Shown: piece by piece, positions 1-64,000 of the stretch
Layout: each line of letters opens with the position of its first letter
Numbering within the stretch: the first letter of the stretch is position 1
Program-made: the position numbers and the translations under genes
NCBI RefSeq assembly: GCF_006345805.1
Contig: NC_043006.1
Span: 57,164,001-57,228,000 of the forward strand
Direction of reading: 5' to 3'
Length of the DNA: 64,000 bases
Origin: Octopus sinensis
Lineage: Eukaryota
Notes under the pieces: model-generated
What the model saw: only the letters and a program-made list of their open reading frames with translations
What the model was told of the DNA's origin: nothing
Databases searched by the model: none

Positions 1-1377
1 ACTCCCCAGGTGTAGGGGCAGTGCATAATTTTCCTCTGGTTTACCATGACTTAAGTAAAGCATCAAAAGAATCTTTGCTTTCAGATATTGAGATCTCTTA
101 GTATGTAATTGGCATTGAGTGATTTTCTCTAAAATCGCTTGAAGTTTAGGTGTTAAGTACATTTGCTTACAACAGCTAAGCTGTCCTACAGTTATTTTGT
201 AGCTTATGTATCCTCGGTTGCAAACACACTCGTGTAGTGTTTTGAGTGATGTGAAAGGCCATAATGGTTGGAATGCTATTACAAAAACAAACAAAAAATA
301 AAAAATAAAACAACCTAGGAAAGTTTTATTGTAAATTATATATATTTGACTGTATGTGGTGTTCAAGGAATACTTGAAATAACTTTGTAATAAGTGGAAA
401 GTGGAGAGAAAACACTCCAATGTTATTCTATTGATTCAATATTAAAAAAAGATAACACCTAAAACTAAATGAGATGAGTTACAAAGTAATGTAGTTTGTA
501 TAAGGAAAGAAGTGTAAACTATGTTAGGTAAGTGTTTAGCCCAAGGAGAGCTTTGATAGGTACGGCAGTAAAGCAATAAACAGAAATCTTTTGCTTTATC
601 ATGCCAAGGTCCCAGCTGTGCATTCCAGAATGTAGTCTGACAGTTCGGACATACTGTACTCGGACCATGATCCACTCTAATACTGTCTTTTTGCAAACTT
701 TCGTGGTGATCCCAAGAGAAATGTGGGGATGGTGGACTTGGTCAAAGCATGACAGTAGCTCTTCTTTGCATTTATTTATCAGTGGATGCAACCTAACACA
801 AATTTTTGAGAATTAAAAAGGTTATTTGATGCATCTGCCATCTGTATGTTAAGAGGAGGGGTGTATCTTTATTAGGACTGAGTGGGAAAGATAGTATTTT
901 GCAGACGTGTTGCGAGTGACCATGCATAAATGAGAGGGAGTATCAGGGATGGAATTTGATGTGGCGAAAGAACTAAAAAAAAAAAAAAGCCTCACTCATG
1001 TCCAGGTGATCATTTCGAATATTTTTGTTTCATTTTTATACATGGATTAAGCTTATGGTTTGTGTGCAATCTGTGATGATACAAAATGAAGTTGGTCTTT
1101 GCAGTTTGTTATGGAGATATTAAGGTCTCAGGCAAGACTGGTAAAACTGATGTTAAATCAAATGTACACTTGTGTCTTTTTCTTATTCAAATACAGAGCT
1201 TGCAATTGCTTTTAGTGTGCATAAGCCTTTTACTTCTTTTACTATGAATTCTATGTGCTGAGGATGATAAGGTACTGTATGTAATTTGAAGTGACTATAT
1301 TTTACATATGCAGCATTGTTATGCTGTTGAATGTAACAATTGTCTATATTTGATGATTCTGGTAAGAATTTGGTGCG

Positions 1378-1545
1378 TGCATTCAGATTAATTTATCAAA
1401 TGTAATGCTTATTTATTTTGAAGCTACAAAATACAACTAGCTTCAAGATTTTGAGGATGTAATTGTTTATTTTTAGAATGACATTGTGAGAGGCTGGATC
1501 TGGCCAGTTTCAACATGAAACCAGTAGAGTGGTTATGTGTCTTTG
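1378..1545. mobile_element. Partial copy of the piggyBac-type MITE
   Basis: GCATTCAGATT...AAATGTAATGCTTATTTATT...TGAGAGGCTGGATCTGGCCAGTTT is shared with the other copies. Confidence 0.7.
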
Positions 1546-3782
1546 ACCGGAGAATTACAGGAGGATGCAGCTAAAATGCCATGTGTATGAGACTGAATGT
1601 ATGCTTTGTGTAACTGAATAGACACAAATTTTTAAAGGGAGTGATAAGACAAATTCTTGTGGTTCTAAATTCAGGAAATCACAGATTCTAAACTGCATAA
1701 CTACAATTTTGTGTTCTAGTTTTAAGGGCAAGTGTGTATTGCCTTATTTTCAAAAGGAGCATCTGCTTGAATCAGTTCATGTACATATTACAGCTGTCCC
1801 ATTTCATGCCATATTTCTCTACTTTCTGTATAGTAATGTTTTATATTGATGCCCCAAACTGAAGGACATACAACTGCCCATTACTTCAATGTCCTGAACT
1901 GAATGCCAGTTATCTTCATGTCCTAAATTAAAGGATTTCTGAACCCCAATATCCATCTAGAACTGTGTTTTATGTCTAGGAAATGAAAAAAAAAAAGTAA
2001 AACTAAGTTTGATTTCAATTAATTATATCAATGGCTATTCAGTTTTCCACTATACATTTTTTTTAAAAATTGAATATTATTTATTTCCTGGAGAGCAGGG
2101 AGGTGTCTTACTGACAAACTATTGTTCCCAATCAGATCGATGGTAAGATTACATTTGATTAGTATTATCTTGATTTCTGTTCTTATTGGTCTTCTTCATT
2201 CTTTCTTGTCCAATATACAAAAAAAAAAAAAAAAACGCACACTGATCAGGTAGATCAGGCTTAATGTGTTCATTTAATTTTTGTGCAATATCAAAAGATG
2301 CTTTTACAGAATGGCAAAACAGAAAATAAATGGAATTGGTAGAGGGAGGGGTAACGAGCAATCCCTTACAATACTGTTCAACTGTTATTTTTAGCAGCAG
2401 TCATGTGCTAGCTCTGTCGGTCAGTTGCTTTTACAGTCAAAGAGTAATCTCGGCTTAAAACAAGATGTGAAAAAATAATTGAGAAACAAATTATTTTCCA
2501 GATTTGTTCATTTCCACATGAATAGTGAAACATTAGGAGCAAGAAACAATGGAGAGTTCGATAGTAGTGATGGATTTACAAAAAGGTGAAAATTTGGTAT
2601 TTTGAAGACAACTTTATTTACAGAATGATAATTTCAAATGTATAAAAAACATGACCGCTTAAAAAAAATAATGAAAAAGAAAAAAGTGGGGTAGGGGGAG
2701 TAAAAAAGATAACAGAAAAACAGCAATAATTTTTCTAGAAAGATATTTAACAAACTCGAATATCAAAGAATAACTATCATGGTTAAACCGAGCACTTTGT
2801 TCGGTTTAATAGTAACAGTTATTCTGAACTAATCTGAAACTTAGCTGACTCAAACAATTTTCAAGCTCCCAAGGTTAGGGATTTGTGTAGGTACGTTTCT
2901 TCCTAATGTAAAAAAAAAAAAAGAAAGAAAAAATGTGCTGAAATAATCTTTATTTTTCCACATCTTGTATGGGAGAACGAGCAAACTAAATTATTTATAT
3001 ATTTATAACTACTTATGGTTAGCGATTTTGAGGAAAAAGAAAAACACGATGTATGTGGGACTTGAACGAAAAGACGGTAGATATCAAACTACACAAATGG
3101 TCAAGCATGTGTCATGAAGAGATAGAGATGAGATACAGTAATAGTCATTTGTTTCTCAAAACAAAAGCACGTATAGTGATGTAAGTGAATCTGTACACAA
3201 GCGAAAGTGGATAGCAGATAAGGGTTAGTTAAAACAGAAATAAAAAGCTATGTCGGCAACAGTTGGTTTCGTTCTAAGATGGTTTATTGAGATTCATTTA
3301 TGGGGTGCATGCAAGGCAGTCGGGGATTTTCCAGAGAACGACAATACCTTTTAAACGACCAAACAACAAATCTTATATTTTTGCATCTCGTCCCACCAAC
3401 TTTTTACGGCAAAATTATAAAAGCAACATTTTTACATATATTCCATAGTAAATGCTGAGATAAATACATTCACGAGGAAGAAAAAAAAATGCTTGGTCAT
3501 TAGCCGAGCATTCAGTTTGTGCCCGTTTCCCTCCTCCTCGTTTAAATCGAGGTATTACATAGATATTTCATTTACAACCTATAGTAGACACTTGGACAGT
3601 GTTTGGTGTGAAATATAAAATGAAAGTCGTGCGAGAGACAAAACATCGTAAATGAAAAGCGAAATGAGAGGGTAAATAGTGCATTTTTATATACAATACG
3701 GTTCCATTTAATAGTCTTCAGTGAGTTTAAGTTGGCAGGACTGAATATGTATAGGCAGAACAAGAAACAACATTAAACATAC

Positions 3783-3839
3783 CTTGTATTTGTCAAAACC
3801 GGCAAGAATAGACGGTGTGAGACCGACTATATCAGCCAT
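3783..3839 (-). CDS. First coding exon of an unidentified host gene, copy 1 (MADIVGLTPSILAGFDKYK, phase-0 donor)
   Basis: Reverse complement reads ctatcaagATGGCTGAT...TACAAG|gtatgt: good ATG context, 19 open codons, canonical donor. A CCAAT box lies ~60 bp upstream, the surroundings are CpG-rich, and the exon is identical in a second copy. Confidence 0.65.
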
Positions 3840-3955
3840 CTTGATAGAGCAGACAATATTGTAATGCGAGCGTTTGATCGGTAGTATATGCTCTATTGAC
3901 CAATCAGAGACGTTGTTACAAAAGACAGTTGGGAATTATGTAAAGACGGATAGAG
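3840..3955 (-). promoter_or_regulatory. Core promoter/5' UTR, copy 1 (CCAAT box at 3900-3904; YY1-like AAGATGGC overlapping the ATG)
   Basis: GACCAATCAG (NF-Y type) and CAAGATGGCTG are present in a CpG-rich island, followed upstream by a GA-rich tract. Confidence 0.55.
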
Positions 3956-4394
3956 TGAGGCAGTGAATGGGATGGACGATATGAAGACAAAGAGGTGGAA
4001 GAGAAGGAAGCAGAGAGAGATTAAAAAAGAGATAGAGAGAAAACGAAAGGAGAGAAGAGAAACAAGGCATGAAAGAGAGACAGGGGGGCGATTAAAATCA
4101 GAAAAGAGAAGTGAAGCAGAGAGAGAGAGAGTAACGACGTATATGAAGAAATAAAAGAAAAAGAAATAAAAAGTGTGAGACAGATATTTAGTGAATGAAG
4201 CGAAGAAAGAACGAGATACGGCGGAAGTAAACAAAAACGTACAATGAAAGGTAGTGTGTGTGTTTATACACGCAAACAATTAGGGCCAATATAAAGATCC
4301 TCACCACTTAACGAAAACAAAAAAATAAATAAATAAAACCAGCTTACTGGGTGTTAACAACTGTGTAGAACTCGAATATGAAAAAAAAAAATGC

Positions 4395-5152
4395 GCAAAC
4401 GAACCGGGGGGATGGGGAGAGGATTTTTGGAAAATTCACGAGATCCGATTTTCCCTCATAACTTTCGGAAAATGGATATATATATTGATTTTTTTTTTTA
4501 CGGAATCTCACGTTTTCGGCTATGGAGAATCTGATTCTGAAAAAGAATTTGTTTGTAAAATTTCAATTTAAAAAAAGAAAAGAAAAGAAACCCTCCCCTC
4601 CCAATTCTACGGCCTTGGTCTTCGAGCAGGCTATTCACACGCTATGCTAGAAATAACTGCCAAATCTCACAAAACTGCGATAACATAATGAAAGAAATGT
4701 GTAATCAATCTACTCATCTTTCTGCAAAGATTTCTTTCAGAGTAATTTCCCGCAGTAATATAACAAAGTGATTCGTGTGAAATTAAAATGTTCATTTTTT
4801 TTTTTTTTTTTTGAAAGTTACAAAAAATATGAGTTGAAAAAAGAAAAGTAAAAATAGCAAAGAAATACTGTGACAAAGTGAAATCAAAGAGAATCATTTG
4901 ACCAGCGCAAAACATCGTGTGTTTCTGGAACAGAAAATGGTCTTGCCCATTTGAGAGTTGGGTGTTATTTCTAGCATGTGGATAACCTGCTTGAAGGCCA
5001 AGGCCGTAGAATTGGGAAGGTGTTGTGTTTTTGTTTGTTTGTTTTTTTTTTCAATATATATCCCTTTTCCTGAAAGTTATGAGGGGAAAATCGGATCTTG
5101 TGAATTTTCCGAAAGTCCTCTCCCCCACCCCATCCCCAGGGTCGTTTGGGCA
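4395..5152. repeat. Large imperfect inverted repeat (arms ~4395-4668 and ~4955-5152)
   Basis: GGAAAATTCAC.AGATCCGATTTT and CCCAATTCTACGGCCTTGG..TTC.AGCAGG occur on opposite strands. Confidence 0.85.
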
Positions 5153-5380
5153 AATTGTTTTTTCTTTATTTTATATATATATATATTCGTTTTCTACACA
5201 GTTGTTTATACCACACGCGCTTCCACCCCACCCCCCTAACGGGTGAGGATCTTTATATTGACCACAATTAGTGTTGGATAAAACAGAGATATGTTCTACA
5301 GTACATAACGAAATACTTGACACACCAATAATTTAATGTCCGATTTCATTGTAAAAAAAAAAAATATTAAATATGCAAAT

Positions 5381-5594
5381 TTACGTATCCAGTTTACTCG
5401 AATCAGTAATATACATGAGTTTATAAGTAATGCATTGGTTGATAGTTACAGGTGGTACACTGTTGCAGCGGGAAACTCCTAAGAGTCGAAACGAATTTAC
5501 AGCTGTTAGCCTTATCCCAACACCGCCCTTTTTTTCTCTGTCTGAACATATATTGTGCAGACGGAATTGTTTATAATCGTCATAACACAATTGG
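5381..5594 (-). CDS. Candidate terminal exon (QLCYDDYKQFRLHNICSD...SSKLDT*)
   Basis: Strong acceptor ttttttctcctttttag, ~70 open codons to TAA, retained CpGs, AATAAA ~210 bp downstream. It lies at the end of the CpG-depleted domain. Confidence 0.25.
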
Positions 5595-7738
5595 CTAAAA
5601 AGGAGAAAAAAAATCCATCCTCATCAGCAAAGGAATTCCAGTAGTCTGGAAAATAGTTGCATGAAAGATATTGTGAACGATTCCAGCTTATAAAATATAT
5701 TCCAATTGTTAGTATCACTGTAGCAATAATAATTATTATCCCAGTGAGGCATGGGGTTTTTGGGGGGCAGGGGGGAGTATAATTTACGAAGAGAAGAAAA
5801 GAAAATTTGTTAAAATCATCAAAAAGGTTTCATTTCATTTGAAGTTCATGAGAAAACAAATTTCTCAAGTGAGAAAAAGTAGTGTGAGTGTTAACCAAAT
5901 TATAATAATTTCAAAATTTAAAGAGTAACATATTTTTAGCCGTCTTTTCATGTTACTCGTAAAAATCCTTTCTGCTATATGGTTTATATCAATGAGTTTG
6001 TATTTCTCACAAAACCTATGGAAGATGGAAAAACAGAAACCAAAAACCATTATTTTCTATAAATCTTTCTGCACTGTATTTTTATAGTCATTGAATTTTA
6101 ATGTTGTGATTATCTCCCTTGTCATTTTTAACAAGAATTAGTCATTTGGAAAATTACTATTCTCATCACAATTTTAAAATATCTCACCTTACAACATCAA
6201 GTATGTTAGCAACAACTAAACTATTAAATCTATTTTACAGTTTCTTCAGCTACTATATAAAACAATAGAATTTAAAAACAATCAATAAAAAGGTGTATGG
6301 ACATGATAGAATATATCACAATGAGAGAGAGTGTAGCAAGGTAGTTGTCATTCCATCTTTATTCATATGGTATACCAATAGAAACATTATCTAATGTGTT
6401 AGCTTTTTTTTTTCCATTAAATATGTGAGGAGTGATTTGGTTGTTGTTTCTAATAGGTTGCACTCCAACATAGTGACTCCTCCACATAGTCATTGTGTTT
6501 ACCATTATGTTCAGCATGAAAATGAGACAGTGAGAACCATGATGGAAATATGTAACACTAATAAAGGGCCTCAGTTTTAGAGGGTAGAAGAAAATTTAAC
6601 TGAACCAATGTTTGCCTGGATCTCTCTTTTATTATTCAGCAGAAAGATGCATGTTAGAGGTGACTTCAGTAGAATTCAAATAAAGAAATATATCCAAATA
6701 ACAAAGGGCATTTTATTCACTTCTCTAAGGATTCTGTTAATCCAGCTCCTCTTCACAAAAGAAAAATGCCAAAAGCGAAGCTGCGAGAAAGAATAATGCA
6801 TTGTCTTAAGAGTGGAGCTATATTAAGCAAGTAAAGAACAAAGGCTTCCTTAAATATCAAAACTCTTCAAGATATGTGAAGTGTGATGCAAGTTTGGAAA
6901 GAAAAAAACCTTAGAAAACAAGAAAAAGTCAAAGTTTATAAGCAATGGTCGACTGACAGCGTTCCCTTCCCTCACCAGGAGGAAAAGGTCAGAAGTGGGA
7001 AATGAGAGGTAAAGAATGGCAATTGGATAAAGAGAGTATAGTACAAATATTTGACCCAATAAAAGCCAGTTTTAAATGTATGTGTGCATCTAGTTATAAT
7101 AAAAACTATTTTACATTAATCTGATGGGTTACTCTATACTTTTGTAGAGTACAAATTTATATTCTTAAATGAGAATATTTTTGGCAGTGATTTTGAAGTT
7201 TCAACCAGTTAAGCCATGATCAGAGGGTGATGTATTAGAGTTAGTCTTATATATTTTTGTTCCCATTTTTATACATAAATATATACACACCTATATGAGC
7301 TTCACTTTAGCATATATCTCAAACAGAATTGAACAAACACCAATCAAACTCTGCCTCCACAAACAGGAAGGTTAAAATCCCTATATACTAATCAAATTGC
7401 TTATAGAACAATGCTAAAGAGAAACATAAACATACAACCTTTACTCAAATACTTTTGTGAACATCAAAGCACAAGAGAAACAACTTTCAATACTAACAAA
7501 GTTATGACGTGCCTGAATAATCACCCCCAACCTTACAAATGAAAACAAGAAATTTCCTAAATGTCAACAAGACCTGATTAGCCTAAATTTACCACCTACA
7601 TACTTTTGAAAAATAAGTTGACACACCCAATTACTAAGGGATTAAATACTGGACTTTGTACCTTTGGCCCTTGTATTGTCACAACAAATTATTAAATCCA
7701 CCAAAATCAGTAAAAATACTGTCATACCTCATGCTTAC

Positions 7739-7794
7739 CTAACAAAAGAGAAACAACATATGTGTTTATGAAGTTCAACATGCATTGATAAATT
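7739..7794 (-). CDS. Candidate 56-nt internal exon
   Basis: Acceptor gttattgtttag, donor TTAG|gtaagc, two open frames. No homology recognised. Confidence 0.2.
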
Positions 7795-8634
7795 CTAAAC
7801 AATAACATAACCCCAAATTTAATCAAAATGTTTCCAAAACACTTTTCCATAATAAACCATGAAAACTTTAATTACCACCCCACTCAAACCTACACACCCA
7901 AAGATGATTTTAGCTCAATATAGACTATATAAAGACAAAACTAACACTAATGCATTGCAGTGTGATGATGGTTTAGCTGGCCAAAACTTCAGAGTTACTC
8001 TTAACATTCTTGTTTAAGAATAATAAGTGTGTGATCTTTGCCTTGAGGAAATGTATAACATAATTACTTCTAAATTGATATTATTGAATTGTAAAAGTAA
8101 TTTTAGAATGAAATGTTCTCATAAATATAGAACATTTAAATATTTCAATACTAAATAACCCATCAATTATGATTGCTTTTCCTACAAACTGATAGGCATA
8201 ATTTTCCTAAAACATTTTTTAGCATATTTAATTGATAACTAATTGTCAGGACGTAGGATTTCTATGTTCCTATTCATTCATTACATACTGTCGTCATCAA
8301 AAGTTAAATATTAAACTGGCTTTGCTTAGAATATTATATTTCTTCTTCACATTTATTTTTGCATGCATTCATCTATTACAGATATTTTCTTAATTCACTT
8401 TTAACTTAAACTATTTTGAATTGCTTTGATAATATTGTGTTTGCATTTATTTTCAGATATGCTAATTTATAGTAATTTTATACCAGTCAAATTAATACAC
8501 CTTTTTCTGCATCTAAATATTTGACACAACAGAAATGATAGTTGGTAATGTATGGTGCAATCATCAATTAAAGATGTGATTTTCTCCTTTCTTATTTTTG
8601 TTGTCTTATACTCTGAATTTCTTGAAATTATTAA

Positions 8635-8930
8635 CAAACAATAACTCTGAGCACCTTTTCAAACTCCATCTGTCTAACACCCGTGGACATGTTTACAAAG
8701 TCAGAAAACAGCACAGCCCCCATGACTTTTGGAAACATTTTTTCACGCTAAGAGCTACTGATGCATGGAACAAACTGCCAGCATCAGTTGTTAGTTGTCG
8801 GAGCACTACATCCTTCAAAACTTCCATGCTTCCTGAGATTCGCCAACACTACACCTGATTTTCTCCCCTCGCGCAAGCATGTATCTGACTCATACACTGT
8901 TCACTTTCCAGACATTTCGTTATTATTATT
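8635..8930 (+). mobile_element. CR1/L2-like LINE 3' end
   Basis: NTRGHVYKV...HFFTLRATDAWNKLPASVV is a typical CR1-type ORF2 C-terminus, followed by a short (TTA)n tail. Confidence 0.8.
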
Positions 8931-9102
8931 TTAAGTGATATTTGGGTTTACTTGTCATGCATGAAGAATTATCTTGAAAGTTTATTCTATTTGCATTTAT
9001 TGGTATCTGATTGTTTGATACAGTTAACCAAATTCATTTAACACCTCGTACTTTATAGATATCTTCCTGGAATTATTAATTCCTTTTACTTCTTGATATC
9101 TA

Positions 9103-9930
9103 TATGAAGGCTGATCACACAGAGTAAAGCCACTTGGCACAGATTGACTTTGTACTCTGCTGTGCAAGTGCACTAAGTTTTAATGTTCTAACTCACATCC
9201 ACTGTTTACAACAGTGCTTCAAAGGAACATGTGTAGTGTGTGATCATCACATTGACCAGGACAGAGAAAACTGAGCTGAGAATCTGCATCAAATTTTGCG
9301 AAAAGCTTGGCGATACCTGCTCAGAGGCCAATGCAAAGTTTTCAAAAAGTTTTCATCGTCCTCAACACAATCAAGATCTTGTACAACTGAAACCCGAGTG
9401 TCTTTTTGGTCAGCTGAAAACAGTTTTGACACGCATCTCATACCCAAATCTTCAGTGAAAATGGACTGAACTGAGCTGTAACTAATCTGCACATCCTCTG
9501 ATAACTCATAGATGGTGATTTGTCAACTTCCCTTCACAGCTGCATGCACATCTGCAATGTTTTTCTCAGTTCTGCTGGTTGCAAGTCTCCTAGAACGTTC
9601 ATAAATATCAACATATTTTTAGCCATCTTGGAAACGTCTGAACCACTTGTACACTTGTGGGCAGCTCATATGCTCCTCTCCATACACTTTCTGCAACTTT
9701 GTGTAGGCCTCTGAGCAGGTGTCGCCATGACAACTTTCTCTGTCATGGTCAATGTGGCGATCACATACTACATACCTTCCTTCCTTCCAAGCAGTGCCAT
9801 AAGAAGCAGTAGTGAGCTAAAACATCAAAACTTAATGCGCATGCACAGCAGAGTTCAAGGTCAATTTGTGCCAAGCAGCTTTAGCTTCGTTGCTATGGCA
9901 ACAGTCCGGATACTTATTGATCAGCCCGCA
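9103..9930. mobile_element. Two mariner 5' fragments in inverted (converging) orientation
   Basis: Plus 9103-9335 (ELRICIKFCEKLGDTCSEA) and minus ~9335-9930 (GDTCSEAYTKLQKVYGEE...YKWFRRF). TIR-like GGCTGATCAATAAGTATCCGGACT at ~9903-9926. Confidence 0.8.
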
Positions 9931-9939
9931 CACATGCGC

Positions 9940-9970
<31 letters not shown>

Positions 9971-10874
9971 CACACATACACACACACACACACACTGTTT
10001 CCCAGAGGATATTAACACACATTACTGATAGCATATATAATAATAATACTACAGTTGGATCCAAAGAAAAGATATCTAATGATGGCATGACAGTACTAAT
10101 GATGGTTATTTCATATGTAATTACATTGCTACAGATTCTGGAAGATATAGTCAATTGTAATATTTAATATAGGACTGTTGCTTGATCAAACATGAAAAGA
10201 TGAAAGGCAAAGTTAACTATGGTGAGATTCAAGTTTGGAACATAAAGGCAGAAGGCCATTATGAAACTTAGATGGAAGAGGACAGAGTACATAGTACTTG
10301 ACTCTCTCTCTTTTTTACTCTTTTACTTGTTTCAGTCATTTGACTGCGGCCATGCTGGAGCACTGCCTTTAATCGAGCAACTCGACCCCGCGACTTATTC
10401 TTTTGTAAGCCCAGTTAAGTACTGGGCTTAAGTACTTCTATCGGTATCTTTTGCTGAACCGCTAAGTAATGGGGACATAAACACACGAGGCTATAGTAGA
10501 AGACACTTGCCCAAGGTGCCACGCAGTGGGACTGAACCCGGAACCATGTGGTTGGTAAACAAGCTACTTACCACACAGCCACTCCTGCCTGGTAACTTAC
10601 CTGACTGGTAACTTTGTCTTATAAACACAGATGAGATTGAAACAGAGATCATAAATGGTCATAACTAAATTAGCACATGACCAATTTTGCCAATCTACTG
10701 CCCTTCCTTCATTCATTTTTACATCAGATTTTTTCTGATAGCATGGGTTAGACAAATATGATGTTGAGGCATTGTTTTACAAATAGATATTCTTCCTGAT
10801 ACTAATCTTCAGTTGTTTTGTATTCCACATGGCTTAAGAAGTACAAGGCAAAGGAACTGTTTATTGACAGAGGT

Positions 10875-11019
10875 GTAGGAGTGGCTGTGTGGTAAGTAGC
10901 TTGCTTACCAACCACATGGTTCCGGGTTCAGTCCTTGGGCAAGTGTCTTCTGCTATAGCCTCGAGTCGACCAAAGACTTGTGAGTGGATTTGGTATACGG
11001 AAACTGAAAGAAGCCCATC

Positions 11020-11069
<50 letters not shown>

Positions 11070-11270
11070 ATGCTTGTGTGTCTGTGTTTGTCCCCCCAAC
11101 ATCGCTTGACAACCGATGCTGGTGTGTTTAAATCCTCGTAACTTAGCAAAAGAGACCGATAGAATAAGTACTAGGCTTACAAAGAATAAGCCCTGGGGTT
11201 GATTTGCTTGACTAAAGGCGGTACTCCAGCATGGCTACAGTCAAACGAGTGAAACAAGTAAAAGAGAGAG
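10875..11270 (+). mobile_element. tRNA-derived SINE family B (Deu/Nin-like central domain, internal (TG)n, AAAGAGT tail)
   Basis: GGAGTGGCTGTGTGGTAAG...GTGAGTGGATTTGGTA...GAAACTGAAAGAAGCCC. Other copies at ~10311-10590(-), 12558-12870(+), 13740-13975(+), 17365-18290(-), 30265-30422(-), 34190-34575(+), 34748-35443(-, split), 56394-56795(-), 58605-58960(-), 60120-61150(-, split), 62940-63320(+). Confidence 0.9.
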
Positions 11271-12108
11271 AAAAGAAAGAGAGAGGTACCAACAACAATG
11301 CCATCCGATTATGATTTTCATATAAGAAAGCACAGATGTAAAACAGAAGCACAATTTTACACACACACACACACACACACAATGGGTTTCTTTTTAATTT
11401 CCATCTGCCAAATTCACCCAGGGCTACAGTTGAATATACCTGCCTCAGGTGCCATACAGTAAGATTCAACCTGAAACCACATGGTTGAGAAATGATACAA
11501 CCATACCTGTAACTATTCATTTATGTTAACAAAGGCAAGAACTGAAGATAGACATTACTAAACAACTGAACAATAGTATCATAACTTCAGTGAAGCTTTT
11601 TTTTTTAACAGGTATACATATTCACAAACATACATACTCAGTAATAACCTGAAGTCAAAACACAAAGTTTTAAAACTAAAAGCTATTCCTTAGATAACTA
11701 ATATTCTTTTCTACTCTAGGCATAAGGCCCGAAATTTTGGGGGAGGGAGCCAGTTGATTACATCAATCCCAGTACACAACTGGTACTTAATTTATCGACC
11801 CCGAAAGGATGAAAAGTAAAGTCGACCTCAGCGGAATTTGAACTCAGAACTTAAAGACAGATGAAATACCGCTAAGCATTTCGCCCGGCATGCTAACGTT
11901 TCTGCCAGCTCACAAAATAACCAATATTAAAATATTGACTCGAATCAACAGTCAATATAAATAGACAATATTATGCTATTTCCATTATAGTATGATATTT
12001 TATATCACACTACAATATTATACTATTTCTATTCAGACAGTAAGGTGAATAGTTAAGTTAGTGTTAACGTTGTTAATGTAGCTGAAAAGCAAAAATCCAG
12101 TTAAAAAG

Positions 12109-12490
12109 TACAAATATGGGCTGAAAAGTTCATAGAGTGACTCTGAAGGAGTGATGGAATCTTGCATGCATTCATTTCAGCTCTCTTATATATAACATCA
12201 CTTCTTTCCAGGTAAACTGACACCTGACTGTTCAAAGAAGACTTCAAAAGTAACTAGTAGCAACTTCTCTTGAAAATGGACAAAATATGGCATCATAGTG
12301 TTATCAAGTACCAGCGGGAAAAGGGTTTGGCCCCCAAGGACATTCATGCTGACATGCCATTTTTATCAACAGTGCAAAAGTGGGTAGCTGAATTTAGGAG
12401 GGGAAGGGAGAGTTTTACAGATGATCCAAGATCTGGACGACCTGCAGCTTCCACCACCGAGGATAGCAATGAATGTGTTCACCTCATATT
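12109..12490 (+). mobile_element. Mariner transposase N-terminal remnant
   Basis: MDKIWHHSVIKY...STVQKWVAEFRRGRESFTDDPRSGRP, preceded by TIR-like GGCTGAAAAGTTCATAG. Confidence 0.85.
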
Positions 12491-13946
12491 TGATGAAGAA
12501 ATACTGGAGGTATGGTTCAGTCTTGATAATTAACAAGTCTTATGATATTGGACATAAGTGGCTGTGTGGTAAGTAGCTTGCTTACCAACCACATGGTCCT
12601 GGGTTCAGACCCACTGCGTGGCACCTTGGGCAAGTGTCTTCTACTACAGCCTCGGGCTGACCAAAGCCTTGTGAGTGGATTTGGTAGACGGAAACTGGAA
12701 AAAGCCCATCATGTGTGTGTGTGTGTTTATGTCCCCGTAACTTAGTAAAAGAGACCGATAGAATAAGTACTAGGCTTACAAAGAACATGTCCTGGGGTCG
12801 ATTTGCTAGACTAAAGGCGGTGCTCCAGCATGGCCACAGTCAAATGACTGTAACAAGTAAAAGAGTAAAGAGAGTGATTTAAGAAAATTATCACTGATGT
12901 TAGTCACTGAAGGAGTAATATGAATAATCCTATTAGGTAGGGTAGATAAGAGTGTAAATCAGGAAACCTAATCAAGCAATGATCAACCTGAGACACTATA
13001 TTCAAGAATGGTGTGATTTTTTATGTAAGTCAGTTTATTGTGACTTTTGAACTCTAAACAATGAACATGATTTTAAAAAAATCTCTAGAGCTTCCCCTTT
13101 TAGTAAGATATTTTTGCTCATTAGACTTGTCATTAGTAAGTTATGAATTATTGAAGTGTATTTAAGAGTACATCAACACACATATGTGGGTGATATACTG
13201 ACACATATGAGTCACTAATGGGTTTTAAAATAATTTCACAGTCATCAATTTTTTTTATTTAAAAAAATTTTTTTTTAGATGATTTAAAACTGTAGAATGG
13301 TGCACAGAAACATCTTCAAATTTAAATGAACAATATCCAGTCCATAATTTCTTAGTTTTGAAACTACATCACACATTATAAATTGTAAATACATTATATC
13401 AATTTTCAGTCTGTAACATGAATCAGCTAATTATGTAAAATTAAATATTTGCACAGTCAGTACTTTGGGAAGTACCCTCTACTGTAGCCCTGGGCCAACC
13501 AAAGCCTTATGAGTAGATTTAGTAGACAGAAACCTACAGCAGCTCATTATTTATATATATATATATATATATAGTATAGTATAGTGTTCAGTGAAGGAAA
13601 GGCCACAAAAAAAGTAATCCGTTTGGTGTATTTAATGAATATAGTATAAATTTTTATAAGTTACTAATAGTTTCATATGATGAAAACAACATGGACAGAA
13701 TTTTATAACACATCTGGTGCCTTCATGCAATTTTCAGGCAGTGCTCGCATGGCGTGTGTGTGCATGTGTGCCTGTGCATGTGTCCTTCCACTGCTTGGCA
13801 ATCAATGTTGGTTTGTTTACATCCTTTTAACTTAGCAGTTCAGCAAAAGAACGCGATAGAATAAGTAACAGACTTAAAAAGGGGTAAGTACTAGTTGCAA
13901 TTTGTTTGACTAAAACCCTTCAAGGTGTTGTCCCAACATGACTGAA

Positions 13947-14034
13947 GTACAATGACTCAAACAAGTAAAAGAGAAAGGATAGACAGTTGGGTACAATGAC
14001 TCAAACAAGTAAAAGAGAAAGGATAGACAGTTGG
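13947..14034 (+). repeat. Perfect 44-bp tandem duplication at a SINE 3' end
   Basis: GTACAATGACTCAAACAAGTAAAAGAGAAAGGATAGACAGTTGG x2. Confidence 0.97.
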
Positions 14035-14234
14035 ATGCAATATCTTACTGTCAGGCATTAATCCTAACATAAAACACTCACCCCCAAAATGGAAGAAATA
14101 CTTCTCAATTATAGAATAAAAAGAACAGTCTTTGAATAGAGAATTTAAAATGGATGATTAAGAGATGAAAAGGTGGAAAATATTTGATAATTTTTCAAAT
14201 GGATTTGATAAATCTACAAGACAAAAGAAAATGC

Positions 14235-14620
14235 TAAATGCTGTTGAGTTTAATGCATTCGAGCTTTGGCGTTGGAGAAGACTTTTACGGATTCCATGGA
14301 CAGCGAGGCTCACCAATGGAGTTCTTAACCAGATCAAGCCGAATCTGTCACAAGAAGCTAGGATCACCAAGCATAGATTGGCATATTTTGGTCATCTTAT
14401 GCAGAGAAAATCCCTCGAGAAGGACATCATGCTCGGAATGGTCAGTGGCAAGAGAGGAAGAGGCAGATCAAGAACCTGCTGGCTTGACACCATCAAGAGT
14501 GACACGGGAATGGCCATAGCCAATCTGAAAGAAGCGACCTAGGATAGAACTGGCAGGAGAACACTGATCCATCGAGTAACTGAGAGTCGACTTCGACTGA
14601 GTGGATAGATAGATAGATAG
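14235..14620 (+). mobile_element. RTE-clade LINE 3' end
   Basis: AFELWRWRRLLRIPWTAR...YFGHLMQRKSLEKDIMLG...GRSRTCWLDTIK, with an (ATAG)n tail. Confidence 0.9.
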
Positions 14621-15049
14621 ATTAAAAAAACAATGGCTGATATACATAAAGGAAACAAGTGTTTCAGTGGGTATGTAGAGATGATACACCGGGGGTGAAA
14701 AACTGGCAGGGGTTCATGATGAACAGTAAAACTTAGGAGAAAGTGACAGAGATTGACTTGAGAACTAAATCCCACAAATGAGATAAAATTAAGACATATC
14801 AATATATGTTGGATTGTAAGAATAAAATAGATGAAATATTGAAACTTAGGATTTAAATTTTTTTAAAGTAGCAATTGACTTTTTGTCATGAATTTACTCT
14901 TACTGTCATGGAATATAGAATGTTATTTGATATAAGGACATTATAATAGAGATTAATAATCATGAACTTGTGAAGGCTGATCTCAAAATGCTGAGCCTTA
15001 CAAAAGAGATGATAATGGATTGAGACAATTGGTGGCTTGTGCTCAAAAA

Positions 15050-15790
15050 TACCTGTTCATAACAGCAGATATGAGGTCCTAAAACCATTTTGTCTATGCT
15101 TATATTTGCTAGGCACTGTCCCTTCACTCATACTGCCCTGTCAAACATTCCCCACATTTCATCTCCATACCCAACCATCCCCTTACCCCACATGCTGGGT
15201 ACTTTCCTACTCACATATTACCTCCACAAGCATCCCCAACATTCCAATCACCCTGCACTTTAACACACATTACATCCCCTAATTCATTGTGCTACCAGTT
15301 GCTCCCATCCCCATTTCCATCCTTCATTCTCGTTATCATTCCTTTCCAAATGCCATTCCCCCAATCCATCATAATACCTCGCATATCTGCTATCATTCAT
15401 AGATCCTACTCATCTGTCATTATGCCCACTCATTATAGTTACCCCTAATTGTACCTCTACATCTCCTTTTCCACTGCTCCTATGCACTGCTCATAATCTC
15501 ATATTCGCTCAACTGTCATCCCTGGGTCACTCCTACGTCTCTCTCTCTACTTGCAACCCATACTGATATTTATTATAAAGCTGCACTTCCACTTCTGTTC
15601 ATCACTCACTATGTCTACCTCAACCTTAATGACTTACCACCTGCTTTTAACTCTCTGAGCCACTACACATATCATCTCTTACTTCCCGAGTGTTTTTCTC
15701 AGACAACCCATCACCATCAGTATACCTTTTCCCCAGATACTATTGCCCACCCTTATATAAATGTGGAGTAGCCATGTATCTTCTCCATAG
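15050..15790 (-). mobile_element. Degenerate RTE-type LINE endonuclease region
   Basis: Purine-rich minus strand with remnant AP-endonuclease-like segments, heavily decayed. Confidence 0.5.
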
Positions 15791-18738
15791 CAAGACACAT
15801 CTGCTTGTCCGTGGAATTAAATCCCCTCTCCACCTGCTCAAATATGCCCTCATTTAGTCAAGGGCAGGGCTTTCCTTTTTCCCCTTTTCCTCTCCTTTCC
15901 TGTTATGCAAGTTACTTGGCAATCTCACTTGTGCTAGTGGCATCAAAAGAGCACCCATTACACACTGTAAAGTAGTTGTCATTAGGAAGGGTATCCAACC
16001 ATAGAACCTGTGTCTAAGCTGACATGGAGCATGATACAGTCCCGTGGCTCAGTGGATCCTATCAAACCATCGAACCCATGCTAACATGGAAAACAGACAT
16101 TAAATAATACTGATGATGTTACAAGAACGTTTTTGAAAGTCTTCATGCTTTGTTAAACAATAACAGCTGCCAAACTAACTGTTAATACTTTCATGTTTGA
16201 AATAAATGTCATGTGATAGAGAAGACAACAGCTTCCTGTATCATCAAGTTTGTTTATTGCAATTACTCTTATGCAGCTAATGAAAAAAATACAAAGCAAT
16301 ATATCTGAAGACAATATATCAGTATTACTATCACCAAATGCTCAGTTAGTTGATAGGCAGCAAGTCAACTGCACAGATAGCAAAACTATTTTGTTTCAAA
16401 CTAAGAACCCACATACAGTTCACTATAGTATTTTAAAGACTGCACATACATTTGGTCATAACAAAAAATATATTGAGCTCAGTTATAATAAAATAAACTA
16501 AGAGATATCAAAAATATTATTGGAATATGAATACAATAGAAACAATAGAAATATTCTCCTTAATAACATTTGTATTACTAAAAACACCATATTTGTAATG
16601 AGGCTGGTGGTTTTATTCATCTTACAGATTGCATGTCCGAAAAACTGATTTGATGGTAAAGAGAATGATTAGTTGACATCAGTATCACTATCCTTTATAT
16701 ATGTTTCTCTACTCAAGTTAGCACATCTGCCTGGAAGGCTGTATTTCAACTTGGAATAATGAAAAAACAAGAACTTCATTTTGGTTTGCCAGTTGAGGAG
16801 ATCAAGCCATATGCTTGACCACATAAGACTTCAGTGTTGATCATGAAATTAGCAAAAATGTTTTATGATTTAAAGATGTTATTTATACAAACATCTTCCA
16901 AATTACTTCCTAGTTAAGCTCAAAGTCGAATCAATCAGTATTTAACCTAGATGAAAAGATCCTTACTCCACATAATATAGAAAATGAATTTAAATTAATA
17001 ATAGTCTTATAGCAAACCCTATAGAATATCTTAATATCTCTGTTTTGCTATGTAAGTCTCAAGAATTAATATAAATAAAAAAAATAAGATTGAAGATAAA
17101 ATCAATAACTGAGGAAGCATTTGGAAATTAGTTTTGAAAATATGTTTTGAAGCTGTCTTATTGAAGAAATATCTAATGGCAGGTCCTAAATATTATCATC
17201 TGCCATTTTTCACACAGAACCATATGAAATGAGATATAGTTGTAATATATCAAAATCTAAAGAATGAAGTTGTTTTAATTCATCAGATGTAAACAAACAT
17301 ATGAAATACATCAGCAGTTAGACATGCACACACATGCACGCACACACACACACACACACACACTGTTTATCTTTTACTTGTTTCAGTCATTAGACTTCAG
17401 GCCTTGAAAAATATTAGTCAAATGAACCAATCCCAGTACTTATTCTATCAATCTCTTTTGCCAAACTGCTAAGTTACAGGGATGTAAACACAAAAAACAC
17501 TAGTTGTCAAGCAGTGGTGGGGGAATAGACACAAACACACGCACACATGATGGGCTTCTTTTAGTTTCTTATCAACAAAATCTACTCACAAGGCTTTGGT
17601 CAGCCAAAGGTGCCATGCAGTAGTGGTATGAACCCACAACCATGTGGTTGTGAAGCAAATTTCTTACCACACAGCCACTCCCACACCTATAATACACACA
17701 CCCACAAACATTCTCACCTACATATTTTTACTTGTTTCAGTCATTTGACTGCAGCCATGCTGGAGCACAACCTTGAAGGGTTTTAGTCAAATTGACCCCA
17801 GGGGTTATTTTTTAAGCTTTGTTCTACAGGTCTTCTTTGCCGAACCACAAAGTTACAGTGATGTAAACACATTAATACCAGTTGTCAAGCAGTGATGCGA
17901 GGACAAACACAGACACAAAGACACACATACACACATGTGTGTGTGTGTCTGTGTGTGTGAGTGCGTGCATGTATTTGACAGGCTTCTTTCAGTTTCTGTC
18001 TACTAAATCCACTTACAAGGATTTGGTTGCCCTAAGGCTATAGTAGAAGACACTTGCCCAAGGTGCCATGCAGTGGGACTGAACCCAGAACCCTGTGGTT
18101 AAGGAGCAAGATTCTTACCACACAGGCTTCTTTCAGTTTCCATCTAGGAAATCCACTCATAAGGCTTTGGTCAGCCCAAGGCTATAGCCGAAGACACTTG
18201 CCCAAAATGCCATGCAGTAGTGGTATGAACCCGCAAACATGTGGTTGGGAAGCAAATTACTTACCACAGAGCTACTCTTGCACCTATATACGCACAGCTA
18301 TATATACACGCCTATATATATAAAACACACACACACACACACACACACACATCTGCACACATGCCAACATGGAAAAAAGGCATATTAAATAATTATGATG
18401 ATGATAATGATGTCCTTAAAATAAAATAATTTTAAAAAAAAACTTTACAAAAGTTTCTTCTGAATGTCTCCAACCCCTCTAGTATTTAATAACATAAAAA
18501 GTCAGATTTATTATTTTTGTTTTTTTTTCTGAACTACAATAATACAAAGAAAATTTAAGAAAAAAATGCATTGTCATTACGGTAAAGTTAAGAATATTAG
18601 TAATATTAGTAGCATAATTAAAGTATCACTCATGAAATACCCAAAACAATAAGTAAAAGTAGGAAAATAGAACATGTATGTTGTAAACTTCAGAAGTGTA
18701 GAGTGTTCACTATACAAAAATACAAATCTGAGATTTAA

Positions 18739-18960
18739 CCCTTTTGCATTCAGGTTTCTTTGTCAAGCGTATTGCTTTTTCATTCACATTGTTTCGAATT
18801 AACCATGCATTATCTTGTAGCTTCAAGATTTTGATCGTATGTTTGTATATTTATAGACTGACCTTGTAGGGTAGGTGTGCTAGGTTGTATTTAGTCAGTT
18901 TTAACATAAAACAAGTAGAGTATTTGGGCCAAATGTGGCTGGATTAAATGCTAAAGAATA
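18739..18960. mobile_element. piggyBac-type MITE (same family, decayed)
   Basis: TTAACCCTTTTGCATTCAG start and internal homology. Confidence 0.75.
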
Positions 18961-20063
18961 AACAGGCAAAAAGTGTTTTGGGGACTGTCTCTGGAAAGTA
19001 AAGGGTAGGATTTCCTTCTTTACAATTAAAGCTGGAATGTACAAACATAAATGTACAAACATATAAATTTCCAGTTATAAAGCTGGTCAACTAATGTAAC
19101 AGTTATTTCCAATGAAAATATAACTTCTAATAATGAAATTTTGTCAATTTGTCATACAATTGTTTAATCTGAACACAAATTTTGTCTAATGTAAAATTTT
19201 TAGTAACCTTTAATTCCTGTCTAGATTCTACTTTAACTGTGGTTAAAAAAGGGGAAGTGGTCAGTCTTAAATAATTTCAGCCATACACCAAATCTTGGAC
19301 AAGCAAATGATGAAACCTCTATGTGATTTCTCAACCTGCTTTAAATATCAGCCAAATCAAGTGTTTTAAAACACACACACACACATATTGGCTGATGTGG
19401 TTATACATTATCCATAGTCATGGATGGAATGTCTTTCATCAAGGTGAGCTCAATCGGGGCTAGTACCAATCAAAATCTCCTTATGGTGCACACACCAACT
19501 TCAAAATTATAAGCTAAATGTCAACTTTAGCAGTCCAGGATGGTCTCCCCTCTTCTGTCCAAATAATGATTGAACAATGGTACAAGACCACAAATACTGC
19601 TTAACAGGTACTTCATTTTATCAACCCTGGAAAGACAAAGGGGAAAAAGCCAACCCCAGAAGGATTTGAACTAAGAATATAAAAGAGTCATTCATAACTG
19701 ACGCCAGGAATTTTGTTTGCCAAACTAGTATTTCTGCTACTATGAGGCCTTTCTCTGACTAAATACCAAAAATAATGCTATATTGCAAGGGCAAGAATAA
19801 AACCTTGTTTATTTACTACAAACAGAATACAAAGGTGACATGGGTGAACTATCAACCATCTAGATCAGTTGTGGAGAATATCTGAAATACCAGGAGTTTA
19901 TTGTAAATACATATAAACCTGAGGTGGTACATCTACACTGAAAAAAATAATGAATCTTGAATTATTAAAAATTCAGTGCTCTGACATGGCCACAGCCTTA
20001 GGGCCGAAACATAAAAGAATAAAAAATGTAACATTAAATTACTGTTTTGGTATTAAGACTTAA

Positions 20064-20282
20064 CCCTTCAATATTCAGATCACTTGTCAAATGTAATGCT
20101 TCTTTATTCACATTGTTTGGAATTAATTATGCATTATTTCATAGCTTTGAGATTTCAATGAAATGGCTATTCAATTATAGAATGATATTGTAAGGTAGGT
20201 GTGAGAGGACAGATCTGGCCAGTTTGAACACAACATAGGTAGAATATTTAGGCCAATTATAGCCAGTTTAAATGGTAAAGGA
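20064..20282. mobile_element. piggyBac-type MITE (same family)
   Basis: TTAA-CCCTT ... TAAAGGA-TTAA, internal match to the 28392 copy. Confidence 0.8.
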
Positions 20283-20404
20283 TTAAACACTGTTGTTTCC
20301 TTATAGATTTTTTGAGAATATCAGTGGAAACAGTCGCAATGTGAATGAAACTTTGCCCACATGCACCTGCTTTCACCCCACCCAAGTCTAACTAAACACT
20401 TCGG

Positions 20405-20605
20405 GTATGTCATTTGTCCTGACATGCAAAGGGGTCCTCTATACAATGTAACTAACCATGAATTATACCACGTATCCTAAAATGCAAAATGTACCCCCCT
20501 TTCTGGCTTAACTGGCCACATGAAGCATACCATGTATCCTACATGCAAGAGGCTCCTTCCACCTTGATCTAACTGACTGCATAAGATATACCATGTGTTC
20601 TAACA
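20405..20605. repeat. Degenerate ~60-bp tandem repeat, ~3 copies
   Basis: ATACCA[CT]GT.TCCTA..ATGCAA recurs at ~60 bp spacing. Confidence 0.6.
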
Positions 20606-22359
20606 AGTGAAACAAATATAAAGTAAAAATGTAAATATATATAACACTGGACATCATACCTGCAATTAATCCCAAACTAATTATCCTATAGCAAAAAAAT
20701 AGCAGCAATAAGCTTATTAATTACTAATGCTTTGCTGACATACAAAAGGCTCACACCATTTGAGGAAAACTAGACACATTTATAGCTATGCATGTTAATA
20801 GAATGTTTATAAAGATTAGCTCAATTGATTTGGGGCGTCATCGTGGGTGAAATAGTGAAGGTTGACATGGCTGACTTGAGGCCAAACAACATAGACATAT
20901 GATCAGACATTCAAACCATGAACACCCTCAACTTACTTCTTCTCATTATAATCCAGGACTGTTATAACCAATGTGTTATGTCCCTTTTTGAAGATGGTGA
21001 AATGTGATTTGTTGCAGGTCACCAACTACATAGAGGCTTCCTTATAAGCTTGATTATTTCACGTTCCAATTTAGTTTAATGATGTAGTGCAATTTCATTT
21101 CATATAGTGCAGGATTTTGACTGGTTTCTACTTTGGTTTCATAGCTCACTCAGGAGAATGGCCACAACCTTTTGCATGAACTCAGAAGTTGGGTAGGGGA
21201 TATCAAGATAAACTCAGACTGAGAACTTGGGTCAAGTGTTTGAAACAGAATTAGTACTCCACGAAAAGGAACTCAAGGAAAGCAGGGCAGATGGAAGGTT
21301 TAAACCAAACGATGGATTAGGATTTGTTCTGACTGAACATATTTTGAGAAAAAAAAATATAACACAGCACACTAATTTTGAATGGCAAAAATGAAGATTC
21401 AAATCTTTGTAATGTTGAGAGAGCTTTGGGAAGGTAATACATTTCCCTAACAATGTAACAAGATATAGCAATTTGTTAAACAAATCTACTAACCATGTCA
21501 CAGACGGGGAACTGTGGTGAAAATGGATTAATCAGTTTGGATACACATTTCTTGCAGACTACTCCTTATGGAAAAAGAATGTGATGAAAAAAAATATCTT
21601 GATAGTCACATTGTACCTCAAATATTATGACAGGGTGCAGTGAGTTTGCACATGAAACTGAAGCATGCGTTAAACATGACCTGCATCTAAAAATAATCAG
21701 GAAGTTACACAAAAGTATAAACATTATTTAATGTCACATGCTTTTTACACCTATGAACCTAATCATTCTATTCTGCATATTTAGAAATATTACACTGGGG
21801 CACAGAAATTTAAAAAAAACACCAAACGAAAAAGAAATCATAGCTGTGGTATATCATTACATGCTGATGACAGTTGCTGTCAAATCTGAAAATGTTATTA
21901 AGCTGGTGAAAGTATGTGCAGGTAAGCTGCATGCAAAAGAAGTTTGCTTCACACCCATGTTGTTCCATGTTCAGTGACACTGCATAGCAACATGTGCAAG
22001 TGTCTTCTTCTGTAGATCAGTTCTGACTTATGCCCTATGTGAGTGAATTTAGTAGACGGAGACTGTGAAGAAGCCCATCATTTACCACAACAAATATTCC
22101 ACCTATTATTATCTCATACACATATGCTAGCTACTGGAACACTGTGAGCTGTAGGGGTGGTATTGCTTTGCTTTCATAGATTTTTTTTTTATATTACTAG
22201 TGGAGAGAGTAAGCAGAGCAATAACAGGTAGATTTTGCAGGACTTTATGAGGTTTTAAATATTGTTCATGTTGATATTTATAGAGAAAAGTGGTGCAGAT
22301 ATGTTTAATGCTTGGTTTAGTAGGAGACACAGAAAGACTGACAAGTGGAAGTATCAGGT

Positions 22360-22680
22360 TGGTTTTAGGTAATGGGACAGTGGTGGTATGAAGCTTGTAG
22401 TAGCAGTAGTTATGGAGCTTTGGAGTATGCATAGTATTAGTAGTGATGGACAGTGATGGTATGGAGCTTATAAGTAGTAGAGCCTACAATAGCAGCAGCA
22501 GTGATGGAGTATTGGTATGGTGCTGTAGTAAAAGCAATAATGGGATATAGCTTAAAGCAGTAGTCACGGACAGTGAAGGTATGGGGCTGCAATAGTAGCA
22601 GTGATGACAGCAGTGGTATGAAGCTAAGAGTGGTAGCAGTAGCGATGGATAATGCTGGTATGGAGCTGCAGCAGCAGGGG
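22360..22680. repeat. Degenerate minisatellite (~35-40 bp, GTAGCAGTGATGG..GGTATGGAGCT-like)
   Basis: Recurrent GGTATG[GA]AGCT and AGTGATGG motifs. Confidence 0.7.
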
Positions 22681-23095
22681 AAACAGTGAAGTGATTAAGG
22701 TGCTGCTATCAAATTCCAACCCTGTAGTAGACACCAAATTGGTGTTTTATATGCAGTATATTACTCTTGTCCATGAAGGCGGGAACTAAGCATTACTCTG
22801 CTCATGAAAGTGGTTCAGGGGGAGGTAGCAATAAATTCAGTTTTTGTTGTTTTTTGTTGCTTTTTTATTTTTTTATTTTTTTCCTGCTTTTTGTTTTTAA
22901 AATTCTTAATTACCATGCAAACACATAAATCTTCATAGATACCAAATTTATGACAACATATTTCCACTCATTCTTTCCTTGCATGAGTTTTGGATAAAAT
23001 CAAAGAGCAAAGCAATATTATATCTTCTGCCATTCATGAAGATTCTGTACTAGTCTATCATCAAAATCAAATTGATTGAAACTGATATGATAATC

Positions 23096-23102
<7 letters not shown>

Positions 23103-23170
<68 letters not shown>

Positions 23171-23190
23171 TATATATATACACATATATA
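23103..23190. repeat. (TA)n microsatellite
   Basis: Direct reading. Many others occur, e.g. (CA)n 45214-45280, (TA)n 30211-30262, (TAC)n 53672-53718, (ATAC)n 59288-59340. Confidence 0.99.
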
Positions 23191-26100
23191 TAAGCAGAGA
23201 CAGGTGCTGTCTGCCTTCAGAGAGAGAAGCCTTTCCTAAGTAATACAGGTGCAGTCTATTTTAAAAATACATATCATCAAAGACAGCTGCTATCTATTTG
23301 TCATCTACCTGGTCATGTCCCCATATACAGGTACCATCTACCTGAGAAATATATGTCCAAGAGATAGGTCCCATCTACATCATTTACATGGAAACTAAGC
23401 ATCATTATTGACCAACTGATGTGCCTTTGTTGTTTAAAACCAAAACAGAATTGCTCAACCACACAACCTAGTCCCTAATGTAGATCAGACATAGGTAATT
23501 TTATAAATTTGCTGTGGTTTTGCTAGTTTTGTATTTTTTTTTTCTCAGTGATTTGCAAAGCTGATTCAATTAATTGAACCACTTTTAGTTCAATGTAAGA
23601 TAATTTTAATTCTTGACACACAGAAACCAGTTTCTCTGGCATGAATATATGGAAAAATAGATGTTGGACCATCAAAGGAGCCTACATGATTACTCCACCT
23701 GTTAGAAATAATAGCAAAATATTACTCAAATCACACCCTATCGTCTTAAAAAGGAAAAACACATTGGATAATGTCTTTTTATAGCCTTGTTAGAGAAAAG
23801 CAGAGAATTTATGGCTTGTGGAGTAAAATGGGGAAAGAAACTAAGACCCCTGTGATACTATATTACAAAGAGTCATCACATAAAGAGTTATTCTAAGATT
23901 TGGTTCAAATAGTCTCTACAGATTGAACTTCATATAAAGCAACAAACAGTCAAGTGATGGCGTTAAAACCCATAAGATAGATCAAGTTTCCCATTTGATG
24001 TCTGTTATATGTAGTCCTACACACACCATTACGAAATAAGACAAGATGGTCAAGGCTAAATACCTTTAATCATAGGTCTGCTCAGTCAGGACTGACCTGG
24101 GACTAAATACCAACATCTTTAGGTTACAACTAATACAAAATTATATCAACCGAGTTGGTTACAATAGAAAATATATTAGTATGAGAAAACATTAAAAAAA
24201 AACACACACACACAAATATAATTCATGAAATACAGATGTGTATAATATTTATAATGTGAATACAAACATGGAATGGCAGTAAACTGCAATATTTTGTCTC
24301 AAAGAAACCTATCAAAGAGACATGTGTAAAAACAAGGAATCACTGAGAAAGCCAGTATATCTCCAGGTACATGTTTTGAGCTAATTTGGTCATCATATCA
24401 AGATACTGAGTTGCTCTAAGACTTGCTTCAAATAGTCACAAAAGAGTGTCCTCTGGAAATTCTGAGCTAAGCTGTAAATGCTTGTTCTGATATAAGAATT
24501 AATAAACAAAACATTTAATGAGTTGTGTAAAATCTAATATTTTCACTGGAAACAGGTGTTACATTAAAATACCAGTGTGTATAACAATGTGAGTATAAGT
24601 GTGGGATGATACTTAGTTATAATATTTTATTTCAGAGAAACATCTCATAGAGACATATAAATGATAGAAACTTTACTGTAGAGAGACTGCTTGGCATTCA
24701 AGTCATTACATTTTTTATAGCACATTAAAACTTAACAAAACTATGAAATGCCACAACACACACACATACACATATATGTAATTATATTTCTACTATACTC
24801 TTACCCCACCTCTCCTATTCATCTTGGCTCTTCTGTTCTCTTTTGTTCGATTCATTAGCTAGGTAGCTGAGTGAATAAATGCACAAGAGTAGAGAGGACT
24901 CTAATGCAGTACAAGGCAATTCCCGAGGGGATGGTACCACTATGATTTCATCTAGGATACTTTGCAAAATAGTTGGGGAAATGAGATATGGGGTGCTAGA
25001 CATGATCCTTTGGTCTTGTCAAGAACATGGTAATCCTTTATAGTACTGGTGCCATAGTAAAATGCATCCAGTTCACTGCAAAGTGTGGGATTGAGAGGAC
25101 TGTTTAGTCTTTTTGAAGACATGGCAAGACGCTAATGCTAGTGCTCTGATAAAATGTACCCAGTACAATCTGTGAAGTGGTTGGTGTAAGGTAGGATTAA
25201 CCAGTCATAGAAACCAAGTTAAATATAAAGAGATATGGTCCTTCACCCCATATACATACAGAAAGTGAATGGAAAACAATGGCAATAATATATTTTATGC
25301 TGTCTTTAAACTCAATGTTTTCAAGTTGACAGTAGTTACAAAGGCCTGTCTGGAATATAATTTTAATTCCAGTAACAATCCAATTGAAAATGGTATCTAG
25401 CAAATTGTTAGTCATCAACTTCACCTTCTATACTCTTTTACATACGACATTCATAATAAGCATTACATACCAGGATACAGCACAACCAGACTTCCACTGA
25501 ATCTACAGTCACTACACAAAGCATTTACTGAATGCAAGCATAATAATAATCTCGGATTAATTTGCTATGTAACATCTAATTTACATTCTTAAAATAAAGT
25601 CATTAGAAATTTACAAAGCATTTTATCTAAACTAATTACAGCAATGTGAAATGAAAAATGAGAGTTAATGAAGTTATGATAGAACTCATTGGGGTTCATC
25701 CACAAAGAATGAATTTATAATTAGCCATAGTTTAGCCTTAAGTCAGACTGAATCCAGCAGATCTGTGATCAAAGGTATTCCATCAAGGACTACATTAATC
25801 CAAAATGTTCTTCCATGAAGCTTGAAAAGTGTGAGCGAAAATTTGGTTGCAATTTCTAACAGGACAAGCACCTTTGTAGAAGCTCCCTCATTCCTCTTTC
25901 AACATTGTTTCTAATGTAGACAAAAGACCTAAAAACGTAAGGCATAGGGTTAGTCCTTTAAATTGAACCTATTAAATTAAATATTTGACTGGAACTCTAT
26001 TTTATCAATTCCTGATGGATAAAAGGCAAAGTTGACCATGGCAGGATTTGAACTCAAAACGTAAAGATCTACAAGAATTACAGCAAGACATTTTATCTAA

Positions 26101-26428
26101 TGCCCTAACATTCTTGCTCTTAATGATCTCTAACCTCGTATTTTTCATTAGCTTGGCTTCATCAGCAGTTTGTGTTTTTATTAGATTTCGAAAGTTGTGT
26201 GTCATGATAATAAGAGAAGCCGACACAGGAAGCTAGATAGAAAATTAGCATCATCTTTACAATAACGATGATTGTTTTTCTGAGTTTTAAATCAAGATAA
26301 CATCGATACAAGAATTGATCTCATCACATTTTTGAGAGAGAATTACTTTAAATCTGTGAATTTGCCATTTGCTATGCTTATAGTGTTTGTATGTGAGACA
26401 AGGTTAGACATATGGTAATATATGGTTG

Positions 26429-26660
26429 AGGCGGCAAGCTGGCAGAAACGTTAGCACGCCGGGCGAAATGCATAGCCATATTTTGTCTGCCGTTACGTTC
26501 TGAGTTCAAATTCCACCGGGTTCGACTTTGCCTTTCATCCTTTTGGGGTCGATAAATTAAGTACCAGTTACGCACTGGGGTCAATATAATCGACTTAATC
26601 TGTTTGTCTGTCCTTGTTTGTCCCCTCTGTGTTTAGCCCCTTGTGGATAGTAAAGAAATA
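26429..26660 (+). mobile_element. tRNA-derived SINE family A (Meta/MESC-like domain)
   Basis: A box GGC..GCTGGCAGAA, B box GAGTTCAAATTCC, central GCCTTTCATCCTTT.GGGGTCGATAAA..AAGTACCAG. Other copies at ~11705-11915(-), 37570-37790(+), 50866-51150(+), 51885-52320(-), 53295-53670(-). Confidence 0.9.
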
Positions 26661-28391
26661 AATATATGGTTGAGAGCAAAGGGAAAATGAGAGAGAGAAG
26701 ACAGGGGGATAATTCAGTGGTGACAAGAGGCATTGACAAGGAGGGAAAAAGAAGAGGATGAAAGAGAGAGAGGGATAGGCTCAGAGAATGTGAGAAGGGA
26801 AATAAGTAGAAGGAAAGAGATAGCAGAGAAAAGACAGGAATGACAGGATGAAAAAGAGATGAAAATAAAATAGAAGTGAAACATGGAAAACAGACAAAAG
26901 CAATAGAGAGAGAAGGGTAGAGAAACAAGGCTGGAAACATCATAGAAAAATGGGAGCAGCAGTGGTAGGAGCGATAGTCCATTAACCCAAGACTATAGGG
27001 TTAAAATTCAACCAATGAAAATTGGTAATACCAGAATATTAGATGAACTCTAAAAGGTGTTATATTCTGTCTTTTGGCAAAAACATTTTTGTACCAAATT
27101 AAGAGAAAGTATTTATTTAGTCCGTCAGGAGTTAAAGTTTCAAGCAGAATGACCACACTAGACTTGATAGCAGGACAATAGCTCAACAGCAGTATGAAGG
27201 TCCACCCTGTACAACTGATGAACAGCCAGCTAGATAGCTATTTTAGGTGCTAATACTACCAAGATCAACTTCCAGATCAATAAGAGGAAATAAATGCAGC
27301 ATATTGGAACAGGTGATGAACAACTAGACTAATTGATACCATGAGTCATAACCAAACATTTACTCAATTACCTCCATGTTAAAAGGAGGTACTCATACAA
27401 CAATATCTGCGACAAACCTAAGAGAACCTCAATTTAGCTGTTCAACTTGCTGAAAATAGCAGCTAAAGCTCCCTAAAAAAAAATACACTATCATTTATAT
27501 AAGTAGAATACATTGGATAACACTGTTCTAGATATACAAAAAAAAAAAAAAAACAGGACAGTAACAGATGGAATTATCATAGATTTATTGACCAGAACTC
27601 GAGGTGAAATGGCAAGGCATCACTGTCCCTGTCACTTAGCTAACCCCTGCTTAAGCAGATCAAATGGTGTTAAAATGTTTGCTATTCATATTTATTTGAT
27701 TCTAACAAAAAGGTGTAACATTATAGATTATTAGGATATTAGGTGTTGAGTGGAGTGACGATTTCTCTCCCATCACTGGTACAATGTTCATAAATAAGCA
27801 CAGCACTTGACTCTCAATGGACTTGTCTATCTGAAAGTAGGACAATTATAGCTAACTACCATTAGCAGCAAGGGCACTGTATTTATAGAGCTGAATTAAC
27901 AGTTAACTTTAGATTTAAATAATAGAACAGTCAATCACTGCAGTTTTCTCACTGAAAATACTGTAAATGAAGCAGATAGAGAATCAGTATGTGTTGGATA
28001 CAAGTTGGTGAATATTTTAAACAATAGACACGATGGGGGTTTCATAAGCAACCAAATACTTTATAAGTAGTTATTTCATCAACCACTGAGAAAAACTACA
28101 ATAGCAAATGTCTCCTGGGGCTAAATTACAGCAACATTCGTCCTAAACCAGGACTGCCATGTTATGTTGGCAAAAATATTTACTCCAAAGTACTGTTGCT
28201 GAATATCTCTCGTCGTGAGATTTTAAAAAATAGTAATTTTCTAATGTTTACAATATGGTGAAAATAAGTCCCATAACTCATTTAGTAACAGTGTAATACT
28301 AAAGTATTCAATTAAATAAAGAGTATCTATAGAAAAATTGGCTTGATGGTTCCTATCTTTCTCCACGAAGTTCGGGAAGCATGTGGTTTAA

Positions 28392-28611
28392 CCCTTTAGC
28401 ATTCAGATTATTCTGTAAAATGTAAAGCTTATGTATTCACACCATGTAAAATTAATCTTGTATCATTTCATGGCTTTGAGATTTCAATGATGTGATTCTT
28501 TATTTTTAAAATGACACAATAAAATAGCTATGAATGACTATATCTGACTAGTTTGAACATAAAATAGGTAAAATATTTTAGCCAGATATGGCCGGTTTAA
28601 ACACTAAAGGG
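28392..28611. mobile_element. piggyBac-type MITE
   Basis: TTAA-CCCTTTAG ... CTAAAGGG-TTAA. Confidence 0.85.
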
Positions 28612-29617
28612 TTAAACCAAACAAGTTAACAAAACACAGCATCTCCACTGCTTACATTGCACTGTATGAACTAATGTTACCTATTTATTAAATAATATGA
28701 GCAAGTGCTAAAAAGCTCCTGGCTTTTAGGGTATTATGAAAGGTCAAGTTGGCATCCAACATTCTAAGTTCTTTTAGAGGGTTTAGGAAAACTGAAGGAC
28801 CACTGTAACAAGTGTGTGAATCTGAGAGGGAAATATGTTGAATAAAAACATAATTAACTGATCCTCCTGTTCTTTCTTATACCCAAAGACAGGAACTTTT
28901 CATCACCTCCTCCTACATAAACCTTTTGTTCAGTCTAACATACAATATGTCAACACTTTTTTCATAAACTCAGTCAATTATCAGGTATTTATAATATGGA
29001 TTCTCTAGAAATCTAACAATCATTAATTTGTTTCATTTTGACTGCAGGCATGCTGGAGCACCACCTTAATTAACTCCAACAAGCTTGCTTCAGTGACCAC
29101 CTTGTAACATTTACAATTACTCAAACATAATTCATCTCCAGAAAACTAAAATAAACTACTTTCACTTGACCTAATTCTGGCTTGGTGGGGAGAGGTGGAA
29201 TGGACATCAAAATAACTTAAATACTCACTATAAATAACGTGATAGTGTCAAAGAAACACTACATCTATTTTAAATATGATTTCCGAAAAAACCTACTCTT
29301 TCCAAGAACCAGATAAATCCATATGGAAGCACATACATACAACCTTGTTTGTAGGCTCAAACATTTTAAAATATTAGTTGACAAGAAAGAAAAATGTATG
29401 TAACAGTCATGTTATGTCTTTCATAGAGAAAGAATCTGACCCTTTAATTGTCATGCAAAATTTAGGTACACTCCTGATAGCTAATATTTCCAAAACATTT
29501 TCACAAACATACTTAGAAATATATTTCGTTTTTGGATTTAGTTTGCAAGATTCTTTATGTGAGTTCATGTGTTGAAGCATATTCTGTTGTGTCTGGGGAG
29601 AGTCATTTTCTTTTTGC

Positions 29618-29818
29618 GCCTTATAATTTAACACACCAGTAAAATTTCCATTTATTTCTTATTTTTATTTTCCTAAACTTTGCGTTGTGTCTTGCATTCT
29701 TCTCAGTAGTCTTGAGTCGAGACTATTGAAAAGGTTGCAAGACGCAACAAAAATTTTAGGAAAATAAAGATAAGAAATAAGTGGAAATTTTACTGGTGAG
29801 TGTGTTAAATTATAAGGC
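29618..29818. mobile_element. Fully palindromic ~200 bp fold-back element
   Basis: Left arm 29618-29712 pairs with right arm 29720-29818 around a 7-nt loop (TGAGTCG), with scattered mismatches. Confidence 0.85.
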
Positions 29819-29974
29819 ATGAAAAGACACAACTTAGAAATATAGTTTTCATAATAGTCTATCAATGTTATAGGATCAACCTTCACTCCTTAATTTCAAT
29901 AGATAAATTTAGCAGCAGAAACTTATAACCACCACCATTAATGTCTAACATTTTTCTTTACTGTCATAATTGGA

Positions 29975-30208
29975 GAAGGTCAGTTTGACAGCGGAGCATA
30001 CTGGCTTCATTCCTTGCAAGCTTACACATGTTCTCAGCAATCACGGCCCATGTTTCACTGGTACATAGCATAGCTGTTCACACACGTGTCATACAGTACA
30101 CCTTTTACTCTAAGCAAGAGGCCCTTTGTCATCAGCAGAAGTAGGAGCTCTCTGAATTTTGCCCAGGCTATCCTTACTCTAGCAGCTACACTTTCAGAGC
30201 ATCCACCC

Positions 30209-30210
<2 letters not shown>
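29975..30210 (-). mobile_element. RTE-clade LINE RT fragment
   Basis: GGCSESVAARVRIAWAKFREL...RVKGVLYDTCV...SETWAV. Confidence 0.85.
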
Positions 30211-30266
<56 letters not shown>

Positions 30267-31439
30267 CGAACTTCTCTCTTTAGTTTCCATCTATCAAATC
30301 TACTCACAAGGCTTTGGTCAGCCCGAGGCTATAGTAGAAGGCACTTGCCCAACATGTCATGCAATGGTACTGAACTAGGAATCATGTGGTTGGGAAGCAA
30401 ACTTCTTATCACACAGCCACAACTGTTGTTTATGAATCAATTAATTGCAACCATCACTGCCTGTACAAAGGAGATGTAATTATGTTACAACTATCAAAGA
30501 ATGTCAACAAAAAAAAAACCCAAAAAACTGGAGGATACTTCAGAAGAGATAAACAGAAAAATTAAAATGCGAATATTAAATCTGATGGTTATTGCAATCC
30601 AATAAAGTGACAAAAAATAGAATCTGTAAACTACCAGGGAAAATTAGTTTTAGTGTTTAGTCGCATCCCTTTACATTCATCATCATAATTTAACATCCAG
30701 GTTCCCTGCAGGTATAGGCTGGATGGTTTGGTAGGACCTGGCAAGTGCAAGGACTGCATTGTACTCCAGTATCTTCTTTGGTATCATTTCTATGGTCAGA
30801 TGCCCTTTCTAATGTCAACCACTATATAGTGGATACTGTGGTGCTTTTTTTTCCCCATCAGCACCCGTGGGGTTGCTGTGCAGCTTATGAGACTATAAAC
30901 CACAAGGCAGGTCCTTATACAAAGAGATGAGAGGTTAAAGTTTAAGAGAAGAGAGCAGAGCAGGTTTCTTGTTGTAGAGGAGAGGGCTACTCAGATTTAG
31001 ACAAGAGAGAGACAACAATTAGTTGGAGCTGCAAAGAGAAGAAGCCTTCACCAGTAAACTTTCCCTTGCAAGACGTACATAAAATGAGATATATTTGATT
31101 ATATTCTCCTCTATAATTTGTGGTCAAGTGCCAATTTCAAAATAGATATTCAAATATCCCACTTTTCTGTTTGTTAGAATGATTTTTCCAAAAAAGGAAA
31201 TGGTAGCTGTATGCTGAAAAAGAAGATATTGATTATTTAGCCCTAGGCAGCCCTGATTTGGTAGATCTCTGATCAATTGTAGCTAGACTATCAGTTTTTA
31301 TCTATGTATAGTGTACCCCAGATTACATTAACCAATATGTCCTTTATTTCAGTAGCATGTGGTTTGAGGAACATTCAGCTACTGTTTCTAACAAAATAAG
31401 TGACTACATTGACTTGATTTTCATCAAATAAAAAAGATT

Positions 31440-32560
31440 TGTATCAGCCCGGTCTAGTAGAAGGGTCTGTACGCATATCTTTCACTGGCCCCCTAAGACC
31501 AGACACTCATGTTGGTAATATTCCTCTTAAATGTTTGCAAATAGATGACTGCAAATAAAGTATGTGCAGGGAAGGAGTTCTGGGGAGGTAGTTAGAGAGC
31601 CCTTAATGGAGAGTGAGGCTTTTAAATGGTTTAGATAATGAAAGGGAGAGAAGCAAATTGGGGGTGCATAAGTGGAGGTAGCAGATTTGGAATGCATAAG
31701 TGAGACCAGTTGTCCAGCTCTCAAAATCAGAGACTATAGTAATATTGGCAAAGGTAGCATGTCAAATCCAGAAGTGTGTGTAGCATCTGCAGACCTAGTT
31801 ACAAGAATAGTGCTCCATTTCAAAAGTTGAGCTTTGTAGACGATTAATAGCTGTTAAGGATCTGAAATATTTTCTGGTGTTGAAGTTTTGTAATACAGTG
31901 TTTGTTATGTCAAGGCTGTGTGTTCACCAGAAGAGATCCTCACTGATGGTGAGGTCTAGCATTCATAGCAAATTTGAGGTTTCTAGTTGCATGCTGCTTG
32001 AATTTGGGGTGGTGGGGAATAAAGTTTTATCAATGTGTGTAGTGATTTTTATATTTGTATTGTCGAAGGAGATTTATGAATTCTCCGTTTATGAAGCCAG
32101 TACAGGTTTGGTATGGGGAGTGTTGATAATGCTTAAAATTAGGTTAGGGAGGAATGAAAGGTGCTATCATCAGTGTAGAAGTGTGCATTGTTAGAAGTGA
32201 CAGAAAGTAGATTGCTAACATACAGGAGAAATTGTGTGAAGGACAAAACTGAACCCTGAGGTCACATCAAAGTTGACAGAATACAGGCCACAGAGAGCTC
32301 AACATATGCCATAATAGTTGAAATGACAGAGAGTCAGCAACACAAGAAGTAGAACAGTTTTGCTAGCAGATTTGCATGCTAGCCAGGTTTAAAAGTTTTA
32401 ATACTGCTGAAGGTAACAATACTACTTTCACTAAATTTATTAAGTGTGGATCTCTACAGGTAACATATAAGAGTAGGACACTGGAACATTTGATGTTACA
32501 AAAGATATACTGGTGGTCATTAAAAAGGAAATGAGATTCAATGTAATGAAGGGAGTTATT
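31440..32560 (-). mobile_element. Degenerate CR1/Jockey-group LINE RT fragment
   Basis: PQGSVL, FLLYV and YTDD motifs, downstream TISEDLFW and QLLIVYKAQ-like segments, many stops. Confidence 0.7.
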
Positions 32561-32664
32561 CTTAATGGCTGTCACAATCCCCTTTGAAATGTAGGAAGTG
32601 AATGTGATAGGACAGTAGTTAGAAGGGTCTAAGATGTTTCCCTTTTAGGAAAACATGGACTCAC

Positions 32665-32891
32665 TGCATCTTGTTTTCAAAAAGATTACTATAACTGAAG
32701 ATGATTATGAAGAGCTGGGAACTTAATAATAGGTGGAATATCCAAACTAATATATATTCAAAGCAAATATAATGTAGTGGCTTTTGCTTCAGATCAGACA
32801 CTCGAGCAAGAAAGAAGCAAAAAAAAAATGAGGTATAAAAAGCGCCCACACATAAAATTTTATATGCAAAAATGTCGCTAAAGATCTGAAG
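32665..32891 (-). CDS. Candidate internal exon (75 open, hydrophobic codons)
   Basis: Acceptor ttttcctttttgttag, donor GCA|gtgagt, open in the frame continuing exon 1. T-rich intron DNA can give such ORFs by chance. Confidence 0.25.
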
Positions 32892-33814
32892 CTAACAAAA
32901 AGGAAAAACAAATGGAGAAATGGTCAGAGACATCAAATATCACAAGTTTCAACTAAGACTACCCTTTTCCCATGTATATATGCAAGTAAATATCAATGTA
33001 CATGCATAGACACATGTTAGCAAATGACCACTGACTTCCAAGTTCATTCAATCTTTGACAGGTTTTAAAAATTACTGAATTCCCCAAAGCAGAGTTGGTG
33101 GAGTTGCTGGATTAGTCACCAACAACTTGGTCACAAGAAACTTGAAATATATATCAGGTCACTGACATTATAAAAGTTAAAAGTAATTAGTAAGTTAATG
33201 GTAAGACCTAATATAGATGAAGCATTAGTAAATGAATGCTTCATGTTTGTACAAAAAATATTTTATCAGTTTCAAGATTAGTTTAAGATTGTAACAACAA
33301 CAAATTTAGATAAGTTACAACACCCGGTGTCATGTTTTATTGTTCTTGGTTCAACTTGAATTAAGGTCAATAAAATAGGCATCAATAACAGCAAAGACAG
33401 AACATGTCATTGATATATACACTCCCATTGTAGACTAATTTACAAGTATATTAGCTTGAAAACACTGGTTCTTATCCAATCAGCGAAGTTAAGCAATGCA
33501 TCACTGCTATGATCAATGCACTTAAATGAATAATCAATTGGGAAACATTAGCTGCCTTATATATATATCTTTAGTTTTCTAACAACAGGTGAGCTCACCT
33601 GGTTAAGAATTCTCAATCAGGACATCCCAAATTTGTTTCTACTTGCCCAAGATGAATAACATAGCTTCAGGTTGAACCCAAGCCTTATGAGTAGGCGAGA
33701 CAGAAAATGTTTGGAAGCCTGCTGGTTTGACTGTCCCTTATAATTCAACAGACCAGCCTTGTCATACAAACACATTGATTCTCCTTGATAATTAGGTTAG
33801 GAGTGTATATCATC

Positions 33815-34010
33815 ATCATTGTTTAACATCCATTGTCCATGCTGGCATGGGTTGGACAGTTTGACCAGGGCTGGTAAGCTGAGGGGCTGCAACAGACTCC
33901 AGTCTGATTTGGAATGGTTTCTACAGCTGGATGCTCTTCCTAACGCCAACCACTCCAAGAGAGTAATGGGTGCTTTTTCATGCCACCGGCATGGGTGCCA
34001 GTTGCATGAC
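33815..34010 (-). mobile_element. Repeat ending CCAACCCATGCCAGCATGGA..(GAT)n, probably an RTE 3' UTR or RTE-dependent SINE
   Basis: Homologous copies at ~15900-16115(+) and 30680-30890(-). Confidence 0.65.
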
Positions 34011-34189
34011 ACCAGTATGTGCCACATCTACGATTTCACTTGGTTTGATGGGTCTTCTTCACAAGCACAGCATATTGCCAAAGGTCGCCATCATTTGTCA
34101 TTGCTGCCATATGTTTGTGGATATTAAGGACAAAAAGGATTTTGACACAAAATTACAAGTTGAATATTTAAGTGTTTATTTATATATAG

Positions 34190-34575
34190 GCGTAGGAATG
34201 GCTGTGTAGTAAGTAGCTTGCTTACCAACCACATGGTTCCAGGTTCAGTCCCACTGTGTGGCACCTTGGGCAAGTGTCTTCTACTATAGCCTCAGGCTGA
34301 CCAAAGCCTTGTGAGTGGATTTGGTAGACGGAAGCTGAAAGAAGCCCATCGTATATATGTATGTGTGTGTATATGTTTGTATGTCTGTGTTTGTCCCAAC
34401 ATCGCTTGACAACCAATGCTGATGTGCTTACGTCCCCGTAACTTAGCGGTTCAGCAAAAGAGACCGATAGAATAAGTACTAGGCTTACAAAGAATAAGTC
34501 CTGGGGTCGATTTGCTCGACTAAAGGCGGTGCTCCAGCATGGCCACAGTCAAATGACTGAAACAAGTAAAAGAGT
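34190..34575 (+). mobile_element. SINE family B, full length
   Basis: Complete head, central domain, (TG)n and tail. Confidence 0.9.
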
Positions 34576-34945
34576 ATATCTGTTTATAGCCCTTATTCTA
34601 ACCTAAAGCTGTAGATAAATATGAAACTCCTATGAAAAACAGGTTCTCAGATATGAAAATTGCAATTAACTGCTGACTCTTACCTAAGTTTAACAACAAA
34701 AATTTAGGGACTAGATTTTATTAACACAAAGGATTATTCTTATGTTCTTTTACTTGTTTCAGTCATTTGACTGTGGCCATGCTGGAGCCCCACCTTCAGT
34801 TGAACAAATCAACCCCAGGACTTATTCTTTGTAAGCCTAGTGCTTATTCTATCAGCGTGTAAACACACCAACGCCGGTTGTCAGATGGTGATGGAGAGAC
34901 AGATAGACACAAAGATACACACACACACGTGTGTGTGTGTGTGAA

Positions 34946-35260
34946 GGCGCGTGGCTTAGTGGTTAGGGCTATTCTGCTAACGATTGATAGGTCGTGAGTT
35001 CGATTACCGGCGACGCGTTGTGTCCTTGAGCAAAACACAATTTCACGTTGCTCCAGTCCACTCAGCTAGCAAAAATGAGTAATAGCAGTATTTCAAAAGG
35101 GCCAGCCTTGTCACACCCTGTGTCGTACTGTATCTCCCCGAGAACTACGTGAAGGGTATACGTGTCTGTAGAATGCTCAGCCACTTGCACGTTAATTTCA
35201 CGAGCAAACTTTCATTGATCGTATCAGCTGGGACCCTCGTCGTCGTAATTGACGGAGTGC
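34946..35260 (+). mobile_element. tRNA-derived SINE family C (head C, tail 1)
   Basis: GGCGCGTGGCTTAGTGGTTAG...GTGTCCTTGAGCAA head, inserted in the microsatellite of a family-B SINE. Confidence 0.85.
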
Positions 35261-35271
35261 TCCTATCCTAA

Positions 35272-35307
<36 letters not shown>

Positions 35308-36913
35308 GACCGCTCTTCTTTCACTTTCCGTCAACGAAATCCAGCCCGAGGGTACAGTAGAAGACACTTGACCAGGTTGTCACGCACTGGGACTGAACCC
35401 GGAACCATGCGGTTGGCTAGCAAGTTTCTTACCACACAGTCACATTGTATCAGTTTTCCTTTGAGATCGTTAACTTTCGCCCAATCTTCCCTAGTTCATG
35501 AGAAAGAGACACTGTAAGTAAACCCCTCTCCGAGTCAAACGTATCATGGACAGAAAGAGAAAAGAATTGCTACCACCCAATACTTAACAGGTACTTTACT
35601 GAATTTGGAAGGATGAAAGGCAAGGTGACCTAACCGGGATTTAAACTCCAAGCACAGCCAATGGATATCGTGAGGCAATTCTTGTCGACACTCCTCCAAC
35701 ACTTCGACCAATCCGCCGCCTTATTTATTTCCTCTTGCCATTCATAATCATTTTCTCTTCCTTTCGAAGTATTCATTTCAATTATACTTTACCGCTCCGA
35801 GAGGTCTCTTTCTCTATTGTTGTTTGTGTAGCCTAGGTTCAGTTATGATGGAGCAAGCTTAGAGAGATGGTATGGTGAAATAGGAAGGAAATTTCTCTAT
35901 CTGTAACAGTTTCAACGTCCAGGTTAAGGAATCATTCGTTATGTTCCTTTCCTTGGCATGTAAAAAGGGACTAAAAGAGTCCAACTAGGTTATGAAATTA
36001 CCTCTATTTTATTGTAACTTGCATGGTTGAACGAGAGAACTAAATGGTGCATTTATTACAATATGGTTAGCGATTCTGGACATAGATATCAAACTACAAG
36101 AAACAAAGTATTTAGCTCGGTGCTCTCCTACGCCTGACACCCATCTGACGGTCAGATATGTGTTATAAAGGGATAGAGAGATGAGATCTAGAAATAGCCA
36201 CGTTTTTTTTTTCCTCAAAACAATACATGTATAGCGATGTAAGTGAATCGGTACTCAAAGAAGTGAAACTGGACAGTAGACAAGGGTTAGCTAAAACAGA
36301 AATAATAGGCTATGTCGGCAACAGTTGGTTTTCGTTCTAAGATGGTATATTAAGATTCCTTTAAGGGGCGCACGTAGACAGTCAGGGATTTTCCAGAGAA
36401 CAACGACGACAATATACATCCTGAATAGAAAAGAAACCTTCTAAACGACCAAACAACAAATCTTATACTTTTGTATCTCGTCCCACAAACCTTTTGCGGC
36501 AAAATTATAAAAGCAACAGAGTGGTTGTATATTGTCAACATAACGTGACAGTCCCGTAAGGGAATTACATCACCGCTATTTAGCCCTAGGAAGTATCGAC
36601 GCTTCCTGTATTCACGAGGAAGAAAAAAATGCTTGGTCATTAGCCGAGCATTCGGTTTGTGCCCGTTTCCCTCCTCCTCGTTTAAATCGAGGTATTACAT
36701 AGATATTTCATTTACAACCTATAGTAGACACTTGGACAGTGTTTGGTGTGAAATATAAAATGAAAGTCGTGCGAGACAAAACATCGTAAGCGAAAGGAGA
36801 GGGTAAATAGTGCATTTTTATATACAACACGGTTACATTTAATAGTCTTCAGTGAGTTTAAGTTGGCAGGACTGAATATGTATAGGCAGAACAAGAAACA
36901 ACATTAAACATAC

Positions 36914-36970
36914 CTTGTATTTGTCAAAACCGGCAAGAATAGACGGTGTGAGACCGACTATATCAGCCAT
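36914..36970 (-). CDS. First coding exon of an unidentified host gene, copy 2 (identical to 3783-3839)
   Basis: Same ATG, same 57 nt and same GTATGT donor as copy 1. A long CpG-depleted domain starts ~2 kb downstream. Confidence 0.65.
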
Positions 36971-37086
36971 CTTGATAGAGCAGACAATATTGTAATGCGA
37001 GCGTTTGATCGGTAGTATATGCTCTATTGACCAATCAGAGACGTTGTTACAAAAGACAGTTGGGAATTATGTAAAGACGGATAGAG
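36971..37086 (-). promoter_or_regulatory. Core promoter/5' UTR, copy 2 (CCAAT at 37031-37035)
   Basis: Identical to 3840-3955. Confidence 0.55.
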
Positions 37087-37914
37087 AGAGATATAGAGAA
37101 GAAATAGAGGTGGAAGAGATAGAGAGAGAGGGGGGGAGAGATTAAGAAGATATAGAGGTGGAAGAGAGAGAGAGGGAGAGAGAGAGAGTAAGTGAGAGAG
37201 TAGTAGCAGCAGAAAAGACTAAGGAAAAACGTGATACAAACACGCACACATACGTATTTTATTATATATAGTCAGCAGAAGTTACAGTGACTAAAGGGCT
37301 GTGTGTTTCGTACACTGGCTTGAACATCACCAGGTAGTGCCATCTTAAGGCATGGGAACACTAAACAGATGCCTAGGGGCCTTATGGTTCTAGGGACACA
37401 TTTTTGATCTACGTATACTGTGACTTAGTGTCCAATACATTGATTTGCCCGGGTGCCTATAATGTTACCAGGATGGCTCAGTCTCCTGGTAAATGTCTTC
37501 AGGAAAACATAGTTGAGGAAGGAACTAGAGGGTCTGTTCCGAACGTAGCGTAATCAACGTACCATACGAGGTAGCGAGCTAGCAGAATCGTTAGCACGCG
37601 GGACAAAATGCTTGGCGGCATTTCATCCGTCTTTACATTCTATTCTGAGTTCAAATTCCGCAAAGGTAGACTTCGCCGTTCATCTTTTCGAAGTCGATAA
37701 AATTAATACCAGTAGAACACGGGAGTGAATGGAATCGACTTACTCCTCCCCAGAAATTGCTGGCCAAATTTTGATATTAATATACCATCCTGAAATACAA
37801 TACAACGTCTCAGAGTCAGCGATGGAGTCAGTACATAGTCGATCGGCGTGCTTGAAATAACAGCCAAATCTATATGAGAAATGGGATGGTTATGATCGGA
37901 AAGTCTTTTAAGTA

Positions 37915-38022
37915 ATGAATGATGATGAAGACGATGATGATAATGATGACGATGATGATGACAATGACGATGGTGGTGGTGATAATGATGATGATGATGA
38001 TGATCATCATCATCATCATTAT
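37915..38022. repeat. (GAT)n/(CAT)n compound microsatellite
   Basis: Direct reading. Confidence 0.97.
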
Positions 38023-38289
38023 TGTGCAATCCTGGTGACACAGGAGGACCTACAACTATCATTCTCCAACCTACAGGGTTATACTTAATGCCATCCTGTC
38101 AACTCTTGCCGTTTTTGGAAATCTCGCCCATATTTCAGTAAATTTCAGTAAAGGACAGTACCTTTCTTTCCACTCTCACTTTTTCTCCTCCCCCTCCACC
38201 ACACACACACACACACACCACACACACACACACAACACACACACACATAAAACTTTAAAAAGTTGTCGAGTGCCCCATAACGAAAGATA

Positions 38290-39420
38290 AGCTCAACATC
38301 CTCCACTACACTACCTCTTTCATTATGGTTATCAGAGGAAAACTGTTTTTCTTGCATATTGGAAGACGTGTGAGTTGGCAATTCTCACGATGGACTTGGT
38401 CGATAGCTGGATCCTTTCCAGTCTATATTGCAGTTGTCCGTCATAAGTTCACAAGTCATCAATTCCCGGATACTGAAATAGTGCGTGCAAAAACAGTTTT
38501 GTCACTCAGAGTGTATATTTGAAAAGCCTATCTGTAGCACTCCTCGGTAGAACAGCCAGGCCAAGGATTTCTGAAATTTATCTATAGTAGACCCCAACTT
38601 GAAAGTTTTTCAGAACAGATCAGTCAGGCTATCCTCATTGAGACCCAGAGTTTCCCCGAGATTGTTGCCGGTACTTCTCCGGGTGTCAAGCTGAAATCCT
38701 ACAGGCATTTTCGGAATTACCAGTCCTCCAACAACCGTCTCATATTCTTGTAGTGTCGATCACTTTTACGGTGATATCGTTCGACACAGATCTCTCGAAT
38801 CCCAGCTCGAAATGGAGACCTCTTAATAGTTTTAGCTACCGCAATAATAGCTTGAGAGCCAGCATGTACAGAAGAAGTGAAAGAGAACATTCTCTGCCGA
38901 CTGAGTGTGAAATATGAAACTGTTCCGATAGCTGGCCGTTCATTCTGATCACTGAACAGATGCTGCTGTGCATTACTGCGATCCAGCTTCTGAAAGCGAA
39001 CACGACACCAACAGCTTTCAGAACGGTTGCCTATTATCAATGGTCTACCCCATTGAAGGCTTTCGACTCATCCAAATTGATCATACCTCAACCATAGCCA
39101 GTTTTATTTCCAACTTTTTCTACTATATATCGCATACGGTAGCGGTTGTCGTGGAATGGCCTATTGGAGATAACAGAGGTTTGCGCTTTCAAGACCAAAT
39201 CACCTTCGATAAGCGCCAACATTTTTGCTAACACCGAACATATCTTTTCCCCGTGGTCCCATCTGGCCGGTTGTGTATCAACTTGGTGACTGTTTCAATT
39301 TTTAAGTTCCACCAATATTTTTTTTTTTTTTTTGATCCATCGATCACAATATAATCAACTCTGGCCGTCGAAGCTTTCTTTTGTTATTCTGTTCCAGACT
39401 GTTCTGACCACCGCATCATG
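38290..39420 (-). mobile_element. L1/Tx1-clade LINE ORF2 remnant (RT and C-terminal region)
   Basis: VLAKMLAL...AQTSVIS...INLDESKAFNGVDH...WIAVMHSSICSVIRMNGQLSEQFHISHSVGR and FQKSLAWLFYRG, with many stops. Confidence 0.8.
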
Positions 39421-39459
39421 CCTAATGGGGAAATAATATCTGAAAGACATTCTTTCGCA

Positions 39460-40620
39460 GTTTGGCAATAATGAGGTTGATGTCTTCTGTCATGGCTTTG
39501 CACAGTCTACATTTGTTGTCTGTTAATGTTTTTGTTGCAAATACTTGCATTTCTCGGTTATGTTTAGAGTTTTGGATGCGGATACAAGTTTGTCACTTCG
39601 TATTCATGAATTGCATGATGGTAGCCTTCGAAGTGGGGTCTCATAACCTTGTTGGTACTTCATGTCAAGCTTTTGATATGATCAATTCCTACTATGGTTT
39701 TTGTCCTTCGAATCAAGTACCCATGCATTATCTTATCAGTAAACTGGTCCATTTTAAAAATTTTATTCTTTTTTTAGATAGAATTTACCAATGCTTCTTG
39801 GGTAGAGATCTATATCAGCTTTTATTTTATGTCTTTCTTGAAGTTCATTAGCAATCCTAATGGTGTTGTTTATTCCATAGTCAAAAACTTGGGTCAGATA
39901 GTTACTGATCTCTTTCCTCTGCCCTAGCTGTTGCTTCAGTGACATAATACGTGCTTCATATGACATCAAATCAGATTTGAGACCACGGCCACCAATCCTT
40001 ACGAGGGATATATAGCCTCTCTACATCTCTTCAAATGTCGAAGTTTCCTGTAACACTGAACAGCTTGTGAGTTCAAACATATATGTCATTGAGTTCTAGT
40101 TGTAATAAGTTCAGAAGGCCAGCTGGGAATTCAGATAATCAAAATTTTTTTTACCTTCTTGAGGTACTCATTTCTCCACCTCCCCTTATTGATGGGTCTG
40201 TCATAGCCGATATTTTCATCCTGTCAGAGATATTTGTAACTTTCCTCATAGAGTAGAGGTTGCATTTCTCGGTTATGCTTAGAGTTTTGGATGAGGTACA
40301 AGTTTGTCACATTTTACCACTAAAACTGCACTTGTGGAATCATTAAATCTCATTCGAATGTCTTTGGAGAATTGGGTTCACATCCATTTGCTTTTTCATA
40401 TGGTTAATATTTGCCCCATACAAATTCGGGTTACCAATGGACAAAGACAAGGTGAGAGATGTTACTGAACTCATATCTGTAGCTGCTGTTTTGTGATGAA
40501 GGCAACAGAGTGTCCAGTGAGAGTACAGAGTAGTACTGACAACCTATCACTCTGAAGGACGGCCTTTTCAAAGCGTATAGCGTTAGATCTGATGTCTTCC
40601 ATTTTGCCTCTAAAATATGA
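39460..40620 (-). mobile_element. Degenerate R4/Dong-clade LINE fragment (RT C-terminus to zinc finger)
   Basis: Frameshifted translations FSKDIRM, EESYKYL*QDENIGY, DVERLYIP, YEARIMSLKQ, KCRLCK. Confidence 0.75.
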
Positions 40621-40809
40621 GGTGCATCAGTTTTTAGTTAGGTAGCTGATGGCAGCTACAAGTAATGGTGATACTTTGTCTAATTGCAATGTATGTATGT
40701 ATGTATGTATGTATGTATGTATGTATGTATGTATGTATGTATGTATGTATGTATGTATGTATGCATGTATGTATGCATGCATGCATGCATGCATGCATGC
40801 ATGTATATA

Positions 40810-42399
40810 CCGTAAATCCTCGAGTATAATCCGCATTTTCCCCCAAAATTAAAGGTCAAAATCTCTAGTGCGTATTATACACGAGGTTAAAAATGAAAAT
40901 TATTTTCTAAGCAATGTCCGAGTCTCTATTTGCTGTCCGGCAATGTTTATTCAGACGCATTTTGTGATGTCGGTCGCGAAAATACCTTAAGCTAAGCCTG
41001 AAAGCAATGAAGTCATAAAAGAATCATCCATAATTCGCAGTAAGCAACATTTATTAAACGTTATTACTGTTATTTCTTTATTTTCTGCAAAAAAAAAAAA
41101 AATGCACAAAAATGCTACACGTTTGCATTATGTTATATATACAATAATAATAAAGGACGTTACCGTATACAGTTTTACAAACCAAGGACGTTATACAGAC
41201 CTCCTTGACTCAAGTTAGGGAAGGGGTGCGTATTATACACAAGGTTTAGGTTTTTCAGAGGTACAGCCCCCTAAAAATCCCCTGCGTATTATACTCATGG
41301 GCAGACTATACTCGAGGATTTACGGTATGCATGTATATATGTATGTATGTACCGTAAATCCTCGAGTATAATCCGCATTTTTCCCCAAAATTAAAAGATC
41401 AAAATCCCTAGTGCGTATTATATACGAGGTTAAAAATGAAAATTATTTTCTAAGCAATGTCTGAGTCTCTATTTTCTGTCCGGCAATGTTTATTCAGACG
41501 CATTTTGTGATGTCGGGCGCGAAAATACTTTAAGTAAGCCTGAAAGCAATGAAGTCATAAAAGAATCATCCATAACTCGCAGTAAGCAACATTTATTAAA
41601 CGTTATTACTGTTATTTCTTTATTTTCTGCAAACAAAATGCACAAAAATGCTACACGTTTGCATTATGTTATATATACAATAATAATAAAGGACGTTACC
41701 GTATACAGTTTTACAAACCAAGGACGTTATACAGACCTCCTTGACTCAAGTTAGGGAAGGGGTGCGTATTATACACAAGGTTTAGGTTTTTCAGAGGTAC
41801 AGCCCCCTAAAAATCCCCTGCGTATTATACTCATGGGCAGACTATACTCGAGGATTTACGGTATGCATGTATATATGTATGTATGTACCGTAAATCCTCG
41901 AGTATAATCCGCATTTTTCCCCAAAATTAAAAGATCAAAATCCCTAGTGCGTATTATATACGAGGTTAAAAATGAAAATTATTTTCTAAGCAATGTCTGA
42001 GTCTCTATTTTCTGTCCGGCAATGTTTATTCAGACGCATTTTGTGATGTCGGGCGCGAAAATACTTTAAGTTAAGCCTGAAAGCAATGAAGTCATAAAAG
42101 AATCATCCATAACTCGCAGTAAGCAACATTTATTAAACGTTATTACTGTTATTTCTTTATTTTCTGCAAACAAAATGCACAAAAATGCTACACGTTTGCA
42201 TTATGTTATATATACAATAATAATAAAGGACGTTACCGTATACTGTTTTACAAACCAAGGACGTTATACAGACCTCCTTGACTGAAGTTACAGAAGGGGT
42301 GCGTATTATACACAAGGTTTAGGTTTTTTCAGAGGTACAGCCCCCTAAAAATCCCCAGCGTATTATACTCAAGGGCGGACTATACTCGAGGATTTACGG
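40810..42399. mobile_element. Three head-to-tail copies of a ~510 bp pogo/Tigger-like MITE (40810-41325, 41352-41861, 41888-42399)
   Basis: TIRs CCGTAAATCCTCGAGTATA, TA flanks, identical spacers, embedded in (ATGT)n/(ATGC)n microsatellite. Confidence 0.95.
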
Positions 42400-43449
42400 T
42401 ATGCATGCATGCATGCATGTATGTATGTATGTATGTATGTATGTATGTATGTATGTATGTATGTATGCATGCATGCATGCACGTATGTATTTATACATGT
42501 GAATATATGTAATATAACTGTGTGTACAATTGTATGTATATATGTGAGCATAAATTTATGTACACGTATAAAAGTTTGGTAATACAAGCAGGAAAATTAT
42601 TCAAAACATGAGTAAATATATATTTTTATTTAATCAGCAGAAGTTACTGTGTGTTACTTTGTAACTCCTGTTGATTAAATAATAAAAATACATACGTACA
42701 CATATATTTGTCGACACATGAATATGCTTAAGTGTGTGTGTATGTGTGTGTGTGTGTGGATATCTATGCATGCTTGTCTATGTGTGCGTATCTCTATGTA
42801 TAGGTCTTCTTTTGTGCGATTACGTATATTCATATATGTACGTGTTCTTTATTTATTTATTTACTCGACGAAAGTATTATATTATTTTATGAATAGTCGA
42901 GTAAGTAATGGGACACGATCGTAGAGGCCTGTGTGTAACTGATTTAATCAAATTCCATAGTTCTTACTGGGATTTATTTAGTCAATATCGGCGCATAAGG
43001 TGCAACAGAGAAAATTTCGAATATGAAATTTGAATATTACTTGGTAAGAGGAAGTAACTCTTAATGTTAGAGTTATTTCCCTTGGTCCATTATATCAGCA
43101 GATGTCATAAGCCTGCCGTTATATCCATCATTAAATTGCTGGTTAAATAATGTGTGTACTTTTTGTGTTAGTGATTTGTAATATTATTTCTATATACTTA
43201 TCGTCCTAAAATGAGAGGATTTTGTCTCCACTTTATAAACCAAGAAATTTCAAATTTTAATTGCAACTCCGCATGTTACAACAGATTTTTTTTCATTCGA
43301 AATCGGACTCCCGACCTTAAGATCGTCAGCCGAATACCTTAACCACTATTCAATTAAGGTGATCTAAATTAATTAGAGCTCCAATTTTAACCTATATTTT
43401 TCAACGATATATTCCACGAACTGGATGATGTCCTAGATGAAACCATCAG

Positions 43450-44350
43450 AATCGGATGGATCTGTGCAGAACTGATAGCATTCACGATCAAGCGCCAGAA
43501 TTTATACTAGTGCCTTGACCAAACGTTTTAATGCAAAGTTTTGAGTTTTTGAAATTATCGATGATGTCCCAATTTGTTTACGTCCTTCATCAGCAGCGTT
43601 GCCTGGCTCACACAATTAAGAATTCTCTCGCTGGCGCATCTAGGCTCATACCACAAGGAATTTTCTGATTCACACAACTAGGAATGCTCTTAATCTATTG
43701 CCAAGCTCGCTTGTTGGACAGCCCAGCCAAATTCGGCGAGTTGCTCCTCGCCCCACAAATTAGTATCTCACACATCGCAGCTGCTATTATTGGCTTTTTG
43801 CAGATCACACAATTCAGTGAGAGTCGCGGCTCGCCGCCAAGACAGGACTTATGGTCCACTGTCACCGGTTTGCCATTACCGATTTTTTTTCTTTTGTTTT
43901 ACTGCTAACTAGTGGCCATTCAATTTGTGATCCAGACCAATTCAGGCTCTAAAACCAACACCAGTAAAATAGCAGTTGTCACCTTGTCGAAATCTTTAGC
44001 GTGATCCATCTAACATTCTGTTGATTACGAAGCCTAGGGTTATTCCAAACAACTCAGTGGAGTATTTGTTACTGAAAACTCGAACAGAGTTGTACATCAT
44101 GGTTCGTTAAAACCGAATTGTAGTTTTGTTTCTATGTCGCACCTCTCCAGTTTTGGCCAATTGAACGTCTTCCACTTTCTCGTGTGTAAAAGCGCGTGTA
44201 TTAGCCTGGACAACGCAGCCTACATGTTTTGAGTGAAAGAAATAGCCTGGCTCAATTTTTGCCGCTAGTTCACTTGTTTCGAGGAATTTTTTAACAGCTA
44301 CTTCTGATCTGCTTACCAGTTCCTCTTTTAATAACATTTTTCCCGTCACT
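43450..44350 (-). mobile_element. Probable L1/Tx1 ORF1 remnant
   Basis: Degenerate zinc-knuckle-like CVICKKPIIAAAMC, GC/CpG-rich, same strand as and upstream of the ORF2 remnant. Confidence 0.5.
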
Positions 44351-45212
44351 AGTTCTTCACCAAATCTTATCGATTCTTCTATAATGGGCTTCCTTAAAGA
44401 GACTCATAACGAGTTGTTGACGACTGCATTCATTAACACCCGATTAATCCAGTCATTGTAAACTTTTGCACTGGGCTCAAAGCGCTCAATTTTTAATAGC
44501 CAGATACATGTCTCTGAGGTTCATCCAAGCCTGCGGTGCAGATCACAAACTTATGATCTGTCAAGGGAAACACTAAATTGAGAACATCCAACGCTGTCCA
44601 TATCCAATGACCTTACAAAATTTTATATAGATATAGTCCGAATGATCTGATGTTGATTGTTCAAATCCACATTGATACAACTGGGAAATCCAGCTGGTAG
44701 TTGTTAGTCAGCGGGATTTTCTCGAGAATGTTTACGAAACTTTCATACCCACCTCTTCAATTAGATACTCTCTTAAATTCTTTATGTGCATCTACTAATA
44801 GTCATTTCTAAAAGAAGCAAACAAGAAAACTCATCCTTTTCAGGCACTCACAGCAGCAAGAAGATGGCCTGCAATACAAACAGCAACAGGTTACTCTAAC
44901 TGAGGAAAAGGCAATACTCATTAAAGAGACTGTTGCCTCACTTGTTGTTAAGCCTCAGGTTAATCCTCATCGAGCAGACCATTTGAGGAAAGACGTTCTG
45001 CTCGTATATCTAGTCTTATATTATCTGAAGTGGATTAAAAAAAAAAAAGACAGTGGCGTGTGATTTGAAGATTCCTCTGCAACGTGACACTAAGGCATAA
45101 ATAAGAATAAAAGAAGAATATATGCTAACTTTTTCCCCTCCACTTTGTTTTTCCTGTGTTATCCTTTTTAATGTGCATTAGTACAAGCTTTCAGAAACTG
45201 AGTATTGCGCAT

Positions 45213-45284
<72 letters not shown>

Positions 45285-45474
45285 GAAATCACAATTCACT
45301 GAATAGATATTAATGCATGTTTTAACTACAGAAACTTTACAGAAAAAGGAAAAATCATATTTCACTAACCAGTCTATGCTGTTGTCGGCTGATAAAATTT
45401 AAAGTATGTTCTTCAATGCAATTTTTTTTAGTTCATGTAGTGGAAGAAACATGTGGTATTAATTTTAAATATTC

Positions 45475-46257
45475 TTTTCTACTCTAGGCACAAGGCCCGA
45501 AATTTTGGGGGAGGGGCCAATCGATTAGGTCGACTCCAGTATGCAACTGGTACTTAATTTATCGACCCTGAAAAGATGAAAGGTAAAGTCGACCTCGGTG
45601 GAATTTGAACGCAGAACGTAACGGCAGACGAAATACCTATTTCTTTACTACCCACAAGGGGCTAAACACAGAGAGGACAAACAAGGACAGACAAGCGGAT
45701 TAAGTCGATTATATCGACCCCAGTGCGTAACTGGTACTTATTTAATCGACCCCGAAAGGATGAAAGGCAAAGTCGACCTCGGCGGAATTTGAACTCAGAA
45801 CGTAACGGCAGACGAAATACCTATTTCTATTTCTTTACCACCCACAAGGGGCTAAACACAGAGAGGACAAACAAGGACAGACAAGCGGATTAAGTCGATT
45901 ATATCGACCCCAGTGCGTAACTGGTACTTATTTAATCGACCCCGAAAGGATAAGAGGCAAAGTCGACCTCGGCGGAATTTGAACTCAGAACATAACGGCA
46001 GACGAAATACCGCTAAGCATTTCGCCCGGCGTGCTAGCGTTTCTTTTCTACTCTAGGCATAAGGCCCGAAATTTTTAGGGAGGTGGGCCAGTCGATTAGA
46101 TCGACTCCAGTACGCAACTGGTACTTAATTTATCGACCCCGAAAAGATGAAAGGCAAAGTCGATCTCGGTGGAATTTGAGCGCAGAATGTAAGGACAGAC
46201 GATATACCGGTAAGCATTTTCGTCCGGCGTGCTAACATTTCTGCCAGCTCACCACCT
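45475..46257 (-). mobile_element. Head-to-tail array of four family-A SINE units
   Basis: Repeated ATCGACCCCGAAAGGATGAAAGGCAAAGTCGACCTCGGCGGAATTTGAAC modules with two different tail types. Confidence 0.92.
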
Positions 46258-46336
46258 TTTAATTTGAAGTAGTAGCAATTTCACTTTGTGATTGTCAAGA
46301 CAAGGGAGGTGACTGTTAGTTTATGTGTTTCACGAT

Positions 46337-49147
46337 TGTAAATTATGACATTACACAGGGCGCAGCCATTACTATGCGTATTAGTTACGTCATACATCAT
46401 AAACTCGTGACGTCACACTTTGTTTGAGCTTCTAAACGTCAAGTCGCTTTCATTACATCTCCCTCCCTTTCTAACATTGCAAGAGATATTATGGTCAATA
46501 TACACACAAAGTAAGGCGGTGAGCTGGCAGAAATGTTAGCACGCCGGGCGAAATGCTTAGCGGTATTCAACATTTAACACTGTTTATGAATCCCTCTTTT
46601 CTTGGAGCACTTCTCGAATTCAACAGTTCTTGGTATCAATCTCGATATCGCTCTGGCATGTTGATTTTTCGCCGGTCCGTTGTCTCAGATTCATTTGTAC
46701 CACAGTTCATAATTTGTTCACATTCTCCATTTGGCTGAAATGTTTGACTTTTCAGCAGCTGTCCACAGATGACGGCGATTTTGTCGATACTGTCTTGCAT
46801 CTAACGTCTTTATGTTGTAGGACCTTGGTGCGTCATCAATTGATTTGACAACTCCAGGCTTTCATGACTGCTTCTCTTGAATTCTGACTTGCTGTCCATG
46901 ATTCAAGGGAGGTAACTCTGTACTACCTTTGTCGTAGTAGAACTTTTGCTTGTCTTGACGTGCGTTCAGCTGATCATGTGGCTATTTCTGCTCCCGTACC
47001 TGAGGTTTCAGCAAGGCATCGGACACAGATAGGCGACTCTTCAGGCACCTGCTCACCAGCATTTGAGCTAGTGATAGACTGACCATGTCAACCGGTGTAA
47101 TTCTGTACTCAAATAGAGCTAAATAGACATCTCGGTCACGAGCTTCTGTTTCCTTGAGCAGATTTTTTAGTCTGAACCGTTTTACTGTGGGTATGTCGGA
47201 TTTGATGCTGTATGTTTGAAGTCCCATTCTAAACCAAAGTTCAAGTGCGTAGCTGGTACTTAATTTATCGACCCCGAAAGGATGAAAGGCAAATTCGACC
47301 ACGGCGGTAGACGGAATACTGCTAAGCATTTCGCCCAGCGTGCTAACGTTTCTGCCAGCTCGCCGCCTTGGTCAAGTTGCATCTGCCAAAATAGAGAGTT
47401 TGCGTCAAGAACGATGAACAGCTCGGCACCTGGCATTCGTGACAATATCCTCAGCAGTTCTCATGGGATAATGTTATCTTTTTATGGCACGATTGAGATC
47501 TTTTAGGTTTATACAGATCCTAACCTTGTTTGGTTTCACTACTGTCACCATGCTATTACCCAAGTTTGTGAATTGAGTCTCTTTGACGATAACTTCAAGC
47601 TAGGTCATTCGATCAAGTTCTGCTTGCACTTTGTCTACCAAAGCAGCAGACACTTTTCTCGGCGGGTGTACCACGGGTGTGATTTTGTCCACTGTTTATA
47701 TGTGGTGTTCTCCCGGCATGCATCTGAGTCCTTGGAAAAGTTCTGGATATTCTCCCAGTATGTCTGTATTCACTTTCTGAATGTTGTGAACTCACTGTAC
47801 CAACTTCAATTTCTCACAGGCTTTTCTTCCCAGTATACTTGGGCGGTTTTCTTTCATAACCTGGAACAGTATTTCATTCGAAGTGCCTCTGATTTCACTT
47901 GATACTGATAGTTCTATCTGTCCAAGTTGGAATCGCTTTTCTTCGAAGAATGACATAAGTTTCACTTTTGATTTTGACAGTTCCTTATTCTTCAAATTCA
48001 AACTGTCGAACATTGATTTGAAATGATATCGCACTGTGCACCTGCATCCAGTTTGACTTGCACTGGTTTCTTGTTGATTAATAAAGACTCATACCAGTCT
48101 TCATCGTATTCATCGGTGCTCATCTATCCAATGAATAATTCTTTAAATTCTTCAATTTCTTCAGAATTGTCAACAGTGTGAAAATGTTTGCGTTTTCTTT
48201 CTCTAATGTCTTATCTGTCATACCTATATGGTATTCTAGTTTTATGCATGCTGGCATAATGCATTTGTCACAAACTTTTCCTGCAGCAGGACACTTATCT
48301 TTAGCATGTTTGTAACCACGCTGTCTACACTGAGGGTAGTCTTCTGTTCTATCTTTAGGTTAATACTTTCTTGTTGGACCCCTACTGGCATTCGTGGCAT
48401 TGATATCTGTAGATATGGTCGACTGTTCATCATTAAGAACTTTCAATTGCTGTGTACTGATTTCTGTAGCTTTACACATCTGTACAGTTTTGTTTTCCAA
48501 ATCAAGATAATGTTCTCTTGGTAACTGCACGCTGAGGTTATCTCTAGGAATTCCAAAGACAATTCTATCTTTAATGATCCCATCATTTAATGTCCCAAAT
48601 TCACAAGTTCTAGATTTATTTTTTAAATTTGTTACATACTGATCAGTTGTCTCAGCTGGTTTCTGAGATCGTGTGAAACATGTATGTCTCTGAATCGTCA
48701 GATTTTTCTTAGGTTCACAAAGTTCCTGAAACTTTTGCTTCACTTTGTCGTAATTCTTGCTGTCCACTTCCTCACTCCACTCAAAAGAGTTATACACTTG
48801 AATTGCAGCTTCTCCCTCCACGTGTAGTAGAGCAGCACACTTCACACTGTGATTTAGCTGCGATTCCGCTAGCCGTAAGGTAAAGTTCAAACCTTTGTAG
48901 CTGCTGTTTCCAATTCTCGGCTATGTTGCCTTCGAGATTAAGCTGATTCGGGCTTATCTAATTCATTCGGGCGATTATCCAATCCCTCTTCTGACATGAC
49001 ACAGAGCGCAGCCAATACTATGCTGGCAGGAACGTTAGCACGCCGGGCGAAATGCCTAGCGGTATGTCTGCCGTTACGTTCTGAATTCAAATTCACGTGA
49101 CGTCATACTTTGTGTGCATATCTTAACGTAAATTCACTTTCATTACA
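46337..49147 (-). mobile_element. Internally deleted Ty3/gypsy LTR retrotransposon
   Basis: Gag-like ORF 48360-48890, protease motif VKLDAGAQC at ~48040-48070, RT start (VRICINLKDLNRAIKR; VLDANSLFWQ) and integrase C-terminal remnant at 46982-47220. LTRs at 46337-46457 and ~48992-49147, PPT AGAAAGGGAGGGAGA at 46458-46472, flanks ACGAT/ACGTT (5-bp TSD, one mismatch). Confidence 0.9.
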
Positions 49148-49304
49148 ACGTTGTCTACGGGAAGCTGTCAAGGATTGATGACGTCAGCAAGTCTCTGATA
49201 AACATACTATGAACTGTGATTGATTGTACTTTCAATTTCTTCAATCATTTTTATATACTTTCACATCTATTGATTTCTCTTTCTCTTAGAAGTAGTTATA
49301 ACTA

Positions 49305-49872
49305 TTGGGTTGTCCGGAAATTGCGTGCCGACTTTTTTAAAAAAAGAAAAAGGTCAATAAATACTCGCCGTTACATTTTTAATCAACCAAATATGAACCA
49401 TTTTGTTGCACAACGCGTCCCCATCTTTCCTTTAACCTGAAAATATCCTCTTCCCAGAACTGAGGTGGTTTCATGGCAAAGAATTCATCATGGTATCTTT
49501 TTACGTCATCCAAGGAATTGAAATTTTTACCATTAAGACTATTTCACAGAGACCTGAATAAGTGGAAATCCGAAGAAGCAATATCTGGTGAATATGGAGG
49601 CTGGGGTAACACATCCCAGCCGAGCTGCAGCAATTTTTGTCTGGTTCCCAATGCATCAAATGCCGAAAATGAACTTTCTTATCTTCCATTTTAAAGGGTT
49701 ACAAAATTAACACAGGTTATAGGAACATAAACCTTCTTCCACGAAAAGATAGCTTAAACTGTGCTCTAAATGGAGGTGTAGTCAAATCTTATTTTATGGA
49801 TTCAACCATGTTCTAAAAATATGTCGAAAGGTAAGCTTTTATAAATCGGCACGAACTTTCCGGACAACCCGA
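49305..49872 (-). mobile_element. Internally deleted mariner element with both TIRs and TA TSDs
   Basis: TA-TTGGGTTGTCCGGAAA ... TTTCCGGACAACCCGA-TA. Remnants MEDKKVHFRHLM and PPYSPDIASSDFHLFRSL. Confidence 0.9.
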
Positions 49873-49890
49873 TATTATTATTGTGTGTGT

Positions 49891-49929
<39 letters not shown>

Positions 49930-51501
49930 TGTGTGTGTGTGTGTGTGTGTTTGCACACGTGCATGTCTACCGATATAATATGCTATGTATGTATGTATAT
50001 GCTGATCGTTTTTCTATTATAACTCGATTTTCATAGATAACAGATACGGTAGGGTGGTAACCCGAGACTATGATAAAGCGGTTTCAGATTACTTTGTTCT
50101 ACAAAGGAATGCAAAACATCAAGTTTTTCTTTGCTTGACCGGATCTATTGAAAAAACAAGCGTAAAGGTAGGTGTTAGTGCTTATCACCAGGACTCTAAT
50201 CTCACGTTAATTCAGTCCACAATGTTACAAAGGAAGAAATGAGGATGACGAGCTGGCAGAATCAACTCAGCAGCGTTTCTTCCGGCTTTATGTTCTGAGA
50301 TCAAATTCCTTTTAATGTCGATAATATAAGTACGATTTGAGCACTGTCCTTCCAAACATTGCAGGCCTTGTGGCTATAGCGGTAAGTTATATATAGTAGA
50401 ATTCAATCTATAAATTAATCGAGCACTAAATTCATGAGTTCACTCTGAAAACTCAAGAGAAAGTCGTTCAGTATCTGGACCACCAAATATGAATACGACC
50501 TACTCCAATATATAGCTTCAATCCATCTCGTTTCTCTTTAGTCGGATTGTTCCTCTCAGGTTAGGGTTTTCTATAACACGCATTTTTCAGCTCTATTGTT
50601 ACTCTAAGTTCGGTTATTTATCCGTCAGCCAACACTTATGCGTAACTGACCTATTTGATATTTCTTCTTACTACATACACTGTTGCTTAAATGGCCGCAC
50701 CCTTCCCACCCTTCACTCTTCGTTAACAGTGTACACTGAAGCGTCTTCAAGGCGTAGCCAAGATACTTTAAGCTAGTCATGCAGAACTTCCATGAAATCA
50801 AGCACCAAATATATTCACTCGGACATGACAACATAGGCTATAATCACTACTCAATACCATAGAACGGCGGTGAGCTGGCAGAATCGTTAGTACGCCGGGC
50901 GAAATGCCTAGCGGTATTTCGTCTGCCGTTACGTTCTGAGTTCAAATTCCGCCGAGGTCGACTTAGCCTTTCATCCTTTCGAGGTCGATTAAATAGTTAG
51001 TTAGTTAGTTAATTTTTTGGCTCAAAAAGCAAAAAGCAAGGCCATGTAGGGGGACAATAAGTACCAGTTACGTACTGGGATCGATGTAATCGACTGAAAC
51101 CCTTTGTCCTTGTTTCTCCCCTCTATGTTTAGCCCCTTGTGGGAAATAAATAATCACTACTCAGTGTCATAGAACCCAGCAGCGGAGGTATGATGGATGG
51201 TAAGCAATGGGCGGTCCGCTCCTAGCGGCGCTTTTACTGAGAAGGCCGGGGCTACCTTTTGACGGCTCTGCTGTATACATCTGTATAAGGGGTAGAGAGG
51301 CCAGCTTAAGGGCTGCCCCAGGTGGCACACACTAACTACACCAATGATAGACAGAAGCAGTTTTGCACTACGGTCTCCATATTCATGATGATCACACAGT
51401 CAAATCTTTTCTTATAGTCATTACAAATGTTAGGTTCGACAATCTCTGGCAGTCTCTAATAGGGAACAAATGTAACATTGCAAATATGTAACATTACAAA
51501 T

Positions 51502-51806
51502 CAATGGCCCAGTGGTTAGGGCAGCGGACTCACGGTCGGAGGATCGCGGTTTCGATTCCCAGACCGGGCGTTGTGTGTGTTTATTGAGTGAAAACACCTA
51601 AAAGCTCCACGAGGCTCCGGCAGCGGATGGTGGCGACCCCTGTGGTACTCTTTCGCCCCAACTTTCTCTCACTGTTTCTTCCCGTTTCTTGGGTAACGCT
51701 GCGATGGACTGGCGTCCCGTCCAGCTGGGGGGAACACATACGCCACAGAAACCGAGAAACCGGGCCCATGAGCCTGGCTAGGCTTGAAAAGGGCGCAAAA
51801 AAAAAA
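51502..51806 (+). mobile_element. SINE family D (head D, tail 3)
   Basis: CAATGGCCCAGTGGTTAGGGCAGCGGACTC head, poly-A, AACATTACAAAT TSD. Confidence 0.88.
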
Positions 51807-52340
51807 ACATTACAAATACTGATTCAGAGAGATGAGATTTCATTTTAAGAACTAGAAATACTTCAAATTTGAAGTAATCCACACTGAAATATTGGTTTCA
51901 AATTATTGTATAAGGCCAACAATTTTGGGGGAGGGGTTAAATCGATTACATCGACCCCAGTGCTCAACTGGTACTTATTTTATCGATCCTGAAAGGATGA
52001 AGGGCAAAGTCGATCTCGGCGGAATTTGAACTCAGAACATAAAGACAGATGAAACACCGCTAAACATTTTGCTCGGTGTGCTAACGATTCTGCTACCTCG
52101 CTGCCTTTATTAGTCTTAATATTGGTTTCAAATTTTGGCACAAGGCTAGCAGTTTCGAAAGAGAGATTAAATAGATTAAATCGAATCCAGAATCCAACTG
52201 GTACTTATTTTATCGATCCCGAATGAGATTAATGGCAAAATCGACCTCAGCGGAATTTGAATTGAACAGACGAAATACCGCTAATCATTTTTCCCGGTGT
52301 GTTAACGATTCTTATTTCTTTATTGCCACAATAATAATAA

Positions 52341-53253
52341 AACTAGAACAGCAACGAACCATGATAAAACGATGGCAAGAAATGCCCCTTCATGGCAAAT
52401 ACTGGACTAAACTAAATGCAAAAGAAATAGACAAAGAAAAATCCCAGCAATGGTTGAGAAGCTCAGGACTCAAAGCAGAGACAGAGGGATTTTTAATTGC
52501 AGCACAAGACCAAAGCCTCCCCACCAGAAATTACCAAAAACATGTAATGAAAAGAAATATAACAAGTAACTGCAGAATATGTGGAGATGGACAAGAAACA
52601 ATAAATCATATTATCTCTGGCTGCCCAGTCCTGGCTAAGAAGGAATATATTCACAGACACAACAGAGTTGGGACGTACATACACTGGAAGCTATGCCAAC
52701 ATTATGGAATAACAACAGAAAAAAGATGGTATAGGCACACACCAGAAAAGGTCACAGAAAACGAGAAAGCAAGCATACTTTGGGATATGCCAATATACAC
52801 AGATAGAGAAATTAAGGCCAACAGACCAGATATAGTTGTCAGAGATCATGAAGAAAAAAAAATGCTTTCTAATTGATGTATCAATACCAGCAGATGACAA
52901 CGTGTCTCTAAAAGAAATGGAGAAACTTTCAAAATACAAAGACCTGGAAATAGAGGTAACCAGAATGTGGAATCTAAAAACAGAAACAATTCCTATCATA
53001 GAAGGTGCATTAGGTATGATAAAAAATATTCAGACAAATACAAAACAAAAACACCAGGACTTACAAACCCATATAACATACAGAAAATTGCACTACTAGG
53101 CACTGTACACATCCTACGCAGAACACTTTCAATACAATAACCATCAGAGCATCACAACAAATCACAGCACATACCCAAGGCACACAGAGCTGCGCTCGGT
53201 AGTGAAGTGAAAGCACTGTATAAAAATAAGACTACTGAATGATGATGATGATG

Positions 53254-53293
<40 letters not shown>
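52341..53293 (+). mobile_element. 5'-truncated R4/Dong-clade non-LTR retrotransposon (zinc knuckle + restriction-like endonuclease)
   Basis: CRICGDGQETINHIISGC, RHNRV and NRPDIVV...LIDVSIP motifs, one frameshift in an A-run at ~52860, 3' (GAT)n(TAA)n tail, (TAA)3 at the 5' junction. Confidence 0.9.
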
Positions 53294-53294
<1 letters not shown>

Positions 53295-53671
53295 CCTTTC
53301 TACTAAAGGTACAAGGCTTGAAATTTAGGGGGGGACTAGTCGTTTATATCGACCCCAGTGTTTTACTGGTACTTATTTTATCGACCCCGAAAGGATGAAA
53401 GGCAATTTGAACTCAGAACGGAGCAACGGGTGAAATACCTATTTCTTTACTACCCACAAGGGGCTAAACACAGAGAGGACAAACAAGGACAGACAAACGG
53501 ATTAAGTCGATTATATCTACCCCAGTGCGTAACTGGTACTTATTTAATCGACCTCGAAAGGATGAAAGACAAAGTCGACCTCGGCGGAATTTGAACTCAG
53601 AACGTAAAGGCAGACGAAATACTTCTAAGCATTTCGCCCGGCGTGCTAACGTTTCTGCCATCTCGCCGTCT

Positions 53672-53719
<48 letters not shown>

Positions 53720-54642
53720 AGATGATGGTGATGATGATGATGATGATGAATAAATCCATCTCCATCAGCTGACTAATACCCACCTATAGGCGGCGAACTG
53801 GCCGAATTGCTGGAGTGTAGAATAGATTGCCTTAGGGCAGTTGTTCCAGTTCTCTGTTTTCTGAGTTCAAATCCCTCACGGGCCCACATTGTCTTTCATT
53901 CTTGGATAAAAAGTTTTGATAAATAAAATACCTGTCATTTACTAGAACTGATGCTTCTCTTCTTGTCTGTGTCTCTCTCTATCTGGAAGAAATCGATTAT
54001 GACAAAAGCTAACTAGAGATGGACTTCACTAAGTATTAAAATGTCCGAGATACACCGTGTGAAATGACGGCGCTACCACGTGTCCATCAGAATCTGAAAA
54101 AAAAAAACAAAAAAAAAAACTAATGAATACACTACAAGGACTCGGCCAGTTTGCCGCCTATTGATGAGTATTAATCAGCTGAATGAGATGGATCTTTTAA
54201 AAAAATTTTATTATTAGTCAGCGAGAAATTACCTCTAACCCAGACCATCTGAGGTACACGACTATCTTCACCCTTACTGCATTCATCCATAGATTCCTAC
54301 ACTTAACCTTTTCCCAGAGCTGAAACTTTCAGCTCTGATCCATCAGATATATAACTAAAACGCATTCCATTCGTGACTACTCCGTCTGTTTTTGTTTTCC
54401 AGATATAGTGTATCTAGAATCACCCTATCTAATGTATTTTTAAAGAAGGTATGGTGTGGTTTAAGGAAAAGCTGACTGCTATTTCTAGCAGGTCTAGTGG
54501 ATACTTGCCTTATGTGAATCGATCAACAGATGTTAAAGCTAAACGTCTTTACTTTTTTATCACCCATTTCATCGATTAGTAATTGACTTTAGAATAGAAA
54601 AATCTCATCTACAACATGTGTAGGAAGTTCAATCTACTACTA

Positions 54643-55020
54643 AAGGAAGCAGTCAGTCGGTTACGACGACGAGGGTTCCGGTTGATCCGATCAAAGGAAC
54701 ATCCTGCTCGTGAAATTACCGTGTAAGTGGCTGAGCACTCCACAGACACGTGCACCCTTAACGTAGTTCTCGGGGATATTCAGCGTGACACAGAGAGTGA
54801 CAAGGCCGGCCCCTCGAAATACAGGTACAACAGAAACAGGAAGTAAGAGTAAGTTGTGGTGAAAGAGTACAGCAGGGATCACCACCATCCCCTGCCGGAG
54901 CCTCGTGGAACTTTTAGGTGTTTTCGCTCAATAAACACTCACAACGCCCGGTCTGGGAATCGAAACCGCGGTCCTATGACCGCGAGTCCGCTGCCCTAAC
55001 CACTGGGCCATTGCGCCTCC
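54643..55020 (-). mobile_element. SINE family D head with tail 1
   Basis: Head D on the minus strand, tail homologous to 35085-35260, AATCTACTACTA TSD at 54631 and 55021. Confidence 0.9.
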
Positions 55021-55199
55021 AATCTACTACTATGATTAACAGGAATTAATTAATGAATGTTTAATCAACTCGTTGTTCTGTATTGAAGTTTAACCTGTAA
55101 AACAGAGCCAAGACAGAACACGGATGCAGTGGCTTCATGGTAAGAAATTCTAACACAACGACGTACAACAGAAATGACCGAACCGACGATTAAGTTGCT

Positions 55200-55500
55200 A
55201 TGCTGTCCACTCGACCTGGGATCATTGTTGATGATCTGGGTTTCAGTGACAAATTCCAACGTTCTGATGGCGTCTGTTCGTCGATCACGGGTTTTCTTCT
55301 CTGCTATCATCTCGTAATCGAATCCTGAATCTTTCAGCTCCTTTCTGACCGTTTGCACAGTCCTTCTGTTGATGTTGAGGAAGTCTGAAATCTCCTTGTT
55401 TGTCCTTCCGGTGCGGATTCCAAACAGGACTCCATGTCTCTTCCACAAATTTGTTTGTCTGTGTGTGTTAGCGGGTGAGCGTCACAATTTTCATTGTTCA
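55200..55500 (-). mobile_element. Tc1/maT-like transposase N-terminal fragment
   Basis: WKRHGVLFGIRTGRTNKEISDFLNINRRTVQTVRK...RTLEFV, an HTH-like N-terminus. Confidence 0.7.
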
Positions 55501-55699
55501 ATTATTCTGAAAAAAAAAAAAAGCAAAGATGGCTATTCTTTTTAAGAAGAAAAAGACCGACAACGAGAGTAAAAAAAAATATGCGTAGAATTAGCAGTTG
55601 AAAATTACGAACGAATAACGTTTGTTCCTATAGCTTAAAATCACACTGAAGAGCATGGCCTAGGGTGCACCTTGACTTGAAAAAGAGAAGTAAAAGAAG

Positions 55700-56068
55700 T
55701 GGTTGTTGCGGTTGGTGTTTGTTTGTTTGTTTGCTTGTTTGTTGAGCGAAGCGGTCTTCGTCCCAGAGTGGGAGAAGTCCGAAATGTGATCCTTTGCTAT
55801 TCGTAAGACACGCAGAGGAGAAAGCAGGTCAACCCCCGACACCGACAGCATCGACGGATGGATGAATGTGCATCCAGGCTCAGCGGTTGCGTAGGAAGTC
55901 GGGGACAAGAAACAGGAAGAAAGAGTGAGAGAAAGTTGGAGCGAAAGAGTACAACAGGGGTCGCCACCCCCCCCTCCTGTCGGAACTTCGTGGAGCTTTA
56001 GGTGTTTTCGCTCAATAAACACACACAACGCCCGGTCTGGGAATCGAAACCGCGATCCTCCGACCGCG
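55700..56068 (-). mobile_element. SINE family D body with a further tail ending in (AAAC)n
   Basis: Shares ATCGCGGTTTCGATTCCCAGACCGGGCGTTG...AAAGTTCCAC with the other D copies. The 3' half is unrelated. Confidence 0.8.
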
Positions 56069-56335
56069 TGCAGTTGGTGTGCCTCTTGGCCTATGTTTGC
56101 TCGATAAAGGTTGATCGAGGGTTTAGCAGCAACAACTGAATCGATACGCCGGAAGAGCTACCACAATACTATTCTATTTCGTAACTACCCCGAGCCAACG
56201 AACGAGGGGAATCACTATGCTCTTGCTGGATATGACAGAAATAACTGCCAAATCTCCCTCATACGATATTACGCTGTCTTTAAAAAAGAAGACTACATTG
56301 GATAATGTAGTTTTTTTTTGTGTATTCATCTAAAT

Positions 56336-57624
56336 CAGTGGTTCTCAACCATTTTTTATTGATGGATCCCTTTGACTATTATTTTATCACTTTTAGCTCT
56401 TTTACTTGTTTCGGTCATTTGACTGCGGCCTTGCTGGAGCACTGCCTTTAGTCGAGCAAATCGACCCCAGGACTTATACTTTGTAAGCTTAGTACTTATT
56501 CTATCGGTCTCTTTTACCGAACCGCTAAGTTACGGTGACGTAAACACACCAGCATCGGCTGTCAATCGATGTTGGGGGGCGGGGACAATCATATACACAC
56601 ACACATACATATATATATATACTTATATACGACGAGCTTCTTTCAGTTTCCGTCTATCAAATCCACTCACAAGGCTTAGGTCGGCCCGAGGCTTATAGAA
56701 GAAAACACTTGCCCAAGGTGCCACGCAGTAGGACTGAACCCGGAACCATGTGGTTTGTAAGCAAGCTACTTACCACACAGCCACCTCTGCGCCTATATTC
56801 GATTATTATTTTATTCTGGCGAACTCCCAAAATCATTTGATGTTTAAAGACCAATTTTATTGATACTTCTTTCAAAATTCCTAGTTTGTTCATCATACAT
56901 TGACTTGTGTAGTTTAAACTACACAAGTAAATCCTCGAGTATAGTCCGCCCTTGAGTATAATACGCAGGGGATTTTTAGGGGACTGTACCTCTGAAAAAC
57001 CTAAACCTTGTGTATAATACGCACCCTTCTCTAACTTCAGTCAAGGAGGTCTATATAACGTCCTAGGTTTGTAAAAATGTATACGGTAACGTCCTTTATT
57101 ATTATTGTATATATAACATAATGCAAACGTGTAGCATTTTTATGCATTTTGTTTGCAGAAAATAAAGAAATAACAGTAATAACATTTAATAAATGTTGCT
57201 TACTGCAAATATGGATGATTCTTTTATGACTTCATTGCTTTCAGGCTTAGCTTAAGGTATTTTCGTGCCCGACATCACAAAATGCGTCTGAATAAACATT
57301 GCCGGATAGCAAATAGAGACTCAGATATTGCTTAGAAAATAATTTTCATTTTAAACCTCGTATATAGTACGCACTGGGGATTTTGACCTTTAAATTTTGG
57401 GAAAAAATGCGGATTATACTCGAGGATTTACGGTATATAAAATGTTAAAGAAACAAACCTTGCCGTTTCTTGCAATAAATAGATCAAAACCAAAACTTTC
57501 TCATGGATTCTTAAAATACCACCATTGATCTTCAATTTACTATTTTCTTTGCGTGGACTTCCGCCACATCCATTCTTATATGGACCTTCAGGGAGGTCAT
57601 GTGGACCACAGGTGGGAACCACTG
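56336..57624. mobile_element. Old hAT-like MITE carrying a nested SINE and a nested pogo-like MITE
   Basis: CAGTGGTTCTCAACC ... GGTGGGAACCACTG termini. The 8-bp flanks match only 5/8. Confidence 0.6.
56927..57433. mobile_element. Fourth copy of the same MITE, inverted, left terminus damaged
   Basis: Reverse complement of the 40810 unit. It starts GTAAATCCTCGAG without the terminal CC. Confidence 0.92.
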
Positions 57625-57689
57625 GTGTAAGTGGAATACAAGATGGTTTTACCTGGGCAGCAACAGTAGCTACTACAACAAGGTAAACG

Positions 57690-58030
57690 GGTAAAGACCG
57701 CCTTCGGTCATAAATGACTACGGGATTGCACCTAGAAAGTTTCCCTCCGAGGTACAAGTCCGGGCAAGGTTGTTTATGGAAGACCGGCAGTCGTCCATGC
57801 ATACCAGTCTCCCCTCTCCATGCCACCTATGTTATCCAAATGAAAGGCGAGGGCCGATACAGCTGGGTACCAGTGACGTCACAACTCATTTCTACAGCTG
57901 AGTGAACGGGAGCAATGGGAAATGAAGTGTCTTGCTCAAGAACACACCACACAGCCCGGTCCGGGAATCAAACTCACTACCACATGATTGCGAACCCGAT
58001 GCTCTAACTACTGAGCCATGCGCCTTCACG
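57690..58030 (-). mobile_element. SINE family C head with a different tail (tail 2)
   Basis: GGCGCATGGCTCAGTAGTTAG...TTCTTGAGCAAGACACTT head, GCTACTACA TSD-like flanks. Confidence 0.8.
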
Positions 58031-58989
58031 GCTACTACAGCAACAGCACTAACATCATAATTCTCAGTTTTGCTTATAACCTAAAGAGCTTTGTCAATAG
58101 TTTCAACGGCATCCTGCTGAGGTGCCACGCCTTAATCTATTACTGTTTAGAAAAACTAAAACGCTACCCAACAGGACATTGTTTATTAATCCATCAAAAT
58201 TATCTATTGGTGTCTATTACTAAATGTGCCTACGTGCGATTACATGAAAATCTAGGTGGGGAGTGTGGTTGGTGTAGCATATAATAAACAATCTAATTTT
58301 TTTCTTTTTCATGAATTAACCCGAGGAAAAAGTGGAGTGGGGATGGCCTACTTCAGAGCTTCTGTGGCGGGTAGGAGAGAGACTGGTGGAAATTAAATTC
58401 ACACAGAAGTTTTGTCCCAACAGAGTAGATTCAGCTTAAGATGTGGTCCTCAATAAGGCACCATATGATGCTTGGGACCCATCTAAGTTGTTGTTAAAGC
58501 TCGCGTACATTTAGTCGGTTTTACTTGTACAATACACAAAAATATTTAAACGATTCTCTTTATGTAATTCCTAATAGTATTTAATTATAAAGATATCTTT
58601 ATCTTTTAGCTTTTACTTGTTTCAGTCATTAGACTGCGGCCATGCTGGAGGACCACCTTGAAAAATTTTCAGTCGAATGAATCGATCGTGGTATTTATTT
58701 TGTTTTTTAAAGTTTGGTACTTATTCTGTCAGTATCCTTGGTCGAACAGTTAGATTACGGGGATGTAAACATTCCAACACCGGTTGTCAAGCAGTGGTGA
58801 GAGAGAAACACAGGCACAAACACACACAGAAATACATACACACAAACACTCATATATGAGACGAGTTTCTTCCAGTTTCCGCCTACCAAATCCACTCACA
58901 AGACTTTGGTTAGTCTTGGGCTATAGTAGAAGATGCTTGCACAAGGTGCCATGCAGTGGAACATACATACATACATACATACATACAAA

Positions 58990-59285
58990 AATATCCTGTT
59001 GTTGATGTTGAAATTCCAATGAAGGAGCGTTGGATCTAGGTTAGAAACCGGCTCTTTCTCTATTGGCAAGAAATCTTAAAATAAAACTGAATAATGACAT
59101 ACATAGTTCTATAGTTAAGAGATGAGGAATTATGTGCATTATTTACATTATTTACATTTGACAGATATTTGTCCTCATCTTGTTTGTTGTTAACACAACG
59201 TTTCGGCTGATATACCCTCCAGCCTTCATCAGGTGTCTTGGGAAATTTCGTGAAATGTAAATAATGTAAATAATGTAAAATAATA
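58990..59285. mobile_element. Penelope-like terminal fragments within (TACA)n
   Basis: Minus strand CTGATGAAGGCTGGAGGGTATATCAGCCGAAACGTTGTG resembles the Penelope 3' CTGA..GAA...CGAAACG motif. Confidence 0.5.
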
Positions 59286-59729
59286 GACATACATACATAC
59301 ATACATACATACATACATACATACATACATACATACATACCTGCAGTATCTATGGAAATTCCACGGTTATTTTGAAAACTATAAGATGGTCGGAATTTTA
59401 TAGAGAATCGTGAAATATATGATTTCTTTTGAAATTTTATTTTGTTTGAAATAGTTCATTCTTTAAATTATGTAAAACTTCATATATGTAATACTGGATG
59501 TGTAGTTTCAAGAGACAGCATCTCTGAAAGCTAGAGTTCTTCTCATCTCTTCAGATGTTACCTACTATTTCTTATTTGACGTCAAGAAGTAACTATGGAA
59601 CGAAATTGAAGATATAATCTATCCATGATATTATTCTGTCAATGTACATCCATATTTTGGTACCATTGAGTGAATTTTAGTAGCTGGCTTACCGATCTGT
59701 GGATGTTTATCTTTTATCTTTTATTTCTT

Positions 59730-60117
59730 ACTAACAGTATCGCCCGGCGATGCTTGGATTTGTCTCGACCCTTTAGAGTTGGAATTTTTGAAAAGTAAAA
59801 ATTTTGCATTATGTAGCTTGTTATTCTCTTTAAGTAAAATTTTTCTGGTTGAAATACACCGAAAAATGGCGACACAGCAGTCAAAAAATCGTAAAAAATA
59901 GGGATTTTCATAGAAAAAAAAACACCTTTTTGATGTAAATAATTTTTGGTGTTAACAAGGACCGATTTGAATTTTTTCTTCTACGGAAGGAAAAGCAAGC
60001 CTCCTTCTATCATACTCTCAATTTTGGTCAACTTGCGCAACAGGGTCTCGGGGGAGATAGTGTTAGTTGAAGGCTACCAAACCTACCACACACACAGACA
60101 ACTCTAGCTTTATATAT
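59730..60117 (+). mobile_element. Non-autonomous Helitron/Helentron-like element inserted at a SINE tail
   Basis: 5' ACTAACAGTATCGCCCGGCG... and 3' ACACACAGACAACTCTAGCTTTATATAT resemble invertebrate non-autonomous Helitron ends as I recall them. No TSD. Confidence 0.6.
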
Positions 60118-60394
60118 TTGTTCCATTCAGTTGACTGCAGCCATGCTGAGACAACACTTTGAATTCTTAGTGAAATAAATCGACCCGGGTACTTATTTCT
60201 ATTTATGTCTAGTATTTGTACTATCAGTATCTTTTGCTGAACCACTAAGTTACTCGAACGTAAACAAATCAGCATCGGTTGTCAAACGGCGGTGGTGGAT
60301 AAACACAGATACAAAGACAAACATGCACACGCACGCAACACATACACAACAGGCATATATACATGCACAACACACACACCACGCATATACACAC

Positions 60395-60419
60395 ATACAT
60401 ACATACATACATACATACA

Positions 60420-60453
<34 letters not shown>

Positions 60454-60459
60454 CATACA

Positions 60460-60510
<51 letters not shown>

Positions 60511-60525
60511 TATATATATATAATA

Positions 60526-60562
<37 letters not shown>
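60395..60562. repeat. (ATAC)n(TA)n compound microsatellite
   Basis: Direct reading. Confidence 0.99.
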
Positions 60563-60570
<8 letters not shown>

Positions 60571-60984
60571 ATCCAAACAAGAAAACACAGAAAAAAAGAG
60601 AAAAAAACAGCAACGCGAGGACGTGGAACAATTAAGTATTATTGACGCTCAGGAAAGAAGGGAAGGAGGGTTCAACGTTTCGAGCGGAGCTCTTCGTCGG
60701 AAACAAGAGAAGGAAAGATCCCAGAAGGGAAGACAGAGGAAAAAATATTTTTGCTGGTGGTGGTCATATATATATATATATATATATATATGCCATGATA
60801 GATTGTTAGCTCCTACACGCATTTTTTTCTCTCCTGGTTTTTTTCTGTGTATCTTTCTGTCGAAGAGCGTAGGCTCGAAACGTAAAAGACTTTTTCTATT
60901 TCTATTCCTGAGCGCTATACTAATACATTTGTTTGTTTGTACTCCACCTGCCTTCGTCTTTTGTTTATTTTCGTAAACTTTCCC

Positions 60985-60990
<6 letters not shown>
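60562..60990. mobile_element. Two Penelope-like terminal fragments between (TA)n tracts
   Basis: GAAGAGCGTAGGCTCGAAACGT (plus) and GAAGAGCTCCGCTCGAAACGTT (minus) motifs, each bounded by (TA)n. Confidence 0.45.
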
Positions 60991-61027
<37 letters not shown>

Positions 61028-61324
61028 GACGGGCTTCTTTCAGTTCCCATCTATCACATCTACTCACAAGGCTTTAGTCGGCCTGAGGTACCATGCAGTG
61101 AGACTGGACCCGGAAACATGATTGGGAAGCAAGCTTCTTACCACCCAAGTTACCTGTGATATAGGCGCAAACATGGCTTCCTAACCATGTGATACTTGAT
61201 TCGGTCCCACTGAATAGTATCCTCTGCTACTATAGTCTCGAGTTAATGCATTGAGTAAAATTTGACAGAGAGAAACAGTATGAAAGCCCATCGCGCGTGC
61301 GTGTGTGTGTTTGTGAGTGAGATT

Positions 61325-61431
<107 letters not shown>

Positions 61432-61740
61432 TGCATATTTGTGTGCTTGTACGTTTAAGTTTACGCTGCCTAAAACCAGTGATGTTGTTGATGCACCGTA
61501 GCATAGCGGATCGGCAAATACGAATTGATAAAATAAGTACCAAAGTTTAACGTAATAACTAGGATCATTATGATCAATATAACTCTTGAAAGCAGTGCTC
61601 CAGCATGGGTACAATCCACTAACCGGTAAAAGCCTAACTGAATAAAAATGCATAAATACCATACTTTAATTAACTAATTTATATTATTATGATTGTAACG
61701 ATTACCTTAATCATTTACATATATATTTACATATATATTA

Positions 61741-62150
61741 AGGCGGCGAGCTGGCAGAAACGTTAGCGCGCCGGGCGAAATGCTTAGCGGTATTTCGTCT
61801 GTCGTTACGTTGTGAGTTCAAATTCCGCCGAGGTCGACTTTACCTTTCATCCTTTCGGGGTCGATAAATAAAGTACCAGTTTCGCACTGGGGTCGATGTA
61901 ATCGACTTAATCCGTTTGTCTGTCCTTGTTTGTCCCCTCTATGTTTAGCCCCTTGTGGGTAATAAAGAAATAGGTATTTCGTCTGTCGTTACGTTGTGAG
62001 TTCAAATTCCGCCGAGGTCGACTTTACCTTTCATCCTTTCGGGGTCGATAAATAAAGTACCAGTTTCGCACTGGGGTCGATGTAATCGACTTAATCCGTT
62101 TGTCTGTCCTTGTTTGTCCCCTCTATGTTTAGCCCCTTGTGGGTAGTGAA
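61741..62150 (+). mobile_element. Family-A SINE dimer with TSD
   Basis: Full unit plus an exact repeat of its 3' ~185 bp, flanked by the TTACATATATATT direct repeat. Confidence 0.92.
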
Positions 62151-62512
62151 AAAAAAAAAATTACATATATATTTATATTTACACGTACACACACATTTTG
62201 CGATATCTTGATATTCTAACTTCACCTCCTCCTTCTTCATCTTTAAATATCCGCATCACTTTCGCTTCTTTTTCTTGCGTCTACTTTCTTGTTCCTTCAA
62301 ATTCTCATGCTTTCCCTCTCTATCCCTCTGTATCTTTCTTCACAATCAAAGCCAACGTGTATATATATACATCACATACACACACACATATACACACATA
62401 TATCTACATGCTAATCCTGTTATTTTACTTACAAAGATGCTGTTAAAAACACTTCAAAAACACAGAGAAACTCAGCCTTTCACTTTTTAGAATCCCCTTT
62501 CATACTCTGTCC

Positions 62513-62731
62513 TAGTGCTTTTCAAACTTTTTGCTGGAGCGGAACCCCAAGGAAATATTCCACTGGCTCGAGGAACCCCTGTGCAATAATTTAATAGTTT
62601 TATGCACACATATCTGTACAGGAGAATCAAAAATTACTGCCGATTTTAGCAGTTTTGTAACTTCTTGCGGAACCCCTGGACTGTACTGGCGGAACCCTAA
62701 GGTTCCGAGGAACCCTGGTTGAAAACCACTA
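62513..62731. mobile_element. hAT (Charlie-like) MITE
   Basis: TIR TAGTGCTTTTCAA/TTGAAAACCACTA, perfect 8-bp TSD CTCTGTCC, internal GGAACCC repeats. Confidence 0.92.
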
Positions 62732-62939
62732 CTCTGTCCTATTTCTCTTCATATGTTTCTCTTTCTCTCTCTTCGTCTCTCTTGCATTCCTTCTGTATCT
62801 CTGTCTCTCTCTATCATTCGCAGTTTTCTTTCACATGTGCTACGCCGCAGCCAATCAGCAAATAGACTTCACTCTGTTTGCATGTAAGTCAAAAACGTAG
62901 AGAAACTCAGCCTTTCGTTTTCTTAGAATTCCCTGTCGT

Positions 62940-63320
62940 TGGCGCATGAGTGGTTGTGTGGTAAGTAGCTTGCTTACCAACCACATGGTTCCGGGTTCAT
63001 TCCCACCGTGTGGTACCTTGGGTAAGTGTCTTCTACTATAGCCTTGGGCCAACCAAAGCCTTGTGAGTGGATTTGGTAGACGGAAACTGAAAGAAGCCCG
63101 TCATATATGTGTGTTTGTCCCCCACCCCACCCAACATCACTTGACAACCGATGCTGGTGTGTTTACGTCCTCGTAACTTAGCGGTTCGGCAAAAGAGACC
63201 GATATAATAAGTACTAGGCTTACAAAGAATAAGTCCTGGGGTCGATTTACTCGATTAAAAAGGCGGTGCTCCAGCATGGCCGCAGTCAAATGACTGAAAC
63301 AAGTAAAAGAGTAAAGAGTA
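62940..63320 (+). mobile_element. SINE family B, full length
   Basis: Complete copy with many CpGs retained. Confidence 0.9.
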
Positions 63321-63549
63321 AAGAGAGTACCTTGTCTTCTTGTTTCTCTTTATATGTTTCTTTCTCTCTCTATGTCGCTCTCTCACTTTCCCTGTCTCTC
63401 TCTATCATTCGCAATTTAACTTTCTTTCACATGCGCTACGCCGTAGCTCATCAGCAAATAGACTTCACTCTATTTGTATATAAGTCACAAACCAGCGGTT
63501 CACTTCGTTTCGAGATGATCCGAGCACATGATATTGATAAGGCACAATA

Positions 63550-63667
63550 ATGGCGATACATCGGTTTCTGCTATTGTTTCACTTGGTCTGTGACATTCAG
63601 ATGTTCTTTAACATTCGGCATCGTGTGGAAAGCTTCCCTGGACGCTATCCCGCAGCAAATTTGGCGT
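63550..63667 (+). CDS. Candidate first exon of a plus-strand gene, signal-peptide-like (MAIHRFLLLFHLVCDIQMFF...)
   Basis: ataATGG context, 39 open codons, phase-1 GTAAGC donor, short hydrophobic stretch after a basic residue, CpG-rich non-repeat DNA. Confidence 0.4.
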
Positions 63668-64000
63668 GTAAGCAAAACACACGCACTATGTATGTATGAC
63701 CGATAATATGCATATGTGTCTATACACACCTACATATTTATCGTTATGTACGAGTTGTAAAATATGTACATATATATATACATTTATACAGTGCAAGGGT
63801 TACCTGATGTAGAACTCAATACGTTGGTTAGAGTGAAGAGTTATATATATTTTTACAAAAGTCGACAGTCTGTTCGGTGTGTGTGTGTGTATCTGTGTGT
63901 AAGAGAGGGAGAGAGACAGTGCGCGCGCGCGCGTGTGTGTAAGAGAGAGAGAGGATGAAAGAAAAAAGAGAGAAAGAAAATAAAGTGGTAGCGAGAGGTA

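Follow-up and report, generated by a model that had tools for sequence, protein, structure and literature searches.

A duplicated block with promoter-like motifs in the Octopus sinensis genome: possible twin starts of one minus-strand transcription unit

A duplicated block with a near-identical core

The window analysed here, a 64,000-nt stretch of the Octopus sinensis genome (RefSeq assembly GCF_006345805.1, contig NC_043006.1, positions 57,164,001 to 57,228,000), carries the same 173-bp element twice on its minus strand, at 3783-3955 and at 36914-37086, with every base the same; the number of identical 173-bp pairs expected by chance is 0. Back-translation of the 19 codons within the element at full degeneracy matched exactly two sites (0 expected, from 100 shuffles), which bears out a preliminary description of this DNA that had reported one element occurring twice, 33 kb apart. 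Gapped blastn and global alignment revealed that the full repeat unit is not limited to these 173 bp and spans about 0.95 kb in direct orientation, with a faint collinear tail that reaches 2939 in the downstream copy (A) and 35993 in the upstream copy (B), the two copies being spaced by 33 kb. The block is the sole depth-1 repeat pair found by self-BLAST of the whole window, and the DNA flanking A has no match to that flanking B on either side, even at 65-70% identity. The parts of the duplication are as follows.

3099-3955, minus strand: copy A of the duplicated block, the downstream copy (gapped blastn and global alignment)
36150-37086, minus strand: copy B of the duplicated block, the upstream copy (gapped blastn and global alignment)
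3468-3955, minus strand: near-identical core of copy A, a putative gene-conversion tract (alignment with copy B)
36610-37086, minus strand: near-identical core of copy B (alignment with copy A)
3418-3467 (about 49 bp) in A versus 36508-36609 (about 100 bp) in B, minus strand: non-homologous indel island closing the core (global alignment)
3099-3417, minus strand: older, diverged tier of copy A, matching 36150-36507 in B (alignment)
3956-4200, minus strand: CT-rich minisatellite adjoining copy A upstream, where A/B identity drops to background
37087-37215, minus strand: counterpart of the minisatellite upstream of copy B, holding an internal 48-bp tandem duplication

Identity between the copies is tiered. 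The first tier agrees at 251 of 251 bp (3705-3955 in A, 36836-37086 in B) and the rest of the core at 222 of 227; four substitutions and three small indels separate the copies over the 488 bp of the core (~99% identity). Beyond the indel island, the diverged tier is identical at 238 of 277 positions over 3140-3417 (~86%, JC K = 0.156), a marked step down from the 473 of 478 in the core (Fisher p = 2.6e-13), and 5 of its 14 CpG sites are conserved, against 75% for other dinucleotides. The core is thus a sharp-ended tract far closer than the surrounding paralogous DNA, with the step lying at the indel island on one side and at the minisatellite on the other, which points to gene conversion acting on an older duplication. 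The CT-rich minisatellite beside each copy is fast-evolving. Differences diagnostic of one copy or the other fall at 3704, 3697 and 3652-3658 in A versus 36835 and 36828 in B.

The classic case of concerted evolution in which gene-conversion tracts end at simple-sequence repeats is that of the human G-gamma and A-gamma globin genes. The octopus pair resembles them in its near-identical centre, its diverged paralogous flanks and its steps at a simple repeat and an indel; unlike the globins, where whole genes were duplicated, it shares about 0.95 kb of a putative 5′ end, with no gene body in the window.

It is highly improbable that the pair reflects a mobile element or an artefact, whether a LARD-like LTR pair, interspersed repeats, a pair of small-RNA genes or a false duplication by the assembler. 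Direct repeats of about 1 kb at 33-kb spacing, the promoters carried by LTRs and a hairpin with a T-run close to the end of the core would be in keeping with such origins, but gag, protease, RT, RNase H and integrase remnants are absent between the copies on both strands. An LTR retrotransposon was rejected on the grounds that only transposase HTH relics occur at 4-36 kb and that A/B divergence is strongly non-uniform; the ends are too diffuse for TG...CA termini or a target-site duplication to be sought. A SINE, LINE or MITE family was likewise rejected, given a block depth of 1.0 in the window, compared with 4-8 for real SINE families, and ORFs from every frame of the block that have no relative in public assemblies. 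As for a known structured non-coding RNA, Rfam returned no match at the gathering score and only noise, with no family, at E <= 10; the fold z-score is -1.05, the shared sequence runs beyond the T-run and no tRNAs were found. The lack of Ns and the 14% diverged, indel-rich flanks speak against an assembly duplicate.

Promoter-like motifs and a putative first exon

The preliminary description had placed a CCAAT box, a YY1-like start, a 19-codon exon and a GTATGT donor in each copy, and all four are present in both.

A 3900-3907 and B 37031-37038, minus strand: Y-box/CCAAT motif (CTGATTGG on the minus strand, CCAATCAG on the plus strand), read from the sequence
A 3835-3843 and B 36966-36974, minus strand: YY1-like CAAGATGGC, which overlaps the ATG (A at -3, G at +4; motif only)
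A 3783-3839 and B 36914-36970, minus strand: putative first coding exon of 19 codons, ATG to AAG (MADIVGLTPSILAGFDKYK), identical in both copies
A 3777-3782 and B 36908-36913, minus strand: putative splice-donor-like GTATGT after AAG, phase 0, read from the sequence

We take CTGATTGG to be a candidate Y-box/CCAAT site of the NF-Y type. The CCAAT, YY1-like and donor motifs are each common by chance when taken alone. Codon-like periodicity is limited to the 19 codons, where the RNY value is 0.42; over the 24 codons of read-through it is about 0.17, and the sample is too small for proof. Comparison of the 19-residue peptide with known proteins gave no counterpart: none of the 5.8 billion protein clusters shares it, nor does any entry of Pfam or PDB. 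The source organism is poorly covered by that collection, which weakens the negative. Further, diverged copies of the exon were not found at any stringency.

A second duplicated exon was not detected in the window by blastn (word size 9) or tblastx, and whole-window self-BLAST agrees, as does the earlier view that the window holds no convincing duplicated downstream exon. No candidate for exon 2 was found in the 3.7 kb downstream (left) of copy A. Between the copies (4-36 kb, both strands) the open segments reach at most 150 codons, and a Pfam search of the open segments on both strands revealed the transposase HTH relics and no coding exon. The coding segments looked for elsewhere in the window, namely duplicated or recognisable ones, were absent. 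Because the peptide has no protein match and a downstream exon was not found, the status of the 19 codons as a coding exon is unproven.

These results bear on a different reading of the block, which we consider doubtful though it carries appreciable weight: that it is neither promoter nor first exon but a low-copy segment inside a long gene or at its edge, be it a regulatory element, neutral DNA or an internal cassette exon, with the ATG, CCAAT and GT incidental and the core homogenised by neutral gene conversion. The orphan peptide is in line with it, as are motifs that were picked post hoc and are each expected by chance, and the rapid CpG decay in the diverged tier. The ATG is directly preceded by a pyrimidine-rich, acceptor-like AAG/ATG site, and the 57 nt of the putative exon are a multiple of three, so that an internal exon is possible. 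An unspliced 43-codon ORF lies entirely inside the 100%-identical run, and an ORF of this length is ordinary in 0.5 kb; that it represents a duplicated micropeptide gene is even less likely than the twin-start reading of one gene discussed below.

CpG and strand-asymmetry footprints around the copies

CpG content and AT skew divide the window into the following domains.

2751-5500, no strand assigned: CpG-retaining island around copy A, wider than the block (o/e about 0.8-1.7 in 250-bp and 1-2 kb bins)
35001-39500, no strand assigned: CpG-retaining island around copy B (o/e mostly 0.6-1.4)
6001-34000, minus strand: CpG-depleted, minus-strand T-rich interval, a putative methylated gene body or long intron (CpG o/e, TpG+CpA, AT skew)
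1-2750, minus strand: CpG-depleted DNA downstream of copy A, leaving the window (CpG o/e)
37000-38500 (about 37.0-39.0 kb), no strand assigned: AT-skew change point, coincident with copy B (LLR 34.9)

Both islands are about 3-4.5 kb wide, are centred on the putative transcription start and reach into the non-homologous flanks. After repeat masking, CpG o/e comes to 0.96 in A and 1.06 in B, and outside the copies 0.36 left of A, 0.26 between them and 0.73 right of B. Across the 28 kb of 6001-34000 it varies from 0.08 to 0.46 per 2-kb bin (0.26 overall); left of A it is 0.36 for 1-3098 and 0.00-0.49 in the 250-bp bins of 1501-2750. Where CpG is low, its deamination products TpG+CpA are enriched (o/e 1.27 versus 1.01-1.17), GpC o/e stays near 1, and the CpG change point lies at 34-35 kb (LLR 92.6). 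The contrast between a body at 0.26 and islands at about 1.0 is the sequence footprint expected of a methylated gene body with unmethylated promoters. Part of the island at A coincides with a foldback structure of about 1 kb, and the domain right of copy B has more recent repeats and higher GC, both of which could contribute to the CpG contrast.

The plus-strand AT skew is +0.066 +/- 0.007 for 1-37 kb and -0.030 +/- 0.010 rightward, the minus strand being T-rich left of copy B; the change point falls at 37-38 kb, and 3 of 1000 bin permutations reached its score. GC skew lacks the companion asymmetry typical of mammalian transcription units. Together, the CpG islands and depletion and the change of AT-skew sign at B fit a putative methylated minus-strand gene body that would begin at B and enclose A, which favours twin promoters over separate genes. 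The same footprints tell against a non-promoter block: both copies sit centrally in multi-kb CpG islands wider than the copied DNA, and the position of B at the boundaries of both the CpG and the AT-skew domains is hard to explain for an inert block. The promoter and first exon proposed earlier gain indirect support from the central islands and from the minus-biased, depleted domain that starts at B; the peptide without relatives and the missing exon 2 leave them putative.

A pair of separate, co-oriented tandem genes, with conversion keeping only their 5′ ends alike, seems unlikely. The body of B's gene would then occupy part of 6-36 kb, in keeping with the CpG-depleted interval, and A's gene would extend leftward; a direct orientation with tiered identity is what concerted evolution typically shows. 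Methylation in octopus can also outrun the transcript end (PMC9476566), so tandem genes are compatible with the lack of an unmethylated spacer. Against this, the match breaks off about 0.7 kb inside the putative intron and extends for about 0.95 kb in all rather than over a whole unit, with neither flank shared at 65-70% identity and any gene body of A lying off the window; the DNA between the copies lacks a Pfam-recognisable open segment, or one of more than 150 codons, on either strand; and the sense-strand AT skew runs unbroken up to the edge of the island at A. The preliminary description had left the choice between tandem paralogs and one gene with two identical first exons; the latter matches the footprints better, and whole-gene paralogs are disfavoured by the short homology and unrelated flanks.

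If only one of the promoters were active, the other copy would be a passenger, an orphan or dead 5′ end kept intact through recent conversion by the live copy. The intact motifs and CpGs of a recipient would say little about function after a recent 488-bp tract, and only copy B sits at the domain boundaries. This appears improbable, however, given that the island at A overshoots the converted tract into unique DNA, by about 1.5 kb on the upstream side and about 0.7 kb on the downstream side, and that beyond the core both copies have lost CpGs to a similar degree (seven sites are CpG only in B, four only in A).

Discussion

The explanation that we prefer, at a probability of roughly 45%, is that the block is the duplicated 5′ end of one gene and provides twin starts in a single minus-strand unit of at least 37 kb. 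A direct duplication of about 0.95 kb would have copied the 5′ end of the gene, comprising a TATA-less core promoter of the CCAAT/YY1 type, a 57-nt first coding exon and about 0.7 kb of intron 1, and the central 488 bp would later have been re-equalised by non-allelic gene conversion, the tract ending at the unstable CT-rich minisatellite on one side and at the indel on the other. Copies A and B would both be promoter islands unmethylated in the germline. Copy B (~37.0 kb) would start the transcription unit, which would cross a 33-kb intron of transposon relics and then copy A (~3.9 kb) before passing out of the window on the left. Transcripts from either copy would use the same AAG/GTATGT donor and join a common exon 2 to the left of position 1, so that both starts would yield one N-terminus. 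From these sequence features we infer that the copies are active promoters, that the ATG and donor are used, that transcription from B reads across A, and that the identity step was produced by gene conversion. Possible, though short of an even chance, is the fuller picture of one broadly expressed gene with two identical promoter and first-exon modules, kept alike by recurrent conversion, the upstream one transcribing through its twin, that would make one protein from two separately placed and separately regulatable starts.

In the clustered protocadherins and UGT1A, alternative first exons with their own promoters are spliced to common downstream exons. The arrangement proposed here is similar in that putative first exons follow one another in a single orientation, with promoter-like sequence ahead of each and a splice-donor-like site at its end, and in that the upstream unit would transcribe across the downstream one. 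Both copies bear CCAAT/YY1-like motifs inside CpG-retaining islands and are candidate promoters. It differs in having just two units, which are identical and thus give no protein diversity, in a 19-codon exon in place of a large variable one, in common exons that would lie off the window and in the lack of diverged further copies. The block also resembles partial 5′-end gene duplications that yield orphan or extra promoters, in that just a promoter, exon 1 and proximal intron appear to have been copied; such relics usually decay, whereas here the core is identical and both copies have CpG content of the unmethylated type.

In Octopus bimaculoides, methylation falls mainly within a subset of genes, in their introns and exons; about 9,000 genes combine a methylated body with an unmethylated start site and promoter, and methylated genes show high, constitutive expression (PMC9476566). 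If that methylome is assumed to apply here, the locus is like 'methylation pattern 2' of that study (PMC9476566) in its CpG-depleted body, CpG-retaining putative starts and housekeeping-type motifs, and unlike it in that the evidence is a footprint of CpG loss rather than measured methylation and in that there are two islands per domain instead of one.

In an unannotated window, fossil CpG depletion and AT skew placed a probable transcription unit, its direction and two candidate starts. A practical warning follows from the first 251 bp being identical, because CAGE tags and exon-1 RNA-seq reads are not assignable to A or B. If the twin-start interpretation is true, the locus would be a clean natural case of promoter duplication within one gene, with two starts kept identical by gene conversion and one of them nested in the first intron of the other. 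It would offer a model for the sharing or division of expression between duplicated promoters, and for the way in which an internal promoter escapes methylation and keeps its activity despite transcription through it.

Two copies of a promoter-like block

Direct comparison showed that minus-strand positions 3783–3955 and 36914–37086 agree at every base, and a search of the whole window with the 19 codons back-translated in fully degenerate form, up to 3 mismatches being tolerated, found two sites only, with 0 sites in 100 dinucleotide-preserving shuffles. These results confirm the identical 173-bp pair of the preliminary description, which had proposed a twin promoter and a 19-codon first exon with a GTATGT donor, and the motifs lie where it placed them. 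The pair lies in a larger duplicated block, present as a downstream copy (copy A, 3099–3955) and, 33 kb away, an upstream copy (copy B, 36150–37086), in which the following elements were read:

3900–3907 (A) and 37031–37038 (B), minus strand: CTGATTGG (plus-strand form CCAATCAG)
3835–3843 (A) and 36966–36974 (B), minus strand: CAAGATGGC
3783–3839 (A) and 36914–36970 (B), minus strand: 19 codons, ATG to AAG
3777–3782 (A) and 36908–36913 (B), minus strand: GTATGT

Nothing else was found duplicated at the DNA or protein level, in line with the earlier remark that the window holds no second duplicated downstream exon. In whole-window self-BLAST the block was the sole pair at depth 1.0, which speaks against a high-copy repeat, and the offset histogram had no peak; pairs with spacings of 33.8–35.5 kb, which had hinted at a large ancient tandem duplication, proved to be multi-copy SINEs at depth 4–8. 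Neither flank of A resembles the corresponding flank of B, so the block is not a piece of a larger tandem duplication, and no array of diverged first exons was found in the window.

That the pair represents a mobile element or an assembly artefact is very improbable. Transposase-type helix-turn-helix domains were the only Pfam matches among open segments on the minus strand (at least 32 aa, 1–37 kb) and the plus strand (at least 40 aa, 4–36 kb), with HTH_48 at E = 8.4e-7 and HTH_32 below threshold, and open segments between the copies reach 150 codons at most. The two long terminal repeats of one retroelement would not fit the non-uniform divergence, and internal coding relics are missing on either strand. 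An assembler artefact is contradicted by a window without Ns and by the diverged, indel-rich tiers flanking both copies.

Repeats elsewhere in the window are as follows:

11700–11911, 45467–46250, 47215–47369, 51888–52328 and 53328–53676, with inverted members at 26426–26670 and 61736–62166: SINE-like family, unit ~190–210 bp, including a head-to-tail cluster of four (spacing 184–197 bp); probably young, because it is CpG-rich
10441–10582, 17988–18269, 30279–30420, 35347–35443, 56643–56784 and 58871–59008: short interspersed family, copies 85–93% identical
12549–12815, 34189–34576 and 62941–63313: another short interspersed family, copies 85–93% identical
40836–42467: tandem repeat of three units (~536–543 bp each, identity up to 100%), bordered by (TATG)n/(CATG)n microsatellites (~40672–40830 and ~42367–42540)
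57024–57439: inverted partial copy of this tandem repeat, 93–96% complementary, 15 kb off
~9.5–9.7 kb (minus), 12261–12530 (plus) and 55068–55481 (minus): transposase-type helix-turn-helix relics, the HTH_48 match being of Mos1/mariner type and HTH_23, like HTH_32, sub-threshold

Identity tiers and proposed gene conversion

Gapped alignment gave a single collinear block, 3099–4037 against 36150–37157, with a weak collinear tail (2939–3027 against 35993–36075, 71% identity). Global alignment in gene orientation resolved the block into tiers, outside which identity fell to background.

Identity of copy A with copy B by tier (copy A coordinates)
Upstream of 3955/37086: CT-rich minisatellite, background identity (48%)
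3705–3955: 251/251
3467–3704: 222/227, with three small indels (7, 2 and 2 bp)
3418–3467 (counterpart 36508–36609): non-homologous island
3140–3417: 238/277, JC K = 0.156

The near-identical 488-bp core (3468–3955 in A, 36610–37086 in B) differs from the next tier at Fisher p = 2.6e-13, and within it the 100% run differs from the 97.8% run at p = 0.024. The 100% run takes in the promoter-like part together with the entire 43-codon read-through ORF, including its stop (3708–3710). The copies first differ at 3704 and 3697 (36835 and 36828 in B), then by the 7-bp indel at 3652–3658, so reads confined to exon 1 would not reveal their copy of origin. As in a conversion tract, the core is far more alike than the neighbouring paralogous DNA and its ends are sharp. 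Because the near-identical tract steps sharply to heterology on both sides, in a background that is ~15% diverged, we suggest that non-allelic gene conversion produced the identity pattern. Purifying selection on almost all bases of the 488 bp is a less likely alternative, and the two are compatible. At 37067–37196, the minisatellite upstream of B has an internal 48-bp stretch duplicated in tandem, which is missing upstream of A, so this segment turns over quickly.

CpG content and strand composition

The observed/expected CpG ratio is 0.58 in the whole window (GpC control, 0.99), and regional values, computed with in-window repeats masked, divide the sequence into two domains.

Regional CpG observed/expected ratio
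1–3098: 0.36
Copy A: 0.96
4201–36149: 0.26
Copy B: 1.06
37216–64000: 0.73

The unmasked profile was the same. Successive bins from A to B gave 0.45, 0.33, 0.22, 0.13, 0.15, 0.18, 0.22 and 0.40, TpG+CpA was raised where CpG was low (1.27 versus 1.01–1.17), and the best single change point fell at 34–35 kb (LLR 92.6). At 250-bp resolution, CpG islands span ~2751–5500 and ~35001–39500, each with the putative start near its middle; near A, the ratio drops to 0.00 at 6001–6750. Both islands reach far past the copied 0.95 kb and take in unique flanking DNA; they therefore reflect the state of the region and not something that the duplicated sequence brought with it. Beyond the core, CpG sites were lost more rapidly than other dinucleotides (5/14 conserved versus 75%), with similar losses in the two copies (CpG only in B at 7 sites, only in A at 4). 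A live copy accompanied by a recently converted passenger would share such a homogenized core; with an island around each copy and losses alike in both, we regard this reading as quite improbable. Within A's island, ~320 bp upstream of A, lies a ~1-kb foldback (4278–5269) that has no counterpart upstream of B; its nested, collinear, inverted arms (~4278–4669 and ~4952–5269) are 77–90% complementary.

In Octopus bimaculoides, methylated CpGs lie mostly within a subset of genes, in introns as well as exons, with intergenic DNA and transposons comparatively unmethylated; ~9,000 genes combine a methylated body with an unmethylated transcription start site and promoter, and it is the methylated genes that show high, constitutive expression (PMC9476566). 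A cephalopod source, as assumed in the preliminary description, would agree with the composition of the window and its load of repeats. For the methylation argument, a mosaic pattern of the gene-body type is sufficient, and the difference between the domains at 0.26 and 0.73 suggests such a pattern. Both copies would then be unmethylated, promoter-type islands.

AT skew, computed with repeats and microsatellites masked, changes close to copy B. On the plus strand A exceeds T over 1–37 kb (+0.066 ± 0.007), so that the minus strand is T-rich as far as copy B, and T exceeds A right of 37 kb (−0.030 ± 0.010). The best change point, at 37–38 kb (LLR 34.9), was equalled in 3/1000 bin permutations; GC skew gave no companion signal. 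A T-rich strand is the usual mark of the sense strand in introns. The two independent footprints thus point the same way, most likely to a transcription unit on the minus strand, at least 37 kb long, that would start at B, pass through A and leave the window.

Right of B, at 38000–50000, AT skew is negative, reaching −0.21 at 46–48 kb, and CpG is mildly depleted. Divergent plus-strand transcription starting in the B island could account for this, as could the mere composition of retroelement relics, such as that at 46985–48920 (minus), whose open frames had no Pfam match. A 131-codon open frame ~0.6 kb upstream of B (37706–38098, minus), with His/Asp runs from CAT/CAC repeats and no Pfam match, is probably low-complexity sequence, not a gene.

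Coding potential of the putative first exon

Slight intrinsic support for coding comes from the context of the ATG (A at −3, G at +4), from a near-consensus donor (AAG|GTATGT) and from RNY periodicity, which is 0.42 over the 19 codons (n = 19) versus ~0.17 over the read-through codons. The peptide, MADIVGLTPSILAGFDKYK, was an orphan in all protein searches made. Among 5.8 billion protein clusters, none shared three 5-mers with the 43-aa read-through ORF and none matched a composite made from the block in all six frames at E ≤ 0.01. Exact ORF look-up returned no recorded gene with this product, a degenerate DNA pattern found no metagenome contig able to encode the peptide, and Pfam gave nothing at E ≤ 10. 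These negatives are weak, because calibration shows that the collection barely covers the source organism: an open 233-codon remnant of the C-terminal part of a LINE reverse transcriptase (52175–52873, plus; Pfam zf-RVT, E = 4.4e-6) had two close relatives, one of 93% on a contig from the SRR7158634 sequencing run and one of 76% in the unannotated, fragmentary assembly GCA_024449705.1, the remaining matches being at ~55%, in corals and echinoderms.

An ankyrin-like pattern in the peptide, D-x-x-G-x-TP-x-x-LA, matched PDB at chance level (E = 1.1), with no Ank repeat downstream, and tblastn with an approximate query for an arginine-kinase-like N-terminus gave no exon in the window. Downstream of A and of B, Pfam detected no domain of a host gene. 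A candidate exon 2 left of A (445–813, three frames open) lacks codon periodicity and a usable phase-0 acceptor; its sole acceptor-like site runs into a stop after six codons. No exon 2 was thus found in the window. An internal exon of 57 nt is also possible, given the pyrimidine-rich AAG|ATG right before the ATG.

No Rfam family matched in the window at gathering score, both copies giving just noise at E ≤ 10, and no tRNAs were found in the window. A small Pol III or snRNA-type gene ending at the hairpin and T-run was rejected, there being no Rfam match and an ordinary fold (z-score, −1.05); moreover, this hairpin lies inside the shared sequence, which runs on to 3468, and would not terminate a transcription unit. 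A duplicated segment that is neither promoter nor first exon would agree with the orphan peptide and sits less easily with the islands centred on the putative starts, and we consider it a doubtful possibility.

Proposed twin first exons in one gene

Of the two alternatives originally offered, two tandem genes would give each copy its own downstream exons and are unlikely. The favoured reading, tentative at a probability of roughly 0.45, is a single gene whose promoter and first exon form twin modules, because the duplication is confined to the 5′ end and because the 28 kb between the islands carries a gene-body footprint with no recognisable exon. Transcription from the upstream module would run through a 33-kb intron holding its twin.

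In this one-gene reading, the locus would work in the same way as the protocadherin and UGT1A alternative-first-exon loci, although its exons are identical where theirs are diverse, and its shared exons would lie outside the window. Its identity pattern resembles that of tandem duplicates in concerted evolution whose tracts end at simple repeats, such as the gamma-globin genes, but the locus differs in that a 5′ end alone has been duplicated. Each of these ingredients is already known; their combination, if confirmed, would be a modest novelty.
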